Assembly: GCA_963840855.1 (NCBI GenBank) | Contig: CAWJBB010000079.1 | Span: forward strand, 141,487 to 205,486 | DNA from: an uncultured delta proteobacterium | GTDB taxonomy: Bacteria > Desulfobacterota > Binatia > UBA9968 | Length of the DNA: 64,000 bases | Reading direction: 5' to 3' | Part shown: piece by piece, positions 1 to 64,000 of the stretch | How positions within the stretch are numbered: position 1 is the first letter of the stretch | Layout of the letters: each line of letters opens with the position of its first letter | Program-made: the position numbers and the translations under genes | Notes under the pieces: model-generated | What the model saw: only the letters and a program-made list of their open reading frames with translations | Databases searched by the model: none | What the model was told of the DNA's origin: nothing

Positions 1-120
1 ACTGCCATCGCTCACATTGTGGAAGTACTTGAGCTCAAAAATGAGCCCGCCAAACAGCTCCGGCTGGAGGATTTTGCCGACCTTTCATTCTTGATGCAGA
101 CACGCAAAGGTTTGCGCTGA
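1..120 (+). CDS. 3' end of ABC substrate-binding protein (copy of 5747..6613), truncated by window edge
   Basis: 1..120 is identical to 6494..6613 and ends ...QTRKGLR*. Confidence 0.85.
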   Translation, partial: TAIAHIVEVLELKNEPAKQLRLEDFADLSFLMQTRKGLR

Positions 121-136
121 TGAACTTGCCGTTGCG

Positions 137-1123
137 TTACGAAACTTCGACAAAATAGGGGATCGCGCGGATGGCCACGCTAAGCGCAAGGACGCCGAGA
201 GAAGCCAGAGCGAAGGGATAAAACCAAGGCACTTGTTTGCCCAGGCTTTTCACGAGAAAAGTTCCCTTCTCGGTTCTGTTGATATTCGCGTAGGCTTCCT
301 CGAGCTGCTTCGCGTCGCGCACGTCAAAGTAATTCCCCCCCGTGCCTTCCACCGCCGCAATCAACCTCGGCGCGTCGCGCGCTTTTTCCACTTCTACGCC
401 GATAAAATGGATCTTGAATTTATCGTCCTTCGCCCGCGCGATGGCCTGATAGACATCGCGGCCGGTGTTGTTCTCGCCGTCGGTGAGAACGATCATCACC
501 CTTCCTTTGTCGGCTCCTTTGGCGTCCCGCCCTTGCTTGGCGGCGAGGTCGAGGGAAGTCAGAATTCCTTCACCGATGGCCGTTTGGCCCTCGCTGGCGA
601 GCATCTTGTTGTCGACCAGTTGGAGATAACGCTGCACGTAAGCGGAATCGAAGGTCATCGGCGCCACAACGTAGCCATTTTCAGAGAACACGACCACCGC
701 CAACCGGTCGTCGTGGCGCCGCTCCACGAAGGTGGCCATGGCTTCCTTGACGGCTCCCAGCCGGTCTTTTTCTTTTGTCCGAATACCCAGCCGTTGCCGT
801 TCCAACGCGCCCCTGAGGTCGATGGGCTCCTGCATACTGGAAGAGAGATCGACGACCATGATGATATCGAGACCTTTTTTAGCGATGAAACGTTGCGACG
901 CGGGGAGCACCGGGTCCAGGAGCGCCACGACCAGCAATCCCAATGACAGAAGCTCCAGGAAACGCGGCAGATAAACCAGGCGGGAAGCCGGGCGAATTCG
1001 CGTCTTGAGATAGTGCAATAGAGGGTGGGTGAAGTAGCTCCGCGGCCTGCGCCAGCGCACCGCCAAGACTAACACGATGAGCGGAATGAGAACCCACAGC
1101 AGATCCAAACGGGCAAACTTCAT
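137..1123 (-). CDS. vWA-domain membrane protein, BatA/MxaC-like (copy 1)
   Basis: N-terminal TM segments, MIDAS DLSSS, T-AIGEG, LTDGE, C-terminal TM. Confidence 0.85.
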   Translation of the reverse strand: MKFARLDLLWVLIPLIVLVLAVRWRRPRSYFTHPLLHYLKTRIRPASRLVYLPRFLELLSLGLLVVALLDPVLPASQRFIAKKGLDIIMVVDLSSSMQEPIDLRGALERQRLGIRTKEKDRLGAVKEAMATFVERRHDDRLAVVVFSENGYVVAPMTFDSAYVQRYLQLVDNKMLASEGQTAIGEGILTSLDLAAKQGRDAKGADKGRVMIVLTDGENNTGRDVYQAIARAKDDKFKIHFIGVEVEKARDAPRLIAAVEGTGGNYFDVRDAKQLEEAYANINRTEKGTFLVKSLGKQVPWFYPFALASLGVLALSVAIRAIPYFVEVS

Positions 1124-1133
1124 GTCGTGGCCT

Positions 1134-2204
1134 TTATATGCGCAGCCTTTGGGTCAACTTGCCAAGCTCGCCTTGAACCTCATCTCGCCAATCTCTTCCC
1201 AAATCTGCGCCCCGCCTTGTGTAAAGCACCTGCTCGCATCTCTCGAGCAGGGTTTTGATCGGCGCTCCCAAGCCCTCTTGCCCGTGGTTTTTTAAAGCGC
1301 TGGCAACCTCATCTGGAGTCAGGCTTGAGACATCGATTTCCAGCGATTGACCGAGATACTCGCGCATGAACCGGGAGACTTCGGCATAGAACCGCAGCTG
1401 ATCTTCGGCGGAATCCCGGCCCATCGTTTGAGTAGCGCGCAAGAAATCCTGCAGCATTCGGGCCTTGGCCCGCCGGGTCAAGTGTCGCGTTTTGGGTTTC
1501 TCCGTGGACGACGATGTCCAGAGGCGCCGGGTGAATTGCACGGCTAAAAAAATCATCCCCGCCAAACCGAGCGCCAGGGCGGCCATCCATCGCTCGGGGC
1601 CGGCCCGCGAGATGACTCTGCTGTCACGGGGCCTAAGGGCATCGGCGGTCAAAGTCGAACGGAGGCCAACTCGGGTCGCGGGCACGGGAAAAGATTCCGC
1701 GAGAGTATCTCCACCCTTCTCTGATCCCGCTTTGAGCGTAAAGTAATATAGGACGAAGGAAGGAATTCGTAGCTCGGCTTGCCCGCTCTCGTAGGTAGCG
1801 AGTAGAAGAATAACCTCGGTAACTTTCTTGTCGGCGCCGAATGCGCTATGACGCACGGCAACTTCGCGCACCACGAATGGCGCCAGATTCAAGCTCTCCT
1901 TTTTCAAAGGTTCCAAAACAATTTCGATGTTAGGATCATGGATAGCCCTCACGGTGTAGTGGAACAGGTCGCCAACCCAGACAGCAGTTTTATCCAAATG
2001 AGTCGAGACGGCGATTTTACTCGTCTTGACCTTTTTCTCCACCGGTGCGGCGCCCAGCGTCGTTAAAGCGAGTAGCAACAATAGAAGGCGCAAGGCGTGA
2101 GGCGCAAGGCGTGTCTTTATCGTGGTTCGTGTTCGTGATTCGTGTTCACCCGAGCACGAGAAACGAGCACGATTTCCACGAGATGATTGAGCGTAACGAA
2201 TCAT
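1134..2204 (-). CDS. MxaA/BatD-like exported protein with TM segment (copy 1); true start probably near 2095
   Basis: Signal-like LRLLLLLLALTTLGAAP, LDKTAVWVGD motif, TM, C-terminal LTPDEV helical part; lies between DUF58 and vWA genes. Confidence 0.6.
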   Translation of the reverse strand: MIRYAQSSRGNRARFSCSGEHESRTRTTIKTRLAPHALRLLLLLLALTTLGAAPVEKKVKTSKIAVSTHLDKTAVWVGDLFHYTVRAIHDPNIEIVLEPLKKESLNLAPFVVREVAVRHSAFGADKKVTEVILLLATYESGQAELRIPSFVLYYFTLKAGSEKGGDTLAESFPVPATRVGLRSTLTADALRPRDSRVISRAGPERWMAALALGLAGMIFLAVQFTRRLWTSSSTEKPKTRHLTRRAKARMLQDFLRATQTMGRDSAEDQLRFYAEVSRFMREYLGQSLEIDVSSLTPDEVASALKNHGQEGLGAPIKTLLERCEQVLYTRRGADLGRDWRDEVQGELGKLTQRLRI

Positions 2205-2244
2205 ATGACTTTTTTTCAGGCGCCTGCCGGTGATACGACCTTAT

Positions 2245-3129
2245 TCATCGACGCCTCTTGCGAGCAAGAAAGAAACCGATCAGCGGGTCCAGATAGGGTT
2301 TTCCGGGATGAAGAAACAGATGGTCTAAGCCCATGGTGTAAAGAGCGCGCTCCAGCACGACCCGTCGTTCCAGCATCATGGACCGGTAGAGATCCTTATT
2401 CTTCCTGGTCAGGTTGAGAACTATTCCAGCGCCCGATTCCGCGTCGCGCAGGCGCGCGAAGCCGCGCCCGCCGGGCAAGGCCTCCTCCCAGTTGTCCGCG
2501 ACGATGAGGGGAATGAGATCGTGCTTGCGCGCGATATGCCTGAGCGCATGGCCATGCAAGGCCTCTTCCGCCTCAATGAAGTCCGAGATCAAAAAAATCA
2601 AGGCCGAGGTCCTGAGCTTGCCGAACAAATGCGCGAATGGGAGTGAAAAATCGGTCTTGACCGAGCTTGGTTTGACATCCCACAGGGATTCTAAAATCTG
2701 CCAGATTTGTCTGGAGCCCGCCTTGAGCGGGATATCCAATTCGATTCTGTCGGTGAATCCCAGCAAGCCGACCTTCATATTGTCGCCAGTGGCGGAAAAA
2801 GCCAGGATCGCGGCGACCCGCACGAGCAGCTCCCGTTTCGATTGGTCCACGCTGGCAAATTCCATCGACCGTGACAGGTCCGCGATGATGATGGCGCTCA
2901 ACTCCTTCTCTTCGAAGTCCTTCTTCACGAACGGGTAGCGCATGCGCGCGGTGGCATTCCAGTCGATCTGCCGGTAATCATCGCCTTGTTGGTAAGGCTT
3001 GTGCTGGTCGAATTCGAAGCCTCTACCGCGCAGCGGGCTGCGATAGTCTCCCACCCGGTGATCCCGCACCGCCCGGCGCGTATAAATCTCGATGTAGCGC
3101 AACTCTTCCATCAACGCTCTAGGGATCAT
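2245..3129 (-). CDS. DUF58 family protein (MxaS-like) (copy 1)
   Basis: GRGFEFDQHKPYQQGDDYRQIDWNATAR, DLSRSM, ISDF. Confidence 0.92.
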   Translation of the reverse strand: MIPRALMEELRYIEIYTRRAVRDHRVGDYRSPLRGRGFEFDQHKPYQQGDDYRQIDWNATARMRYPFVKKDFEEKELSAIIIADLSRSMEFASVDQSKRELLVRVAAILAFSATGDNMKVGLLGFTDRIELDIPLKAGSRQIWQILESLWDVKPSSVKTDFSLPFAHLFGKLRTSALIFLISDFIEAEEALHGHALRHIARKHDLIPLIVADNWEEALPGGRGFARLRDAESGAGIVLNLTRKNKDLYRSMMLERRVVLERALYTMGLDHLFLHPGKPYLDPLIGFFLARKRRR

Positions 3130-3179
3130 ATTTATTATTCACCGCGACGGACACGACGAGCACGAAGGGTTCGCAATAC

Positions 3180-3199
3180 GGGACGGTCGCGACCGTCCC
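3180..3199. repeat. REP-like palindrome GGGACGGTCGCGACCGTCCC (also 9673..9692; partial at 18061..18079)
   Basis: Perfect intergenic palindrome, repeated. Confidence 0.7.
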
Positions 3200-3221
3200 C
3201 TACTTTGTGACCTTTGTACTA

Positions 3222-3420
3222 CTATGTTTAAGAGTTTTCGCGGCTCGCGCAAATTCTTTGTTGCCCTTATCCTAAATTGTGGAATTCAGAAGACAATACG
3301 GTATCACCACGAAGGCACGAAGGACACGAAGGGTTCGGATATTTATACTCTTAAACTTCGTGAACTTCGTGCCTTCGTGGTGAGTCCCCTCGTCTTGTGC
3401 CTTTTGTGGTTGAATCTCTT
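3222..3420. repeat. ~200-bp dispersed hairpin element (copies 9715..9913 and 28345..28546)
   Basis: Shared core TCACCACGAAGGCACGAAG...CTTCGTGCCTTCGTGGTGA; a diverged third copy lies outside the tandem duplication. Confidence 0.75.
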
Positions 3421-3429
3421 GTTCTCTTT

Positions 3430-4452
3430 CTATGGGACCGCGACTTTTGCCAATAATTCCTCAACGATTTCGTCCGGCGAGATGTTTTCCGCCTCCGCGC
3501 GCACGGTGCGGATCAAGCGGTGGCGCAGGGCGTCCGGAGCAATGCGCTTGACATCGGCGGGAAGAACGAAATCCCGGCCCGCGAAGAAGGCGGTGGTGCG
3601 CGCCAGCGCGAGAAGATGCTGCGCCGCCCGCGGCGACGCGCCATGAAGAACCATTTCACTGATCACGGGCAGGCTCATCGCCATCCCGTTGCGCGTGGCG
3701 CGGACGATGCGGATGACATACTCTCTGATGGCATCGCTGACGAAGGTTTCCCCGCCGATGCGCTTGCGCAAGCGGATCACGTCGGCGGGCGCCATGACGG
3801 CCCTTACGGTCAATTGGCTCAAGTTGCGCGCGAGCATCGCGGCCTCGTCCGCATGGGTCGGATAGTCGACCTTCACTTTCAAGGAAAATCGGTCCACTTG
3901 AGCTTCGGGGAGAGCGTAGACGCCTTCTTGTTCAATGGGATTTTGCGTCGCCAAGACCCAAAAGGGTTCATCCAGAGGATAGGTCGTCTCGCCGATGGTG
4001 ACTTGCCGTTCCTGCATCGCTTCCAAAAGCGCGCTCTGGGTTTTCTGCGTGGCGCGATTGATCTCGTCGGCCAAAATCAAGTTGGCGAAGATCGGTCCCT
4101 TTTCGGTGCGGAACGTGCCTAGGGCAATATCAAAAATTCGCGTGCCGATGATGTCGGCGGGGAGCAGGTCCGGCGTGAACTGAATGCGTTGAAACCTGGC
4201 GCTGATCGTGTTGGCAAGGGTCATCACCGTCAGGGTCTTGGCCAGCCCGGGCACTCCCTCCAGCAGCACATGGCCGTAGCCCGATTTCTCCTCCTCGTCG
4301 CGCTTGAATGAATAAGGTATCTCCGAGAACAAACCGATCAGCAGGCGTTGAATCAGCCATTCCTGGCCCACGATCACCTTGTTGATCTCTTGCGCCACCG
4401 CCTGGATGGCTTCGAAGGCCTGCTCTCGGTCTATGTTTTCGCGCGTGTCCAC
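3430..4452 (-). CDS. moxR: MoxR family AAA+ ATPase (copy 1)
   Basis: HVLLEGVPGLAKT, RIQFTPDLLPAD, LADEINRA, ATQNPIEQEG; GTG start matches copy 2 (10945). Confidence 0.93.
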   Translation of the reverse strand: MDTRENIDREQAFEAIQAVAQEINKVIVGQEWLIQRLLIGLFSEIPYSFKRDEEEKSGYGHVLLEGVPGLAKTLTVMTLANTISARFQRIQFTPDLLPADIIGTRIFDIALGTFRTEKGPIFANLILADEINRATQKTQSALLEAMQERQVTIGETTYPLDEPFWVLATQNPIEQEGVYALPEAQVDRFSLKVKVDYPTHADEAAMLARNLSQLTVRAVMAPADVIRLRKRIGGETFVSDAIREYVIRIVRATRNGMAMSLPVISEMVLHGASPRAAQHLLALARTTAFFAGRDFVLPADVKRIAPDALRHRLIRTVRAEAENISPDEIVEELLAKVAVP

Positions 4453-4457
4453 GGCTA

Positions 4458-5060
4458 CGAACCTGAAATTAACAGCGTCAAAAAAAGATGCCGGCCGCGG
4501 CCAGCAAAAAGCCATGATAAAAGTCCTGGTATTCGATGACTTTTCTGAAGCCGGTGATATCGCGCTCTTTGAGAACGATTTCAGAAAAAGTCTTATCCAG
4601 CTCGAAACCGCTGAGAGATCGGTAAAACTTCCCTCCAGTCTTGTCCGCGATCCAGTGCAGGGTGCGCTCATCGAAACGAGTGATGATTCTTTTACCCTGG
4701 TCGTCCTCGAGGTAAACAGGACGGCCGCTCTCGTACGCAATCGGTATCGGCGCGCCTTCCACGGAGCCTACGCCGACGGTATGGACCTTGACTCCTTGTT
4801 CTTTCACCGCGTCAACCGCCCCATCGAGCTCCGCGCTGTTGTCCTCGCCGTCGGAAAGCAGGATAAAGACCTTCTTGTTGCGCGCCGCTGCAGGGTACAC
4901 TTCGGCTTCTTTGCGAATCACGGTAAGACCATTTCTGAGCCCGCGCCCGATATTGGTTCCATGGCTCACGCTGGTGTCTTCTTTCAGATAGTCGAGATAA
5001 TAGAGAATATTGTTGGCGTCTTCAGTCAGGTAGGAGATGATCACGCTGCCGCCGGCAAAC
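4458..5060 (-). pseudogene. 5'-truncated copy of the BatB/MxaL-like vWA gene at the duplication junction
   Basis: Matches the 3' 60% of 10951..11958 from FAGGSVII onward; N-terminus absent; A7 vs A8 run near the stop. Confidence 0.85.
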
Positions 5061-5723
5061 AAGAATCGCAACGTCGCGGCATTGACCGCCAACACACAAG
5101 TAGGCGTAGCCTTCAATAAAAACCTCATCGCTGCCGAGAAAACACCCAATACCTGGGAAGATTATCTAAAACCCGAGTTCAAAGGAAAAAAGTTTGTCGC
5201 TGATGTCAGGCCCACAGAGATCGCGGCGCTGGTGCCTGCATGGGGATTGGAAAAGACTGTCGACTACGCGCGCAAGCTGGCCGCCCAGCAACCGGTGTGG
5301 GTGCGTGGCACCACCAGGGCGACCATGGCCGTATTTGCCGGAGAGTATCCCATGTTCATAGGGGGCAATTACAAATCCATCCGGCGAGCGCAGCAAAAGG
5401 ATCGCGCCGGCGTGCTACACTACAAGCTCCTGGAACCGATCCCTGTGCGCCCCGCCGAGCCTTTCGGGGTGATCGCCACAAGTGGCAATCCGCATACGGC
5501 GTTACTATGGATTGAATTCGTGGCTACAGCGGAAGGTCAAAAAATTATCGATGACTTTGATCCCTTCGGAGCATCCATTTACGCGCCGAACTCGATACAA
5601 GGCCAGGAGATCAAAGGCAAGAAGGTGTCATTGGTGGACTGGGAGTATTATACGCTGCTGGGCGAATATCAGGACAAAATCGTCGCCGCTTATGGCTTTC
5701 CCAAGGCCGACCCCCAAAAATAG
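5061..5723 (+). pseudogene. 5'-truncated ABC extracellular solute-binding protein (Fe/polyamine-type SBP fold)
   Basis: AFNKNLI-AEKTPNTWED, NPHTALLWIEF; no signal peptide; begins exactly at the junction. Confidence 0.75.
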
Positions 5724-5746
5724 AAGAACCGAAAAAGGGAGCGAAA

Positions 5747-6613
5747 ATGATTCTGGTTTTGCGCACCGCCTCGATGAGCGGTCTCCCCTTCTACATAGCA
5801 GAAGAAAAAGGCTTCTTTAACAGAGAAAACGTCCAGGTCCGCTGCATACATTCACACGATCCGAAGCGAAGAATAGTCCAATTACTGGCCGAGGGGGAAG
5901 TTGATTTCTATACCTCGATAAGCGCCATCGTGGAAGCGGTTACCCACGGCGTGAAAGTAAAAGCGCTGTGCGCCACGAGCAACTCGCGATATCCGTGCGC
6001 GGCCAGAGAGGAGATTCGGTCGTTTTCCGGTTTGAAAAATAAAAAAGTGATGGTGGGAGGCGGCAGGTCGCGCAACGAAGTTCTCTGGCTCTGCCGGCGC
6101 CTGGGTTGGCAACCGGATCAGGATCTGGAAATTGTCTCCGGAGATCTGTCCGAGCGCGCGCAGGCCTTCTCCGATCCCAGCTTTGCTGCCGTGTTCGGGC
6201 GGCCTCAGTACCTGTCCTGGCTCAAAAAAGGCGGGTTTCATCTTTTACCTTATCCGGACAAGGACGACGCCTGGCCCGAAGGGTGTCTCGCCACAAGTCA
6301 AGCACTGATTGAGGAGAAGCCGGACGTCATACAAAAGGTTGTCAACGCGGTCGTTACGGCCACTGAGTACGCCAGAAGCCATAAAGAGGAAGCCCTAGCG
6401 GTTGCGATGAACCATGTTGGCTATCTCGGAAAAGAGGCGGTTGAGGGAAATTATGAAGTGCTGCGCGAATGGTACTCCAACGATATTAGCGAGACTGCCA
6501 TCGCTCACATTGTGGAAGTACTTGAGCTCAAAAATGAGCCCGCCAAACAGCTCCGGCTGGAGGATTTTGCCGACCTTTCATTCTTGATGCAGACACGCAA
6601 AGGTTTGCGCTGA
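5747..6613 (+). CDS. ABC substrate-binding protein, NMT1/SsuA-like
   Basis: LPFYIAEEKGFF-REN, LKNKKV, EEKPDVIQK, DLSFL end. Confidence 0.8.
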   Translation: MILVLRTASMSGLPFYIAEEKGFFNRENVQVRCIHSHDPKRRIVQLLAEGEVDFYTSISAIVEAVTHGVKVKALCATSNSRYPCAAREEIRSFSGLKNKKVMVGGGRSRNEVLWLCRRLGWQPDQDLEIVSGDLSERAQAFSDPSFAAVFGRPQYLSWLKKGGFHLLPYPDKDDAWPEGCLATSQALIEEKPDVIQKVVNAVVTATEYARSHKEEALAVAMNHVGYLGKEAVEGNYEVLREWYSNDISETAIAHIVEVLELKNEPAKQLRLEDFADLSFLMQTRKGLR

Positions 6614-6629
6614 TGAACTTGCCGTTGCG

Positions 6630-7616
6630 TTACGAAACTTCGACAAAATAGGGGATCGCGCGGATGGCCACGCTAAGCGCAAGGACGCCGAGAGAAGCCA
6701 GAGCGAAGGGATAAAACCAAGGCACTTGTTTGCCCAGGCTTTTCACGAGAAAAGTTCCCTTCTCGGTTCTGTTGATATTCGCGTAGGCTTCCTCGAGCTG
6801 CTTCGCGTCGCGCACGTCAAAGTAATTCCCCCCCGTGCCTTCCACCGCCGCAATCAACCGCGGCGCGTCGCGCGCTTTTTCCACTTCTACGCCGATAAAA
6901 TGGATCTTGAATTTATCGTCCTTCGCCCGCGCGATGGCCTGATAGACATCGCGGCCGGTGTTGTTCTCGCCGTCGGTGAGAACGATCATCACCCTTCCTT
7001 TGTCGGCTCCTTTGGCGTCCCGCCCTTGCTTGGCGGCGAGGTCGAGGGAAGTCAGAATTCCTTCACCGATGGCCGTTTGGCCCTCGCTGGCGAGCATCTT
7101 GTTGTCGACCAGTTGGAGATAACGCTGCACGTAAGCGGAATCGAAGGTCATCGGCGCCACAACGTAGCCATTTTCAGAGAACACGACCACCGCCAACCGG
7201 TCGTCGTGGCGCCGCTCCACGAAGGTGGCCATAGCTTCCTTGACGGCTCCCAGCCGGTCTTTTTCTTTTGTCCGAATACCCAGCCGTTGCCGTTCCAACG
7301 CGCCCCTGAGGTCTATGGGCTCCTGCATACTGGAAGAGAGATCGACGACCATGATGATATCGAGACCTTTTTTAGCGATGAAACGTTGCGACGCGGGGAG
7401 CACCGGGTCCAGGAGCGCCACGACCAGCAATCCCAATGACAGAAGCTCCAGGAAACGCGGCAGATAAACCAGGCGGGAAGCCGGGCGAATTCGCGTCTTG
7501 AGATAGTGCAATAGAGGGTGGGTGAAGTAGCTCCGCGACCTGCGCCAGCGCACCGCCAAGACTAACACGATGAGCGGAATGAGAACCCACAGCAGATCCA
7601 AACGGGCAAACTTCAT
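6630..7616 (-). CDS. vWA-domain membrane protein, BatA/MxaC-like (copy 2)
   Basis: Same motifs as copy 1; one substitution (RRSRS vs RRPRS). Confidence 0.85.
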   Translation of the reverse strand: MKFARLDLLWVLIPLIVLVLAVRWRRSRSYFTHPLLHYLKTRIRPASRLVYLPRFLELLSLGLLVVALLDPVLPASQRFIAKKGLDIIMVVDLSSSMQEPIDLRGALERQRLGIRTKEKDRLGAVKEAMATFVERRHDDRLAVVVFSENGYVVAPMTFDSAYVQRYLQLVDNKMLASEGQTAIGEGILTSLDLAAKQGRDAKGADKGRVMIVLTDGENNTGRDVYQAIARAKDDKFKIHFIGVEVEKARDAPRLIAAVEGTGGNYFDVRDAKQLEEAYANINRTEKGTFLVKSLGKQVPWFYPFALASLGVLALSVAIRAIPYFVEVS

Positions 7617-7626
7617 GTCGTGGCCT

Positions 7627-8697
7627 TTATATGCGCAGCCTTTGGGTCAACTTGCCAAGCTCGCCTTGAACCTCATCTCGCCAATCTCTTCCCAAATCTG
7701 CGCCCCGCCTTGTGTAAAGCACCTGCTCGCATCTCTCGAGCAGGGTTTTGATCGGCGCTCCCAACCCCTCTTGCCCGTGGTTTTTTAAAGCGCTGGCAAC
7801 CTCATCTGGAGTCAGGCTTGAGACATCGATTTCCAGCGATTGACCGAGATACTCGCGCATGAACCGGGAGACTTCGGCATAGAACCGCAGCTGATCTTCG
7901 GCGGAATCCCGGCCCATCGTTTGAGTAGCGCGCAAGAAATCCTGCAGCATTCGGGCCTTGGCCCGCCGGGTCAAGTGTCGCGTTTTGGGTTTCTCCGTGG
8001 ACGACGATGTCCAGAGGCGCCGGGTGAATTGCACGGCTAAAAAAATCATCCCCGCCAAACCGAGCGCCAGGGCGGCCATCCATCGCTCGGGGCCAGCCCG
8101 CGAGATGACTCTGCTGTCACGGGGCCTAAGGGCATCGGCGGTCAAAGTCGAACGGAGGCCAACTCGGGTCGCGGGCACGGGAAAAGATTCCGCGAGAGTA
8201 TCTCCACCCTTCTCTGATCCCGCTTTGAGCGTAAAGTAATATAGGACGAAGGAAGGAATTCGTAGCTCGGCTTGCCCGCTCTCGTAGGTAGCGAGTAGAA
8301 GAATAACCTCGGTAACTTTCTTGTCGGCGCCGAATGCGCCATGACGCACGGCAACTTCGCGCACCACGAATGGCGCCAGATTCAAGCTCTCCTTTTTCAA
8401 AGGTTCCAAAACAATTTCGATGTTAGGATCATGGATAGCCCTCACGGTGTAGTGGAACAGGTCGCCAACCCAGACAGCAGTTTTATCCAAATGAGTCGAG
8501 ACGGCGATTTTACTCGTCTTGACCTTTTTCTCCACCGGTGCGGCGCCCAGCGTCGTTAAAGCGAGTAGCAACAATAGAAGGCGCAAGGCGTGAGGCGCAA
8601 GGCGTGTCTTTATCGTGGTTCGTGTTCGTGATTCGTGTTCACCCGAGCACGAGAAACGAGCACGATTTCCACGAGATGATTGAGCGTAACGAATCAT
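7627..8697 (-). CDS. MxaA/BatD-like protein (copy 2)
   Basis: As copy 1; HGAF vs HSAF. Confidence 0.6.
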   Translation of the reverse strand: MIRYAQSSRGNRARFSCSGEHESRTRTTIKTRLAPHALRLLLLLLALTTLGAAPVEKKVKTSKIAVSTHLDKTAVWVGDLFHYTVRAIHDPNIEIVLEPLKKESLNLAPFVVREVAVRHGAFGADKKVTEVILLLATYESGQAELRIPSFVLYYFTLKAGSEKGGDTLAESFPVPATRVGLRSTLTADALRPRDSRVISRAGPERWMAALALGLAGMIFLAVQFTRRLWTSSSTEKPKTRHLTRRAKARMLQDFLRATQTMGRDSAEDQLRFYAEVSRFMREYLGQSLEIDVSSLTPDEVASALKNHGQEGLGAPIKTLLERCEQVLYTRRGADLGRDWRDEVQGELGKLTQRLRI

Positions 8698-8737
8698 ATG
8701 ACTTTTTTTCAGGCGCCCGCCGGTGATACGACCTTAT

Positions 8738-9622
8738 TCATCGACGCCTCTTGCGAGCAAGAAAGAAACCGATCAGCGGGTCCAGATAGGGTTTTCCGGG
8801 ATGAAGAAACAGATGGTCTAAGCCCATGGTGTAAAGAGCGCGCTCCAGCACGACCCGTCGTTCCAGCATCATGGACCGGTAGAGATCCTTATTCTTCCTG
8901 GTCAGGTTGAGAACTATTCCAGCGCCAGATTCCGCGTCGCGCAGGCGCGCGAAGCCGCGCCCGCCGGGCAAGGCCTCCTCCCAGTTGTCCGCGACGATGA
9001 GGGGAATGAGATCGTGCTTGCGCGCGATATGCCTGAGCGCATGGCCATGCAAGGCCTCTTCCGCCTCAATGAAGTCCGAGATCAAAAAAATCAAGGCCGA
9101 GGTCCTAAGCTTGCCGAACAAATGCGCGAATGGGAGTGAAAAATCGGTCTTGACCGAGCTTGGTTTGACATCCCACAGGGATTCTAAAATCTGCCAGATT
9201 TGTCTGGAGCCCGCCTTGACCGGGATATCCAATTCGATTCTGTCGGTGAATCCCAGCAAGCCGACCTTCATATTGTCGCCAGTGGCGGAAAAAGCCAGGA
9301 TCGCGGCGACCCGCACGAGCAGCTCCCGTTTCGATTGGTCCACGCTGGCAAATTCCATCGACCGTGACAGGTCCGCGATGATGATGGCGCTCAACTCCTT
9401 CTCTTCGAAGTCCTTCTTCACGAACGGGTAGCGCATGCGCGCGGTGGCATTCCAGTCGATCTGCCGGTAATCATCGCCTTGTTGGTAAGGCTTGTGCTGG
9501 TCGAATTCGAAGCCTCTACCGCGCAGCGGGCTGCGATAGTCTCCCACCCGGTGATCCCGCACCGCCCGGCGCGTATAAATCTCGATGTAGCGCAACTCTT
9601 CCATCAACGCTCTAGGGATCAT
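8738..9622 (-). CDS. DUF58 family protein (MxaS-like) (copy 2)
   Basis: DUF58 motifs; IPVKAG vs IPLKAG. Confidence 0.92.
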   Translation of the reverse strand: MIPRALMEELRYIEIYTRRAVRDHRVGDYRSPLRGRGFEFDQHKPYQQGDDYRQIDWNATARMRYPFVKKDFEEKELSAIIIADLSRSMEFASVDQSKRELLVRVAAILAFSATGDNMKVGLLGFTDRIELDIPVKAGSRQIWQILESLWDVKPSSVKTDFSLPFAHLFGKLRTSALIFLISDFIEAEEALHGHALRHIARKHDLIPLIVADNWEEALPGGRGFARLRDAESGAGIVLNLTRKNKDLYRSMMLERRVVLERALYTMGLDHLFLHPGKPYLDPLIGFFLARKRRR

Positions 9623-9922
9623 ATTTATTATTCACCGCGACGGACACGACGAGCACGAAGGGTTCGCAATACGGGACGGTCGCGACCGTCCCCTACTTTG
9701 TGACCTTTGTACTACTATGTTTAAGAGTTTTCGCGGCTCGCGCAAATTCTTTGTTGCCCTTATCCTAAATTGTGGAATTCAGAAGACAATACGGTATCAC
9801 CACGAAGGCACGAAGGACACGAAGGGTTCGGATATTTATACTCTTAAACTTCGTGAACTTCGTGCCTTCGTGGTGAGTCCCCTCTTCTTGTGCCTTTTGT
9901 GGTTGAATCTCTTGTTCTCTTT

Positions 9923-10945
9923 CTATGGGACCGCGACTTTTGCCAATAATTCCTCAACGATTTCGTCCGGCGAGATGTTTTCCGCCTCCGCGCGCACGGT
10001 GCGGATCAAGCGGTGGCGCAGGGCGTCCGGAGCAATGCGCTTGACATCGGCGGGAAGAACGAAATCCCGGCCCGCGAAGAAGGCGGTGGTGCGCGCCAGC
10101 GCGAGAAGATGCTGCGCCGCCCGCGGCGACGCGCCATGAAGAACCATTTCACTGATCACGGGCAGGCTCACCGCCATCCCGTTGCGCGTGGCGCGGACGA
10201 TGCGGATGACATACTCTCTGATGGCATCGCTGACGAAGGTTTCCCCGCCGATGCGCTTGCGCAAGCGGATCACGTCGGCGGGCGCCATGACGGCCCTTAC
10301 GGTCAATTGGCTCAAGTTGCGCGCGAGCATCGCGGCCTCGTCCGCATGGGTCGGATAGTCGACCTTCACTTTCAAGGAAAATCGGTCCACTTGAGCTTCG
10401 GGGAGAGCGTAGACGCCTTCTTGTTCAATGGGATTTTGCGTCGCCAAGACCCAAAAGGGTTCATCCAGAGGATAGGTCGTCTCGCCGATGGTGACTTGCC
10501 GTTCCTGCATCGCTTCCAAAAGCGCGCTCTGGGTTTTCTGCGTGGCGCGATTGATCTCGTCGGCCAAAATCAAGTTGGCGAAGATCGGTCCCTTTTCGGT
10601 GCGGAACGTGCCCAGGGCAATATCAAAAATTCGCGTGCCGATGATGTCGGCGGGGAGCAGGTCCGGCGTGAACTGAATGCGTTGAAACCTGGCGCTGATC
10701 GTGTTGGCAAGGGTCATTACCGTCAGGGTCTTGGCCAGCCCGGGTACTCCCTCCAGCAGCACATGGCCGTAGCCCGATTTCTCCTCCTCGTCGCGCTTGA
10801 ATGAATAAGGGATCTCCGAGAACAAACCGATCAGCAGGCGTTGAATCAGCCATTCCTGGCCCACGATCACCTTGTTGATCTCTTGCGCCACCGCCTGGAT
10901 GGCTTCGAAGGCCTGCTCTTGGCCTATGTTTTCGCGCGTGTCCAC
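9923..10945 (-). CDS. moxR: MoxR family AAA+ ATPase (copy 2)
   Basis: Walker A GVPGLAKT, Walker B LADE, MoxR signature motifs. Confidence 0.95.
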   Translation of the reverse strand: MDTRENIGQEQAFEAIQAVAQEINKVIVGQEWLIQRLLIGLFSEIPYSFKRDEEEKSGYGHVLLEGVPGLAKTLTVMTLANTISARFQRIQFTPDLLPADIIGTRIFDIALGTFRTEKGPIFANLILADEINRATQKTQSALLEAMQERQVTIGETTYPLDEPFWVLATQNPIEQEGVYALPEAQVDRFSLKVKVDYPTHADEAAMLARNLSQLTVRAVMAPADVIRLRKRIGGETFVSDAIREYVIRIVRATRNGMAVSLPVISEMVLHGASPRAAQHLLALARTTAFFAGRDFVLPADVKRIAPDALRHRLIRTVRAEAENISPDEIVEELLAKVAVP

Positions 10946-10950
10946 GGCTA

Positions 10951-11958
10951 CTAACCCGAAATTAACAGCGTCAAAAAAAAGATGCCGGCCGCGGCCAGCA
11001 AAAAGCCATGATAAAAATCCTGGTATTCGATGACTTTTCTGAAGCCGGTGATATCGCGCTCTTTGAGAACGATTTCAGAAAAAGTCTTATCCAGCTCGAA
11101 ACCGCTGAGAGAGCGGTAAAACTTCCCTCCAGTCTTGTCCGCGATCCAGTGCAGGGTGCGCTCATCGAAACGAGTGATGATCCTTTTACCCTGGTCGTCC
11201 TCGAGGTAAACAGGCCGGCCGCTCTCGTACGCGATCGGTATCGGCGCGCCTTCCACGGAGCCTACGCCGACGGTATGGACCTTGACTCCTTGTTCTTTCA
11301 CCGCGTCAACCGCCCCATCGAGCTCCGCGCTGTTGTCCTCGCCGTCGGAAAGCAGGATAAAGACCTTCTTGTTGCGCGCCGCTGCAGGGTACACTTCGGC
11401 TTCTTTGCGAATCACGGTAATACCATTTCTGAGCCCGCGCCCGATATTGGTTCCATGGCTCACGCTGGTGTCTTCTTTCAGATAGTCGAGATAATAGAGA
11501 ATATTGTTGGCGTCTTCAGTCAGGTAGGAGATGATCACGCTGCCGCCGGCAAACGACACCAGCCCGACGCGGTCGTGCGCAAGCTTGGCGCGTGAAAAAG
11601 CGCCGATCACCTCCAACGCGCGCGCTAGCCGCGACGGTTGAATATCAGTGGCCCTCATGGAAGGAGATGTATCGAGCAAAAAGACCACGTCCAACACCCC
11701 CGGCTGGGGCACTTTTTGTTCTTGGACCAGTTGCGGATGGGCGAGGGCGAGAATGAGGGCCGCCATCACTAGATTCAAAAGCAAGAATCTAATAACGTCC
11801 TTGCGCAACGAAGAAAAACGAGAGATCCGTTTGAGCGCCAGCCCAACGCCCAGAGTCCGCCGGCTTTGGTGCTTGCCGTGGAGAAAATAGAGCCAACAGG
11901 GCAGCAAGGCGGCGAGCAAGAAGAACAGATTGAGATAGCCGGGATGTAAAAACTTCAT
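10951..11958 (-). CDS. vWA-domain membrane protein, BatB/MxaL-like (intact)
   Basis: Start MKFLHPGY, TM segments, MIDAS DTSPS, DIQPSRL, SDGE, C-terminal TM. Confidence 0.85.
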   Translation of the reverse strand: MKFLHPGYLNLFFLLAALLPCWLYFLHGKHQSRRTLGVGLALKRISRFSSLRKDVIRFLLLNLVMAALILALAHPQLVQEQKVPQPGVLDVVFLLDTSPSMRATDIQPSRLARALEVIGAFSRAKLAHDRVGLVSFAGGSVIISYLTEDANNILYYLDYLKEDTSVSHGTNIGRGLRNGITVIRKEAEVYPAAARNKKVFILLSDGEDNSAELDGAVDAVKEQGVKVHTVGVGSVEGAPIPIAYESGRPVYLEDDQGKRIITRFDERTLHWIADKTGGKFYRSLSGFELDKTFSEIVLKERDITGFRKVIEYQDFYHGFLLAAAGIFFLTLLISG

Positions 11959-12109
11959 CGGAGGCTTCGTGCCCTTCGCGTCCTTCGTGGGGCGTACTTC
12001 CCTCGCAACGAGTTCCTGTGGCAAGTTTTTACCACGAAGATCACGCAGGACTCGAAGATTAAATTAGCAAACATATCTCTTCACTGCCTTTTCCGCCGCC
12101 AAAACTCGT

Positions 12110-12727
12110 TCAGCCGCGCTTCTCAGGCGCCATTTGCTGCTGCGAGGGATCCTGGGGGCGCATCTTGTCCATGATCGATTTTACTTTTTGCTCCTGCGCC
12201 TTGCGGTCACGGTCCGGTTTCGCCAGGATGTTGCGGACCAGTTCATAATTGAACTTCAGGTCCCAGTCGTCCGGTTGCTGCGCAAGACCTCTTTGGTATT
12301 CTGACATAGCGGCCTTGAGTGCGTTGGTGGCGGTTTCCGCGTCTGGGCTTTCGATTGCCTGTCGAAACAGGACGTTTCCCATCCAAAAACTATAATCGGC
12401 GCTTTCGACCACCGCCGGCGCATCAACGGGCAGCTGCTCAAGCTTGGCCAGGGCGTCGCCGATCTTGCGCTGGCTATAGAGTAGGGCGACCTGGTTCAAG
12501 CTTGCTTGCTTGTGCTCCGCCGCAAGAATCTGAGTTTGCGAGGGAAGCATGTTCAACGGGCGCTCGACACGGGCATAGGTTTCCATAGCGCCAGCCATAT
12601 CGCCCTGGAAAACGGCCGTCTGGGCGCGATCCAATTCGAACATCACCCAGCCATACGCGATCAACAGCGCAGAGATCACGAAAACGAGAACATATCCCGC
12701 CAATTTTGCGGCATTCATTCTAGCCAT
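12110..12727 (-). CDS. TPR protein, MxaK/BatC-like
   Basis: N-terminal TM; FWMGN...YQRGLAQQPDDWDLKFNYEL TPR end motif. Confidence 0.7.
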   Translation of the reverse strand: MARMNAAKLAGYVLVFVISALLIAYGWVMFELDRAQTAVFQGDMAGAMETYARVERPLNMLPSQTQILAAEHKQASLNQVALLYSQRKIGDALAKLEQLPVDAPAVVESADYSFWMGNVLFRQAIESPDAETATNALKAAMSEYQRGLAQQPDDWDLKFNYELVRNILAKPDRDRKAQEQKVKSIMDKMRPQDPSQQQMAPEKRG

Positions 12728-12991
12728 CCAATCATCGGTTCATCTTGACGTCAAATACCTTCGTGAATCCTAAACCCAAAGCCGAAACAATCCAACAACC
12801 CAGAATAGGATTTGGTGCGAAAAATCCAATTTCCAAAAAAGGTTTATTGTAGTTTAGGGTATTCTAGTTGGTTTTTGAATTTGTTTCGAGCTTCGGATTT
12901 GGTGCTTCGAATTTGCTCGCTGAGATTCGGGCGCGCTCAGCACATCTTCCGTAGCGCTATTTTATCCTAAAACTATTTACTTGCCGTGACC

Positions 12992-13465
12992 TCAGCGGCT
13001 CTCCGTGGAAAATTTACGCTGCAACCAACCGGAAAACCCATCTTCTAGCACGCTGACATTGCGATACCCCTTGCCGCGCAATGCCAGGTAGGAATAGGAT
13101 TCGTCAACGCCTCCCGGTGGGCAGGAGCAATAGAGAATCACCCGGCCGGACTTGGGGATTTCCTGATAGCGCATCTGCAATTCAGCCACTGGAATCGAAC
13201 GAGCTCCCGGGAGACGCGATTTTTGAAAATCGCTGGTCGGACGAAGATCGACAAAGAAAATTTTTTCCCCTGCTTCGAGCATCCTCTTTACCCGCTCCGA
13301 CGGAATCGTTTCAATGTATTCCTCGTCGTGTCCGCCGTTAGCGAGGGCGGGAATAAGAAACAAAAGAAATACTATTGACAGATCCGCCAACTCTACAACC
13401 ACGCGCCGCATCGGGCTGCGTTGTAATACGCGATCGCCTGCCGCTTTGTGCCCGCCGGCGCTCAT
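12992..13465 (-). CDS. Exported rhodanese-like protein R1 (start uncertain)
   Basis: VDLRP-DF-SRLPGARSIP, ILYCSCP, LEDGFSGW; hydrophobic leader followed by GHDEE. Confidence 0.85.
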   Translation of the reverse strand: MSAGGHKAAGDRVLQRSPMRRVVVELADLSIVFLLFLIPALANGGHDEEYIETIPSERVKRMLEAGEKIFFVDLRPTSDFQKSRLPGARSIPVAELQMRYQEIPKSGRVILYCSCPPGGVDESYSYLALRGKGYRNVSVLEDGFSGWLQRKFSTESR

Positions 13466-15188
13466 GGTTTTAAGGCGTCGTAAATCAGCTTGCCGCCCAC
13501 GAGGGTCATGACGCTCTGAATTTTTGCGATTTCATCGTCCGGCACGTTTAGATAGTCTTTGTCGAGCACAACCATGTCGGCCCATTTGCCCGCTTCAAGT
13601 GATCCCAGAAGTTGATCGCGCAGGACATATTGCGAGGCCCAGCGCGTCGCCATCAGAAGCGCGGTGCGCCGATCTATGGCGTGGCGGGCGCCCCACACCT
13701 TGTCGTTCTCGTCTTTGCGCGTAACCAGAGTGCCGAGCCCGAAAAAGGGCTTGATTCCCAGGTCCGCGTCATCTTGCTCCCAGGTCACCCGGCCGCCGGC
13801 ATCGAGAATCCCTTGGATGGGCAAGACCCAACGGTGCGCGGCCTCCTCGCCATAGTCCCGCATCACGCGGTCGGCGCGCAGCAAGTACTTAGGCGCGCAG
13901 CTCCACATGATGTTGAGTTTCTTGGCGCGTTCGATCTGGTCGGGACGCGGGTTCATCGTGCAATGGTCGATAACATGGTTTTTCGCGCGAATTTGCTCCA
14001 GGGAAATCCCTGCTTCCGCGCTTGCCTTTTCAATGATGTCCAGCAACACATCGGTAGCCTTGTCACCCGCGCTATGCGTGCCGGCAATGCGAACGCCTGC
14101 CTTGACTGCGGCGTAGGCGGCGCGCCCGCGCACGTTGTCGATGGTCAGCCGGCAATCTTCCCGCGCTTTAACCTTGGCATCCGGCGATAGAGTCGTGCAA
14201 ACCCCGGGATAGGATGAATCCGTCGAGCCGGAAGAAATGCCGATGAGCCAGAATCGCTCCGTGCCATGACCGATGAGATTGCCGAACCGGTTCACAAAGC
14301 TTTCCGAGTAGATATTATCGCGATAGCCCGCTTCATTCGTGTAGGCAAGGCGGATCGGCATCATCCCTTTCTGGTCCATGTAATTGAAGGCGGATATCGC
14401 TTCCGATCCCAGAGACGAAGACCAGGTCGTGATCCCGGCGGCGCCCCACATCTCCAGCTCTTTGAGATAGACCGGTGCGAGATCTTCAGGCTTGGGCTTG
14501 GGAATAATTTCCTCGTAAAAGATCAGGCTCACGCCGGCGCCGATCCGACCCGTGAACTCTCCTTGATTATTTTTTGCCAGATCAAGAACCTTGGGATCGT
14601 AGCGCTTGAACAAGTATTCCAGCGCCCTGCTATTGGCCATAGCCTTGGTATCGGTGACATGCACCATCAAAGGATGACTCGGCGCCACTTTATCCAAATC
14701 GACCCTGGTCCGGTTGATAACGAAACTATCGGCAACATTGCGCGGACGAATGCGTGTGATAACCCACTCTCCGGGCTTTTTCGTTTTGACGGCCTCAGCG
14801 AGGCGCTCCAGCATTTCCTCTTCCGTGCGCCCTTCGATCTTGATCTCGAGCAGACTGGGATTCATCTGGGGCGCATGCCGGTCGAGGGCATATTCATGAA
14901 GGTGCGAATGAGTGTCGATCAAGCCGGGGATCACAGTTCTGCCTTGAAGGTTGATCCTGCGGGTGCGGGACCAGCCAGCGGGAGAACATCGGCGTCGCGT
15001 CCCACCCGCAGAATTTTTCCATCGCGCACGGCGATAGCCTCCGCGATGCTGAATTGTTCGTCTACCGTGATGATCTTGCCGTTATGCAGCACCGTTTCGG
15101 CGTAGCGGACGACCTCCGCGGGTAGCGATTGAGCCTGCGCCGGCGTCGCCAGCGCGAGCGAACTCAAAATTAAGAGAATCCATTTCAT
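13462..15188 (-). CDS. Exported amidohydrolase-3 (YtcJ-like) AH1, frameshift near 14966
   Basis: Signal peptide MKWILL...AQA, HNGKI-T, PGLIDTHSH, HSAGD, IDHC, GSLEAGKWAD, TLVGGK; joins ORFs 14931..15188 and 13462..14934. Confidence 0.88.
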
Positions 15189-15380
15189 AAAACGGTTTCT
15201 CCTCCCGAAAATTTTGTGCGTGATTGCCGTATACTATTCCCGGTTAGTCTTCGTCAACTGATCGAGCGCGGGTTATCGAACAGAACTATAAAGCAGCATC
15301 AGCCCAAAGCTGATCAACCTGAGCTTGGTCCTGCGTCGTATTCCCGCCAAGCGCTCGGCTGGAACCGCTGACGTCGGTCT

Positions 15381-17438
15381 TCAGTGCACGTGATCATCCG
15401 GCGCCGGCGCCGAAGGTTTCTCCTGGCTGAGCCGGTCAATCTCGCGCATAAGATATTCCATTTTGTCCCAACCGGGGCCGTCTCGAGGAATCCAACGCGC
15501 CCGCACATAGCCCTGGCGATCGATCATGAACTCCATATGCGGTGGTACGGGCGGATCCGGGAGCGTGCCCTGCTCGGAAAAACTTCGGCGCAACAGGGCA
15601 TAGGTATCAAAAGCTTCCCGGCTGCCGTCGGTAACCAGGGACACGAACTTGAACGTCGTGTTCAGCTGTAGGACTTCCTTTATCTCTTTGGGGATTGCCA
15701 GGACCTTCACGTTTTTACTCTGAAGCTGCCGGGACGCTCCTTCGAGCTCAGCCAAACGAGGGCGAGATTCCGGCAAAGAGAAAAGCACGAGCATGACGAT
15801 CTCATTGCCGCGGTGATCCTTGAGAGAGCGGTTTTCACCGTTCAGCGTTCGATAGACGAAGTCCGGCGCCACGAGCCAGGGGTCGGGCTCCACCAGCGCG
15901 CTCATCTGCCTCGCCCGCTCAGCGGCGGATAAAGCGCGCAGAAAATTAATCATGTCCCAGCGCTCTTCTTCATCGAGGCTCTGCGCAAATCCAGGCATTG
16001 GACCAGGGGCGTTATCGACCTTCATGCCATGACTCAGCCACCAAAACAGGTCCCCCGCTGTGTGATCCGCCGAATGTTTTGCCGTCAAGTCCGCCGGCTT
16101 CGGTTTCAACCCTTTACCGTTTGCGCCGTCGCCGTAACCGCCGACGCCATGGCAACCGGCGCACGTCTCATGATAAATGCGCGAGCCATTGGACACGGAG
16201 ATGGTATTGTAAGGAACCGAGGGCCGGAGATAGGTCGCCGGGTAGGCGTCGATGGACAATGCGTTGTGGGCGATCCAGCCGCCATAACCGAGACTCGCCA
16301 CTCCCGCGCCGAGCACCAGGTAACGATAACGGCGCCGCAAGATAAGACAACCAATTATGCCGGCGAGTCCGGCGCCAGCCCACCATTGCCCCTGCGTAAA
16401 CTGGGCGCGTATTTTCGCGCTGCTGCTGTTAAGGACATTCCAGTTCCAGCGAAACGCAAAGGGCCACTCGGGCTGGATGTGGCGCGCCGGCGGCGTGATG
16501 CTCATCAAACCGACAATCAACAGAATACCCGCTCCTATGCCCGCTTCGGTTTTTACGTTCCGCTTTAGGCGCCGCAGAAGTACTGCCAGTCGCGCCAACG
16601 AACTTTGATCTTCGAGCGCTAGGATGCGGGGCTTAAGTTTGCGCAGATTGATCGCCGCAACTGCGAGCAGCGGCACAAGCAAAGCAAGTTTAACGAGAAG
16701 CAGTTTGCCGTAAGCCGTGCCCATGAGCGGCGGCACGGCGCCGACGAGAGTCCAGGCATTGAACATTCCCGTGACCAGGACAACTGTGACACAAACCAAA
16801 CCGAGCAGAGAAAAGCGGCGCGTAGCTGCCTTAAAGGTAGCACTAGCCCAGGGATGATCAAGGCGGAGAAGCCAGGCAAGAAAAATGGCGAAAGCCGGCA
16901 ATCCGCCAAGCCAAGCGCTGGCAGCCAAAAGATGCAAAGCATAGGCGGCAAGCTGCGCGACGAGCCAGATCCCTTCGCCGGCGGCGGCGTGGCTCGAGAA
17001 GGCCAGAGCCATAACGAGAACCGCGGCGAAGATCAGAGGAAGAGCGGGCAAATCATTCGAGCGCGTTCGGCGTGCAGCGAAAATCAATCCGGCCAGAACG
17101 ACGATAAGACCGACGCGAACGAGCCAGACGATGCCATATCGAGTTCCGAGCAAAACTCCGCCGATGTTTTCCGCCCGCAATGCTTGGGTAAGCGGCACGC
17201 TGGTCACAGTGGCAATCTGCAACCAGAAACCGAGCAGACCCGTTAGAAAAACCGCGAGCAACGTCCATTGGGTGAGCGTGAGCTGGCGGCGCGTGAAGGC
17301 CGCAAATTCCGCGCTCGTCCCGGCGCCGGCAACTCGCAGAGCTGGGCGCGCGACAATGAGGTGGAATGCCAACGATCCAAGCAGGAAAGCTGCTGACGCG
17401 AGATGCGCAAACTTAATGAACGCGGAGACAGTGGTCAC
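15381..17438 (-). CDS. CopD - cytochrome c - redoxin-like fusion membrane protein
   Basis: CopD TM domain (SSHAAA, HLLAASAWLGG, YGKLLLVK), heme motif CAGCH with PGPMPGF, C-terminal APDF...FMIDRQGYVRARW domain, DDHVH tail. Confidence 0.85.
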   Translation of the reverse strand: MTTVSAFIKFAHLASAAFLLGSLAFHLIVARPALRVAGAGTSAEFAAFTRRQLTLTQWTLLAVFLTGLLGFWLQIATVTSVPLTQALRAENIGGVLLGTRYGIVWLVRVGLIVVLAGLIFAARRTRSNDLPALPLIFAAVLVMALAFSSHAAAGEGIWLVAQLAAYALHLLAASAWLGGLPAFAIFLAWLLRLDHPWASATFKAATRRFSLLGLVCVTVVLVTGMFNAWTLVGAVPPLMGTAYGKLLLVKLALLVPLLAVAAINLRKLKPRILALEDQSSLARLAVLLRRLKRNVKTEAGIGAGILLIVGLMSITPPARHIQPEWPFAFRWNWNVLNSSSAKIRAQFTQGQWWAGAGLAGIIGCLILRRRYRYLVLGAGVASLGYGGWIAHNALSIDAYPATYLRPSVPYNTISVSNGSRIYHETCAGCHGVGGYGDGANGKGLKPKPADLTAKHSADHTAGDLFWWLSHGMKVDNAPGPMPGFAQSLDEEERWDMINFLRALSAAERARQMSALVEPDPWLVAPDFVYRTLNGENRSLKDHRGNEIVMLVLFSLPESRPRLAELEGASRQLQSKNVKVLAIPKEIKEVLQLNTTFKFVSLVTDGSREAFDTYALLRRSFSEQGTLPDPPVPPHMEFMIDRQGYVRARWIPRDGPGWDKMEYLMREIDRLSQEKPSAPAPDDHVH

Positions 17439-17455
17439 GGGATTGGGACAAATGC

Positions 17456-17481
17456 AAGGGGCGGGTTTGAAACCCGCCCTT
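17456..17481. repeat. REP-like palindrome GGGGCGGGTTT(C/G)AAACCCGCCC (also 34651..34679, 34885..34910, 37529..37554)
   Basis: Four intergenic copies of the same hairpin. Confidence 0.8.
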
Positions 17482-17492
17482 ACAGCTTCGCG

Positions 17493-17945
17493 TCAGTTGG
17501 TCTTGGCGCCGGTCTCCACAGGAAATTTGCGTTGCAACCAGCCTTTGAATCCTTCCGGCATGATGGCGATGTTGCGGTAGCCATGATCGTCTTTGAGCAC
17601 CTGATAGGCGTCTTGAATGAGCAGGTTTTGAGGGCAGTCGCAGTACAGAATCACCCGCCCCGCCTTGGGAATTTGCCGCAGGTTTTTCTCCAAGTCGCTT
17701 ATGGGGATCGAGCGCGCGCCGGGCAAGCGCCGCGCTTTGAACTCGGGGGCCGGGCGGAGGTCGATTAACACGAGAGTTTCCTTGTTGTCGAGGAAATACT
17801 TCACCCGTTCCGGCGTGACGATATCGACGATATCTTCGGCATCGTGGGCCGCGTCAATGATCCCGGGGGAAAATGCTAAAAACAAAAATAGTGCCGGAAC
17901 GGTCGCCCAACAGCGTGTAGCCTGGTCACGAATTCGCTGAATCAT
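17493..17945 (-). CDS. Exported rhodanese-like protein R2
   Basis: Leader ...IIDA|AHDAED, IDLRP, RLPGARSIP, ILYCDCP, EGFKGW; start chosen from an AGAGG RBS. Confidence 0.85.
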   Translation of the reverse strand: MIQRIRDQATRCWATVPALFLFLAFSPGIIDAAHDAEDIVDIVTPERVKYFLDNKETLVLIDLRPAPEFKARRLPGARSIPISDLEKNLRQIPKAGRVILYCDCPQNLLIQDAYQVLKDDHGYRNIAIMPEGFKGWLQRKFPVETGAKTN

Positions 17946-18166
17946 GTTTCGCATCCTCTTTTCCATAGTTCGTAGCCTGGATGGAGTGAAACGTAATCCA
18001 GGAAGTCTTTCCCTACAGTTCTGGATCTCATACGCAAGACTCACCAATCGAACCGTAGGAGGTCGCGACCGTCCCCTACCTGCAAGCACGACCTTCGCAA
18101 GTCGATCGAGCGCACTCTTCGACGATGCTCAGGGCGATCGGCATATCAGTCTTCTTCACCAGCCTG

Positions 18167-19927
18167 CTAAAAATTCGGCGCCCGATGCAGGATCTTGCCG
18201 CCCACCACGGTGAGCAGGGACTTGATCGTCCTGATTTCCCGCTCCGGCACCGTGAAGTAATCCCTGTCCAAAACCAGCAAGTCGCCGAGTTTACCGCGTT
18301 CCAACGAGCCGATTTTGTCTGCTCGCAGGACGTATTCCGCCGCCCAGTTGGTGGACATCTTCAGGGCAATCACGCGATCGACTCGCTCTTTGCCATTGTA
18401 CACTTTGCCCTCGACCTCACGATTGACCAGAACATCCAAGTAGTGAAAGACTGTTCCGACCTTGAAGATTTCGTTGTCATCAACTTCCATCACTGTCTTG
18501 ACGTTGGCATCAAGCAAACTTTTTACCGGCGCCACCCAGCTCAGATACTTTTCACCATAGTCCCTGAGAACCCGCGGACTCGCCTCGATGTATTTTGGCG
18601 CGCAGCTCATCATGATGTTGAGTTTTTGCAGCCTGGGGATTTGGTCCGGACGTGGATTCAATGTGCAGTGATCGATCGCATGTCCCTTGGCCCTGATTTG
18701 ATCGAGGGTATAACCCGCTCTGGCGCTCCCTTTCTCAATCGCGTCCAGGGTTAAATCCAGGGCTTTATCTCCCGCAGTGTGGGTGCCGGACCATCTCAGG
18801 CCCGAAGCGACGGCATTTTCAATGAAGGCCTCGAAGCCAACGTTATGAATCTCCCGATCCTTGATTTCTTTCGGGATATCCGGCGGCTCGATGGTCGTGA
18901 GTATTCCTGGATATGAAGCATCGACGCCTCTCATGCTGGCGCCGACGAACCAGAGGTAATCGCTCCCATAGCCGCTTACGCCGAACATTTCGGGAACCAC
19001 CTGCGCGGGGGTGCCCGTGCCCGGTGTATAGCCATACCTGATGCCGATCTCGCCCCTTTGATCCAAGAGTTGATAGGCGGCAAGAATCCTGAGCGAGCGG
19101 ATATTGCTCGACCAGGTGGTCACCCCGTAGCTGGCCCAACGAAGGTTCTCGGCTTTGTAAATTTCCGCCAATTTTTCAACGCTGGGAATCAAGTGATCCG
19201 ACAGCACCATTCGGTTGATGGTGTTCGAAGAGAAGCCGTCGTCCCGCATTAGATTGGGTTCCATCGGGCCGTGCCAACCGGCGCGGATGAGCTCCTGAGC
19301 TTTGCCGTTGGTAATCGAAGAAGTCCTGGTGCGTATGTAAACCGGATTGTTGGGCGCCACCTTGTCCAATTCAGCTCGGGTAACCACCTGGCTGCGCATT
19401 GCGGCTTGCACCGCGTCCATGGGTTTGCCGTCTTTTCCGATCGCTTGCCTGGGCAGATCGAGGGCGATCCACTCTCCCGGTTTGCGCTTGGCGACTTCCT
19501 GACGGATCGCCTCGAGGGTTTTCTGTTTAACGGAGTCCCAGGTCTCGTTCTGCTCTGCACGAATTCGCATCCGGGGCGAAGCGTCGCCCAGGGAATCCAT
19601 CGCATAGTCGAAAAGATGGGAGTGTGTGTCGATGATCCCTGGCACCACTGTCCGCCCCTTCACGTCGAATACTTGCGTCTGCGGTCCTCTCAGGGAAAGA
19701 ATCTGGCTATTGTTGCCGAGCGCGAGTATCTTGCCATCTCTGACGGCCAGAGCTTCGACGACGGTTCCCAGAACCGCCGAGTTGCTCTTGTCATCCATCG
19801 TGACGATCTTGCCGTTGTGAAAGATCAGTTCCGGATATCGGACAAGGTCCGGCGCGAGGGTTTGCGCGGCGACGGGAGTGGCCCAAAGGGCAAGAGCAAC
19901 AAGTGACCAAAGAAAACTGAGCGTCAT
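18167..19927 (-). CDS. Exported amidohydrolase-3 AH2
   Basis: GGAGG RBS, signal ...PVAA|QT, DTHSH, HTAGD, IDHC, SCAPKY, GSLERGK. Confidence 0.92.
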   Translation of the reverse strand: MTLSFLWSLVALALWATPVAAQTLAPDLVRYPELIFHNGKIVTMDDKSNSAVLGTVVEALAVRDGKILALGNNSQILSLRGPQTQVFDVKGRTVVPGIIDTHSHLFDYAMDSLGDASPRMRIRAEQNETWDSVKQKTLEAIRQEVAKRKPGEWIALDLPRQAIGKDGKPMDAVQAAMRSQVVTRAELDKVAPNNPVYIRTRTSSITNGKAQELIRAGWHGPMEPNLMRDDGFSSNTINRMVLSDHLIPSVEKLAEIYKAENLRWASYGVTTWSSNIRSLRILAAYQLLDQRGEIGIRYGYTPGTGTPAQVVPEMFGVSGYGSDYLWFVGASMRGVDASYPGILTTIEPPDIPKEIKDREIHNVGFEAFIENAVASGLRWSGTHTAGDKALDLTLDAIEKGSARAGYTLDQIRAKGHAIDHCTLNPRPDQIPRLQKLNIMMSCAPKYIEASPRVLRDYGEKYLSWVAPVKSLLDANVKTVMEVDDNEIFKVGTVFHYLDVLVNREVEGKVYNGKERVDRVIALKMSTNWAAEYVLRADKIGSLERGKLGDLLVLDRDYFTVPEREIRTIKSLLTVVGGKILHRAPNF

Positions 19928-19980
19928 AATAATCCTCCGTAAGGTTTGGCTTTTCTTACTTGAAAAAAATTCAACGTTTG

Positions 19981-19995
19981 GCCAGCCATGTACCA
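19981..19995 (-). promoter_or_regulatory. Possible sigma54 -24/-12 element upstream of AH2
   Basis: TGGTACATGGCTGGC (GG-N10-GC) ~55 nt before the start; motif match only. Confidence 0.25.
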
Positions 19996-20136
19996 CACAA
20001 CAGCGAGTTTGAAAAGTCCGGCGCTGAGCACAGTCTAGAGTCTCGGGTCTGGAGACTCGGTTTGACTCGAAAAGAAATTCGAAACGCGGAAGCGTGTGTT
20101 CGTTCGAACACGAGCACGAGAGATGAGCACGCGTCG

Positions 20137-20508
20137 TTAGTTTTTTGTTTCTCTAACAGTGAACGGAAAACTCTGCTCGACCACGTGCCCGTCCACAGAT
20201 AAAACGCGGAATTTCACGGTATATCTCCCTGCCTGAAGTTGCTTGACGCCGATGGCAAGCTGCTTTGGATCCTCATTGGACACCAACGCGTTGTCGAGGT
20301 CTACACGCTTGCCACCGGAATCAAGAACCGCGATGGACGAATAGCGTGGCTCCAAGCGCTCGTTAAACCAGATCTGAATTTTCGCCGGCGAAGCGAACAG
20401 CGTAGCGCGGCCCGGCGGCACGGATTTCACGAGATAAGCGTGTGCGGAAGCGAGCGCCGGAAACAAAAGAAACAACAAGAGCAAAACCTCAGCACGTCGC
20501 GCTTTCAT
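20137..20508 (-). CDS. copC: Periplasmic copper-binding protein CopC
   Basis: Signal ASA|HAYLVKSVP (His1), FNERLE, RVLSVDGH; no Met-rich Cu(I) loop. Confidence 0.92.
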   Translation of the reverse strand: MKARRAEVLLLLFLLFPALASAHAYLVKSVPPGRATLFASPAKIQIWFNERLEPRYSSIAVLDSGGKRVDLDNALVSNEDPKQLAIGVKQLQAGRYTVKFRVLSVDGHVVEQSFPFTVRETKN

Positions 20509-20552
20509 TTTTTGACGAAGCAACACGGCGAATTAAACAAAAGATCGGAGAT

Positions 20553-20591
20553 AAAGGGATAGAAGATGTCGCACCTCTATCCCTTTTTTTT
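20553..20591. terminator. Intrinsic terminator-like hairpin between AH3 and copC
   Basis: AAAGGGATAGA...TCTATCCCTTTTTTTT. Confidence 0.6.
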
Positions 20592-20611
20592 GTCCACTGC
20601 CTGCGGACCAC

Positions 20612-22373
20612 TCAGAAATTATCCGCCTGGTAAACGATCTTCCCGCCAACCATGGTGAGGAGAGGTTTTATCTTTCTGATCTCCCGTTCAGGCACAGTGA
20701 AGTAATCGCTACTGAGAACCAGGAGATCGGCATACTTGCCGCGCTCCAGGGAGCCCTAGAACGTTCTCCCTGAAGACATACTCGGCCGCCCAGCTCGTGG
20801 CCGTTTTCAGCGCCAGCACGCGGTCGACGCGTTCCTTGGCGGCATAGACCTTGCCTTCGACTTCCCGATTGACCATGACGTCGATGTAGTGAAACACGGT
20901 GCCGACCTTGAAGATGTCGCGATCATCGATCTCCATGACGGTTTTAACCCCTGCGTCGAGCAATGATTTCACTGGGGCAATCCACGTGAGGTATTGCTCG
21001 CCGTAATCACGCAAGACTTCCGGCGAGTCCTCAACGTATTTCGGCGCGCAGCTCATCATAATATTGAGCTTTTGCAGCCGCGGGATTTGGTCAGGGCGGG
21101 GATTCAAGGCGCAGTGATCGAGCGCATGACCCTTGGCTTTGATCTGCTCGGCGGTCAGCCCGGCCCTGGCGCTCCCCTTTTCGATGGCGTCGAGCATGAT
21201 ATCCGCCGCCTTATCGCCCGCTGTATGCGTGCCGGCAATCCGAAGGCCGGCGGCGACCGCATTCTCAATAAATTCCGGAAGACCCGCGTTGAAAACCTCT
21301 CGATCTTTAATTTCCTTGGGTACATTGGTGATGGTCGTCAGAAGTCCGGGGTAGGACTGGTCGGTGCCGCGCATGCTCGCTCCGACGAACCACACGTAGT
21401 CGGTTCCATAACCGCTTACGCCATACATCTCCGGAATCAATTGAATCGGCGTGCCCAGACTCGGAGTATAGGCAAATCTTATCCCTATCTCGCCCTTTCT
21501 ATCGAGGAGCTGGTAGCCGGCCAACGCGCGCATCGAGCGCATGGAGCTGGACCAGGTAGTAACACCGTAGCTCGCCCATCGGAGATTTTCCTCTTTGTAA
21601 AGTTGCGCTAACTGCTCCAAAGTCGGGATCAGGAAGTCAGACCCTATAATGCGATTCAGCGTGTTGGAAGAAAAGCCGTCTTCGCGCATGAGATCAGGTT
21701 CCATGGGGCCGGCCCAGATGTTTTTCACGATGTCCATGGCTTTGCTGTTCAGAATCGAAGTGGTTCTTACTTTAAGGTAAACGGGGTTGTTCGGCGCCAG
21801 CTCATCCAACTCTTTTCGATTGACGATAACTCCCCTGCGCGAAGCGACGATGCCATCCATGGGTTTACCGTCCTGTCCGATGCCCTCGCGCGGCAAGTCC
21901 AAGGCGATCCAGTCGCCGGGTTTTTTCTTGGCCGCCTCTACCTTGACGACGTCGAGAACCTTTTTCTTGATGCTCGCCCAAGTCTCTCCCGACTGAGCCC
22001 GGACGCGTGTTCGCACCGTATTTTGCTCCTGCGCGTCCAGGGCGTAATCAAACAAGTGCGAATGCGTGTCGATAATTCCCGGCACAACCGTGCGGCCCTT
22101 CAGATCGAGGATTTTCGTCTGCGGTCCTTTTAACCCAAGGATCTGTTGATCGCCGCCGGCGGCGATGATTTTTCCGTCTCGAATCGCCACCGCCTGCGCC
22201 ATGGTTCCGGGGTTTGACGAGGGTGTCTTGTCGTCCATGGTTGCGACCTTGCCGTTGTGCAGGATGGTGTCGGGATAATTTACTAGCTCTGGTGGAACAC
22301 TTTGAGCCAGTACCGGGCGGGTGACGAGAGCCAAACTCAAGAGAAGAAATAAAACCCTAATAGAGCGTTTCAT
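20612..22373 (-). CDS. Exported amidohydrolase-3 AH3, C-terminal frameshift near 20755
   Basis: Signal ...PVLA|QS, DTHSH, HTAGD, LDHC, SCAPKY; shifted frame continues SLERGKYAD...VGGKIVYQADNF*. Confidence 0.9.
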
Positions 22374-22491
22374 AAAAACCTCCTTGTGGTTTCGCTTTCT
22401 TATTTATTATTGGCTTTTTGCTCGAAGCAGATTCTCCTGTTAAGCGTATAGCATAGAGCCTGTAGCCCTGAAAAGCCCAAATGCTAACTGC

Positions 22492-22923
22492 TTACTTCTT
22501 ACCCGTTTCAACCGGAAACTTTCGTTTAACCCATTCCTTAAAAGTATCCGCCATGACCGAAATATTGCGATACTCATGGTCGTCGCGCAGTGGTAGATAC
22601 GCTTCCTGAACCAGCTCGTCTTGCTCGCAGTCGCAGTAGAGCACCACCCGGCCCGCCTTGGGAATCTCCCTTAAACGTTTTTCAAGCTCGTTCATGGGGA
22701 GCGAACGGGCGCCCGGGATGCGTGCCTGCTTAAAGTCTTTGGCGGGCCGGAGGTCGAAAAGAATGAGCGGTTCGCGCGCAGCGAGATAATACTTGACCCG
22801 CTCCATCGTCACTATCGAGACAGGTTCCTCCGAGCCGTGGCCGGCCACAGCGATCCTCGTGGGGAACCCCACGACCATGGCGAAAAGAAAGACGAAAACT
22901 CGATGGCCAGAGCACAGGCGCAT
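22492..22923 (-). CDS. Exported rhodanese-like protein R3
   Basis: Leader ...IAVA|GHGSEE, FDLRP, RIPGARS, VLYCDCE. Confidence 0.87.
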   Translation of the reverse strand: MRLCSGHRVFVFLFAMVVGFPTRIAVAGHGSEEPVSIVTMERVKYYLAAREPLILFDLRPAKDFKQARIPGARSLPMNELEKRLREIPKAGRVVLYCDCEQDELVQEAYLPLRDDHEYRNISVMADTFKEWVKRKFPVETGKK

Positions 22924-22975
22924 CTTAGGATTGTCTCCGTAAATAGCAGAGCGACAATATCCGCCAGCGGCTTTA

Positions 22976-24817
22976 TTACTCGATAACCCCCGGCGCTTCC
23001 TTGCCGCCAAACTCCGCCACCTGGGGACCGCGGGTCCTCCCTCTCAACGCGGAGTTTTCGTGGATAATCTTGCCACTTACCATAGTGAGCACTGGAGCGA
23101 CAGTTCCGATCTCGCCTTCGGGCACCGTCAGGTAATCGCGGTTGAGGACCAGCAAGTCAGCGAACTTTCCCGGCTCCAGCGAACCCAAAACATTTTCCTT
23201 CAACACATACTCTGAAGCCCACACGGTTCCCATCTTTAGCGCGAGCACGCGGTCGATCTTCTCCCGCGCCGCATAAACCTTACCGTTCACCTCACGCGTC
23301 ACTAAGAGTTCCAGGTAGTGGAATGGACCCTTTGTCGGCGTGAAATGAATATCTGTTTCCAGTACTGTCTTCACTCCGGCTTCGATAAGGCTCTTGGCGG
23401 GAGCGACCCAGTTGAGATATTTCTCGCCATAATCGCGCAGCACTTCCGGGCTGGCGTTTTCGATATACTTGGGACTGCAGCTCACGAGAATACCGAGCTT
23501 CTTTAATCTCGGCATTTGATCCGGTCTCGGATTCATCGTGCAGTGATCGACAGAATGACGCCGGGCCTGGATTTGCTCAGGCGACATGCCGGCTTTCTTG
23601 CTCCCCTCTTCGATGACATCCATCACCTGGTCCAAGGTGGCGTCCCCCGCGACATGCGTGTTGCTAAAACGCAGCCCTCGGGCGACGATTTCCTCTAAGA
23701 CCTTGCGCCTGTAGTCCCCGCCATCCAAACGAGTCATCTCCCTCGATTTGATTTCCGCCGGCGCGTCAGCGCTGGATTTTAGCTGTGGGTACGAGCCATC
23801 GGCGCTGACCAGGCTGATGCCGTTGGGCCAGAGATACTCAGATCCCTGCCCCTCTACCAGTTCCATGTAGCCGCGCACCATGGCCGGTCCTTGTGAAGTT
23901 CCGGTAATGAGACTTCCCAAACCATAGGCGAAGCGCACGACCATTTCGCCCTTTTGATCGAGAAGCCGATAGGCGCGAATCGTATTCAACGCTGAGGTAG
24001 AGGAAGACCAGGTGGTCACGCCATAGGCCGCCAATTCCTCCTGTTCTTTCTTGTAGAGATCGGCCAACAGAGGAAGCTTGCCATCGAGGATGATGTCGGT
24101 TTGGAGCGAGCGCCGGATGCTGGCGCTCCATACGATGCCATCCTCGCTGATCTCTTCATCCAATGCGCCATAGTGGCGCTTGAATGCCTCAAGGGCGCGG
24201 CTGCTGAACAATCCACGATTGCCGGCCTGGATGAAAATCGCATGATCAGGCGAGATTTTATCCAGCTCTTCTTTGTTGAACATCTTGAGGTCCGTCATCG
24301 CCACTTTGATGTCCACTTGTTTGCCATCGCGCATGACGCGATTCGGTAGCCTCACCCATATCCACTCGCCCGGTTGGGCTTTCTTTACCTCCGCCTGAAC
24401 GGTTTCCAGCGTCGCCTTTCTCAGCTCTGCCCACTCCCGCCCCTTGATTGCCGGTTTTCTCAGCTCAGGGAGGTTCCTCCCCCAGTGGTCCATGGTGTAT
24501 TCCATCGCGTGGTAGTGGGTGTCGATGATTCCAGGGACCACGGTCCTACCGCGCAAATCGATGATCTCGGTCTTGGGGCCTTTCAGCGCGAGAATTCTAT
24601 TGTTGGCACCGAGAGCCAAAATCCTGCCATCTCGGATGGCGAGCGCCTGGACGATCGTTCCGGGATTGGTGGATGTTGTCTTGTCGTCCACCGTGACGAT
24701 CTTACCATTGTGCAGAATCGCTTCCGGATAGCGGATCAATTCCGGCGGCAGGTTTTGCGCGAATGCAGGACTCAAGGAAAGTAGACCAACTAAAAAGGAA
24801 AAAAATAGCCTTCTCAT
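22976..24817 (-). CDS. Exported amidohydrolase-3 AH4
   Basis: Signal ...PAFA|QN, DTHYH, HVAGD, VDHC, SCSPKY, GSLEPGKFAD. Confidence 0.92.
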   Translation of the reverse strand: MRRLFFSFLVGLLSLSPAFAQNLPPELIRYPEAILHNGKIVTVDDKTTSTNPGTIVQALAIRDGRILALGANNRILALKGPKTEIIDLRGRTVVPGIIDTHYHAMEYTMDHWGRNLPELRKPAIKGREWAELRKATLETVQAEVKKAQPGEWIWVRLPNRVMRDGKQVDIKVAMTDLKMFNKEELDKISPDHAIFIQAGNRGLFSSRALEAFKRHYGALDEEISEDGIVWSASIRRSLQTDIILDGKLPLLADLYKKEQEELAAYGVTTWSSSTSALNTIRAYRLLDQKGEMVVRFAYGLGSLITGTSQGPAMVRGYMELVEGQGSEYLWPNGISLVSADGSYPQLKSSADAPAEIKSREMTRLDGGDYRRKVLEEIVARGLRFSNTHVAGDATLDQVMDVIEEGSKKAGMSPEQIQARRHSVDHCTMNPRPDQMPRLKKLGILVSCSPKYIENASPEVLRDYGEKYLNWVAPAKSLIEAGVKTVLETDIHFTPTKGPFHYLELLVTREVNGKVYAAREKIDRVLALKMGTVWASEYVLKENVLGSLEPGKFADLLVLNRDYLTVPEGEIGTVAPVLTMVSGKIIHENSALRGRTRGPQVAEFGGKEAPGVIE

Positions 24818-24839
24818 CTGTATCTCCCTTCTTGATTCT

Positions 24840-25277
24840 CTAGCGGGTTACTTTTTTGGCAATCGTCTCCATCGGATAACCGCGGTTTACCCAGCCCTGG
24901 AATCCATCCGCCATTATGGCAGCATTGCGGTAACCATAGTCTTTGAGTAACAAGTAAGCGTCGTCGATAATCTGATTTTGCGGGCAGTCGCAATAGAGCA
25001 CCACGCGACCCGATCGCGGAATTTCCGTGTAGCGCTTAGCCAGTTCCTTCAGCGGAACGGAACGCGCACCGGGGAGCCGCGCTTTCTGAAAGTCAGCGCC
25101 GGCACGAAGATCGACGATGATGATCTTCTCGCGCGCATCGAGAAAAGCCTTCACCTGCTCAACCGTGACCGTGACCACATCTTCTTCACTGCCATGCCCG
25201 GCCCATGCCACCGCGGGCGAAACCATCACGAGTGCGAGTATAAGAGCGGCGAGCTTTCTATCATTTGTCACATGCAT
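24840..25277 (-). CDS. Exported rhodanese-like protein R4
   Basis: Leader ...AWA|GHGSEED, RLPGARSVP, VLYCDCP, DGFQGW. Confidence 0.88.
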   Translation of the reverse strand: MHVTNDRKLAALILALVMVSPAVAWAGHGSEEDVVTVTVEQVKAFLDAREKIIIVDLRAGADFQKARLPGARSVPLKELAKRYTEIPRSGRVVLYCDCPQNQIIDDAYLLLKDYGYRNAAIMADGFQGWVNRGYPMETIAKKVTR

Positions 25278-25291
25278 AGTTCGTGTCTGCG

Positions 25292-27089
25292 CTATTTGCT
25301 CGGCGTTAGTGCAAGACCCACCGCCGGTAATTTCTCCGCCTTGGCGAATTGCGGATTGGTGTACACCAGCTTACCCGCGACCGCAGTCAGCATTACGTTG
25401 ATCTTCGAGAGATCTTCGTCCGGAGTATTCAGGTAATCGCGGTCTATAATGACGAAATCCGCCCACTTCCCACGCTCGAGGGAGCCCAGAACCTTTTCAC
25501 GCAGAACGTATTCGGCGGCCCAACGGGTGAACATCTTTAGAGCCGTAGACTTATCGACGGCTTGCTTTGCTCCCCAGGTTCTTCCCTCGCTGTCCTTGCG
25601 GGTAACCGCATACTTGATGTGAGCAAAGGCGCCGCCTTCCTTTCTGTGCACCCTGCGATCGTCCATTTCCATAACGACTTTCCCGCCGGCTTGTAGAATG
25701 TTCTGGATGGGCGCGTTCATCTCATGCGCGTATTTTTCGCCGTAGTCCCGGGATATGTCGGCAGCATCCTCTATATATCGGGGCGCGCAACTCCAGATGA
25801 TGTCGAGTTTTTTTCCCCGTTCGATTTGGTCGGGCCGCGGGCTCATGCCGCAGTGGTCAATGTTATGCTTCTTGGCCCGGATCTCATCGGCGCTTATTCC
25901 CGCCTCCGCGCTCGCCTTCTCGATCAGGTCGAGATATTTATCGACCGCGCCATCGCCATAGACATGGGTTCCTGAGATGCGCTGCCCTGCTTGAACCGCG
26001 GCGCGCATGATTTTGTATTGCGCATCCGCCTCGCATATCTCCCGCGACTTGATTTCGTCACGCGCATTAACCGTGGTGCAGTGCCGCGGGTAACTGCTGT
26101 CGAGAGCGGACAGCGATACGCCAATGGTCCACAAGTAGTTCGTGCCGTGACCGACATTGTTTCCCAGCCGCTTGTAGAACTCTGCCGGCATGGGCAAAAC
26201 CTGCGGCGCCCATTCGATGCGAGTACGCAAAGCGGATCGGCATCTCACCGGCACGGTCCAGCACGGCAAAGCCGTCAAAAACCTTGGCCGTTGGTAGCGA
26301 CGATGACCAAGTGGTAACGCCAAGCGCAGACCAGGCCTGTAACTCCTTCTTATAAATGGCTGCGAGTGTTTACGGCTTTTGCACGAGAATCTCGCCGATT
26401 AACGTGCGCATGGCGCCGGAGCCGATCGGCCCCCGTGGAGTCCCTTTCGCGTCCGAGGGTATCTCTTCTGGAAGCTCGCCGAAGTAGTCAGTGAACATCT
26501 TAAAGATGAGACTGTTCGCCCTTCTATCCGTGCCGCGGAGCTGGACGACAATCGGATTCTTAGGCGCAAGCTCGTCCATTTCTTTCAGCATCATCTTTTT
26601 GCCGAACTCCTCAGCGACGCTAGACGGCTGGAGTTGCACGTGGACGATCTTGCCCGCGGGAGTTTTCGCAAGCATCTCCTTCAAGCGAGCGATCGCTTCG
26701 TCGACGGATTTAACCCGAACCTCGGTCTGCCGGTACTGCGCCAACTCCGGCTCGAGCTTTTCAAGATCGTTCGCCCAATTTGCCGGTGCGTAATCGAACA
26801 GGTGGGAATGTGTGTCGATAAACCCAGGTAGTACTGATTTACCCTTCAGGTCCAGTTGCAGGGTTTTAGGGCCGGCTAGCGCGAGGATTTCGCTGTTGCT
26901 GCCGACGGCCATGATTTTGCCGTCGCGCACGGCAAGGGCCTGCGACACGGAAAAACGCTCGTCCACCGTAACTATTTTCCCATTGTGATACACAGCATCC
27001 GCGAAAATCACCATCCCTTTACCGGTTTGCGCCGCGGCTTGACTCGTGAGAAGACAGTACGACATTAAGAAGCTAATCAGCCATCTCAT
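25292..27089 (-). pseudogene. Exported amidohydrolase-3 AH5, broken by an in-frame TAA (26370..26372) and a frameshift near 26185 (may be sequencing error)
   Basis: The three ORF pieces reconstruct one paralog: signal, DTHSH, GVTTWSS, HVYGD, IDHC, SCAPRY. Confidence 0.8.
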
Positions 27090-27184
27090 GGGTTTTTCCT
27101 CCTTGTGACTGTATTTAAGTCAACGCAGGCAATGTGTCCACCCCTGCGCCGTTAAAAAATCACCCAACTTCGCCCAGGCGCGAG

Positions 27185-28301
27185 TCACTGCTCCGTAGCC
27201 CGCGGCGCTGGCAATCCCCACACTTCAACGGCGATGCGCTCGGCAATCTTGTTTCCTTTTAGCAAGCAGGCGACATTGCAAAACGAAACGCTGGCGCTCT
27301 TTGTTAGCTGATGAGTTAAATTTCCCTCAACCAGGAACGAACCTCTACCGGGTTCCGTCGATTCGACGATTTGCTGGGCCTCGCCGAGAAGCTAAAAACT
27401 CCAGCCAGAGAAGCGCTGCATGAGGATTCTTGGCGCCCGCATAGATCGCCTGGGGATCGTGCAAGGTGATCGGGAGAATCTCCGGTACTACCATCTTGAT
27501 GGGCAGATTCGGATCCTTCTTCAACATGCGGCTCATCGGATGGATATACATCCCGCAGTTCATGGAGAGCTTGCCCTCGGCCAGCAAACCGAGGTTGCGG
27601 GTATTGCCCCGGCCAAACACTGCCTGGTTATCTTTCAATCCCCGGGCAAAGTCGAAAAGTCTTTCCTCCCCCCAGCGCGGGATGAGCCATGTCAGCATAT
27701 TGGGATTGGCATCGACGCTGAACCTGCCTTTCCATTGCGAGTCGAGGCAGCTCGCCCAACCCTTGGGGGCTTTGTCCGCTGCTATCAGGCTTGAGTTGTA
27801 AGTGATGATGCCGGTGTTGTTCGACGGCCACACAATCATGCCCGTGTCATCGATCATCTCGATGGGAATTTTGATCTGACCATCCCGCGCCATCGCCTTG
27901 AGGTCATACTTTTTGACAAGCCCCCGCTCAGGATATTCGTTTGGGAAAGAGCCGCTAAATCCTAAAACATCGACGACCGCCTCGCCTGCGACAAGCTCAT
28001 CGAGCGCTTGTTTGGGATTTGGCCTCGAGCCCATTTTGCTGGCGCCCCACCCGGGCTGCACAAAGGGATACCTTTTGCCGAACGCCTTGAGAAGCTCCGG
28101 TATCGTTGCTTTGTCATACTCGGGCCGCAGCGCGGGATGCAAAAGCAGTTTCCCTTCCTTCTTCGCTCCCTCGATCATCTGCGCGCTTGACACATAAATC
28201 GTTGCCGGCCTTGGCTGGGCCGTGGATTGGCTCGCGGAAAACATTGCCGCGAGAGCAAACGGGATAGAAAAACAAACATGGAAATATTGCGCTAGTTTCA
28301 T
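27185..28301 (-). CDS. ABC extracellular solute-binding protein (Fe/polyamine-type fold), frameshift near 27385
   Basis: GAKKEGKL, YNSSLI-DKAPKGW, AKNPHAALLWLEFLAS; shifted frame continues to TGA at 27185. Confidence 0.78.
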
Positions 28302-28600
28302 TTTTGTAACCTTTGTGCTCTTTGTGGCTGATCTTGCCTGCCTTCTATGTGGTTCAAAGTTTTCGCGGCGCGCGCAAATTCTTTGGTTACCTTGATCCTA
28401 AATTGGGGAATTCACAAGACAATACGGTATCACCACGTAAGGCACGAAGGACTCGAAGGGTCCGAATATTTATATTATTAAACTTCGTGAACTTCTGCCT
28501 TCGTGGTGAGTCCCTTCTTCTTGTGCCCTTTAGGGTTAAATCGCTTATTCCGTTTGGTTGCGGTCGCCGCGCTAGGTTTTTCGTGGCGCGTGTCCCTAAC

Positions 28601-29071
28601 CTACCGCCGGCCCGCCTCGATGGGAAATTTACGCTTTTCCCAGCCGTAAAACCCTTCCAGCATGAAAGCGATATTTCTGTACCGGTTGTCCTCAAAAAGC
28701 TGAAACACGGAGTCCGGAATCTCGTCTTGCGGCGTTGCCGCGTATACAATGACCCTTCCCGACTTGGGAATCTCGCCCAACCGCTTGTCCAACTCCGCCA
28801 TCGGAATCGAGCGGGAGCCGGGAAGTCTTTTGTCTTGGAACTCTTTTGCCGGCCGGATATCGATGAGCAAAAATTTTTCGCCGGCGTCGAGCAGCAGCTT
28901 GAGGCGGTCGGCCGCGATGGTAGTAACGTCCCTGCCCTCATGCCCGGCTTCCGCCAGCGCCGGCGCTAAAGCAAGAACCAAGACCGTTAGAAAAATAATT
29001 ACATGGCCCGCCCTGACGATTCTTATCGCCGATTGCTTTTCCCTCTTGATGGCTCGTTTACGGATTGCCAT
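28601..29071 (-). CDS. Exported rhodanese-like protein R5, Cys-free
   Basis: Leader ...AEA|GHEG, IDIRP, RLPGSRSIP; active loop VYAATP instead of LYCxCP. Confidence 0.85.
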   Translation of the reverse strand: MAIRKRAIKREKQSAIRIVRAGHVIIFLTVLVLALAPALAEAGHEGRDVTTIAADRLKLLLDAGEKFLLIDIRPAKEFQDKRLPGSRSIPMAELDKRLGEIPKSGRVIVYAATPQDEIPDSVFQLFEDNRYRNIAFMLEGFYGWEKRKFPIEAGRR

Positions 29072-29101
29072 CGCTGCTGCGGCTCAGTTATCTTCTCTCG
29101 C

Positions 29102-30937
29102 CTACTTACTTGCCGCCCTTTCATAAACCGTCTTGCCGCCCACGATGGTCAGATCGACCAGCAACTCGTCGATCTTGTCCTCCGCGACGGACATGTAATC
29201 GCCGTTGAATACCACCAGGTCGGCATATTTGCCGCGCTCGATGGAACCCAGCATCTTCTCCTCGCCGATGAATTTCGCCGCATTATACGTCGTCATCAAC
29301 AAAGCCTGTTTCCTATCGATGGCTTGATTCTTACCCCACACCCGCCCTTCGCGGGCGCTGCGCGTGCTTTTATCCGTCCGGGTCACGAACCGCTCGATCC
29401 TCCAGACCGGCGGCTCATCCGGCTTACCGCCCTCGATGTGGACATTCACCCCGGCATTGATCAAGTCCTTGACCGGCTGCATGGAATGCATCTGCTCGCC
29501 GTACTGCGCGAAGAGCATCTCTTCGCCCCGCACGACGCGCTGGCTGAAAATCTCGGAATTCAACCCGAATGCCAATCCGTCGCCGAGCTGCTTGGACAGG
29601 GCGAGCGATTTCGCATCCCAGATCAAGTTGTGATCGAGCGCGTTGCGCCCGAGCATGGTGTGCACCTTGATCTCAGGTTGCTTCTCGGCGTCCGCCAGAC
29701 TTTCCAGCACGATTGTCGTCGCGCCGCTGCCCATATTGTGGTTACCGCTGATATTCCAGCCGTGTTTGCGCAGGAGTTGTAGAGTCGTCCATTCGGTATC
29801 GCGTTTCTCTGCGTCGTTAAGATCGCGCCACTGCTTGCCGGTCCATTCCGGCCCCGTCCATTTGTTGCGTCCGTAGAGCCCGCCCTTGACCTCGGCATGA
29901 GCGGCCCGCTTGGGCTCGTTGGTCATGATGCCGCCATCATCCGACGCGCCGTCCACCGGTCCCACCGCGGCGCCAACGATTCTTACCATGTCATCGCCGA
30001 GTCTAAAGTTCACCAGGTTGGGAGTACGCCGCAGAATCTGGTCGGCCATGGGATTTTGCCGCGCGAAATCTAAGGTAGGGCGGATACGCATCTTGAGGCG
30101 GTCGTGATGGAACATCTGGCTAACGATGGTCACCGTGTAGCCGCTCGCATGACCGGTGATCGTCGTCACCCCGACCCTGAGAAATTGGTCGATGATTTCC
30201 GCCTGCTCCTTGAAGATCTCTTCGGTGAGCTCCGGCCAGTCGCGCAGGTTCCAGCCGATAAATCCCAGGGCCTGACTGAAGAGCTGGCCGGTGGGATTGC
30301 CGTTCGCATCCTTGACGACTTGAAAGTGCTCTTTGCGCATTCCCGCGGCGAACGCCTTCTCCAACATGAGCGTGTTGACGACTCCCTCTGAGCTGGAAAG
30401 CGACAGCATCAGAGGATTATTGGGCGCGAGCTTGTCCAGGTCCCTGGCCGTCAGTTTCGACAGATCGCTGACGAATTCGTCCGCCATGCGGACGTATACG
30501 CTCGAGCCGGGCTTTGCCTGCGAAACCAGATTGCCGACCTGAGTCAACATCTCGGGGACGTTCTTGCCTCGAACCCTCCTGCCAACTTTTCCATTGACCA
30601 TGGTGTCCTTATAGAGATCGCCGCCCGCAAAGGCATTGTCGCCGTCGCTGTCGATGAATCCTGGGACGACGCTTCTCCCTCTGAGATCGACGCGGCGCGT
30701 GTCCGGCCCCGCGAGCCTCATCATTTCAGCGCTGCTCCCCACCGCGAGAATCTTTCCGTCCCGCACCGCCACCGCCTCGGCGACGGTGAAATTCTTGTCA
30801 GCGGTGAGCACTTTGCCGTTGTGCAAAATCAAATCGGCGTAGCGGATCAGCTCCGGCGGCAGCGTCTGAGTGACGCCCTGGCCTGCGAGCATCAACAAGA
30901 AAAACCAGCCCGGATAAGCGGATAAAATTGTTCTCAT
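29102..30937 (-). CDS. Exported divergent amidohydrolase-3 AH6 (HxH replaced by DxD, Cys-free)
   Basis: HNGKVLT, PGFIDSDGD, GVTT, HNMGS, LDHN, GSIERGKYAD, TIVGGK. Confidence 0.87.
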   Translation of the reverse strand: MRTILSAYPGWFFLLMLAGQGVTQTLPPELIRYADLILHNGKVLTADKNFTVAEAVAVRDGKILAVGSSAEMMRLAGPDTRRVDLRGRSVVPGFIDSDGDNAFAGGDLYKDTMVNGKVGRRVRGKNVPEMLTQVGNLVSQAKPGSSVYVRMADEFVSDLSKLTARDLDKLAPNNPLMLSLSSSEGVVNTLMLEKAFAAGMRKEHFQVVKDANGNPTGQLFSQALGFIGWNLRDWPELTEEIFKEQAEIIDQFLRVGVTTITGHASGYTVTIVSQMFHHDRLKMRIRPTLDFARQNPMADQILRRTPNLVNFRLGDDMVRIVGAAVGPVDGASDDGGIMTNEPKRAAHAEVKGGLYGRNKWTGPEWTGKQWRDLNDAEKRDTEWTTLQLLRKHGWNISGNHNMGSGATTIVLESLADAEKQPEIKVHTMLGRNALDHNLIWDAKSLALSKQLGDGLAFGLNSEIFSQRVVRGEEMLFAQYGEQMHSMQPVKDLINAGVNVHIEGGKPDEPPVWRIERFVTRTDKSTRSAREGRVWGKNQAIDRKQALLMTTYNAAKFIGEEKMLGSIERGKYADLVVFNGDYMSVAEDKIDELLVDLTIVGGKTVYERAASK

Positions 30938-30953
30938 GAGCGACCTCCTTAAA

Positions 30954-30973
30954 AATACGACTAAAGTCGTATT
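30954..30973. promoter_or_regulatory. Palindrome AATACGAC-TAAA-GTCGTATT in the divergent AH6/porin intergenic region; candidate operator
   Basis: Perfect 8-bp inverted repeat; a copy with a 1-nt deletion lies at 32827..32845. Confidence 0.45.
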
Positions 30974-31058
30974 GCTTTTCGTCGAGATTTAGGCGAGAAA
31001 TACGCCCAATTCACAAAGATTACCAGGGAAAACAATAAACGCTTTAAGGGGGTCAAGG

Positions 31059-32612
31059 ATGGAAATACGACGTGGATTTTTCCTGACGATTGGAGTGGCG
31101 TTCTTCGCGTCGCTCTTAATGGTGACGCCTGCATCGGCGGCCAACGACGAGATTGAAGCGCAGATCAAAGCTTTGGAGCAGGAGGTCTCGAAGATCGAGC
31201 CGCTCAAAGACCAGATCGAGCGGCTCAGGTCGCAGCAGATAGAATTGAAGAAAGACGCAACCGCGGCGGCGGCTGCTTTGCCGGCGTTTGAATACCGCCC
31301 GGGCCGCGGCTTGACGATTACCGCCGCGGACAAGAGCTGGTCGTTTAATACGACTTACCGGCTCAACATGTACTTGTACAATATTCTCCAGGGGAAGCCG
31401 AATTTCTCCGCAGCGATGGCGATCAAATAAATACTGGCGCCACGCAAGGGGAGATTTTCCCCCGCCGCAACCGTTTGTACTTTTCGTATTGCTGGTCGGA
31501 CTGCTTTCTCCAGGCGGATGTCACCTTCGACGGTGAGACCGCCCCACGCGCAAGTTTCCTGGCGCGACAGCGAACTCTGGTTTCGCTTCGACCAGTTCAA
31601 CGAGTACCTGCCCTATTTTTCCGTAGGTCTGCGCCGGGGCGCCGGTAGAACCCACATAGGGAGAAGCTCCGACAACGACGGGAAGATGGAACATAGCATA
31701 ATCGTCGACGGCTTTGCCTGGGGCGGCGACGGCTCCCATGCCGGTGCGGGTATAGGTTGGGAGGGGATAGATATTGGCCCGAGTAAATTCGAACTCTACG
31801 TCAACTAGGCGACGAGCAGGCAGGGCACGCACCAGGAATTCGTCAATGACGACCGCAAGGGGCTTATGACGTTTCTTGGGGTCAGGCCCTTTGCCAACAT
31901 GAAGAACAAGTGGATTGAAGGGCTTGATATTGGCTTCGGCTACCAGGCCCAGTCGCAAAATTCGCCGTTTAACATGCAAGGCGCCGATGGCGTTAGCGAG
32001 ATCCGGGTCCGCAACGCCGAGCGGCGTGGCCGCTTCGATTTGTTTAGGCCGGCGGTTGAGCTATGTCCACCCGGCGAAGACAACTGTGATCAGAACTTCG
32101 GTGGCGGCTGGAGTTATGTGATAATCCCCGGCCTCCAGTAGAAGATCGGCCCCTACATGTTCCGGGCCGTTTGGGTGAAAACCCAGTACAGGGGCAAGGA
32201 TGATACCTTGCGAGGCATTGAGGGAAGGGGCTGGACCGTCGACCATCAGGTCTTCCTGTGGAGCCCGAAGGGTTTCTTCACCGGCAGTCAGACCACGCCG
32301 AACTCGATCATGTTCTCCTTTGGCTTTGAGCGCGGCGATATGGAATGCGGCGAGGGCTGCGATGCCTCGCCGGGCGCGGGTTCATTCCACTCCAATACCG
32401 TGTTAAACCGGGAAGCAGCACTGTGGTACTGGGTCCGGCCGAGCTTTGGCATAGGCACGTGGTTTCATTACTGGACAACGGCCAATACGCCCGTGCGGAC
32501 TCAGGTAGGAACTGGCTGCAAGAACAATATTGCTGATGCTGAAGCCGGGAGTGGCGCGGCCAGGAAATGCAGTTTTACCAGCGCGAAATTCGGTATACGC
32601 TACCGCTGGTAA
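31059..32612 (+). pseudogene. Outer-membrane beta-barrel porin-like gene (OprO/P-like architecture), copy 1, with frameshifts and two in-frame TAGs
   Basis: Signal ASA|AN, coiled coil, aromatic beta-strand pattern, terminal GIRYRW; TAG at 31806 and 32139 where copy 2 has TTG and TAC. Confidence 0.7.
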
Positions 32613-32631
32613 CAGAAAACGCAAGAAGAGC

Positions 32632-32665
32632 AAAAAAGGGCGCGAGAATCTCGCGCCCTTTTTTT
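32632..32665 (+). terminator. Intrinsic terminator after porin copy 1
   Basis: AAAAAAGGGCGCGAG-AAT-CTCGCGCCCTTTTTTT. Confidence 0.88.
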
Positions 32666-32931
32666 GATGGTTCTGATCTCCCCTAGTCTGAATTAATCGC
32701 AGCTTTAGAAATGATCCGCCTAGAAGACGATTGTGCAACATAGCTAAGAGCTTCGATAAGTCTGATACGGATAAAAAATAGAGGTAAATAGTATGAAAAT
32801 GGTATGTTTTTGATATTAGTGAGAAAAATACACTAAAGTCGTATTGCTTTTGGTGGAGATTTAGGCGAGAAATACGCCCATTCACAAAGATTACCAGGGA
32901 AAAACAATAAACGCTTTAAGGGGGGTCAAGG

Positions 32932-34485
32932 ATGGAAATACGACGTGGACTTTTCCTTACGATTGGAGCGGCGTTCTTCGCGTCGCTCTTAATGGTGACG
33001 CCTGCATCGGCGGCCAACGACGAGATTGAAGCGCAGATCAAAGCTCTGGAGCAGGAGGTCTCGAAGATTGAGCCGCTCAAAGACCAGATCGAGCGCCTCA
33101 GGTCGCAGCAGATAGAATTGAAGAAAGACGCAACCGCGGCGGCGGCTGCTTTGCCGGAGTTTAGTTACCGCCCGGGCCGCGGCTTGACGATTACCGCCGC
33201 GGATAAGAGCTGGTCGTTTAATACGACTTACCGGCTCAACATGTACATGTACAATATTCTCCAGGGGAAGCCGAATTTCTCCCAGGATGGCGATCAAATA
33301 AGTACTGGCGCCACGCAAGGGGAGATTTTCCCCCGCCGCAACCGTTTGTACTTTACGTTTTGCTGGTCGGACTGCTTTATCCAGGCGGATGTCACCTTCG
33401 ACGGTGAGAGCGCCCCACGCGCAACTTCCTGGCGCGACAGCGAACTCATGTTTCGCTTCGACCAGTTCAACGAGTACCTGCCCTATTTTTCCGTAGGTCT
33501 GCGCCGGGGCGCCGGTAGAACCCACATAGGGAGAAGCTCCGACAACGACGGGAAGATGGAACATAGCATAATCGTCGACGGCTTTGCCTGGGGCGGCGAC
33601 GGCTCCCATGCCGGCGCAGGTATCGGTTGGGAGGAGATAGATGTTGGCCCGAGTAAATTCGAGGCCTACATCAACTTGGCCACGAGTAGACAGGGCACGC
33701 ACCAGGAATTCGTCAATGACGACCGCAAGGGGCTCATGACGTTTTTTGGGGTCAAGCCCTTTGCCAACATCAAGAACAAGTGGATTGAAGGGCTTGATAT
33801 TGGCGTCGGCTACCAGGCCCAGTCGCAAAATTCGCCGTTTAACATGCAGGGCGCCGATGGCGTTAGCGAGATCCGGGTCCGCAACGCCGAGCGGCGTGGC
33901 CGCTTCGAGATGTTTAGGCCGGAGGTTGAGCAATGTCCACCACCGCGACAGACGGCTGTGATCAGAACTTCGGTAGCGGCTGGAGTTATGTGATAATCCC
34001 CGGCCTCCAGTACAAGGTCGGCCCCTACATGTTCCGGGCCGTTGGGGTGAAAACACATGTACCGGGGCAAGGATGATGGTTTGCGAGGCATTGAAGCAAC
34101 GGGCTGGACCATCGATCATCAGGTCTTCCTGTGGAGCCCGAAGGGTTTCTTCACCGGCAGTCAGACCACGCCGAACTCGATCATGTTCTCCTTTGGCTTT
34201 GAGCGCGGCGATATGAAATGCGGCGAGGGTTGCGATGCCTCGCCGAGCACGGGTTCATTCAACTCCAATACCGTGTTAAACCGGGAAGCAGCACTGTGGT
34301 ACTGGGTCAAGCCGAGCTTTGGCATAGGCACGTGGTTTCATTACTGGACAATGGCCAATACGCCCGTGCGGACTCAGGTAGGAACTGGCTGCAAGAGCAA
34401 TATTGCTGCTGCTGAAGCCGGGAGTGGCGCGGGCAGGAGTTGCAGTTTTAGCAGCGCGAACCTCGGTGTACGGTTCCGCTGGTAA
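32932..34485 (+). CDS. Outer-membrane beta-barrel porin-like protein, copy 2, frameshifts near 33940 and 34045
   Basis: Joins ORFs 32932..33993 and 34057..34485; terminal GVRFRW; Cys-containing loops. Confidence 0.7.
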
Positions 34486-34505
34486 TAGAAAAAGCAAGAA
34501 GAGCG

Positions 34506-34539
34506 AAAAAGGGCGCGAGATTCTCGCGCCCTTTTTTTT
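34506..34539 (+). terminator. Intrinsic terminator after porin copy 2
   Basis: AAAAAGGGCGCGAGA-TT-CTCGCGCCCTTTTTTTT. Confidence 0.88.
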
Positions 34540-34979
34540 GCGCGACGCTTCTAGTGTCCTGACCCAGAAGTTCGCAAAAGAAGTCAGAGGGGGCCTTCTG
34601 ACCGTCATGCCCGCCCTTCGGCTGGGCTCAGGACAAGCTCCGGGTAGCTTGTAGGGGCGGGTTTCAAACCCGCCCTTACCCTGGATTCCGGGTCGCGCTA
34701 GCTATCGCCAGCTCGCCCGGAATGACGTCCAGAATCAAAGACTACCCTGTCGATTCCTCTCCGAACAACGACACGCGAAGCGCTGAGTTAAACACATCTG
34801 AAAGTTGGCTCATGACGACAAGATTGTGTGGTAGTCGCACGAGCCTAAACTTCAGTCCTCTCACAGAGAAGAAGCAAAACAAGCTAGGGGCGGGTTTCAA
34901 ACCCGCCCCTGCAAGATGATGGCCGTGTCCAGAGGTGTCGTGAATGGATGGTCGTTAAAAACTAGAATGCGCCCGGGGC

Positions 34980-35654
34980 TTAGGTGCTCTTGTCATCGCC
35001 CTTCGCCGAATCTCTCCGCTCTCTGCGCAGCTGCTCTCTTACCGCATCGGCTTCCCGTTCAACTTCCATGCCGACGAGTTCAACGCTGGCGATAAGGTCG
35101 GTCCAGTTGATTTCCTTGCCTTGAGTAGTGGCAAGATCTTTTTCAATCCGCGAACGGATGATTCTCCCGGGGTCCCAGTACGCGCCATACAAAGAATAGT
35201 ATTGCATGTAGTCGATCCAGCCTCCCAGTCCGCTAAGTCCGGTCTGGATCTCTTTCAGACCCCTTTGGCGATCGCCATCTTGGGATAATGCCAGGCCGAG
35301 ATAAAGCGGCGCCAGGGAGTCTTCAGGGTAACGCGTGCGCGCTTGCTCCAGGGCCTTGCGCGCCGCGGGGTAGTCTCCGCCGGCGTAATAAGCGCGCCCC
35401 ACATAGGTCCACACGCCTTCTTTCATGAGGCCATGTTGAACCTTGGCGTTGGGGTCGATCTCCGCGGCACGCTCGAAGTGAGCCAGAGCGCGCTTGGCAT
35501 CGCCGCGCATCAGGGCATATCGACCTGGCTGCAGCTCGCCGCTCGCTCGAATAGCGGTACAGCCGGAGAGGAACATGGCTAGAGGCAAAATGAAACCCGC
35601 AACATGAAAAATATTGACTTTGGCGATTCGCGATTTGAAATCTGCGATCTTCAT
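34980..35654 (-). CDS. TPR lipoprotein, family A copy 1
   Basis: Lipobox FLSG-C, TPR WTYVGRAYY-GDYPAARKALEQA, YWDPG motif. Confidence 0.8.
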   Translation of the reverse strand: MKIADFKSRIAKVNIFHVAGFILPLAMFLSGCTAIRASGELQPGRYALMRGDAKRALAHFERAAEIDPNAKVQHGLMKEGVWTYVGRAYYAGGDYPAARKALEQARTRYPEDSLAPLYLGLALSQDGDRQRGLKEIQTGLSGLGGWIDYMQYYSLYGAYWDPGRIIRSRIEKDLATTQGKEINWTDLIASVELVGMEVEREADAVREQLRRERRDSAKGDDKST

Positions 35655-35742
35655 GGTCCGTTTTTCCTCCTTGTGATCTGAAGCCTATAACATAAACAGT
35701 TTCATGGCAAATTCTATTCCCGTTTCACATCTTTCCCAAGAT

Positions 35743-35771
35743 TTGACACTCCCCGAGCCATTGGTTATCGT
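35743..35771 (+). promoter_or_regulatory. sigma70-like promoter of TPR family B (copy at 38385..38413)
   Basis: TTGACA-17 nt-TATCGT, conserved in both repeat units. Confidence 0.55.
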
Positions 35772-35864
35772 TCTTTATCTCAATCAACCATACGTTGCGG
35801 ACGATATCCGTGGATTGCTCCACGGCTAATTTCAATAAAACCTATACGGATTGGCGGAAAGGAT

Positions 35865-36494
35865 ATGACAAATTTCCACGATAGCCGCTTGCCGGTTGTA
35901 AGTCTCTTACTATTTACCCTGGGCTGGCAGTTTGTATCCGCTTGCTCCAAGCCCGATTGGTTCGTCGGCCGCAGCGGCCAATACAACGAGGGAAAGTACG
36001 AGATCATCCGCCGGGTGGGCGGCAACATGGACAAGGCCATCAATAACTTCGAAGCCATCGCAAGCGAAGACCCTGCATACCGGGACACTCTGACCCTTTT
36101 GGGTAGGGCTTATTATAAGAAGGGCCGCTACCCGGATGCTCATTTGATCTTGCAAAGAGCCGTGAGGCTCAGAAATGATGATGAGATTGCCTGGTTGATA
36201 TTCGGCATAACCCAGCTGCGCCTGGGGGACAATGACCGGGGGCTGGAGAGCGTGCGCGGCGGCCTCACCCTCTTTGCCAGAGCCACCGCCGATAACAAAT
36301 ATCGCGGCTGGGATGTATGGGATCCCGCTGGCAAGGTCAAAATCGCCGGGCGCCGAGCGGTCTTCATCGCCCTCAAGGGACTCGAGGAGAAAGATGATTT
36401 GATCAGGAGCGTGGAAAATGTTCTCTCGGCTGTCGAGGACGAGGAATTTCATCAAATCTTTGAAAAGACCCAGCAGCAAAGGCAGTTCGAATAG
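35865..36494 (+). CDS. TPR lipoprotein, family B copy 1
   Basis: Lipobox FVSA-C, TPR LTLLGRAYYKKGRY, WDPAG motif. Confidence 0.8.
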   Translation: MTNFHDSRLPVVSLLLFTLGWQFVSACSKPDWFVGRSGQYNEGKYEIIRRVGGNMDKAINNFEAIASEDPAYRDTLTLLGRAYYKKGRYPDAHLILQRAVRLRNDDEIAWLIFGITQLRLGDNDRGLESVRGGLTLFARATADNKYRGWDVWDPAGKVKIAGRRAVFIALKGLEEKDDLIRSVENVLSAVEDEEFHQIFEKTQQQRQFE

Positions 36495-36622
36495 CGCCGG
36501 TGAGCTGTAACAATTGATTCGCGTCTACCTTCGACAAGCTCAGGGTGAACGGTCAAGGCACGCGACTTAAGCAACCCTTGGCGTGAATGGATGGTCGATA
36601 AAAACTAGAATGCGCCCGGGGC

Positions 36623-37297
36623 TTAGTTGCGCCCGTCATCGCCCCTCGCCGAATCTCTCCGGTCTCTGAGCACCTCTTTTCTTACCGCAGCGGCTTCCCG
36701 TTCAACTTCCATGCCGACGATTTCAACGCTGGCGAGAAGGTCGCGCCAGTTGATTTCCTTGCCTTGAGTAACGGCAAGATCTTTTTCAATCCGCGAACGG
36801 ATGATCCTCCCGGGGTCCCAATACGCGCCATACAAAGTATAGTATTGCATGTAGTCGAGCGAGCTTCCCAGTCCGCTAAGTCCGGTCTGGATCTCCTTCA
36901 GACCCCTTTGGCGATCGCCATCTTGGGATAATGCCATGCCGAGATAGAGCGGCGCGAAGTAGTCTTCAGGGTAACGCGTGCGCGCTTGCTCCAGGGCCTT
37001 GCGCGCCGCGGGGTAGTCTCCGCCGGCGTAATAAGCGCGCCCCACATAGGTCCATACCCCCTCTTTCATGAGGCCATGTAGAACCCTGGCGTTGGGGTCG
37101 ATCTGGGCGGCACGCTCGAAGTGAGCCAGAGCGCGCTTGTCATCGCCGGCCATCAGGGCAAATCGTCCTGGCTGCAGATCGCCACTCGTTCGAATAGCGG
37201 TACAGCCGGAGAAGAACATGGCTAGAGGCAAAAGGTAAAATGCGATATTAAAGACTTTAACGTTGGCAAGCCGCGATTTGAGATTTAAGAACTTCAT
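36623..37297 (-). CDS. TPR lipoprotein, family A copy 2
   Basis: Lipobox FFSG-C; paralog of 34980..35654; GGAGG RBS before MKFLNLK. Confidence 0.8.
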   Translation of the reverse strand: MKFLNLKSRLANVKVFNIAFYLLPLAMFFSGCTAIRTSGDLQPGRFALMAGDDKRALAHFERAAQIDPNARVLHGLMKEGVWTYVGRAYYAGGDYPAARKALEQARTRYPEDYFAPLYLGMALSQDGDRQRGLKEIQTGLSGLGSSLDYMQYYTLYGAYWDPGRIIRSRIEKDLAVTQGKEINWRDLLASVEIVGMEVEREAAAVRKEVLRDRRDSARGDDGRN

Positions 37298-37623
37298 CTT
37301 CCGTTTTCCTCCTTTGATCAAAAGCCTATAACATAAACAGTTTCATGGCAAATTTCACACGGCCTGACGCTCAGGATAAACTCCGCCGAAGAATCTCGTC
37401 TTCGGAACACCTTGAATATGCGAGATGCTTCGCAGAGTTTATCCTGAGCTTTGCCGAAGGGCTCATGACTCAGCGCGCTTTCGCGGTTTGCGACACACAG
37501 TCTCAGAGCGAGAAGAAGCAAAACAAGCTAGGGGCGGGTTTCAAACCCGCCCCTGCAAGATGATAGCCGTGTCCAGAGGTGTCGTGAATGGATGGTCGTT
37601 AAAAACTAGAATGCGCCCGGGGC

Positions 37624-38298
37624 TTAGGTGCCATTGTCATCGCTCCTCGCCGAATCTCTCCGTATTCTGAGCACCTCCGCTTTTACCGCAGCGGCTTCCC
37701 GTTCAACTTCCATGCCGACGATTTCAACGCTGGCGAGAAGGTCGCGCCAGTCGATTTCCTTGCCTTGAGTAACGGCAAGATCTTTTTCAATCCGCGAACG
37801 GATGATCCTCCCGGGGTCCCAATACGCGCCATACAAAGTATAGTATTGCATGTAGTCGAGCGAGCTTCCCAGTCCGCTAAGTCCGGTCTGGATCTCCTTC
37901 AGACCCCTTTGGCGATCGCCATCTTGGGATAATGCCATGCCGAGATAGAGCGGCGCGAAGTAGTCGTCAGGGTAACGCGTGCGCGCTTGCTCCAGGGCCT
38001 TGCGCGCCGCGGGGTAGTCTCCGCCGGCGTAATAAGCGCGCCCCACATAGGTCCATACCCCCTCTTTCATGAGGCCATGTAGAACCCTGGCGTTGGGGTC
38101 GATCTGGGCGGCACGCTCGAAGTGAACCAGAGCGCGCTTGTCATTGCCGGCCATCAGGGCAAATCGTCCTGGCTGCAGCTCGCCACTCGTTCGAATAGCG
38201 GTACAGCCGGAGAAAAACATGGCTAGAGGCAAAAGGTAAAATGCGATATTAAAGACTTTAACGTTGGCAAGCCGCGATTTGAGATTTAAGAACTTCAT
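37624..38298 (-). CDS. TPR lipoprotein, family A copy 3
   Basis: Near-identical to copy 2 at offset 1001. Confidence 0.8.
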   Translation of the reverse strand: MKFLNLKSRLANVKVFNIAFYLLPLAMFFSGCTAIRTSGELQPGRFALMAGNDKRALVHFERAAQIDPNARVLHGLMKEGVWTYVGRAYYAGGDYPAARKALEQARTRYPDDYFAPLYLGMALSQDGDRQRGLKEIQTGLSGLGSSLDYMQYYTLYGAYWDPGRIIRSRIEKDLAVTQGKEIDWRDLLASVEIVGMEVEREAAAVKAEVLRIRRDSARSDDNGT

Positions 38299-38502
38299 CT
38301 TCCGTTTTCCTCCTTTGATCAAAACCCTATAACATAAACAGTTTCATGGCAAATTCTATTCCCGTTTCACATCTTTCCCAAGATTTGACACTCCCCGAGC
38401 CATTGGTTATCGTTCTTTATCTCAATCAACCATACGTTCCGGACGATATCCGTGGATTGCTCCACGGCTTTAGTAAAACCTATACGGATTGGCGGAAAGG
38501 AT

Positions 38503-39132
38503 ATGACAAATTTACACGATAGCCGCTTGCCGGTTGTAAGTCTCTTACTATTTATCCTGGGCTGGCAGTTTGTATCCGCTTGCTCCAGGCCCGCTTTGTT
38601 CGTCGGCCGCAGCGGCAAATATAAGGAGGGAAAGTACGAAATCATCCGCCGGGCGGGCGGCAACATGGACAAGGCCATCAATAACTTCGAAGCCATCGCA
38701 AGCGAAGACCCTAAATACCGGGACACACTGACCCTTTTGGGGAGGGCCTATTATAAGAAGGGCCGCTATAAGGATGCCTATTTGATCTTGCAAAGAGCGG
38801 TGGCGATCAAAAATGACGATGAGATTGCCTGGTTGATATTCGGCATAACCCAGCTGCGCCTGGGAGACAATGACCGGGGGCTGGAGAGCGTGCGCGGCGG
38901 CCTTACCCTCTTTGCCAAAGCCAGCGCCGATAGCAAATATCGAGGATATGATGTATGGGATCCCGGTGGCAAGGTCAAAATCGCCGGGCGCCGAGCGGTT
39001 TTCATCGCCCTCAAGGGACTCGAGGAGAAAGATAATTTGATCAGGAGCGTGGAAAGTGTTCTCTCGGCTGTCGAGGACGAGGAATTTCATCAACTCTTTG
39101 AAAAGAGGCTGGACAACAGGCAGTGGGAATAG
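38503..39132 (+). CDS. TPR lipoprotein, family B copy 2
   Basis: Paralog of 35865..36494; start MTNLHDS. Confidence 0.8.
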   Translation: MTNLHDSRLPVVSLLLFILGWQFVSACSRPALFVGRSGKYKEGKYEIIRRAGGNMDKAINNFEAIASEDPKYRDTLTLLGRAYYKKGRYKDAYLILQRAVAIKNDDEIAWLIFGITQLRLGDNDRGLESVRGGLTLFAKASADSKYRGYDVWDPGGKVKIAGRRAVFIALKGLEEKDNLIRSVESVLSAVEDEEFHQLFEKRLDNRQWE

Positions 39133-39139
39133 CGCCGGT

Positions 39140-39270
39140 ACTAGTGAACTGTACCAGCTTCATAGCGTTTGCCGTTCATGGTTCGCGAGCCTCACCACGA
39201 ACGGCTTGTGCCTTGACCGTTCACCCTGAGCTTGTCGAATGACGTGAACCAACTGTTACAGGTCACTAGT
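39140..39270. mobile_element. MITE-like element with ACTAGTGAACTGTA terminal inverted repeats
   Basis: Imperfect 17-bp TIRs containing CTAG; internal sequence shared with 49262..49407. Confidence 0.7.
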
Positions 39271-39298
39271 AAAACGAACAATTCCAAGAAGCGATGGG

Positions 39299-41035
39299 TT
39301 AGAGCGGGATGATCGGGAGCAGGAGACATGCGGCCCGGCTGGGACCGATATGCAACATCGTCCTGCCCGCAAAAATCTCGCGTGACCGGTCGCGCGGCTC
39401 GTCGTGAAGAAAAGGGCCGCAGCCTTTTAGCTCGTTCTTGAAGCTCGCAATCCGCCCGCCGCTCGGCCCCGGGTACTCATAATCCTTTCCGCGCACAGTG
39501 AGGCCGATGCGATAGCCGGCGGGCACGACGATGGAGGTCGGCCAAATCTCGACGTCAAGCTCGACGATTTCGCCGGGTCGCAGCGGCTGCTCCTCATCGT
39601 GGGTGTGATACGGCCGGTAGGGCATACTCAGCTCCGGATCGAGCTTTCGATGCGATGCCCGCAGCCATCCTTGGCTGATAGGTGTGTGGGGATCGAGGGC
39701 GCCCTGGAACACGACCTCCTTGCCGTCACGGGAAAATACGCGCAGCACGATGAAGATGTCGGCGTCCGGCGTAGAAGATGAGACGAAGAGCTTAGCGGCC
39801 GAAGGCCCGGTGATCTCTGTCTCGCGTTCCAGCAGCGGCGAAAGAAACGTGACGCCGTCGTCCATGGCGTCGAACTCGATGCGTCCTTCGGCCGTAACGG
39901 GTGTCCAGCTCAGGCTGCGATCGGCGGGATTTAGATAGAGCCTCATCCAGCGCGTGCGGCCGATGGGCCATTGGTTTTCCTTGCGCTCGACAAATCCATC
40001 AATGCGCCGAATTTGCAGCCGAACCCGCGGTTCGTCGGCCCAGCCGTTGTCCATGCCTTTCAGAAGATAGTCGAAGAAGCGCTTCTGCAGCAGGCGCCCA
40101 TAATCGGTGTAGAAGTGCGTCCAGTGCTCTAGCCCGTGCAACTCCAGCCACTTCTGCTTTGACGCTGCGCGGACAAAACCCTCGACGTTGCCGCGCAAAT
40201 GTAGCCCTTGACCGCCCCAATTTCCTGCGGAGAGAAACGGTACCGTTACTTTCGACCAGACCGGCGAGCGGGCCTTGTGATAGTCGTCGTCGAGCGCATG
40301 GGCGAGGATTTCTTTGCCGAGTTCACAGCGATTTCTCGCCAGCTCTTCGTCCGAGAGCGTCTCGGATCCGCAGACAAGCTCACCGCCAACGCGGCTGCGC
40401 GGGCCGCGCTCGCCGAGTCCACACTGCACGGTCTTTACCTGCATGTCGTACCAATTCGTCCAGAAAGTGCAAAGAATGCCGCCATGGTGCGTCATGTCGC
40501 GATACCAATCGGCGGCGCCTTCCCAAATGCACATGGCCGCGAGGTGCGGCGGCTGAAGCGATGCCACGTGCCACTGGTTGATCGCATAGTAAGAAACTCC
40601 GTTAAGGCCCACCTTGCCGTTGCTCCACGGCTGGATTCCCGCCCATTCGATGCAGCTGTAGAAATCCTTGGTCTCGCGCGCGGAGAAATGGTCGACGTAG
40701 CCGGGAGAGCTACCGCAGCCGCGCGCGTCCACACGTATGCAGACGTAGCCTTCCGGCACCCACTTCTCCGGATCGACGACTTCCCAGTTCTGGTATTTGT
40801 TGGTTGAGCCCGCCGCAACCTCCGGATGCTGCTCGATCATCCGCTGCCATTGGTTGGGGTAGCCGTCCTGAAAGGCGAGCCCTTTCGCGTAAGGACCGTA
40901 GCTCAGGATGACCGGGTATTTCCCGTCAGAGATCGGACGGAATATATCGGCGCGCAGAACGAGGCGGTCGTCCATCGTGATCGGCATGTTCCACTCGATG
41001 CGCATGCCGTCCCTTATTTCAGAGCGATGCTCCAT
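39299..41035 (-). CDS. CocE/NonD family hydrolase
   Basis: LRADIFRP, GPYAK, QPWSNGKVGLNGVSY nucleophile elbow, C-terminal GWLRASHR/EIWPTS domain. Confidence 0.92.
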   Translation of the reverse strand: MEHRSEIRDGMRIEWNMPITMDDRLVLRADIFRPISDGKYPVILSYGPYAKGLAFQDGYPNQWQRMIEQHPEVAAGSTNKYQNWEVVDPEKWVPEGYVCIRVDARGCGSSPGYVDHFSARETKDFYSCIEWAGIQPWSNGKVGLNGVSYYAINQWHVASLQPPHLAAMCIWEGAADWYRDMTHHGGILCTFWTNWYDMQVKTVQCGLGERGPRSRVGGELVCGSETLSDEELARNRCELGKEILAHALDDDYHKARSPVWSKVTVPFLSAGNWGGQGLHLRGNVEGFVRAASKQKWLELHGLEHWTHFYTDYGRLLQKRFFDYLLKGMDNGWADEPRVRLQIRRIDGFVERKENQWPIGRTRWMRLYLNPADRSLSWTPVTAEGRIEFDAMDDGVTFLSPLLERETEITGPSAAKLFVSSSTPDADIFIVLRVFSRDGKEVVFQGALDPHTPISQGWLRASHRKLDPELSMPYRPYHTHDEEQPLRPGEIVELDVEIWPTSIVVPAGYRIGLTVRGKDYEYPGPSGGRIASFKNELKGCGPFLHDEPRDRSREIFAGRTMLHIGPSRAACLLLPIIPL

Positions 41036-41304
41036 CTTTCGAATAGCCGCGCGTTCAATCCTGGATTCCGCAAGTCAATAAGCTAATAGCACGTGAGCGA
41101 GGTGCAAGCCTGGAGTAGCGAAGGCACCCAACTCCGAAATTTCAAAGTCCTTTTCGATGTTTTGCACCTCGTTGTTGTAACTCTTGAATTTCTCATCAAA
41201 GCACCGATGATCGATGTCCGCTCATCAGAGGCAGAGACCCATTGACTTCGTACGGAAGGGTTGCGCCTCGCTCTTTGCATCGATCGCAACTGCGGAATCT
41301 GGGT

Positions 41305-41973
41305 TCAATCGATCTTCGCGAAGAAGCGAGCCGGCGCGCCCTCGGTTCCCTCGATTTTGTAAAACGGCGCGTAGAACGGCACCCGTTGGCGCGGCAGTGC
41401 TCCCAGGTTGGTGATCCCCTCCATGATCACGATTCCCGCGCCGAGAATCACGCGGTGCATCGGGAAATCCTCGGAGGTGAAATCGGGAAGCCGCGCGCAG
41501 TATTCCTCAAAGAAATCGAAACCGATCGACTTGGGGTCTTTGGCCACAAGCCACTCGGCCGACTCCGGCGGAAAGAATGGCGACTGGGTGAAGTAGTCGG
41601 GCCACTTGCCGTACATCTTATCGGTCCAATCGGTGCGGAGAAGGACGATATCGCTCTTTTTCACTTTGTCGGCGCCACCGCGTTTGAGGTCGTCGATGGT
41701 GATTTTGTGGTTGGCGCCGACGAATGAGAGATCAATGCTTACGGCCTCGCCGATGACCTGATCCAAACTGATCTCGGCCGTGGTGATCCCGTCCTTGAAG
41801 ACGTGCAGCGGAGAATCGATGTGAGCGCCTGTGTGGAGTCCCTGACTAACGCTCGAGACCTGCCAGAAGCCCGGGCCACGGCGATGCGGTGTGATATCCA
41901 CCCGAAGATTGGTGGAGGGAGGGCTCAGCGTATTGCTGTTTACGGCAACCGAAAGATCAATGAGTCTAGCCAT
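41305..41973 (-). CDS. Cyclase family metal-dependent hydrolase (kynurenine formamidase-like)
   Basis: HTGAHIDSPLH, HRVILG, IMEG, GAPARF. Confidence 0.9.
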   Translation of the reverse strand: MARLIDLSVAVNSNTLSPPSTNLRVDITPHRRGPGFWQVSSVSQGLHTGAHIDSPLHVFKDGITTAEISLDQVIGEAVSIDLSFVGANHKITIDDLKRGGADKVKKSDIVLLRTDWTDKMYGKWPDYFTQSPFFPPESAEWLVAKDPKSIGFDFFEEYCARLPDFTSEDFPMHRVILGAGIVIMEGITNLGALPRQRVPFYAPFYKIEGTEGAPARFFAKID

Positions 41974-42068
41974 TTTGTGCCTCAGCCAGCGGGATACCTA
42001 GAGGCTAACGTCTGACATATGATTCGACGATGTTCGAGGTGATTCATTTGCATGCGCCACAAATCTCC

Positions 42069-44425
42069 CTCTTTTGGTAAACTAATCGTTAGCCGTAACG
42101 GTTTGCTAGACACGGGGGGTGAGAGCAGATGTGGGCAAAGTTGAGCGCATGAATTTCCAGGTTGCGGCAATGTCGTCGAGACGTTGGATTCTAGCAAAGA
42201 GATTTGGTGCAGGTCTCCGTCGCTTCGGCGGCGAGAAAGCCGCGAGGCTAGCACCATGCGGACAGCTTCTCTGAGGGTGGGCGGTTGATCCGGAGGTTTT
42301 GGATCTTGTCGGACAAAACAATACAAGGCTTTCCACTCGGCTTCTTCAAAGAAAACCGAGCACGGCACATCGGGAGTCTCGCGTCCGAGCTTGGTCAAGT
42401 GAAAGATGCGCCACGCCACTACCATGTCTATAGCCAGGCACGCCTCAAGACGATCGGCGCTACCAACTGGCGCTCTTCGATCTTGCAACCGCTTTTCAAG
42501 GTGCGGTGATAGACTCAATCCCCCAACGTTGGCATACCAGGAAAGCTTTCCACAGCCTGATCAAAGTTTTCACGCACGTCGTGAGCAGCATCCACTGAAG
42601 CGGCTCGATCCCTTGGGGACAATCGATCTCCTGAGCCACAATCGCGTGATGTCGAGCTCTTTGAACTCAAGCTTGCGACTCGGCGGAGTCAGCTTCACTC
42701 GCCCAAAGCGCACCTCCAAGCGCGCCTCTCGGGGTGCGCGCTTACCTGACGCGGCACGCTGATAACTGCAGTTCGGCCACAGGCTGTTTGGCCATATGCT
42801 CCCACAACCGGCCTGACCGTCGGCCAACAGCCGATCATGTTCAGCGCGCACCAGCAACTGCGCTCCACAGGGGTTTTTCAAAGCCAAGTGGAAAAACTCA
42901 TAAATATCGGCTTCCCGGTCTGCCACACTGATAGTGTGGTGTTAGAACAGCGCCTCGCAGCTCGCTGACTTTGTTAAAACTCTTAAGCCACTTCTGACTC
43001 TCTTTGTGCTCGATGGAAAGCTCGTGACGAAACTGCCTTTTACCAAACTGTTTAGGATCTCTCGCCCAACACTGCACATCGAGAAGCCCCAAGGGAGTGC
43101 CCGCTACATTGACGCCATCGAGTCATGCAGCAAAGTCCAACGACCCCTTGGGACTTGGGGCTAATGGGACCCAGGCCTTCGGTGAGTGGGTGAGCGCTGT
43201 AGTTAACGGTGGTGGTGTCCTGCACTACCAGGACTATCTTCTCTTCGCTGATGCGCTGAAGGGTCGCCTCGTAGTGAGACTTAAGAAGCTTATCCATCGT
43301 GACCTTAGGGTGATCGAAAAACCGATAGCCGCTCTGGTCTTGGCTCGGCTTTGACAAGCCTGAGGCAGATTCGCCTGAGGACGCTCATAGAAATCGCGCG
43401 CCAGAGTCAAAAGCCTTCGTTCAGCCGCTCATCGTTAAGCTCTGCCTCGCCAAACTCCTGTTGCGCCCAATCCTCATGCTTTTCAGGCGGCGAGGCTCAG
43501 GCTCTACCTAGAGACAGCGCTACAGAGAACTCACGCGCCTGTTGCGCAGACTATACACATACACATCTTTTTCGCTCAGCGGAAATGTTTTCGCGATCCT
43601 GTCGTCCCCGCCAGAAGTTTGTCCCAGATACAGCCAATTGGCGGCCGATAAGAACTCCCAAAAAGCGGCTGCGATCCACAAAGGTCTCAGCAACACAGGC
43701 TCAAAACCATAACGCTCTTGCCAGTCGGCTCTAAGCCGGCCATCGCCTGCGCGAGCACATGGCTCGCCAAGTTTTGACTTGACCCACGGCAGAATCAAAA
43801 ACCGACTGTTCGAGACCACCTTGGCAAATTTTCTTGGCGCGCCTATCGCTCCAGCCAATCCAGCGATCGCGCGCCTTAACACGCCACGCCGAAGCGCTGA
43901 AAGCCAGCCCTCCCAACCATTGGCCTTGCCGCTCCTGATCAAATAGCGCAGCTGCGCTCCGCAAAGCGGCCCCGAGCCCAAATAATGATAGCGCCCATCA
44001 ACTCATTCCAACACCTAGAAGCGTGCTCTCAGCGCTGCTCACCTAACCAACTCCACCCCGCCCAACTCTGCCAGACACACTGGATCGGCTCAGGGGTTGC
44101 GAGCGGGCACACAACTCGCTCTACGCCCAGGCACGCGCTGAGTCAGCGGCCGCAACCGGATCACGCCGCGCCGATCAAGCCTCGAAAGCGCTACGCGACA
44201 ACTCATCTCCTTGAGCTTACCGTTGGGGCTGCGCCAGTTCAGTTTCCCACACACCGGCGCGACAACGCCACCCGAGACATCCGCGGCTCGCGCTCGATCG
44301 TCGCTTGAATGTACGCGATGGTTTGTCCGAAAACGTTTGCCGACAAACGACCACGTAGGCAAAATAGCACTTAGCGCCCCCGTGTCCAGTCAAAAGATGT
44401 GTCGCACAATTAGTTTGGTAAAGAG
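42069..44425 (-). mobile_element. Decayed IS4-family (IS50/Tn5-like) element with N-terminal DUF4338 domain
   Basis: Fragments MSCRVAL, GPLCGAQLRYL, NSRFLILPWV (DUF4338); YRFFDHPKV, VQDTT, DREADIYE, LTKLGRETPD (IS4 DDE); imperfect end repeats at 42069..42086 and 44409..44425; many frameshifts. Confidence 0.82.
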
Positions 44426-44588
44426 AGGTTAACGCTTCTCGGAGACATCTCCCCTTTAAAAAAAGGGGGACACAGGGGGATTGATTCAGCTAATGCCATG
44501 GCGTGAATAGTAAAGAAGGGACAACTAGAAGAAAGATCAGAGACAGAGCGATGGCGACGAAAAATCCATCACACATATAAGCCTCCAG

Positions 44589-45509
44589 TCAGTCTTTTTT
44601 CTCCGATGGACGATCCATTTCCAATCCGGCCAGGAGTTCGTAGGTCGTGACGAGAGCAGCCAGATCTTCGTTGCCTCGTCCAGCCGCGGCGGCGGCTGTG
44701 ACCAGCTGCTGCGTGATGCTCGTCAGCGGCAGCGGAACTCCGAGGCGAAGCCCTTCTTCCAACATGAGCTTAAAGTCTTTCAAGAAAAGATCGATCTTCA
44801 TCTGAGCATCGAACCGATGGCTCACCATGAGCGGACCGCGCACGTCGACCATCTTCGACGCGCCGGCACTTTCTTTGAGAATTTCAACCAGCGCGCCCGG
44901 CGCCAAACCCGCTTTTGCGCCGAGGACGAGCGCCTCTGCCAGCGCCGCAGTGTTGAGCCCGACCAACAGGTTTGTCGCAAGCTTCGCGAGCGAGGCCATG
45001 CCGACATTCCCCACGTAGTGAGTTTTCTTTGCAATCGCGTCGAAGATAGGCTGGCAAGCATCGGTCCGCCAACGGTCACCGGCGACAAAAATCGCGCAGT
45101 CGCCGCGCTCGACCATCGCACTGGTGCCGCTCATCGGCGCGTCGAGAAATCCAAGCGCTTTGGCGGCCGCGGCATTGCCGAGACGGCGAGTCAGATTTGG
45201 TGAGACCGTGCTCATCTGGATCACAGTGCAATTCTGCGGCGCGGTCTCGATCAATCCCCCTGCGCCGAGGATCGTGGTCTCGACGCTCTCGAGCGAAGGG
45301 AGAATTGTGAAGACGGCGTCGGCTTCTGCCGCGGCCGCCGCAATGCTCGCCGCTGCGACCAGTCCCTGGGTCTGAAGGGCTTTTACCTGTTCGAGGCGGG
45401 TGTCGTAGGCCGCAACCTCGAAGCCACCCTTAAGGAGGCGCGAAGCTACCGCACTACCAAGAAGCCCGACTCCGATGATACCGATTCGTTTCATTTGAGA
45501 GTTTTTCAT
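44589..45509 (-). CDS. 3-hydroxyisobutyrate dehydrogenase family NAD(P)-dependent oxidoreductase
   Basis: IGIIGVGLLG, FLDAPMSG, AKLATN, LKDF. Confidence 0.9.
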   Translation of the reverse strand: MKNSQMKRIGIIGVGLLGSAVASRLLKGGFEVAAYDTRLEQVKALQTQGLVAAASIAAAAAEADAVFTILPSLESVETTILGAGGLIETAPQNCTVIQMSTVSPNLTRRLGNAAAAKALGFLDAPMSGTSAMVERGDCAIFVAGDRWRTDACQPIFDAIAKKTHYVGNVGMASLAKLATNLLVGLNTAALAEALVLGAKAGLAPGALVEILKESAGASKMVDVRGPLMVSHRFDAQMKIDLFLKDFKLMLEEGLRLGVPLPLTSITQQLVTAAAAAGRGNEDLAALVTTYELLAGLEMDRPSEKKD

Positions 45510-45704
45510 TGAAAACGTTAGAGTCCCGGATTCGAGAAGTTGAAAAGTTGGGCGACCTTTTGCTACCACCCACCCCGGCACTTGTCAATTAGCTCACGGG
45601 CTGCATACCATCAGAAGAGTTTCAAGTTTCATGTCTCAGGTTTCAGGTTTAACTCGAAACGCGGAACTCGAAACCCCTGGACTGAATTAGACAGGAGGCA
45701 CGCC

Positions 45705-46585
45705 ATGGTCTTCCCACGCGATCAAATTCCATACTCGGCGATCATCGACCGCCCCGCACTTCGTCTGCCAAAATCCGCTCGGGTCGTGGTGTGGGTCATC
45801 GTCAACGTAGAGGAGTGGGATATTCAAGGTCCGATGCCGCGCACCGTGCTCCCGCCGCCGAGCGGAGCGCAAGTCATCCCCGACGTTCCCAACTTCGCCT
45901 GGTCTGAATACGGCATGCGTGTCGGATTCTGGCGCCTGAAATCAGTTCTCGACAAGCACAAGATCAAAGCCACCCTGGCAATCAACGCTTCCGTTTGCCT
46001 CACCTATCCAAGAATCGCTGAAGCTTCGCGAGAGGCCGGCTGGGAATTCATGGGCCACGGTTTCATCCAGAAGCCCATGCATCAGGTCGAAGATCAACGC
46101 GAGGCGATCCGGAAGTCCGTGGAGGTGATCCGCAAATTTACGGGGAAGGCGCCGTCAGGCTGGCTCGGTCCAGGGCTCACCGAGACGCCGGAAACTCTCG
46201 ATCTGCTGGCCGAGGCCGGCCTTCAGTACGTCGCCGACTGGGTCAACGACGACCAACCCTACGAAATCAAGACCGCCCACGGCCCGCTCTTCTCGATTCC
46301 TTATGCGTGGAGCTTAACGACATCCCGATGATGGTTCTGCAGCACCACGACGCGGAGGAGTTTTTCCGCCGGGCTAAGGATCAGTTCGAAACGCTCTACG
46401 CTGAAGGAGCGAAAAGCGCCCGCGTGATGGCGATTGCGGTGCATCCGTATATCAGCGGCGTGCCGCATCGGATCAAGTATTTCGAGAAGACCTTTGCCTA
46501 CTTGAAAAAACAGAAGGGCGTTCTCTTCTGGACCGGTGAAGAGATTCTGGAGTGGTATCGAGCGACGCGATCAAAGCACGGGTGA
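45705..46585 (+). CDS. Polysaccharide deacetylase family, PuuE/allantoinase-like; frameshift near 46305
   Basis: VNVEEW, EYGMRVGFWR, MGHG, GWLGPGL, DDQPY, ELND, AVHPYISG; GGAGG RBS. Confidence 0.85.
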
Positions 46586-46708
46586 GCGGATCTCATCCCG
46601 TTTTCACGGGAATGACGGATGGCCGGAAGAACATCTCAGCGGTTCACACCTAGACTATGTTTGATTTTCGATTGAATCTAATATCGGCAATCCAAAATCC
46701 AAAATAAT

Positions 46709-47689
46709 TCATGTGTCATAGATTTCCGGGTTGTAGAGGTTCGGCGGCTTCCTGCCCTCGATGACGGAGATGGCATTGTCAACCAGGATGCCCGCGACCC
46801 GTTCGCGCGTATCAAGCGCGGCGCTTCCGAGGTGAGGAGTTAACACCACGTTGGCCAAGTTGATGAGGCCCGGCTCGACCATCGGCTCACGCTCATACAC
46901 GTCGAGCGCCGCGCCGGCGATCCGCTTCTCTTCCAGCGCTCGCACCAGAGCCTTCTCATCTACAATGGGACCGCGTGCCGTGTTCACGAGATACGCGCTC
47001 GGCCGCATGAGAGCCAACTCTCGCTGGCCGATCAGGTGGACAGTCTCAGGGCTCAGCGCGGCATTGACCGAGACGAAGTCGGATTCCTTCAAGAGATCGT
47101 CCAAGCTTCGGTACTCGACACCGAGCGCCGCTTCTCGCGCTTCATCGAGTCTGCGACGCTTTGTGTAGAGGATGCGCATGCGAAATCCTCGGGCGCGCCG
47201 GGCCACGGCTTCGCCGATGGCGCCGAGTCCGACAATGCCCAAAGTCTTGCCGTTGACTTCACCGCCGACGAAATGGAGCGACTGGCTGCCGGGAAAAATC
47301 CCCGAGCGGAGAGCGCGATCGCCTTCCACGATTCGGCGCGCCACGGCCATAAGAAGCGCCCAATGGAGATCTGCCGTGGCTTCAGTAACGAGCGGCGAAA
47401 TGTTTGTCACGGGTATGCGCCGCGCGTTCGCCGCCGCCACATCGACTCCAGATGGCGTGATCGCCATCGAGGCGATCAGCTTGAGATTGGGGTTGGCGTT
47501 GATAACTTCAGCGTCCACGCGATCGTGCAGCATGCAGACGAGATAGTCGTTCCGCCTGAGTGCGGCGATCAGCTCAGGTTTCGTGATGATATGAGTGGAA
47601 TCAGGGTTCAATTCGACTTCAGCGACTTCCCGAAGGCGGGCCAACGCGTTTTCCGGGATCGGCTGTGTAAGAAAGATTCTTGGAGCCAT
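46709..47689 (-). CDS. D-2-hydroxyacid dehydrogenase (glyoxylate/hydroxypyruvate reductase-like)
   Basis: GIVGLGAIG, NTARG, LDVYERE, PHLGS. Confidence 0.92.
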   Translation of the reverse strand: MAPRIFLTQPIPENALARLREVAEVELNPDSTHIITKPELIAALRRNDYLVCMLHDRVDAEVINANPNLKLIASMAITPSGVDVAAANARRIPVTNISPLVTEATADLHWALLMAVARRIVEGDRALRSGIFPGSQSLHFVGGEVNGKTLGIVGLGAIGEAVARRARGFRMRILYTKRRRLDEAREAALGVEYRSLDDLLKESDFVSVNAALSPETVHLIGQRELALMRPSAYLVNTARGPIVDEKALVRALEEKRIAGAALDVYEREPMVEPGLINLANVVLTPHLGSAALDTRERVAGILVDNAISVIEGRKPPNLYNPEIYDT

Positions 47690-47930
47690 TGCTTGACGTT
47701 CGAGACGATTATCTCAGCCTGCAAAAACATACCACCAACAGGTCGGAACGAGAAGAGAGAGCACAATGGGTAGTGGTTCACTTTAGAGCAAGATCCCTCG
47801 TCCTGCGGCTCGGAATGACAATTCGACACTGCTCGTCATTTCGAGGGCCTTCGACTAAGCTCATGGCCAAACTCCGCGAGAAATCCTGCTTCCTGATAGC
47901 GGGGGGAATTTTAATTGAACCAACCGGAGA

Positions 47931-47959
47931 TTGACAATCATTGCTGAGATGACTTAAGT
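47931..47959 (+). promoter_or_regulatory. sigma70-like promoter upstream of the M24 gene
   Basis: TTGACA-17 nt-TTAAGT; TAAGGAGG RBS downstream. Confidence 0.4.
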
Positions 47960-48015
47960 GTCGCTATCTGAAAACCAAATGTGAATTGCCTTACTCCTAT
48001 AACTAAGGAGGCTCT

Positions 48016-49266
48016 ATGGTAACCCGCAGCACATCGAGTTTCGGCCTGGTCGGCACCGATTGGCAGCAGCGCATCAACTGGGAGCGCCTGAGGAAGTACC
48101 GCTTGAATCGCGCCCGAGACGCGATGAAGCGAAATGGCCTGGGTGCTCTGCTCGCAATGTACGATGAAAACGTCCGCTACATCTCCAGCACCGTTACCCC
48201 CGGCTGGTGTCGGCTAAAGCCCGGCCTGCGTTACGCGTTGCTTTGCGAAGGCTCCGAGCCGATCCTTTTCGAGCAGGGAGACATCGGCATACAGATCAAT
48301 CGCCACTGCCCGTGGATTCCGCGCGATAACGTGCGCTACGCATACTCGTGGATCAAAGGAGCCGTCGGCGGCGCTTCGCGCCAGCAGGTGAAAAAGTTTA
48401 CCAACGCAATTGTCGAGGAGCTCAGGAAGTACCATGTGGAGAAAGCGCCTCTTGGGGTCGACTTCATCGACCTCAACATGATGAACGCTTTTAAGGAGGC
48501 GGACATCAATTATACCGACGGCGCATCGCCGATGGTGGAAGCGCGCGCGATCAAGAACGAGGATGAGCTGGAAGCGATGCGGATTGTGGCGGCTATCTGC
48601 GATGCCTGCCATTCCGCCATCTCCAAGTTCATCAGGCCCGGCATGCAGGAGCATCAGATTACCGCCTACGCCATGAACTTCCTGTATAACATTCCTGGAG
48701 TCGAAGACGTGGAGGACATTATTGTCTCCTCAGGCCCGAACAGCTGGCCCAACTGGCGTCATTTTTCTGATCGCATCATCCAGCCCGGCGATCTCGTGAT
48801 CATCGACATGGCGGCGGTCACCTGGAACGGTTACAAAAGCTGCATGTATCGCACTTACTGTGTCGGCAAAAAGCCGACCCAGGAGCAGAAGGACTACTAC
48901 AACATCGCTTATGAGTGGCTCTATCGGGCAATAGACAAAGTGACGCCCGGAGCGACGACCAAAGAAATCGCGGAGTGCTGGCCCTCAGCGATGGATACGT
49001 GGGGCTACAAGGAAGAGGATCAGGCTGCGGCCAACCTCTGGGGCCATGGACTCGGTTTGGCCCAGTATGACACTCCGGTCATCTCGCGGATTTACTCGCT
49101 GGATTTCCCTGTAGTCATTCAGCCCGGAATGAGCTTCGCTTTAGAGACGCAGCACGGCAAACCGCTTCAGTGGGGCGTGAGATTAGAAGAAATGATGGTA
49201 GTAACGGAAAAAGGCCCGGAGGTCACCACGCAATTTCCGATAGAAGAAATTACCGTCATCGACTAG
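48016..49266 (+). CDS. M24 (pita-bread) Xaa-Pro peptidase-like protein
   Basis: ENVRY, RAIKNEDE, IIDM, GHGLG, ALET, GVRLEE. Confidence 0.88.
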   Translation: MVTRSTSSFGLVGTDWQQRINWERLRKYRLNRARDAMKRNGLGALLAMYDENVRYISSTVTPGWCRLKPGLRYALLCEGSEPILFEQGDIGIQINRHCPWIPRDNVRYAYSWIKGAVGGASRQQVKKFTNAIVEELRKYHVEKAPLGVDFIDLNMMNAFKEADINYTDGASPMVEARAIKNEDELEAMRIVAAICDACHSAISKFIRPGMQEHQITAYAMNFLYNIPGVEDVEDIIVSSGPNSWPNWRHFSDRIIQPGDLVIIDMAAVTWNGYKSCMYRTYCVGKKPTQEQKDYYNIAYEWLYRAIDKVTPGATTKEIAECWPSAMDTWGYKEEDQAAANLWGHGLGLAQYDTPVISRIYSLDFPVVIQPGMSFALETQHGKPLQWGVRLEEMMVVTEKGPEVTTQFPIEEITVID

Positions 49267-49407
49267 TGAACTGTAACAGCTACATAGCGTTTGCCGTTCA
49301 TGGTTCGAGAGCCTCACCACGAACGGCTTATGCCTTGACCGTTCACCCTGAGCTTGTCGAAGGGTTCCTCGAATTTAGACACGAATTAACGGTTACAGTT
49401 CACTAGT
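49262..49407. mobile_element. MITE-like element with perfect 16-bp TIR ACTAGTGAACTGTAAC; overlaps the M24 stop codon
   Basis: TIRs read directly; internal CCGTTCACCCTGAGCTTGTCGAAGGG hairpin. Confidence 0.75.
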
Positions 49408-49438
49408 GTCCTGTCCCGGAAATTCCGTGGACAATTCG

Positions 49439-50552
49439 ATGGTCCTTGACGACATTCCCAACGGCACCGGACACCACGGTAGATACGAGGTTTCGATTAA
49501 GCGCCGAACTAAAACACCGAAGCTGCGAAAGCGCGCGGCTGCCCAAGCCCGGCGCTCGCATGACGCCACGGGCACGATCGACATTCACGCCCACTTCGTC
49601 CCGGAAGAGTATCTCCGGATTATCGAGGCGGAAGGAGAACCTTACGGCGTACGCCTCCGGCCTGGTCCGGATGGACCGATGATCTTGGTCGGCCAAGCCA
49701 CGATTGGCCCGATCACAGCGCACTATCACAATCTAGACCTCCGGCTGAAAGCCATGAATAGGCAGGATGTGACGGTGCATGCTCTTTCGCTCAACCCGCC
49801 GATGGTCTACTGGGCGGATGGCGCTCTCGGCATCCGCTTGGCGAGAATCGTCAACGACGCGATGGCCGAGGCAACGCGGTTGCATCCGGACCGCTTCGTC
49901 GCTCTCGCCACGCTCCCCATGCAAGATCCCGAGGCTGCTGTGACTGAACTGAATCGGGCAGTGACACAACTCGGTTGCCGCGGCATCTATCTCGGCACGA
50001 ACATTCGCGGAAAAGAGCTGACCGATCCTTTGTTCCTGCCGGTCTTTGAGCGCATCCAGGCGCTGCAAGCGCCGGTTTTTCTTCATCCGCTCAACGTCAT
50101 CGGCTCCCAGCGGCTTACCAACTACTACTTGCATAACCTTCTGGGAAATCCGTTTGACACCGCGGTCGCAGCCGCCAACTTGATCTTCAGCGGACTTCTT
50201 GATCGTTTTCCCAAGCTCAATATCTGCCTGCCGCATGCCGGCGGCGCCTTTCCCTATCTCATCGGCCGTCTCGATCGCGGTTGGAAAGTGCGACAGGAGT
50301 GCAAGGCGCTCAAGAGGCCCCCTTCGAACTATCTGAGGCGTTTCACCTACGACACGATCAGCCACGCTCCGGCATCACTTGATTATCTCATCAAACTCGT
50401 GGGCGATCGATCGCGTGATGATGGGAAGCGATTTCTGCTTTGACATGGGCTACGAGCGGCCGGTCAAAGCCGTAAGCGCGCTCAAGCTAAGCCGCACTGA
50501 TCAAGAAAAAATCCTCGGCGGCAACGCCGCGCGCTTACTTCGGCTCAGATAG
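49439..50552 (+). CDS. Amidohydrolase-2 family (ACMSD-like); start uncertain, frameshift near 50405
   Basis: IDIHAH, FLHP, PHAGG; shifted frame gives RVMMGSDFCFDMG...GGNAARLL. Confidence 0.85.
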
Positions 50553-50715
50553 ATCACATTCCCGAAAGCTTTAGGCTTTCTGCCCGCTGTAAAGTTTCCG
50601 GACAAGCTTCCGGGCAAATTTGCACAACACGCAATCCTACTAAAGGCCGACACTAGCACCGGTTTTTGGATTGCCGATTTTCAATTGAATCGGAAACGAA
50701 AATCGGCAGCGCGGC

Positions 50716-51753
50716 TTAGCTTTCTAAGGGTAAACTGACCGGCTGATGGCGCTCGGCGGAAAGATCGGCGGCCAAGGTCACTTCCATGACTTGCCGAGCT
50801 TGCTCGGGGGTGACCAGTACGGGACGGTCAAGCGCCACCGCCTCGACGAAGTGAACCGTCTCTGCCTCCATCGGTCCCTGGTAGACATGCGCCACTTGCT
50901 CGCCTGGCATCGTCGAGAGCGGTAAAACTATTCCGCCTTTCATCCTGTTCAGGATAATGTCGCGATGGCTGTCGTCGATGAGAAGCGCGCCTTCGGTCCC
51001 GACGAACTCGATCGTCGTTGTCGAGAAGTGCGGGTAGCCCGGCGGCAGCGCCCAGCCCGCGCCGATGGTGAAGACCGTTCCGTCTTCCATTGTCACCATA
51101 ATCCACTGGCAGTCGGGAACACCGTGCGTCTCCTGCATGATCCTATAGACGGCCTCGGAGTACACGCGAACCGGCTTCAGCCCTTCGAGGCACCAGAGGA
51201 TAAAATCGATATCGTGCGTCGCTTCCATCACGGCCGGTGAAAGCCGAATGCGCCCGCCGATCTTGTTGCCGATGGAGCGAGAAACATTGCGGCTAACCAG
51301 TGCGGTCACCGGCTGCCCGAGAGTTCCGTTTACCAAGCACTGCTTCACGTAAGCGTATTTCGGGTTGAACCGCTGCGTGTAGCCGATGGTAAATTTGAGT
51401 CCTTCTCTTTTTGCGATGGCCATTATTTCGTCCGCCTCTTTCAAAGCAAGTCCCATCGGCTTTTCCAACAAGGTGTGCTTGCGCGCCAGGAGACAATCTT
51501 TGGTGATCGGGTAGTGTGTGGTCTCCGGCGTGCTGCAAACGAAGATCGCGTCGATATCATCCCGGCGCAGAAGCTCGTGATAATCCGTCGTCGCTGTAGT
51601 CGCTCTGGTCTCTTCCCCGACCCGCGCGAGCTTCGCGGGATCGATCTCGGCGATGTGCACGCTCTCAACTAAAGGATGGTTGGCGCAGACTTTCGCGCGA
51701 ATTTCGCCGATCCATCCAGTACCGATGATTCCAACGTTGATCGTTCGGCTCAC
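50716..51753 (-). CDS. Gfo/Idh/MocA family oxidoreductase
   Basis: GIIGTGWIG, LEKP, GYTQRF, EATHDID. Confidence 0.92.
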   Translation of the reverse strand: MSRTINVGIIGTGWIGEIRAKVCANHPLVESVHIAEIDPAKLARVGEETRATTATTDYHELLRRDDIDAIFVCSTPETTHYPITKDCLLARKHTLLEKPMGLALKEADEIMAIAKREGLKFTIGYTQRFNPKYAYVKQCLVNGTLGQPVTALVSRNVSRSIGNKIGGRIRLSPAVMEATHDIDFILWCLEGLKPVRVYSEAVYRIMQETHGVPDCQWIMVTMEDGTVFTIGAGWALPPGYPHFSTTTIEFVGTEGALLIDDSHRDIILNRMKGGIVLPLSTMPGEQVAHVYQGPMEAETVHFVEAVALDRPVLVTPEQARQVMEVTLAADLSAERHQPVSLPLES

Positions 51754-52055
51754 GTTTGTAATCCTCCCTAAAGCGAGCGATACCTGTCCCCCAAGGGCTG
51801 TCAGGGCGGAACACTACGCCACATCCCTGGGCGGATCAAGCATCTGAGTCCCGTCGACAAGACCCGGAATCATATTGCACTTGCTGCGCGACCTGTAGTA
51901 GTAGGTTACCGACCGTCCTGGCACTTTTCTGAAGGATGAAGGTTGAGGAATGAAGGATGAAAAATGCACTTCTCCCTCCCACATTGTTACTAAGTCTCTT
52001 TTCTCCTTCCGCCTTCATACTTCATCCTCTTATAGTTATGGCAAAGGAGGCCGTT

Positions 52056-53012
52056 ATGATTTGGTCTAAAGGAATAGTGGCGCTCACATGGCTCGCAATT
52101 CTGATCTCGGGGGCCGTCGCAACCGCTCAGGAATTTCCGACCAAACCCGTAGAGCTCGTCCTGCCGTACGCGGCTGGCGGCTCTCACGATCTGACCGCGC
52201 GCGCGATGGCGAGCGTGGCTCACGATTACCTCGGCCAACCTTTGCTGGTCGTTTTGAAACCGGGTGGCGGCGGCGCCGTCGGGTCTCAACAGGTGATCAG
52301 AGCGAAGCCTGACGGCTACACGCTGGCATTAGGCGGCACAGGGCCCAATACCGTCTTCGCCATGGTCCAGAAGGCTCCCATCGGTCCTGATCAATTCACC
52401 TCTGTGGCCCGGATCAATCATAGCCCGACCATCTTTGCTGTCCGTGCGGAGGCGCCGTGGAAGAGCTTCCGCGAATTGATCGACTACGCCAAAAAGAATC
52501 CGGGAAAGTTCAACTTCGCTAACACGGGACCGTGGGGCGCGGCGGACCTGCCGATGAGGCTAATCGCGGGTAAAGCGGGGATCGACTATAACAATATCCC
52601 GCACGACGGCGGCGGTCCGGCGACACTCGCGGTGCTCGGCGGCCACGCCGACGCTACGTTTGGTTTCTCCCCACAGCTTTTGCCTCAGGTAGCGGCTGGG
52701 AAGATGCGCGCGCTGGCGATAACGGACACTAAGCGACACCGCGATTTTCCTAACGTACCGACGGTGAAAGAAGAAGGATTCGACGTGGTCTTCACGATGT
52801 GGCGCTCCGTGCTCGCACCCAAGGGAACACCGCAGCCGATCCTGGACAAGCTCGAAGCGACCTTCCGGAAAATCAGCGAGGATAAATCCTTCCAGGCCCT
52901 CATCAGAGGGCTGGGGGACGACATTCAGTTCCAGGGCGGAAAAGAGTTCGAGACTACCTGGCGCCAGGAGTGGGAGATGTTTTCTAAGGTTGTGACTGCC
53001 GTGCAAAAGTAG
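52056..53012 (+). CDS. tctC: Tripartite tricarboxylate transporter substrate-binding protein (TctC/Bug)
   Basis: FPTKPV-LVLPYAAGGSHD, KPGGGG, PDGYTL, PNVPT; GGAGG RBS. Confidence 0.9.
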   Translation: MIWSKGIVALTWLAILISGAVATAQEFPTKPVELVLPYAAGGSHDLTARAMASVAHDYLGQPLLVVLKPGGGGAVGSQQVIRAKPDGYTLALGGTGPNTVFAMVQKAPIGPDQFTSVARINHSPTIFAVRAEAPWKSFRELIDYAKKNPGKFNFANTGPWGAADLPMRLIAGKAGIDYNNIPHDGGGPATLAVLGGHADATFGFSPQLLPQVAAGKMRALAITDTKRHRDFPNVPTVKEEGFDVVFTMWRSVLAPKGTPQPILDKLEATFRKISEDKSFQALIRGLGDDIQFQGGKEFETTWRQEWEMFSKVVTAVQK

Positions 53013-53017
53013 CCGCG

Positions 53018-53458
53018 ATGGTCAGTCGCGATGTGGTGGTGGCCGGGCTAGCACTGGCGTTCGGAGCCGCGGCCATCGTTGAGTCCGCCAAACTACCGCT
53101 CGGAACAGTTCGCAACCCGGGACAGGGATTTTTTCCATGGTGGACTAGTGTCGTTATTGTTTTGCTCGCGATAGTCCTCCTGGCTCAAGCACTGACATCA
53201 CGTTCAAGGACCAGCCAACACACCCCCGGCCGGATTGCACAGGTGACTGCGCTTCTGCTCGTCCTTGCTGCGTACACCTTTCTGCTCGATTATCTTGGCT
53301 ATCTGATTTGCACGTTTCTTCTTGTCCTATTCATGCTGCGCGCGACAGATCCCCAACGGTGGACAGTCGCTGTCAGCATGGCATTGCTTACCGCTGTCGG
53401 TTCGTACGTAGTGTTTGCTATCTGGCTGAGCGTCCCGTTGCCGCGCGGGCCCCTCTAG
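53018..53458 (+). CDS. tctB: TTT small membrane subunit TctB
   Basis: PGQGFFP, four TM segments, LSVPLPRG end. Confidence 0.88.
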   Translation: MVSRDVVVAGLALAFGAAAIVESAKLPLGTVRNPGQGFFPWWTSVVIVLLAIVLLAQALTSRSRTSQHTPGRIAQVTALLLVLAAYTFLLDYLGYLICTFLLVLFMLRATDPQRWTVAVSMALLTAVGSYVVFAIWLSVPLPRGPL

Positions 53459-53576
53459 ATGTTGTCATCGTTCAAACCGTTCAAAGGGTTGAAACTAAGC
53501 GTAGCGCTTGAACGGAGCGCAGCGATTGAACAGCTTGAACGTTTGGAACTTTAAGCGCAAAGCGTATTGCTGAAGC

Positions 53577-55127
53577 ATGGATATCTTCACCAACCTCGCC
53601 ACCGGCTTCGCCGTCGCGCTAACACCGATCAATCTTCTCTACTGTTTACTGGGATCATTAATCGGTACAGCCATCGGCGTTCTGCCCGGTCTCGGACCGC
53701 CGGCAACCATTGCGCTGCTACTGCCGGTGACTTACGCAATTCCTGCTACCTCCGCTGTTATCCTGCTTGCCGGGATTTTCTACGGCGCAATGTACGGTGG
53801 CTCGACGACTTCGATCTTGCTAAACATTCCCGGAGAGGCGGCGTCCGTGGTCACCTGCTTAGATGGGTATCAAATGGCGCGCCAAGGTCGGGCTGGGGTA
53901 GCGCTCGCGATCTCGGCCTGCGCCTCTTTCATTGCCGGCACGCTCAGCATTGTCGGACTGATAATCCTTGCGCCGCCGCTCGCCGCCTTCGCCCTCAGGT
54001 TTGGACCGCCGGAGTATTTTGCTCTCCTCGTTCTCGGGCTCACGATGGTGGGCTATCTTGCCGGAGCCTCGATGACTAAAGGGCTCTTGATGGCTTGTGT
54101 GGGGCTCTTGCTAGGAACCGTCGGACTCGACCCGATCATGGGCACGCAGCGATTCACCTACGGAGTGTTCAAGCTCAGCGAAGGGTTTGAGTTCATTTTA
54201 GTCGCCATGGGACTCTTCGGCATCGGCGAAGTCCTCGTGAATCTCGAACAGACGATCAAGGCTGAAGTCTTTCAGACAAAGATACGCGGCCTCCTGCCGA
54301 AACGCGACGACTGGCGCGCTGCGGCCGCGCCGGTCGCTCGAGGGTCGTTGCTGGGATTTTTCGTCGGTGTTCTTCCCGGGGGCGGAGCTATTATCTCGTC
54401 GTTCATCTCATACGCGCTTGAGAAGAGATTCAGCAAGCATCCGGAGCGCTTCGGCAAAGGCGCCATCGAAGGAGTTGCAGCCCCCGAAGCGGCAAATAAC
54501 AGCGCCGCAACGAGCTCGTTCATTCCGCTCCTCACCCTCGGGATTCCAGGGAATGCCTCCATCGCGATGATCTTTGCCGCGCTATTAATTCACGGCGTCA
54601 GGCCCGGACCGTTGCTGATCACAGAAAAGCCGGAAGTATTCTGGGGGCTCATTGCCTCCATGTATGTCGGTAACATTGTGCTGCTGTTTTTAAACCTGCC
54701 ACTGATCGGGCTTTGGGTGAAGCTCCTTCGAGTTCCTTATCCATTTATGGCGCCGCTCATCCTGGTGTTTGTCATCATCGGCGCTTATAGCGTGAACAAC
54801 AGCATCTTCGATGTCGGCATCACCATCGGGTTTGGCTTTTTCGGATACATGATGCGAAAGTTTGCCTTCGAGCCCGCCCCACTGGTCTTGGCCATGATCC
54901 TGGGTCCTCAAGTCGAAGCCTCGCTGCGGCGCTCCTTGATCTACTCCAGAGGAGACCTCGGGATCTTTTTCGAGCGGCCCATCGCCGCTGTCCTGCTGGC
55001 GGTCGCGCTGCTGATGCTGCTCTCGCCAGTATTCCGCTCGGTGTTGAGCCGCAAATTTTTGGGGATTGTAACGCTGCCGTCTGAGGGAGACGCGGCAGGA
55101 GGCAAGTCCGATGTTACTTTGAAATAA
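53577..55127 (+). CDS. tctA: TTT large membrane subunit TctA
   Basis: GVLPGLG, YGGSTTSILLNIPG, PEAANN, LTLGIPG. Confidence 0.93.
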   Translation: MDIFTNLATGFAVALTPINLLYCLLGSLIGTAIGVLPGLGPPATIALLLPVTYAIPATSAVILLAGIFYGAMYGGSTTSILLNIPGEAASVVTCLDGYQMARQGRAGVALAISACASFIAGTLSIVGLIILAPPLAAFALRFGPPEYFALLVLGLTMVGYLAGASMTKGLLMACVGLLLGTVGLDPIMGTQRFTYGVFKLSEGFEFILVAMGLFGIGEVLVNLEQTIKAEVFQTKIRGLLPKRDDWRAAAAPVARGSLLGFFVGVLPGGGAIISSFISYALEKRFSKHPERFGKGAIEGVAAPEAANNSAATSSFIPLLTLGIPGNASIAMIFAALLIHGVRPGPLLITEKPEVFWGLIASMYVGNIVLLFLNLPLIGLWVKLLRVPYPFMAPLILVFVIIGAYSVNNSIFDVGITIGFGFFGYMMRKFAFEPAPLVLAMILGPQVEASLRRSLIYSRGDLGIFFERPIAAVLLAVALLMLLSPVFRSVLSRKFLGIVTLPSEGDAAGGKSDVTLK

Positions 55128-55170
55128 ATGGTGACGGGATGAGGAGAAGAACGACGTACAGGAGTGCACC

Positions 55171-56142
55171 ATGAGCTTTATGGTAGCGATCACAGACTAT
55201 GTCTTTTCTTCACTGGAGCCGGAACGCGCCGTGCTCGAACCGCTGGGTGTGGAATTACGTCCACAACAGTGCCGCACCGAGGAGGAGATTATCGCGCTGG
55301 TTGAGGATGCCGACGCTGTGCTGAACTGCTACGCGAAAATGACCGCGCGGGTGATCGAAGGGATGAAGCGCTGCCGGATTATCGCGCGTTACGGGATCGG
55401 CGTGGACAACGTGGATCTAGCCGCAGCGAGCAAGGCCCGAATCCTGGTGACCAATGTCCCGGATTATTGCATCGATGAAGTCTCCGATCATGCCCTAGCG
55501 CTGCTCCTGACGCTCGCGCGACGCATCGCCACGGCCAACGCAGCGGTGAAAGCCGGCGCTTGGGACGTCGTCGCCCACGCGGGAATTCGCCGGCTGCGCG
55601 GACAGACGCTGGGGCTGCTTGGTTTCGGCAAGATCGCCAAAGCGCTCGCGGCGAAGGCACAGCCTTTGGGAATGAAAGTGTTGGTGTACGATCCTTATGT
55701 CGAGCCCGCGCTGATCGCGCATCAGGGCGCGGAAGCCGCCAGCCTGGACAAGCTTCTTCTTGAGGCCGATGCGATCTCTATTCACGTGCCGCTCTCCCTG
55801 GAGACTCGTAACTTCATCGGGCAGAACCAGCTGGCACGCATGAAGCCAACCGCGTTCCTTATCAACACGTCACGGGGAGGAATCGTGGACGAGCAGGCTC
55901 TCGCTGCGGCACTTAAAGAAGGCAAGCTGGGCGGTGCTGCCCTCGACGTGCTCAGTACAGAGCCGCCGCCACCGGATCATCCACTCCGGCAAGCGCCGAA
56001 CATGATCCTGACGCCGCACCTCGCCTTCTACTCCCGCGAGTCAGTCGTAGAACTTCAGACCAAAGCCGCCGAAGAGGTGGCTCGTGCTCTCAAGGGCGAG
56101 CCGCCTCGATCACCGGTCAACCGCGAAGGTCTCACCGGCTGA
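55171..56142 (+). CDS. D-2-hydroxyacid dehydrogenase (CtBP-like) copy 1
   Basis: RYGIGVDN, NVPDYC, GFGKIA, NTSRG, PHLAF. Confidence 0.9.
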   Translation: MSFMVAITDYVFSSLEPERAVLEPLGVELRPQQCRTEEEIIALVEDADAVLNCYAKMTARVIEGMKRCRIIARYGIGVDNVDLAAASKARILVTNVPDYCIDEVSDHALALLLTLARRIATANAAVKAGAWDVVAHAGIRRLRGQTLGLLGFGKIAKALAAKAQPLGMKVLVYDPYVEPALIAHQGAEAASLDKLLLEADAISIHVPLSLETRNFIGQNQLARMKPTAFLINTSRGGIVDEQALAAALKEGKLGGAALDVLSTEPPPPDHPLRQAPNMILTPHLAFYSRESVVELQTKAAEEVARALKGEPPRSPVNREGLTG

Positions 56143-56354
56143 AGTTTGCTGGCACATTGGCACTCACCGTGCGATCTCTACCTCCTCTCCCTCGACGGGA
56201 GAGGAATGAGGTGAGGGTGAAAATTGAACTACCCCTCATCCTAGCCTTCTCCCGCAAGGGAGACAGTATCGCAATTCACTCGGAGCCCTTCGACAAGCTC
56301 AGGGCGAACGGGTAAGTACTTGAATTTACGATTAGGCAATACCGTTCGTGGTCG

Positions 56355-57410
56355 ATGACTAAAGGGCTCTTGATGGCCTGTGTGGGGCTCTTGCTCGGAA
56401 CCGTCGGACTCGATCCGATCATGGGCACGCAGCGATTCACCTACGGCATTTTCAAGCTCAGCGAGGGGTTCGAATTCATCCTCGTAGCGATGGGACTCTT
56501 CGGCATCGGAGAGATCCTCACGAACGTGGAACAGACGATCAAGTCTGAAGTCTTTCAGACAAAGATACGCGGCCTCCTGCCGAAACGCGACGACTGGCGC
56601 GCTGCGGCCGCGCCGATTGCACGAGGGTCGTTGCTGGGATTTTTCGTCGGTGTTCTTCCCGGGGGCGGAGCGATTATCTCGTCGTTCATCTCATACGCGC
56701 TTGAGAAGAGATTCAGCAAGCATCCGGAGCGCTTCGGCAAGGGCGCCATCGAAGGAGTTGCGGCCCCCGAAGCGGCAAATAACAGCGCCGCGACGAGCTC
56801 GTTCATTCCACTCCTCACCCTCGGGATTCCAGGGAATGCCTCCATCGCGATGATCTTTGCGGCGCTATTAATTCACGGCGTCAGGCCCGGACCGTTGTTG
56901 GTCACAGAAAAACCGGAAGTCTTCTGGGGGCTCGTTGCCTCCATGTATCTCGGTAACATGATGCTGCTGTTTTTAAACCTGCCACTGATCGGACTTTGGG
57001 TGAAGCTCCTTCGAGTTCCTTATCCATTTATGGCGCCTTTCATCCTGGTGTTTGTCATCATCGGCGCCTATAGCGTGAACAACAGCATCTTCGATGTCGG
57101 TATCACCATCGCGTTTGGCTTTTTCGGATACCTGATGCGAAAGTTTGCCTTCGAGCCCGCGCCATTGGTCTTGGCCATGATCCTCGGTCCCCAACTTGAA
57201 GCCTCGCTGCGGCGCTCCTTGATCTACTCCAGAGGAGACCTCGGGGTCTTTTTTGAGCGGCCCATCGCCGCTGTCCTGCTGGCGGTCGCGCTGCTGATGC
57301 TGCTCTCGCCTGTATTCCGCTGGGTGTTGAGCCGCAAATTTTTGGGGATTGTAGCGCCGCCGTCTGAGAGAGACGCGGCAGGAGGCAAGTCCGATGTCAC
57401 TTTGAAATAA
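56355..57410 (+). pseudogene. tctA: 5'-truncated TctA copy (first 165 codons missing)
   Basis: Starts at the internal MTKGLL of tctA. Confidence 0.85.
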
Positions 57411-57453
57411 ATGGTGACGGGATGAGGAGAAGAACGACGCACAGGAGTGCACC

Positions 57454-58503
57454 ATGAGCTTTATTGTAGCGATCACAGACTATGTCTTTCCTTCACTGGA
57501 GCCGGAACGCGCCGTGCTCGAGCCGCTGGGTGTGGAATTGCGTCCACAACAGTGCCGCACCGAGGAGGAGATTATCGCGCTGGTTGAGGATGCCGACGCT
57601 GTGCTGAACTGCTACGCGAAAATGACCGCGCGGGTGATCGAAGGGATGAAGCGCTGTCGCATTATCGCGCGTTACGGGATCGGCGTGGACAACGTGGATC
57701 TAGCCGCAGCGAGCAAGGCCCGAATCCTGGTGACCAACGTCCCGGATTACTGCATCGATGAAGTCTCCGATCATGCCCTGGCGCTGCTCCTGGCGCTGGC
57801 GCGGCGCATCGCCGCTGCCGACGTAGCAGTGAAAGCCGGCGCTTGGGACGTCGTCCCCCACGCGGGAATTCGCCGGCTGCGCGGACAGACGCTGGGGCTG
57901 CTTGGTTTCGGCAAGATCGCCAAAGCGCTCGCGGCGAAGGCACAGCCTTTGGGAATGAAAGTGCTGGTGTACGATCCTTATGTCGAGCCCGCGCTGATCG
58001 CGCATCAGGGAGCGCAAGCCGCCAGCCTGGACAAGCTTCTTCTTGAAGCCGATGCCATCTCTATTCACGTGCCGCTTTCCCCGGAGACTCGTAACTTGAT
58101 CGGGCCGAACGAGCTGGCGCGCATGAAGCCAACCGCGTTCCTCATCAACACGTCACGGGGAGGAATCGTGGACGAGCAGGCTCTCGCCGCGGCGCTTAAA
58201 GAAGGCAAGCTGGGCGGGGCCGCCCTCGACGTGCTCAGTGTCGAGCCGCCGCCACCGGATCATCCGCTCCGGCAAGCGCCGAACATGATCCTCACTCCAC
58301 ATCTCGCCTTCTACTCTCGCGAGTCAGTCGTAGAACTTCAGACCAAAGCCGCTGAAGAGGTGGCGCGCGCTCTCAAGGGCGAGCCGCCTCGATCACCGGT
58401 GAACCGCGAAGTTCTCAGGCAGTTGAAGTGCTTATATGTGGCTTTCAGGGTAATCTGCTTTGGTATTCAGAGTGGAAACCCCTCAGTCTTCGGCGGGAAG
58501 TAG
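57454..58503 (+). CDS. D-2-hydroxyacid dehydrogenase (CtBP-like) copy 2
   Basis: Paralog of 55171..56142 with a different C-terminus. Confidence 0.88.
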   Translation: MSFIVAITDYVFPSLEPERAVLEPLGVELRPQQCRTEEEIIALVEDADAVLNCYAKMTARVIEGMKRCRIIARYGIGVDNVDLAAASKARILVTNVPDYCIDEVSDHALALLLALARRIAAADVAVKAGAWDVVPHAGIRRLRGQTLGLLGFGKIAKALAAKAQPLGMKVLVYDPYVEPALIAHQGAQAASLDKLLLEADAISIHVPLSPETRNLIGPNELARMKPTAFLINTSRGGIVDEQALAAALKEGKLGGAALDVLSVEPPPPDHPLRQAPNMILTPHLAFYSRESVVELQTKAAEEVARALKGEPPRSPVNREVLRQLKCLYVAFRVICFGIQSGNPSVFGGK

Positions 58504-58650
58504 ATGCAGGAGTCGTCACTCCGCGTGAAGCGGGAGTCCAGAGCAGAGCGAGAAATCTTTCTGGCTTTCCGTTGATACGGGAGCGACTGTAAACGCAAAA
58601 TCACGCGTGTCGAAAACTCTGCCGGAGCGGCGACTGTTGTTATAGGAAAT

Positions 58651-59058
58651 TCATAAAGTTTTTCTTTTGGCCTCCTCGAAGCGCTTCTCCGCTTCTTCGG
58701 CACCCTCTGCCTTGTTGTAGTCCTGATCTAAATCGCCGTCTCCCGCGGGACTCTTCACCGTAAAGAAAACCGCTGGGCCGCCGATGGCGCGGCTTCTATG
58801 GTTGGTAAAGCGGGGAATATGGATCAAGTCTCCTGCCTCGCAGATACGCTCTTCGTCACCGAGGACGAAGTGAAGCTTCCCCTCAATGACCAGAGTGAAT
58901 TGTTCCTCGTTCGGGTGCATGTGAAGCGGCGGGCCTTCCTCGTCCGGCTTGGTCACGATGCCCGCCTTCATAAATTCGCCAACAGCGGTTTGAACGAACT
59001 GCTGTGGGTTTGCCGTAGCGGGATTTTTTTGCATCTCGGCAATCTTGTAAAAAGGCAT
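58651..59058 (-). CDS. Cupin domain protein
   Basis: PLHMHPNEEQ, GDLIHIP...H; GGAGG RBS before MPFYK. Confidence 0.88.
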   Translation of the reverse strand: MPFYKIAEMQKNPATANPQQFVQTAVGEFMKAGIVTKPDEEGPPLHMHPNEEQFTLVIEGKLHFVLGDEERICEAGDLIHIPRFTNHRSRAIGGPAVFFTVKSPAGDGDLDQDYNKAEGAEEAEKRFEEAKRKTL

Positions 59059-59123
59059 TTTTATTCCTCCTATTCTCATTCTGAGAATCGATTGGATGAC
59101 GGTGGTCGAATTCGTTGGGCTCT

Positions 59124-60137
59124 TTAACCTCCGAACTTGATGTGCTTGACCATTTCCTGCTGGACCTCGGGTGGCTGGTTGAGTATAGCGCTGATGCCCT
59201 TCTCCACCACTTCCGCTGAAATGTGTTGAAAATCGATTTGAGCCTTTCGAGCGTCGGCTTCCAGCTCCGGGTCTTTGAGTGCCTTCGCAATCGCTTCTCT
59301 AAGGAGGGCGGCGCGATCGCCCGGGATTCCCGGAGGCGCGGCAAGCGGCCGACCGATGGCAAGAGGAGCTGTTTTGATCGACATCAGCGCCTTACCAACC
59401 GGGCTTGTAGTAAGACTCTCGTCCACCGGGAGGTGATCGAATCCCGGCGACGACACCCGAGCGCGGACGAGAGGGCGCACCGTCCCGCGCTGAGCCACGG
59501 GACGTACAGTGGCGGCGAAGGCGGCCCAAACATCGACCTCCTTGCGTTCAATGGCTAACAGGATGTCGGAGTTCGCGGGATAGCCGGAGACGAACTTAAA
59601 TTTCGCGCCGGCAAATTCCTTGAGCAGCAAGGGAAAGTCGTGCGCGTTCGACCCCGGCCCGGTGGTTCCCACCACCAGTTCGCGGTCGGCCTTCCGCAGC
59701 TCTTCAAAGCTCTTGTAGGGAAGGTCCGAGCGGATGGTGAGCACTACGCCGTCCGAACCCGATGAGCCGAGCCACTCAAATTTTCTCACGTCGAAGCGCA
59801 CCCCCTCGACCTTGATAAGCTGAGCGATCGCGATGTTAGGATTGGCGGCTAGTAGGGTTAAGCCGTCCGGCCGGGCGGTATTGAAAACATGATTTGAGGC
59901 GACGATGTGCGCTCCTCCCAGCATGCTTTGAACGACCACCGTCGGGTTGCCGGGGATGTACTTTCCGAGCTGGCGGGCGATGATCCTTGCGGCGACGATG
60001 CTGCCGCCGCTCGCGGTGCCGATCACGATCGTGATTGTCTTGCCTTCATAGAACGGCGCCTGCGCCCACGCGGTTGCGAGAAGAAACGGTATGATCGCCA
60101 ATCCGACGAGAATGCCAATGATTCGCTTGCGTTGCAT
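59124..60137 (-). CDS. Bug/TctC-like substrate-binding protein
   Basis: Own RBS (CAGGAGG) and signal peptide MQRKR...AWA|QAPFYEGKTI; PDGLTL. Confidence 0.8.
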   Translation of the reverse strand: MQRKRIIGILVGLAIIPFLLATAWAQAPFYEGKTITIVIGTASGGSIVAARIIARQLGKYIPGNPTVVVQSMLGGAHIVASNHVFNTARPDGLTLLAANPNIAIAQLIKVEGVRFDVRKFEWLGSSGSDGVVLTIRSDLPYKSFEELRKADRELVVGTTGPGSNAHDFPLLLKEFAGAKFKFVSGYPANSDILLAIERKEVDVWAAFAATVRPVAQRGTVRPLVRARVSSPGFDHLPVDESLTTSPVGKALMSIKTAPLAIGRPLAAPPGIPGDRAALLREAIAKALKDPELEADARKAQIDFQHISAEVVEKGISAILNQPPEVQQEMVKHIKFGG

Positions 60138-60183
60138 CGTGGCCTCCTGTCTGCTGTAATTAGATATAGAGGTTGGTATTAGA

Positions 60184-61172
60184 TCACCGCGGGCCTTCTG
60201 CATGAACTCCGGACGAAGCGCCTTGTTCCAGTCCGGAATCCCGCTGATCTTTTTTTCCTTGAGTAAACCTTCCGCGATTTGCTGCAGATAGGGCCGCACG
60301 CCCGTCGGGAAGCCGGGCTCCACTTCGACATTCGCCAACGCCTTGTTAAAGGTTTCGCGGGACATCTTGTAGCCCTTTGATGTGAAGAAACCGTAAATGA
60401 CCTCTCCCACCTTGGCGGGATTCTGTTTGAAGTCCTTACCCACATCGAGCCAGGCTTTCAAGTAGTCCACCACCGTTGTCGGATTTTTCTCGATAAACTC
60501 CGGCGTGGCGGCCATGAAGACCGGCATCGGATCATAGTCATGCAAGCTCACCACCGTGGTGGCAATCCCTTCGGCCTCGGCGATCGAGCAGTAAGGGTCA
60601 ACACTGACGAACGCGTCGATGGATTTGGCGGCCGCCGCGGCCACCATTTCGTTCACGTTCATTTTGACTTCCTGGTAGTCTTCCTTTTTCAGCCCAGCGC
60701 GCGGTGCGATGATGTCCACGAACGTGTTGCCCGTCGAGGAGCCCACCTGGTTGCCAATCTTCATCCCTTTGAGCTCCGCTACCTTGGTGACCTTCAGCTC
60801 CTTCCGCGCCATCACACGCGCGGTCTTCCCCACCTGCTCGATCTGCGCGATCGCGACGAGCCCGCCCTTGTCGTAACCGGTCACGAACGATTGGCCGGCG
60901 TAGGTCCCAAGATCCACCTGGCGCGCCACCATCTGTTGCATGGTCAGATTCCCCGACGGAACGGCGAACTCTTCGAATTTGAGACCGCGCTTTTCAAGCG
61001 CGCCCGAGCGGAGCAGATAATATGTGGGCATTCCCCAGATATTGGTCTGGTACCCCTGGCGAATAGTCGTGGCCTGGGCAAAGAGAACTTCAGGCCTTAG
61101 AACACCTGCGGCCAGAAGGCCGCTACCCGAAAGAATCAGGAACTCACGTCGGGTCAACGCTCTCTGTTCCAT
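60184..61172 (-). CDS. Tat-exported SsuA/TauA-like ABC substrate-binding protein
   Basis: TRREFL Tat motif, LKGMKIG, NPTTV; a TGA at 60184 is out of frame by one base. Confidence 0.8.
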
Positions 61173-61335
61173 TGGCTTTCCTTCCTTTCAATTTTTGACT
61201 TTGGATGCTTCGACCTTGCTCAGTACAGGTTTTTTTTAGATTATTGCCGAAACAAGACTTTAACCAGGATGCTTGTTCACGTGATTGTCTTCCTCAATCT
61301 AGAATCAAAAGCGGCCCGCAGACGGCAATCCAAAA

Positions 61336-62088
61336 TTATATGTGTCCGACGATGTGGTGCACGATTTCCTTTTGATACTCGAGGAACTCGACACTCAAGA
61401 TGTCTCGAGGTCTCGGCAGCGCGATCTTCACCTGGGCCTTCACTGTCCCGGGATGCGGCGAAAAAACGATGACACGATCTGCCAGGTATACGGCCTCGGC
61501 CACGTTGTGAGTCACGTAAATCACCGTCTTCTTGGTTTCTCTCCAGACATCCACCAGGAAACGCTGCATCTCTTCACGCGTGAGGGCATCCAGCGCCGCA
61601 AAGGGCTCATCCATCAGCAGCACCGCCGGATTGTACGCAAGGGCGCGGGCGATGGCAACGCGCTGCTGCATTCCCCCGGAGAGCTCGTGCGGATAGGATC
61701 GGGCAAACTTCTCGAGGTTCACGAGCCGGAGGAATCGAAGGGCAATCTCCTTCCTCTCTTCTTTTGAGATCCCCTTCATCTCCAAGCCGAACTCCACGTT
61801 GCGCTGAGCCGTTCTCCAGGGAAAAAGCTGGGCGAAGTCCTGAAACACGACGCCGCGGTCAAGCCCCTTGCCGGTCACGGCCTTCCCGCCGATCAGGATT
61901 CCTCCTCTCGTGGGTTCTAGGAAGCCGGCGACGATATTGAGCATCGTAGTCTTGCCGCAGCCGCTCTGACCAACCACACATAAGAATTCTGACGGCTCGA
62001 CGCTAAAGCTGACATCTTGAAGCGCCGTCACCGGGCTGTCGGTGGACTCATATTCAAGGCTGATGTTGCGAAGTTCGATCTGATGCAT
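61336..62088 (-). CDS. ABC ATPase, SsuB/TauB/NitT family
   Basis: [26 protein letters not shown]. Confidence 0.95.
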
Positions 62089-62089
62089 T

Positions 62090-62885
62090 CTATCCCTTGC
62101 CGGCCTTCACCATTCCCCAGCGGCCTACCGTTCGTTGCTCGATGGTTTGGAAAATCAGCCGTTCAAAAACAAATCCAATAATACCGATAACCGCGAGGCT
62201 CGCCATCATGACGTCGGTATTGAGAAATTCCTTGGAATCGAAGATCACCCAGCCCAGCCCCCAATTCGTGGCGGCGATCATCTCACCGCCTACCACAGCG
62301 ATCCACGCCCGAGCGAACGCTTGGCGAAGACCGGTGATAACGAACGCAAGTGACGCCGGTAACACAACTTTCTGAAACAGCGCCTTCTCATCGGCCCCCA
62401 TGGCCTCCGCGGAGCGGATCCAGAGCCGATTGACCGAGCGCACCCCAGTCCAGGTGTTATAGATCACCGGAAACGTGGCTGCGTAGAAGACCAGCGCGAT
62501 CGTGGCCGCATTGCCGAGGCCGAACCAGAGGATGAAAACCGGAACCCACGCCAGCGACGGAATCGGCATGAGAACGCTCACCAGAGGAAGGAAGAAACGC
62601 TCCACGCGGCGAAAACGTCCCATCAAGATGCCGATGGGAACCCCTACGGCGCCTGCCAAGACGAATCCAAAGAGGACACGGTAAAGGGTGTAAAGTGTAT
62701 GACGAAGGATCGCGCCGCTGAGGACCATCCGACCGAGAGCTGAGCCGATCAATACTACGGAGGGAGCCAGCGCAGGGGCAAAGAGCCCGCTCCGAGCGAA
62801 TGCTTCCCAGATGAGACAGGCGAGGCCCACCGAGCAAATAGCCGCAAAGGTGGCGCGTATCGGATTGCGTGTCCTCCGTCAACAT
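62090..62885 (-). CDS. ABC permease, SsuC/TauC-like (5' end probably frameshifted)
   Basis: PIPSLAWVP, LWFGLG, AEAMGA (EAA-like), GLGW. Confidence 0.88.
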
Positions 62886-62968
62886 TTTCGAATCTCAAAG
62901 TAAGGTTCGACGATCAAAGGCCTGGTACTGAACCTTGAACCCGGAAATTGAACTATAACGGCGCGCCA

Positions 62969-63742
62969 TCATGCCTCCATCATACCCCAGCGCACGAGCG
63001 TTGACTCCTCGAGCTTTTGGAAAACCAGCTTCTCCAGCAGGAATCCGACAAGTCCGATAACCGCAATACCGGCCATCATGACGTCCGTGTTGAGGAACTC
63101 GCGCGCGCCGAAGATCAGCCAACCAAGTCCGAGCTTCACCGAGGTCAGCATCTCGACGGCAACGAGCACTCGCCAGGCCCGAGCCAATCCCAATCTCAAT
63201 CCCGTTAAGATATGTGGCAGGGCGCCCGGTACAACAACCTTCCAGAAGAGCTGGCGATCCTTGGCGCCCATCGCCTGCGCCGCTCTGATCCAGATCTCCT
63301 TTACCGCTTTCACGCCGGTCCAGGTGTTCAGGACGATAGGGAAGGTCGCGGCGAAAGCAACGAGAAGGACAGCCGGAAGATTACCGAGTCCGAACCACAG
63401 GACGAACAGCGGCGCATAAGCCAGCCCGGGAATGGGATTGCCGATGCTGACCAGCGGCAAGAAGAAGTCTTCCGCCCACCGGTACCGGCCGATAATGATT
63501 CCTGATCCGACTCCGATTAACGCGGCGAGAAGAAACGCGAGGATCAGTCGGAGCAGCGTGCTGGAAGCATGGATAAGAAGAATTCCGTTGCCGACCAGGC
63601 GGACAAAGGTCGAAACGATGGTTTCAACGCTTGGAAAAAGCTTCGGCGGGAACGGCCCCAAAAGAGCAAAAGCCTCCCATAGAATTGCCACGACAACAAA
63701 GGGAAGAATAGCCTCAGCAACGGGGACCAACCTACGTCGCAT
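62969..63742 (-). CDS. ABC permease, SsuC/TauC-like
   Basis: PIPGLAYAP, LWFGLG, AAQAMGA, GLGW. Confidence 0.9.
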   Translation of the reverse strand: MRRRLVPVAEAILPFVVVAILWEAFALLGPFPPKLFPSVETIVSTFVRLVGNGILLIHASSTLLRLILAFLLAALIGVGSGIIIGRYRWAEDFFLPLVSIGNPIPGLAYAPLFVLWFGLGNLPAVLLVAFAATFPIVLNTWTGVKAVKEIWIRAAQAMGAKDRQLFWKVVVPGALPHILTGLRLGLARAWRVLVAVEMLTSVKLGLGWLIFGAREFLNTDVMMAGIAVIGLVGFLLEKLVFQKLEESTLVRWGMMEA

Positions 63743-64000
63743 GGTCAGGAGAGAACAAGGCTTAAAGCCCGGCCTTGGCCTTTCCTTCAACCGGGGTGAA
63801 CCCTCATTACTCCAACTCGGAAAAGATGTCCAGCGCGCTCCACGCGCCGATCATCTCGCCTTCGGGTTGGTAGACGCGTGCCATCAATTTACACGCCGGA
63901 TTGCGGTAGAACTCGACGTCCCAGACTTTGACTCGTTGGTTCGAAGGATCGTGGACAGTTGTCATCTGTCATCTTATCCCCCTGTCACCTAGACCGATAA

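What the first reader, a model, noticed from the sequence alone, without database searches (positions are those of the whole stretch)
6630..30937. Candidate new periplasmic system: repeated amidohydrolase + rhodanese pairs with copper proteins and a MoxR/vWA metallation module
Seen: one co-directional run of AH6-R5, SBP, AH5-R4, AH4-R3, AH3-copC, AH2-R2, copD-cytochrome c, AH1-R1, then TPR-vWA-moxR-DUF58-X-vWA. Five of six amidohydrolases are immediately followed by a rhodanese, and all carry export-type leaders. The paralogs are strongly diverged, so the pairing is old and selected rather than a recent duplication. Known: MoxR/vWA modules load metals into client enzymes (MxaRSACKL for Ca-methanol dehydrogenase; NorQD and CoxDE are analogous); CopCD handles Cu; rhodaneses carry persulfides. 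Inference: a family of exported metalloenzymes, each with a dedicated rhodanese-fold partner and shared maturation machinery. I know of no described system with this make-up.
Basis: partly seen in the sequence, partly recalled or inferred. Interest (0 to 1): 0.9.

Follow-up and report, generated by a model that had tools for sequence, protein, structure and literature searches.

The report
Exported amidohydrolase–rhodanese pairs with metal-loading genes
A soil bacterium of an uncultured lineage carries a conserved operon of six exported amidohydrolase-type enzymes, most of them paired with a small unusual rhodanese-fold protein, next to copper-handling genes and an ATP-driven module of the kind that loads metal into periplasmic methanol dehydrogenase; what the enzymes act on is unknown.

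Summary
It recurs with the same synteny in 7 related MAGs and in many soil metagenome contigs.

Corrections:
- AH1, AH3 and AH5 are broken by 1-nt indels or a stop in this assembly. Contigs about 97% identical to the window lack the AH1 and AH5 indels.
- AH2 and AH3 are 68% identical.
- AH6 lacks the HxH metal motif and R5 lacks both cysteines.
- The MoxR module is duplicated: window 1-5060 matches 6494-11554 at 99.4%.

New evidence:
- The small partner (R) is not a classical rhodanese. It has an invariant His just after the signal peptide and an LYCxC loop.
- 52 of 66 testable R genes directly follow an AH.
- The 7 of 11 exceptions I examined follow an exported LVIVD beta-propeller instead, in 2 of the 7 with CopC and CopD-cytochrome c.
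- AH homologues in Gammaproteobacteria lack R but sit directly upstream of MoxR-DUF58-VWA.
- AH and R trees are only partly congruent.

Best reading (0.45): an Mxa-like assembly cluster for Sec-exported metalloenzymes, with R as a metal or redox accessory protein. Substrate and metal are unknown. I found no description in print.

The parts
29102..30937 (-). AH6: exported Amidohydro_3 paralogue with SDGD in place of the HxH metal motif
   Evidence: Pfam PF07969 at 114 bits. Motif table; the L003 orthologue shows the same SDGD.
28601..29071 (-). R5: exported rhodanese-fold protein. It keeps the N-terminal His but has no cysteines (YAATP).
   Evidence: Pfam PF00581 at 40.5 bits. Alignments.
27345..28301 (-). 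SBP: exported solute-binding-protein-like gene. The C-terminus is probably frameshifted.
   Evidence: Pfam PF13343 at 25.8 bits. A related contig has a 1-nt deletion at 27383. SBP genes lie directly upstream of AH in 9 of the 11 metagenome cases that are not at a contig edge.
25292..27089 (-). AH5: broken in this assembly by an in-frame TAA at 26370-26372 and a frameshift near 26201
   Evidence: Two Amidohydro_3 fragments. Frames read. Orthologues are intact in L003 and L013. A contig about 97% identical has a 1-nt deletion at 26187.
24840..25277 (-). R4: exported rhodanese-fold partner (AGHG after the leader, LYCDC)
   Evidence: Pfam 49.8 bits. NCBIfam rhodanese_LYCAU 59.8 bits, below its cut-off of 115.
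22976..24817 (-). AH4: intact exported Amidohydro_3
   Evidence: Pfam 141.9 bits
22492..22923 (-). R3: exported rhodanese-fold partner
   Evidence: Pfam 43.3 bits. Start placed.
20612..22373 (-). AH3: 68% identical to AH2. A 1-nt frameshift near 20753 cuts off the last ~50 residues. No R follows it in this genome.
   Evidence: In L002 and L003 the AH3 orthologue is followed by an R of the R1-type clade.
20137..20526 (-). CopC: periplasmic copper-binding protein. The leader is followed by HAYL and there is a DGH motif.
   Evidence: Pfam PF04234 at 80.3 bits. NCBIfam copper_CopC 79.3 bits, below its cut-off of 95. Sequence.
18167..19927 (-). AH2: intact, 586 aa, the most conserved paralogue and the core of the minimal clusters
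   Evidence: Pfam 137.9 bits. 652 homologues at E<=1e-20. AF2 model pLDDT 93. Best PDB matches are the uncharacterised hydrolases 3icj and 3igh.
17493..17966 (-). R2: exported rhodanese-fold partner of AH2, directly upstream of CopD-cytochrome c
   Evidence: Pfam 50 bits. 177 homologues, typically 150 aa. In the AF2 model the rhodanese domain is at pLDDT >95 and the His lies in a flexible tail.
15381..17438 (-). CopD (8 predicted TM segments) fused to a cytochrome c domain (CAGCH) and a Cys-less thioredoxin-like (AhpC/TSA) domain
   Evidence: Pfam CopD 76.3, Cytochrom_C 47.2, AhpC-TSA 23.5 bits. Hydropathy. Sequence.
13462..15188 (-). AH1: a frameshift near 14959-14966 separates the leader and first ~75 residues from the rest
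   Evidence: A contig about 97.7% identical has one extra base at 14966. Orthologues are intact in L003 and L013.
12992..13465 (-). R1: exported rhodanese-fold partner (LYCSCPPGG type). Its start overlaps the AH1 stop by 4 nt.
   Evidence: Pfam 52.3 bits. R tree.
12110..12727 (-). TPR-like protein with an N-terminal TM segment; first gene of the MoxR module
   Evidence: Weak Pfam TPR-S hit at 20.2 bits, below its cut-off. TM segment. Conserved position in L003-L006, L008, L124, L168, L174, L176, L177.
10951..12024 (-). BatA/BatB-like VWA protein with TM segments
   Evidence: Pfam VWA 69.2 bits and BatA N-terminal 22 bits. NCBIfam BatB and BatA below their cut-offs. TM segments.
9923..10945 (-). 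MoxR AAA+ ATPase (cytoplasmic)
   Evidence: Pfam AAA_3 211.8 bits
8738..9622 (-). DUF58 protein (the MxaS type)
   Evidence: Pfam DUF58 172.5 bits
7627..8697 (-). X: membrane protein with two hydrophobic segments and no known family
   Evidence: No Pfam or NCBIfam hit. TM segments. Conserved in L004, L006, L168, L176, L177.
6630..7616 (-). Second BatA-like VWA membrane protein
   Evidence: Pfam VWA 65.6 bits. NCBIfam BatA 94.9 bits, below its cut-off of 380.
1..5060 (-). Second copy of VWA, X, DUF58, MoxR and a truncated first VWA gene; 99.45% identical to 6494-11554
   Evidence: Of the 17 codons that differ in the four genes, 11 are synonymous and 6 are not. Further partial copies of 5061-6572 lie left of the window.

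Best explanation
This is a conserved operon of a soil lineage labelled Binatia or 'Deltaproteobacteria' in MAG records. It builds a set of periplasmic amidohydrolase-fold metalloenzymes, and its layout resembles the methanol dehydrogenase (mxa) operon.

Proposed mechanism:
1. The AH proteins are YtcJ-like Amidohydro_3 enzymes. Their leaders have no twin-arginine motif, so they are probably exported unfolded by Sec and must receive their metal outside the cytoplasm.
2. Most AH genes are co-transcribed with a small exported rhodanese-fold protein, R. The hallmark of R is a His one or two residues after the predicted signal-peptide cleavage site, usually with an LYCxC loop. I read R as a dedicated metal or redox accessory protein (a chaperone or small subunit), not as a thiosulfate sulfurtransferase.
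3. CopC and the CopD-cytochrome c fusion supply or reduce copper.
4. SBP-like proteins encoded directly upstream of some AH genes may act as binding or chaperone proteins.
5. The membrane-spanning TPR-VWA-MoxR-DUF58-X-VWA module uses ATP to complete metal insertion, as MxaRSACKL does for Ca in methanol dehydrogenase.

Shown: gene content, order, conservation, motifs, folds.
Inferred: export route, signal-peptide cleavage position, metal binding by R, which metal is involved, coupling to MoxR, hydrolytic chemistry.
The substrate is unknown.
For: - Pfam assignments and order.
- The same synteny occurs in 8 genome loci from 7 MAGs. A minimal form, AH2-R2-CopC-CopD-cytochrome c-TPR-VWA-MoxR-DUF58-X-VWA, occurs in L004.
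- In the metagenome loci, 52 of 66 R genes with enough upstream sequence follow an AH. Directly downstream of R lie AH 23, CopD-cytochrome c 14, CopC 10, SBP 6 and TPR 4 of 92.
- The R-CopC-CopD-cytochrome c unit also follows a different exported enzyme, an LVIVD beta-propeller. All 7 loci examined have the propeller, with a 20-nt overlap in 5. L184 and L192 then continue with CopC and CopD.
- R motifs: His in 37 of 37, 87 of 87 and 33 of 34 family representatives that cover it. CxC in 81 of 87 and in 27 of 39. Nine of the 39 representatives lack the first Cys. So His is the constant feature, not Cys.
- The His lies in a flexible tail before a confident rhodanese domain.
- AH homologues in 8 Gammaproteobacteria loci (7 MAGs) lie directly upstream of MoxR-DUF58-X-VWA. 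They sit with B3 metallo-beta-lactamase-like genes and with a cupredoxin (L009) or a cytochrome c (L012).
- Precedents: MxaR, S, A, C, K and L are needed for Ca loading of periplasmic MDH, and the SBP-like MxaJ acts as a chaperone (PMC12276312, passages). copCD next to the copper enzyme TcDH is co-induced with it (PMC5744179, passages). An N-terminal GHK tag binds Cu(II) tightly (PMC7709198, abstract start in listing).
Against: - No experiment and no solved relative exists. The nearest PDB entries are uncharacterised.
- The MoxR link could be synteny by descent within one lineage plus one other lineage. The Gammaproteobacteria MoxR does not form an exclusive clade with the window's MoxR, and a paralogue from the window's own genome is at least as close. 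G000 has 6 MoxR genes, so chance adjacency is not negligible.
- AH relatives in Acidobacteriota form arrays of up to 8 genes with no R, Cop or MoxR in 10-kb flanks. So the AH family does not need these partners in general.
- AH and R trees disagree for the partner of AH3.
- The one LVIVD-R-CopCD locus with enough flank (L192) has no MoxR module next to it.
- No AH-R fusion protein was found (weak evidence).
- Copper in an amidohydrolase-fold enzyme has, to my knowledge (recalled), no precedent. The AH ligand set (HxH, His, His, Asp/Glu) is the ordinary Zn/Fe/Ni/Mn type.
- The signal-peptide cleavage site that puts His at position 2 is read by eye only.
Confidence: 0.45

Rival explanations
1. 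Sulfur reading. The AH and LVIVD enzymes release or consume a thiol, sulfide or persulfide. For AH this would mean hydrolysis of thio-carbamate-like compounds. For the propeller it would mean a methanethiol-oxidase-like reaction. R proteins then act as periplasmic sulfane-sulfur carriers like Sud or PspE. CopCD serves a copper enzyme or protects against copper-thiol chemistry.
For: - R has a confident rhodanese fold. Its nearest structures are sulfurtransferase-type domains such as YgaP, GlpE and PDO-rhodanese fusions.
- The first Cys sits at the canonical catalytic position in R1-R4.
- The nearest NCBIfam model is a rhodanese-related (seleno)protein with an LYCAU motif.
- The LVIVD propellers give weak hits to SBP56, the methanethiol oxidase family (6 of 7, E 4e-5 to 5e-3, all below the cut-off).
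Against: - The active-site loop lacks the usual basic residue and often holds Asp (CDC).
- Whole clades lack both cysteines yet are conserved: the R5 type, 6 of 87, and 9 of 39 representatives.
- The invariant feature is the N-terminal His.
- The metallo-beta-lactamase genes next to the Gammaproteobacteria AH genes are B3 beta-lactamase-like, not persulfide dioxygenases.
Confidence: 0.2
2. No single system. Paralogous periplasmic hydrolases for scavenging organic nitrogen, a copper homeostasis pair (CopCD), small rhodaneses and a general Bat-type envelope or aerotolerance operon merely sit together. They are inherited as a block in one lineage.
For: - All R-containing genome loci come from one group of related MAGs.
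- In a sample of 401 genomes of the phylum, only G000 has strong R hits (185-224 bits, against at most 95 bits elsewhere).
- VWA1 and VWA2 resemble BatA and BatB.
- G000 has several MoxR operons.
- The order inside the cluster is rearranged between genomes.
Against: - Coupling is tight. AH1/R1 overlap by 4 nt, LVIVD/R overlap by 20 nt, and SBP-AH gaps are 4 nt in L002 and L003.
- R moves together with CopC and CopD to a different enzyme type.
- AH-MoxR adjacency recurs in Gammaproteobacteria at about 40% AH identity.
- SBP is followed by AH in 9 of 11 non-edge cases.
Confidence: 0.2
3. The AH-fold proteins are not simple hydrolases but redox-linked enzymes. Their electrons pass to the cytochrome c domain on CopD, or to a cupredoxin or cytochrome c in Gammaproteobacteria. 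This would parallel MDH passing electrons to cytochrome cL, with R as a small subunit.
For: - A c-type cytochrome domain lies inside the cluster.
- A cupredoxin gene lies directly upstream of an AH in L009, and a cytochrome c gene lies next to AH and the metallo-beta-lactamase gene in L012.
- The operon layout resembles mxaFJGI-RSACKL.
Against: - The AH ligand pattern and fold are those of hydrolytic amidohydrolases.
- No cofactor-biosynthesis genes were seen in the window.
- The cytochrome is fused to CopD, which fits Cu(II) reduction better.
Confidence: 0.08

Closest known systems
Methanol dehydrogenase operon mxaFJGIRSACKL (MoxR/VWA-assisted Ca loading of a periplasmic enzyme)
   Same: Both have an exported enzyme and a small exported protein encoded next to it. 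Both have an SBP-fold protein and a c-type cytochrome. Both have a MoxR + DUF58 + two VWA membrane proteins + further membrane/TPR-like proteins. In Mxa these six proteins are needed for metal incorporation (PMC12276312, passages).
   Different: The enzyme here has an amidohydrolase TIM-barrel fold, not a PQQ propeller. The small protein is a rhodanese fold, not MxaI. The SBP belongs to a different family (weak SBP_bac_6). The cytochrome is fused to CopD. CopC and CopD are present. The enzyme is multiplied six-fold. Orthology of the MoxR module to Mxa proteins was not tested.
Thiocyanate dehydrogenase cluster with copCD (Thioalkalivibrio)
   Same: copC and copD lie next to the gene of an exported enzyme and are co-induced with it, which is read as copper supply for the enzyme (PMC5744179, passages). 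The LVIVD propeller-R-CopC-CopD loci found here look similar in layout.
   Different: TcDH is a proven copper enzyme exported by Tat. That cluster has no rhodanese-fold partner, no MoxR module and no amidohydrolase.
Bat (aerotolerance) / 'MoxR proper' operons: MoxR-DUF58-BatA-BatB-TPR
   Same: The same domain set and the same membrane topology of the VWA proteins.
   Different: The BatA and BatB NCBIfam models are matched far below their cut-offs (85 and 95 bits against 350 and 380). The gene order differs. Here the module is tied to specific exported enzymes.
Periplasmic single-domain rhodaneses (PspE, Sud) and the rhodanese-related LYCAU (seleno)protein family
   Same: Single rhodanese domain, exported, Cys at the canonical position. 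The LYCxC loop parallels LYCAU.
   Different: The score is below the family cut-off (59.8 against 115). The loop lacks the basic residue. The invariant N-terminal His and acidic stretch are not features of those families as far as I recall. Some clades have no Cys.
YtcJ-like Amidohydro_3 hydrolases (PDB 3ICJ, 3IGH)
   Same: Fold and HxH/His/His ligand pattern.
   Different: About 21-22% identity. The PDB entries are themselves uncharacterised and archaeal, with no leader peptide noted. The proteins here are exported and occur in multi-paralogue operons.

Membership tests
Amidohydrolase superfamily, Pfam Amidohydro_3 (PF07969) | Profile match above the gathering score | tested here: met
   AH1-AH6 score 89-150 bits against a cut-off of 29.7. 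The N-terminal fragment of AH5 scores 35 bits.
Amidohydrolase superfamily, Pfam Amidohydro_3 (PF07969) | TIM-barrel plus composite beta domain | tested here: met
   AF2 model of AH2 at pLDDT 93. Foldseek: 3icj and 3igh at E 1e-28, then TrzN, imidazolonepropionase and deaminases.
Amidohydrolase superfamily, Pfam Amidohydro_3 (PF07969) | Metal ligands: HxH on strand 1 plus later His, His and an acidic residue | tested here: met
   H102, H104, H383 and H420 are invariant in 45 sequences and present in AH1-AH5. NOT met by AH6 and its L003 orthologue, which have SDGD.
Amidohydrolase superfamily, Pfam Amidohydro_3 (PF07969) | Hydrolytic activity on a defined substrate | not testable with these tools
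   No characterised close relative. All NCBIfam equivalog models are matched far below their cut-offs.
Rhodanese (PF00581) sulfurtransferases | Profile match above the gathering score, and the fold | tested here: met
   R1-R5 score 40-52 bits against a cut-off of 22.2. AF2 and Foldseek find rhodanese domains.
Rhodanese (PF00581) sulfurtransferases | Catalytic Cys in a six-residue cationic loop (CX5 with Arg or Thr) | tested here: not met
   The loop is C-[DSAGT]-C-P-x-x with no basic residue. R5 and 6 of 87 metagenome homologues have no Cys, and 9 of 39 family representatives lack the first Cys. The definition of the canonical loop is recalled.
NCBIfam NF041203 rhodanese-related (seleno)protein LYCAU | Score at or above the curated cut-off | tested here: not met
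   59.8 bits against 115
CopC / CopD copper proteins | Profile matches, and the CopC N-terminal His with a D-x-H copper(II) site | tested here: met
   Pfam CopC 80.3 and CopD 76.3 bits, both above their cut-offs. NCBIfam equivalogs are below their cut-offs (79.3/95 and 158.6/195). HAYL after the leader and the DGH motif are read from the sequence. The meaning of these residues is recalled. Copper binding itself was not tested.
MoxR AAA+ with VWA partners (Mxa/Bat type module) | MoxR AAA_3 ATPase, then DUF58, with VWA membrane proteins in one operon | tested here: met
   AAA_3 211.8, DUF58 172.5, VWA 69.2 and 65.6 bits. TM segments.
MoxR AAA+ with VWA partners (Mxa/Bat type module) | Required for metal insertion into a client enzyme | not testable with these tools
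   Only adjacency: 5 of 8 genome loci, 5 metagenome loci and 8 Gammaproteobacteria loci.

The most novel reading that the evidence does not exclude
The R proteins are a new class of periplasmic copper metallochaperone built on a rhodanese fold. A GHK-like amino-terminal X-His site captures Cu(II), handed over from CopC. The LYCxC thiols, or the CopD-fused cytochrome c, reduce and hold it as Cu(I). R then loads it into the enzyme encoded just upstream. That would make these AH paralogues, and the LVIVD propellers, copper-dependent enzymes. They would be the first copper enzymes of the amidohydrolase superfamily, finished by an Mxa-like MoxR/VWA machine.
Probability: 0.15. Interest if true: 0.85.

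Novelty: new variant of a known kind. Interest (0 to 1): 0.6.

Why it matters
How Sec-exported enzymes obtain the right metal in the periplasm is known for only a few cases: MDH/Mxa, the CuA and CuZ centres, and TcDH by inference. This cluster offers a compact, repeatedly conserved test bed. It holds an uncharacterised enzyme family that is abundant in soil metagenomes and a small accessory protein family with a simple testable motif (N-terminal X-His plus CxC). It also holds a copper import and reduction fusion and a MoxR/VWA module, all in one operon. The accessory protein also serves a second, unrelated enzyme fold. If R proves to be a metallochaperone, it adds a new function to the rhodanese fold. 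It would also give a handle on the poorly understood 'MoxR proper'/Bat operons. If the parts prove unrelated, the AH family is still a large uncharacterised group of periplasmic hydrolases in Binatia-like bacteria, Acidobacteriota and marine Gammaproteobacteria.

Tried and rejected
- AH2-R2 complex prediction: verdict 'no answer', ipSAE 0.01 in two runs, controls not folded. This is evidence neither for nor against binding.
- Search for AH-R, propeller-R or Cop-R fusion proteins with R2 and lengths 'longer': none at E<=1e-10 among 450 candidates. Weak evidence.
- Idea that the metallo-beta-lactamase genes in the Gammaproteobacteria loci are persulfide dioxygenases, which would have pointed to sulfur metabolism: rejected. 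They match B3 beta-lactamases at E 1e-47 to 1e-26, and ETHE1 only at 9e-6.
- Idea that loss of HxH in AH6 and loss of Cys in R5 are coupled: rejected. The AH6 orthologue in L003 is followed by an R that keeps CDC, and the Cys-less R of L013 does not follow an AH6 type.
- Test whether AH-linked MoxR proteins of the two phyla form one clade: not supported. Long branches make it inconclusive.
- PDB sequence search with an LVIVD propeller: only a 34-residue match to haloalkylphosphorus hydrolase. Not informative about the metal.
- Literature: four searches found no description of this gene combination. The terms were amidohydrolase+rhodanese+CopD+MoxR; Binatota+amidohydrolase; LVIVD+rhodanese; rhodanese+CopC+CopD+periplasmic. 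One search returned two thiocyanate papers that mention rhodanese only in passing. The library holds open-access papers and bioRxiv only, and supplements were not consulted.
The duplication at 1-5060 and the AH3 frameshift and AH5 stop could not be checked against reads, because no listed contig covers them. Pieces of RNA-library contigs (run X19) lie on CopD, AH3, AH4, SBP, R5 and AH6. The tool warns that DNA may be present in such libraries, so I do not claim expression. Parts without cover mean nothing.
- ESM Atlas search with R2: only 'rhodanese-like' clusters (Binatota, Methylomirabilota, Thermodesulfobacteriota). It gave no functional lead.

Full report
What is there. There are six Amidohydro_3 genes (AH6 to AH1) and five small rhodanese-fold genes (R5 to R1), each directly after an AH. 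There is also one SBP-like gene, CopC, and a CopD fused to a cytochrome c and a Cys-less thioredoxin-like domain. The run ends with TPR-like, VWA, MoxR (AAA_3, 212 bits), DUF58, a membrane protein without family (X) and a second VWA. All AH, R, CopC and SBP products begin with a short basic stretch and a hydrophobic segment, and none shows a twin-arginine motif (read by eye). The window lies in a 7.1-Mb, 93-contig MAG that is 94% complete and 8% contaminated.

Corrections to the observation. AH1 is split by a 1-nt frameshift near 14959-14966, and its leader and first ~75 residues lie in another frame, starting at 15188. AH3 loses its last ~50 residues to a frameshift near 20753. AH5 has an in-frame TAA (26370-26372) and a frameshift near 26201. 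Orthologues of AH1 and AH5 are intact in L003 and L013. Soil metagenome contigs about 97% identical to the window carry one extra base at 14966. They lack one base at 26187 and one at 27383, which lies in the SBP gene. These contigs come from relatives, not from the source sample (best share of words 0.22). So I cannot tell an assembly error from strain-specific decay. Several 1-nt indels spread over neighbouring genes make assembly error the simpler reading. Divergence is uneven: AH2 against AH3 is 68%, and against AH6 it is 32-37%. AH6 and its orthologue in L003 carry SDGD instead of the THxH metal motif, while AH1-AH5 keep H102, H104, H383 and H420 in AH2 numbering. R5 has no cysteine. Finally, window 1-5060 is a 99.45% copy of 6494-11554, which holds VWA, X, DUF58, MoxR and part of the first VWA gene. 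Partial copies of 5061-6572 lie to the left of the window. Of the 17 codons that differ in the four duplicated genes, 11 are synonymous. The two copies therefore differ by real variation, either paralogues or two strains joined by the assembler, rather than by random read error.

Recurrence. A pattern scan of one genome per species found 75 AH loci. I scored their ORFs with profiles built from the window's own proteins. Eight loci from 7 MAGs contain R, with 21 R genes in all. Their records are labelled Binatia, 'Deltaproteobacteria', Thermodesulfobacteriota or Acidiferrales. L005 has the window's order gene for gene. L004 shows a minimal form, AH2-R2-CopC-CopD-cytochrome c-TPR-VWA-MoxR-DUF58-X-VWA. 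The MoxR module, or its first genes, follows the cluster in L003, L004, L005, L006 and L008. The reciprocal test used the R alignment against JGI metagenome contigs, which are mostly soil. It gave 80 loci with 92 R genes. Of the 66 R genes with at least 700 nt upstream, 52 follow an AH, 2 follow another R, 1 follows CopC and 11 follow none of the profiled genes. Directly downstream of R lie AH (23), CopD-cytochrome c (14), CopC (10), SBP (6), TPR (4), R (2), nothing detected (14) or a contig edge (19). SBP genes are followed by AH in 9 of 11 non-edge cases. The MoxR module follows in L124, L168, L174, L176 and L177, and most other contigs are too short to tell. In a sample of 401 genomes of the window's phylum, only the window's genome has strong R hits (five hits at 185-224 bits, next best 95 bits). 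A search of 1.84 billion cluster representatives gives 73 proteins at E<=1e-30, many of them unrelated multi-domain rhodaneses. The R family is therefore small and narrow. The AH family is large: 652 proteins at E<=1e-20 among the 8000 candidates scored.

R is a special kind of rhodanese. In an alignment of 37 R proteins, one His is invariant just after the hydrophobic leader, in the context [AGS]-H-[DGE] followed by acidic residues. An LYCxC loop is present in at least 90%. Among 87 metagenome R sequences covering both sites, His is present in 87 and CxC in 81. The other six are the Cys-less R5 type. I also examined the 39 single-domain representatives of 200 residues or fewer among the 150 best hits of the whole-library search. 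Of these, 33 of the 34 that cover the site have the His, 27 of 39 have CxC, and 9 lack the first Cys. The AF2 model puts the His in a flexible tail (pLDDT 60-78) before a confident rhodanese domain. Its nearest structures are ordinary single-domain rhodaneses. The best curated family is the LYCAU rhodanese-related (seleno)protein, matched well below its cut-off. If signal peptidase cuts after the small residue two positions before the His (my reading of A-x-A-like sites, not computed), the mature protein begins X-His. An N-terminal Gly-His-Lys tag is known to bind Cu(II) tightly. Cu(II)-GHK is reduced by thiols (PMC7709198 and PMC8653159; only the abstract starts in the listing were seen). This, with the neighbouring CopC and CopD, is the basis of the metallochaperone idea. 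It is inference.

R also serves a second enzyme. Seven of the 11 R genes without an upstream AH were examined. All seven follow an exported protein of 467-510 aa with LVIVD beta-propeller repeats. The overlap is 20 nt in five of them. In L184 and L192 the R gene is followed by CopC and CopD-cytochrome c. Six of the seven propellers give weak, sub-threshold hits to SBP56, the methanethiol oxidase family. The R-CopC-CopD unit is thus portable between two unrelated exported enzyme folds. That argues for R being an accessory to the enzyme upstream and linked to copper handling. The one such locus with enough downstream flank (L192) has no MoxR module.

AH without R. AH homologues of about 40% identity occur in 8 loci from 7 Gammaproteobacteria MAGs. 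They lie directly upstream of MoxR-DUF58-X-VWA(-VWA) and have no R or CopCD. They sit with one or two B3-type metallo-beta-lactamase-like genes and a small conserved anchored protein. L009 also has a cupredoxin gene directly upstream of an AH, and L012 has a cytochrome c gene. Other AH loci of the same MAGs (L010, L020, L021) show no MoxR in view. These MAGs are probably close kin, so this counts as one further lineage, not seven. The Gammaproteobacteria MoxR does not form an exclusive clade with the window's MoxR. The two associations may therefore be independent, or the tree may be too noisy to show a link. Acidobacteriota carry tandem arrays of up to eight AH paralogues with no R, Cop or MoxR genes in 10-kb flanks (L022, L024).

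Trees. Orthologue groups of AH and R match between the window, L005 and L003 for AH1-R1, AH2-R2 and AH5-R4, and between the window and L005 for AH4-R3 and AH6-R5. AH3 is the well-supported sister of AH2, but the R that follows AH3 in L002 and L003 belongs to the other main R clade, with R1. Forcing the partners of the AH2/AH3/L004 clade together is rejected (p-AU 0.0012). I defined that group after seeing the tree. The R after the L003 AH6 type also falls outside the R5 group. Pairs are stable over the short term but were not simply co-duplicated. One partial R fragment (L013 8301-8606) was left out of the R tree, and AH ORFs shorter than 450 residues were left out of the AH alignment.

What the AH is. 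The AF2 model of AH2 is confident (pLDDT 93). The best sequence and fold matches in the PDB are two uncharacterised Pyrococcus hydrolases at 21-22% identity. After them come triazine hydrolase, imidazolonepropionase and deaminases at 12-16% identity. All NCBIfam equivalog models are matched only over the N-terminal composite domain and far below their cut-offs. The ligand pattern is that of ordinary metal-dependent hydrolases. The substrate cannot be named.

Comparison with known systems. The closest in logic is the mxa operon. Passages of PMC12276312 state that MDH made without mxaR, S, A, C, K or L lacks Ca and is rescued by Ca in vitro. They also state that MxaR is a MoxR ATPase, that MxaS, C and L are VWA proteins, and that MxaJ, a periplasmic-binding-protein-like protein, acts as a chaperone. 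The cluster here has the same kinds of parts, arranged around a different enzyme fold and with added copper proteins. The copCD genes next to the gene of the copper enzyme TcDH are the precedent for reading CopCD as a supply line (PMC5744179). VWA1 and VWA2 resemble BatA and BatB only below the curated cut-offs. I found no paper describing the combination.

Verdict. The interpretation as a 'family of exported metalloenzymes with dedicated rhodanese-fold partners and shared maturation machinery' is the best available reading (0.45) but remains inference. The sulfur-carrier reading and the no-single-system reading are each given 0.2. It is a new variant of a known kind of system: MoxR/VWA- and CopCD-assisted maturation of periplasmic enzymes. 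The most novel element is the R family and its portability between enzyme folds.

Noticed in passing
window 1-5060 vs 6494-11554; L112 (G000:C79:124000-141486) 14584-17487: A 5.06-kb near-identical (99.45%) second copy of VWA-X-DUF58-MoxR-VWA', ending inside the first VWA gene. Left of the window lie two further partial copies of the 5061-6572 SBP/NMT1 segment (97.8% and 99.9%). This is either a real nested tandem duplication or an assembly join of two strains. Synonymous differences predominate (11 of 17 codons).
   Followed up: partly
window 14959-14966, 20753, 26201, 26370-26372, 27383: Several 1-nt indels and one TAA break AH1, AH3, AH5 and probably the SBP gene. Related soil contigs lack the indels at three of these places. 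The long-read MAG loci L005 and L006 also show many split genes.
   Followed up: partly
L171, L179, L184, L188, L189, L190, L192 (metagenome contigs): An exported LVIVD beta-propeller gene overlaps the start of an R gene. In L184 and L192 it is followed by CopC and CopD-cytochrome c. The propellers give weak sub-threshold hits to SBP56 (methanethiol oxidase family). This may be a second, undescribed enzyme type served by the same accessory genes.
   Followed up: partly
L009, L012, L014, L016-L019, L029 (Gammaproteobacteria MAGs): Operons of 2-4 exported AH paralogues with B3 metallo-beta-lactamase-like genes and a small anchored protein (AVDEEYFIPYTDNYGY motif). L009 has a cupredoxin and L012 a cytochrome c. 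Each operon is followed by MoxR-DUF58-X-VWA-VWA, and DUF4159 and citrate synthase genes lie nearby in L016. Two of these MAG records are labelled Klebsiella pneumoniae, which looks like a mislabel.
   Followed up: partly
L022 5635-20060; L024 3593-19735 (Terriglobia MAGs): Tandem arrays of seven to eight AH paralogues in a row, with variant motifs (ATHDH...DHM/EHM) and no accessory genes in view.
   Followed up: no
G000:C55:1752-2066 and G000:C52:11579-11902; many genomes: Rhodanese homologues with one in-frame TGA. These are likely selenocysteine-containing members of the LYCAU-type family. They are common in the window's phylum.
   Followed up: no
window 34980-39132: Five paralogous small TPR proteins of 209-232 aa on alternating strands. 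It is a local gene family expansion of unknown role.
   Followed up: no
window 5037-6613 (+): An N-terminally truncated SBP_bac_6 fragment starts at the duplication junction. It is followed by an NMT1/SsuA-like binding-protein gene (NCBIfam SsuA_fam 65 bits, below its cut-off) that lies between the two MoxR module copies.
   Followed up: no
window 18537-18541: Related contigs from two runs show a +1/-1 indel pair 4 nt apart inside AH2. This is a compensated local frame difference between the window and its relatives.
   Followed up: no

Follow-up and report, generated by a model that had tools for sequence, protein, structure and literature searches.

Introduction

One account of the amidohydrolases of PF07969 gives a canonical ligand set that includes a carboxylated Lys bridging two Zn, and names cytosine deaminase CodA, AtzC and an aminoacylase among the characterised members (bioRxiv 10.64898/2026.04.05.716592). 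I analysed a 64,000-nucleotide stretch of DNA from an uncultured delta proteobacterium, hereafter the window, in which a preliminary description had noted an array of amidohydrolase genes (AH1 to AH5) with a rebuilt metal site. The YtcJ-like enzymes, represented by 3icj and 3igh from Pyrococcus and by the characterised, metal-dependent bile salt hydrolase BwBSH1, belong to the same Pfam family and fold as the AHs and have in common with them HxH, H-x-x-G-D, the strand-6 His, the strand-8 Asp, a conserved strand-3 Arg and the strand-7 Ser. However, sequence identity is only 21-23%, they carry Lys (G-V-K-x3-D-G in 3icj) where the AH family has Ser, Gly or Thr together with a one-residue insertion, and they read E-H and G/S-x-D where the AH family reads D-H and E-x-D.

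CodA and AtzC are not known to contain a carboxylated Lys; their single metal is held by HxH, the strand-5 His and the strand-8 Asp, and the proton-shuttle motif of deaminases is H-x-x-E. Sequence matches between these two enzymes and the AHs are weak and partial, and they are cytoplasmic whereas the AHs are exported; on strand 5 of the AHs the H-x-x-E of CodA/ADA-like deaminases is absent, the sequence there being H-T-A-G-D with no Glu at +3. In D-aminoacylase, the metal bridge is made by a Cys from strand 2 and not by a carboxylated Lys. Although D-aminoacylase and the AHs are both amidohydrolases of PF07969, only the N-terminal part aligns, and strand 2 of AH1-5 (G-V/I-T-T-W-S-S) has no Cys of the kind found in a D-aminoacylase-type site. 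Type-I dihydroorotase, from another family of the same superfamily, has also had its carboxylated Lys replaced: a report on the Aquifex aeolicus enzyme describes Asp153 in its place, one Zn at the alpha site, and Cys181, beside a site His, ligating Zn in one crystal form (PMC3880350). That Cys stands alone on a mobile loop and blocks the site, whereas the AH Cys form a covarying pair on two strands.

Results and discussion

All five AH genes, on the minus strand within 13462-27089, match PF07969 (Amidohydro_3) in a Pfam scan, with E-values of 2.4e-43 (AH1), 9.3e-40 (AH2), 2.7e-27 (AH3), 5.7e-41 (AH4), and 5.8e-25 and 1.2e-08 for the pieces of AH5; the bit scores (96.8-149.8 for AH1-4, 89.1 and 35.3 for the AH5 pieces) pass the cut-off of 29.7 (Table 1). 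Three of the five genes are broken in this assembly: AH1 by a 1-nt frameshift near 14965, AH3 by a 1-nt frameshift near 20755 that leaves its last 46 aa in another frame, and AH5 twice, with a TAA in frame at about 26370 and a shift of frame near 26187. Related metagenome contigs have one nucleotide more at 14965/14966 (one contig each in two of four runs) and one fewer at 26187 (four of four runs), and thus the AH1 and AH5 frameshifts are specific to this assembly or strain. Relatives of AH2 are 585-587 aa long. AH6 has D-x-D instead of HxH, Gly instead of the strand-8 Asp, and no Cys, and is part of a separate family that is large and highly conserved.

An exported, CxC-bearing rhodanese-like gene follows AHs in the array (Rhd1, Rhd2, Rhd4 and Rhd5). 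All five Rhd proteins match Rhodanese (PF00581) at 40.5-52.3 bits (cut-off 22.2) and none reaches the cut-off of any NCBIfam model; the active-site loop is L-Y-C-x-C in Rhd1, 2, 4 and 5, and A-A-T in Rhd6. The CopD-cytochrome c fusion matches CopD at 2.7e-21 and Cytochrom_C at 5.8e-12 in Pfam, while its AhpC-TSA match (23.5 bits) falls under the 26-bit cut-off and its NCBIfam copper_CopD match (158.6 bits) under the 195-bit cut-off. In the CopC-like protein, which has a D-G-H motif, the first residue past the predicted signal peptide is His, and its counterpart in the related locus L097 matches Pfam CopC at 1.5e-22. Counterparts of the SBP_bac_6 gene occupy the same place in related clusters L088, L090, L082 and L084.

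Table 1. Genes of the amidohydrolase array and metal-site residues of AH2, in window coordinates; residue counts are from the 115-sequence alignment.
Feature	Position	Strand	Basis or conservation
205-aa protein, VWA protein, MoxR AAA+ ATPase and DUF58, downstream of the array	8738..12727	-	
Rhd1, exported rhodanese-like, C-S-C loop, His directly after signal peptide	12992..13465	-	Pfam Rhodanese 8.5e-14 and alignment
AH1, Lys-less PF07969 amidohydrolase, four Cys as two pairs	13462..15188	-	Translation and Pfam
AH1 N-terminal 75 aa including signal peptide, other frame	15188-14964	-	
CopD membrane domain, cytochrome c (CxxCH) and Cys-less thioredoxin-fold (AhpC/TSA-like) fusion	15381..17438	-	
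Rhd2, exported rhodanese-like, C-D-C loop	17493..18089	-	Pfam and alignment
AH2, intact, 586 aa from Met at 19927, signal peptide, only two Cys	18167..19927	-	
AH2 E481-V-D483, strand-8 Asp and family-specific Glu two residues earlier	18479..18487	-	E481 81/115, D483 69/115
AH2 S441-C442, strand-7 end and second Cys of the pair	18602..18607	-	C442 Cys 45/115
AH2 D419-H420-C421, strand-6 His and first Cys of the pair	18665..18673	-	H420 115/115, D419 94/115, C421 46/115
AH2 H383-T-A-G-D387, strand-5 His motif	18767..18781	-	H383 His 115/115
AH2 S331...D336	18920..18937	-	S331 at carboxylated-Lys position; D336 is the conserved Asp of K-x3-D-G
AH2 H102-S-H104, strand-1 HxH	19616..19624	-	H102 His 114/115, H104 His 112/115
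CopC-like periplasmic copper-binding protein	20137..20526	-	Translation and phmmer matches to CopC-bearing loci
AH3, two Cys in true frame	20615..22373	-	Translation and Pfam
Rhd4, exported rhodanese-like, C-D-C loop	22492..23010	-	Pfam and alignment
AH4, intact, 613 aa, two Cys	22976..24817	-	Translation and Pfam
Rhd5, exported rhodanese-like, C-D-C loop	24840..25277	-	Pfam and alignment
AH5, interrupted, two Cys pairs	25292..27089	-	Translation and Pfam
SBP_bac_6 periplasmic solute-binding protein	27345..28301	-	Pfam 8.8e-06
Rhd6, rhodanese-like, A-A-T in place of CxC, N-terminal His kept	28601..29071	-	
AH6, sixth paralog, beyond the array as first described	29102..30937	-	Translation and Pfam

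The motifs listed in the preliminary description are all present in the translations. HxH reads DTHSH (DTHYH in AH4), TH-x-x-GD and DHC occur in five of five AHs, and the second-Cys motif is SCAPKY, SCSPKY or SCAPRY. The rebuilt Lys region, G-[IAV]-S-x4-D-x-S-Y-P, reads GISSGSTDSSYP, GASMRGVDASYP, GASMRGTDQSYP, GISLVSADGSYP and GVSLSALDSSYP, and the strand-8 motifs (E-x-D) are WEQDD, MEVDD, MEIDD, LETDI and MEMDD. An alignment between a 133-member profile of the family and 3icj, the closest solved YtcJ-like structure (E 1.7e-44), pairs G-x-S with G-V-K, D-H-C with E-H-A, S-C-A-P with S-A-Q-P and E-x-D with S-T-D; Ser331 (AH2 numbering) thereby opposes the Lys of G-V-K-x3-D-G and D483 the Asp of S-T-D. 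These are the pairings that had been made by eye, so the earlier alignment was right. The model of AH2 (AF2, pLDDT 94.3, pTM 0.92) likewise has 3icj and 3igh as its best Foldseek matches (E about 1e-27, TM 0.61/0.75), and the match to 3icj, at E 1.2e-27, identifies the YtcJ-like fold of a barrel with a composite beta domain.

Of the canonical binuclear features, AH1-5 have HxH, the strand-5 His, the strand-6 His and the strand-8 Asp and lack the strand-4 Lys. The canonical carboxylatable Lys is indeed missing, with S for K, D-H for E-H and E-x-D for G-x-D. Among 1.84 billion cluster representatives searched, 243 relatives reached E<=1e-30, and an alignment of 115 sequences (AH2, AH4 and AH6 with 112 representatives of 540-720 aa) contains no Lys at column 331 in any member; AH1-5 have Ser there. 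D336 is kept in 85 of the 115. D483, although present in AH1-5 and invariant in a close clade of 33 sequences, is Asp in only 69 of the 115 in the wider family, a point against the explanation preferred below. AH1-AH5 are members of a large, uncharacterised Lys-less clade of PF07969 (YtcJ-like, COG1574/cd01300). The Lys-less signature is common to a large family and so is no special adaptation of AH1-5; the traits are not confined to this locus.

The preliminary description further noted that AH2-4 appear to have only two Cys each, which is correct for AH2 and AH4 and also for AH3 in its true frame, where the out-of-frame tail accounts for a third Cys. In AH1 and AH5 the loop that follows strand 4 holds a second Cys pair. 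Among the 115 aligned sequences, C421 and C442 are both present in 45 and both absent from 69, with one of the two alone in just 1. On a FastTree phylogeny of 268 sequences there are 11 independent contrasts for C442, and C421 shifts the same way in about 10 of them and the opposite way in none (sign test p about 0.002); all His ligands are unchanged while the pair has been gained and lost many times. Position 442 in sequences without the pair is hydrophobic (A, V, I, L, M, F, W or P) in 63 of 70, and never H, D, E, C, K, N or Q. The mature Cys count is even in 44 of the 45 pair-bearing proteins (two Cys in 9 proteins, three in 1, four in 32 and six in 3), and a second co-occurring pair occupies columns 343/361 (72 each). 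Signal-peptide-like N-termini are found in 39 of the 45 members with the pair and in 60 of the 70 without it. This sequence evidence is strong, and a disulfide between strands 6 and 7 fits it better than metal ligands do.

This bears directly on the reading first given to these genes, in which the His set and both Cys serve as ligands to copper or some other redox metal for non-hydrolytic or sulfur-related chemistry, with CopC/CopD, the rhodanese-like proteins and MoxR/VWA as loading machinery. CopC and CopD-cytochrome c do stand in the array and recur with the same subclade in five related loci (L083, L088, L090, L097 and L099); in another (L086) a cupredoxin-like gene sits among three pair-bearing AH genes, with MoxR-DUF58-VWA after them; a His past the signal peptide is invariant in 25 of 25 rhodanese-like partner proteins; and the AHs are Sec-exported, so their metal would be acquired in the periplasm. 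Cu and Zn compete best for proteins that fold in that compartment. However, position 442 never takes a ligand-type residue when the pair is absent, the pair comes and goes against a constant His set, the Cys counts are even, a strand-6 His-Cys without the second Cys is found in 14 of the 63 canonical relatives that carry Lys and so is not new in itself, and in the available stretches of 16 related loci scanned with Pfam, copper genes are missing around several of the pair-bearing AHs. I consider this reading very unlikely, and copper or non-hydrolytic chemistry in the AHs is unsupported. Of the proposed new metal site, the loss of Lys stands, but the Cys do not behave as a new metal set.

The genomic context is nevertheless unusual and conserved. 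The order of the AH, Rhd, Cop, MoxR and VWA genes is kept on other contigs, and in L090 an AH/Rhd array is followed by the 205-aa protein, VWA, MoxR and DUF58 in the same order as in the window. One AH subclade is thus shown to be part of a conserved cluster that includes the rhodanese-like, CopC, CopD-cytochrome c, MoxR and VWA genes. The presence of CopC and CopD-cytochrome c inside the array, and their recurrence in related loci, count against the explanation preferred below. Pair-bearing relatives, however, also have TonB-type outer-membrane proteins, M16 peptidases, an amidase, and an alpha/beta hydrolase with ornithine cyclodeaminase as neighbours, and several of the 16 related loci have ordinary catabolic or uptake neighbours. 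The Lys-less site and the Cys pair are each widespread outside that cluster.

C421 adjoins a ligand His, and in Aquifex dihydroorotase a Cys so placed (Cys181) ligates Zn in one crystal form; this counts against a non-ligand disulfide, as does the fact that disulfides between adjacent parallel strands are uncommon. Could the pair be a regulatory, redox-active disulfide that switches the metal site, its state being set in the Rhd-linked subclade by the CxC rhodanese-like partner? The pair is tightly coupled beside its His, CxC is present in the active-site loop of 22 of 25 partners, and, in loci fetched by patterns including D-H-C and thus biased to this clade, a rhodanese-like gene is next downstream of 15 of 47 pair-bearing AH ORFs with at least 700 bp of downstream sequence and of 0 of 104 other AHs. 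However, this neighbour is absent for 31 of the 42 pair-bearing ORFs outside the window that have enough downstream sequence, the partner also follows Cys-free DxD paralogs of the AH6 type (three of three), so its presence is not tied to that of the pair, and the thioredoxin-fold part of the CopD fusion is itself Cys-less. A redox switch of this kind seems highly doubtful.

A structural disulfide still leaves two ways to arrange the metal. The same enzymes, with the same disulfide, would be ordinary two-metal amidases if a protein carboxylate bridged two Zn-type ions, either D336, which the insertion of one residue behind strand 4 would displace so that it acts like the Asp of type-I dihydroorotases, or E481 on strand 8. 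Both beta-site His (H383 and H420) are kept in 115 of 115 sequences, D336 in 85 and E481 in 81, and a type-I dihydroorotase with an Asp near the place of the carboxy-Lys is described with its beta site fully formed (PMC3880350). Moreover, among 156 locus-derived sequences, which the same retrieval patterns bias to this clade, Glu481 is nearly confined to Lys-less members (53 of 93, against 2 of 63 Lys-bearing ones). However, 11 of the 93 Lys-less sequences have Gln at 481, and 0 of 6 independent contrasts on the 268-sequence tree show the Lys/Glu exchange, which is a clade-level trait only and gives no support for E481 replacing Lys. D336 is found in Lys-bearing K-x3-D-G enzymes as well and is thus not a new residue. 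Mononuclear members of the superfamily also conserve the strand-5 and strand-6 His, so this conservation is no guide to metal number. A binuclear site is on balance unlikely.

Conclusions

At this point the best explanation as a whole, offered tentatively and at somewhat under even likelihood, is that AH1-AH5 are Lys-less, Zn-type, probably mononuclear, Sec-exported hydrolases with a non-ligand Cys disulfide. They retain the core set of strand-1 HxH, strand-5 His, strand-6 His and strand-8 Asp, and have lost the strand-4 Lys that in canonical members is carboxylated to bridge two metals. Each would be a divalent-metal hydrolase activating water at the HxH/His/Asp site, most likely with one tightly bound alpha-site metal, as in the Lys-less Aquifex dihydroorotase, and D336 or the family-specific E481 may help to hold or tune the site. 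C421, just past the strand-6 His, and C442, at the end of strand 7, would not serve as ligands but form a disulfide that links strand 6 to strand 7 behind the active-site His, an optional stabiliser of a periplasmic enzyme.

Layout of the array

A single long array, entirely on the minus strand, occupies 12992-30937 of the window and alternates amidohydrolase (AH) genes with genes for exported rhodanese-like (Rhd) proteins. In Pfam, all six AH proteins match Amidohydro_3 (PF07969) and all five Rhd proteins match Rhodanese; the fusion protein matches CopD and Cytochrom_C, with an AhpC-TSA match below the model cut-off. A scan of the array proteins against NCBIfam found no equivalog model near its cut-off.

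Features of the array in the direction of transcription
Feature	Position	Strand	Place in the array
AH6	29102-30937	-	first, then Rhd6 and the solute-binding protein
Rhd6	28601-29071	-	after AH6, before solute-binding protein
AH5	25292-27089	-	after solute-binding protein
Rhd5	24840-25277	-	after AH5
AH4	22976-24817	-	after Rhd5
Rhd4	22492-23010	-	after AH4
AH3	20615-22373	-	after Rhd4
CopC	20137-20526	-	after AH3
AH2	18167-19927	-	after CopC
Rhd2	17493-18089	-	after AH2
CopD-cytochrome c-thioredoxin-fold fusion	15381-17438	-	after Rhd2
AH1	13462-15188	-	after fusion gene
Rhd1	12992-13465	-	after AH1
205-aa protein, VWA protein, MoxR ATPase, DUF58			array end, after Rhd1

Frameshifts of 1 nt interrupt AH1 and AH3, one in each; AH5 has an in-frame TAA as well as a frameshift, and AH2 and AH4 are intact. 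Among contigs of related strains from four public metagenome runs, one contig from each of two runs has a base more at 14965/14966, and contigs from all four runs have one base fewer at 26187, and thus the AH1 and AH5 frameshifts are peculiar to this assembly or strain; the comparison covered these two sites, and the AH3 frameshift lies outside it. The source genome is a MAG of 7.1 Mb with 94% completeness and 8% contamination. Since public sequencing-run shares reach at most 0.24, I make no claim about habitat.

Elsewhere in the window, a direct repeat of about 4.45 kb (1-4452 versus 6494-10945, 99.3-100% identity) spans genes for a VWA protein, for a protein of 356 aa and for DUF58 as well as most of MoxR, extends past the left end, and may reflect either a recent duplication or an artefact of assembly. 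At 34980-39132, alternating strands encode five paralogous TPR proteins of roughly 210-230 aa, adjoined by three ORFs without a Pfam match (31521-34119). TctA and a 2-hydroxyacid dehydrogenase occur in tandem duplicate (53577-56142 and 56355-58503), the second TctA copy being without its first ~146 residues.

The lysine position and the extent of the clade

According to a preprint on bile salt hydrolases, which backs the description by mutagenesis, the canonical PF07969 site holds its alpha metal with two His and an Asp and its beta metal with two His, and a carboxylated Lys bridges the two metals (bioRxiv 10.64898/2026.04.05.716592). Distant relatives taken from genomes carry this signature (HxH, K, H, E-H, G-x-D). 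A preliminary description had listed a different set of motifs for AH1-5, and every one is present in the translations. Its observation is also borne out by a family profile of 133 members aligned to 3icj, the closest solved structure and YtcJ-like (E 1.7e-44): the family G-x-S-x4-D falls on G-V-K-x3-D with a one-residue insertion, T-H-x-x-G-D on H-A-I-G-D, D-H-C on E-H-A, S-C-A-P-K on S-A-Q-P-H, and E-x-D on S-T-D. Thus Ser stands at the Lys position; the Asp of strand 8 is retained, and a new Glu stands two residues before it. AF2 models AH2 confidently (pLDDT 94.3, pTM 0.92), and the nearest solved folds are 3icj and 3igh (TM 0.61/0.75, 21-23% identity); the remaining fold neighbours are ordinary amidohydrolases, and none of these neighbours is a characterised enzyme close to AH2.

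Searching 1.84 billion cluster representatives with AH2 gave 15350 matches at E≤0.001, of which 3481 reach E≤1e-10 and 243 reach E≤1e-30; the ESM Atlas matches are only unnamed amidohydrolase clusters, mostly from Acidobacteriota. I aligned 112 of the 150 listed matches (540-720 aa) with AH2, AH4 and AH6 (n=115), leaving out 38 fragments or longer proteins. In AH2 numbering, the His residues are nearly invariant (H102 in 114, H104 in 112, H383 and H420 in all 115), the carboxylates are frequent (D419 in 94, D336 in 85, E481 in 81, D483 in 69), and column 331, that of the canonical carboxylated Lys, holds Lys in none of the 115. The rebuilt signature is therefore a trait of the clade, which rules it out as an adaptation of AH1-5: the Lys-less, E-x-D site noticed at the outset is real and uncharacterised, but it is not specific to these paralogs. 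A fusion search among 12 of the longer relatives (665-933 aa) revealed no rhodanese and no other extra Pfam domain, and literature searches, judged by titles and abstract openings, found no description of the clade or the cluster.

The cysteine pair

The two Cys of AH1-5, C421 directly after the strand-6 His and C442 at the end of strand 7, had been proposed as a new pair of metal ligands. Among the 115 sequences both are present in 45, neither in 69, and only one in a single sequence. On a FastTree phylogeny of 268 sequences, built after removal of the trait columns and read on supported branches, C421 shifts in the same direction in about 10 of 11 independent C442 contrasts and in the reverse direction in none (p about 0.002), with at least 15 changes of C442 and at least 25 of C421; the pair has thus been gained or lost jointly many times while the His set has not moved. 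Where the pair is missing, position 442 is A/V/I/L/M/F/W/P in 63 of 70 sequences and a ligand-type residue in none, and position 421 usually holds G, L, N, S, M or A. Furthermore, 44 of the 45 pair-bearing proteins contain 2, 4 or 6 Cys once the first 30 residues are removed, and signal-peptide-like N-termini are found in 39 of these 45 and in 60 of the 70 others. This combination is characteristic of disulfides in exported proteins, and on its strength the pair is best read as a disulfide rather than as ligands. A second co-occurring pair, at columns 343/361 (72 of 115 each), is present in AH1 and AH5 and absent from AH2-4. Of 63 Lys-bearing relatives, in which the ligand set is already complete, 14 have the strand-6 His-Cys but not the second Cys.

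Replacement of the lysine and metal content

The main rival to a one-metal site is a two-metal site bridged by a carboxylate, and the raw counts at position 481 are striking. Of 201 hits, 156 are unique AH ORFs with a length of 450 aa or more; this sample is biased because the loci were fetched with patterns containing D-H-C, and it was aligned with a model derived from the same Lys-less clade. Lys is present in 63 of the 156, two of which have Glu481, and absent from 93, of which 53 have Glu and 11 Gln at that position. However, across six independent Lys contrasts on the tree the Glu481 state differs in none, so the Lys/Glu link is a single clade-level event, and compensation by Glu481 is no more than a possibility. 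D336 is present in Lys-bearing enzymes too. CodA and AtzC are mononuclear. Both are listed as PF07969 members in the preprint (bioRxiv 10.64898/2026.04.05.716592), and the Aquifex dihydroorotase has Asp153 in place of the Lys, one Zn in the alpha site and water in the beta site, a precedent for a working amidohydrolase site without Lys (PMC3880350). Because the Lys/Glu link is a single event, D336 is not new and Lys-less precedents exist, AH1-5 would most likely be Zn-type hydrolases with one firmly bound metal. Their chemistry is most likely ordinary hydrolysis.

The DxD-type paralog

AH6 represents a type found in the window, at L088 (1530-3359), L090 (1562-3424), L154 and L156, in which all alpha-site ligands are altered: HxH has become an invariant D-S-D-G-D and the strand-8 Asp a Gly, with the strand-5 His, D-H and Glu kept. 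Judged by its motifs, this change is more radical than that in AH1-5, and AH6 may use the beta site only. E. coli NagA uses only the beta site. At least 120 relatives share 65% identity or more, and 79 of 120 are without Cys; remoter versions (Y-N/S-D-G-D) include six paralogs in one gammaproteobacterial MAG. No AH6-type orthologue was found at E≤1e-100 in 300 other genomes sampled from the phylum of the window. A comparison with 401 genomes of another phylum gave no match at E≤1e-150 among the best three candidates per genome, a scope that makes it uninformative.

Rhodanese-like partners and genomic context

In all 25 aligned Rhd partners a His directly follows the predicted signal-peptide cleavage site (A-G-H-x-E-E), and 22 have L-Y-C-x-C in the active-site loop; the other three (Rhd6 and two relatives) are without both CxC Cys and keep the N-terminal His. 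Gly-His at the N-terminus of the mature protein would be reminiscent of small Cu(II)-binding peptides. Complex prediction for mature AH2 and mature Rhd2 from separate alignments scored 0.00 and returned no answer. The fusion protein joins CopD, a c-type cytochrome (CxxCH) and a thioredoxin-fold domain, and the same fusion precedes the DxD-type AH on L088 and L090. The thioredoxin-fold domain has no Cys, and I rejected it as a reductant of the Cys pair.

I scanned 151 related loci (79 genomic, 72 metagenomic) and the window for AH genes followed by an exported rhodanese-like gene. This arrangement holds for 15 of 47 pair-bearing AH ORFs with 700 bp or more of downstream sequence (the window contributes 4 of 5, the other loci 11 of 42), for 3 of 3 DxD-type AHs and for none of the 104 other AHs; the counts include a few duplicate rows from the overlap of L086 and L087 on one contig. 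Because the Cys-free DxD-type AHs have the partner too, it does not track the Cys pair. L090 repeats the order in the window, with CopD-cytochrome c-AhpC/TSA, a DxD-type AH, Rhd, SBP_bac_6 and a pair-bearing AH, followed by Rhd, the 205-aa protein, VWA, MoxR and DUF58; L088 has the first part of this order, L083, L097 and L099 have AH-Rhd(-Rhd)-CopC, and on L086 three pair-bearing AHs accompany a cupredoxin-like gene and MoxR-DUF58-VWA. These layouts make the association with copper genes and MoxR/VWA real for one subclade. Other pair-bearing AHs adjoin TonB-type outer-membrane proteins, M16 peptidases, an amidase, or an alpha/beta hydrolase with an ornithine cyclodeaminase.

The preliminary description had proposed copper or non-hydrolytic chemistry, for which the support is contextual only. 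Its interpretation is supported in part, for the Lys-less E-x-D site and not for Cys ligands or a paralog-specific adaptation. I consider it very improbable that the whole cluster (CopD-cytochrome c, the DxD-type AH, a rhodanese-like gene, the solute-binding protein, the Lys-less AH/rhodanese-like modules, CopC and MoxR/DUF58/VWA) forms an undescribed periplasmic copper-linked system. In such a system the Lys-less AHs would either carry copper or cleave a small molecule that bears copper or sulfur, for example a thioamide- or isonitrile-type copper carrier, freeing the metal for CopC/CopD. Metal or sulfur would be accepted by the Rhd proteins, which have the invariant N-terminal His and the CxC loop.

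Significance

Few members of the very large family PF07969 have been characterised: the preprint, from 2026, reports 110,952 sequences downloaded from UniProtKB and under ten characterised enzyme types (bioRxiv 10.64898/2026.04.05.716592). Within it, a sizeable exported clade (the 243 cluster representatives) is now delimited that is incapable of the textbook carboxy-lysine bridge. Its Cys pair, ligand-like by position but disulfide-like by evolution, is a clean example of the difference. Finally, the recurrence of CxC rhodanese-like proteins and copper-handling genes beside these enzymes offers a concrete, testable lead to a periplasmic function.
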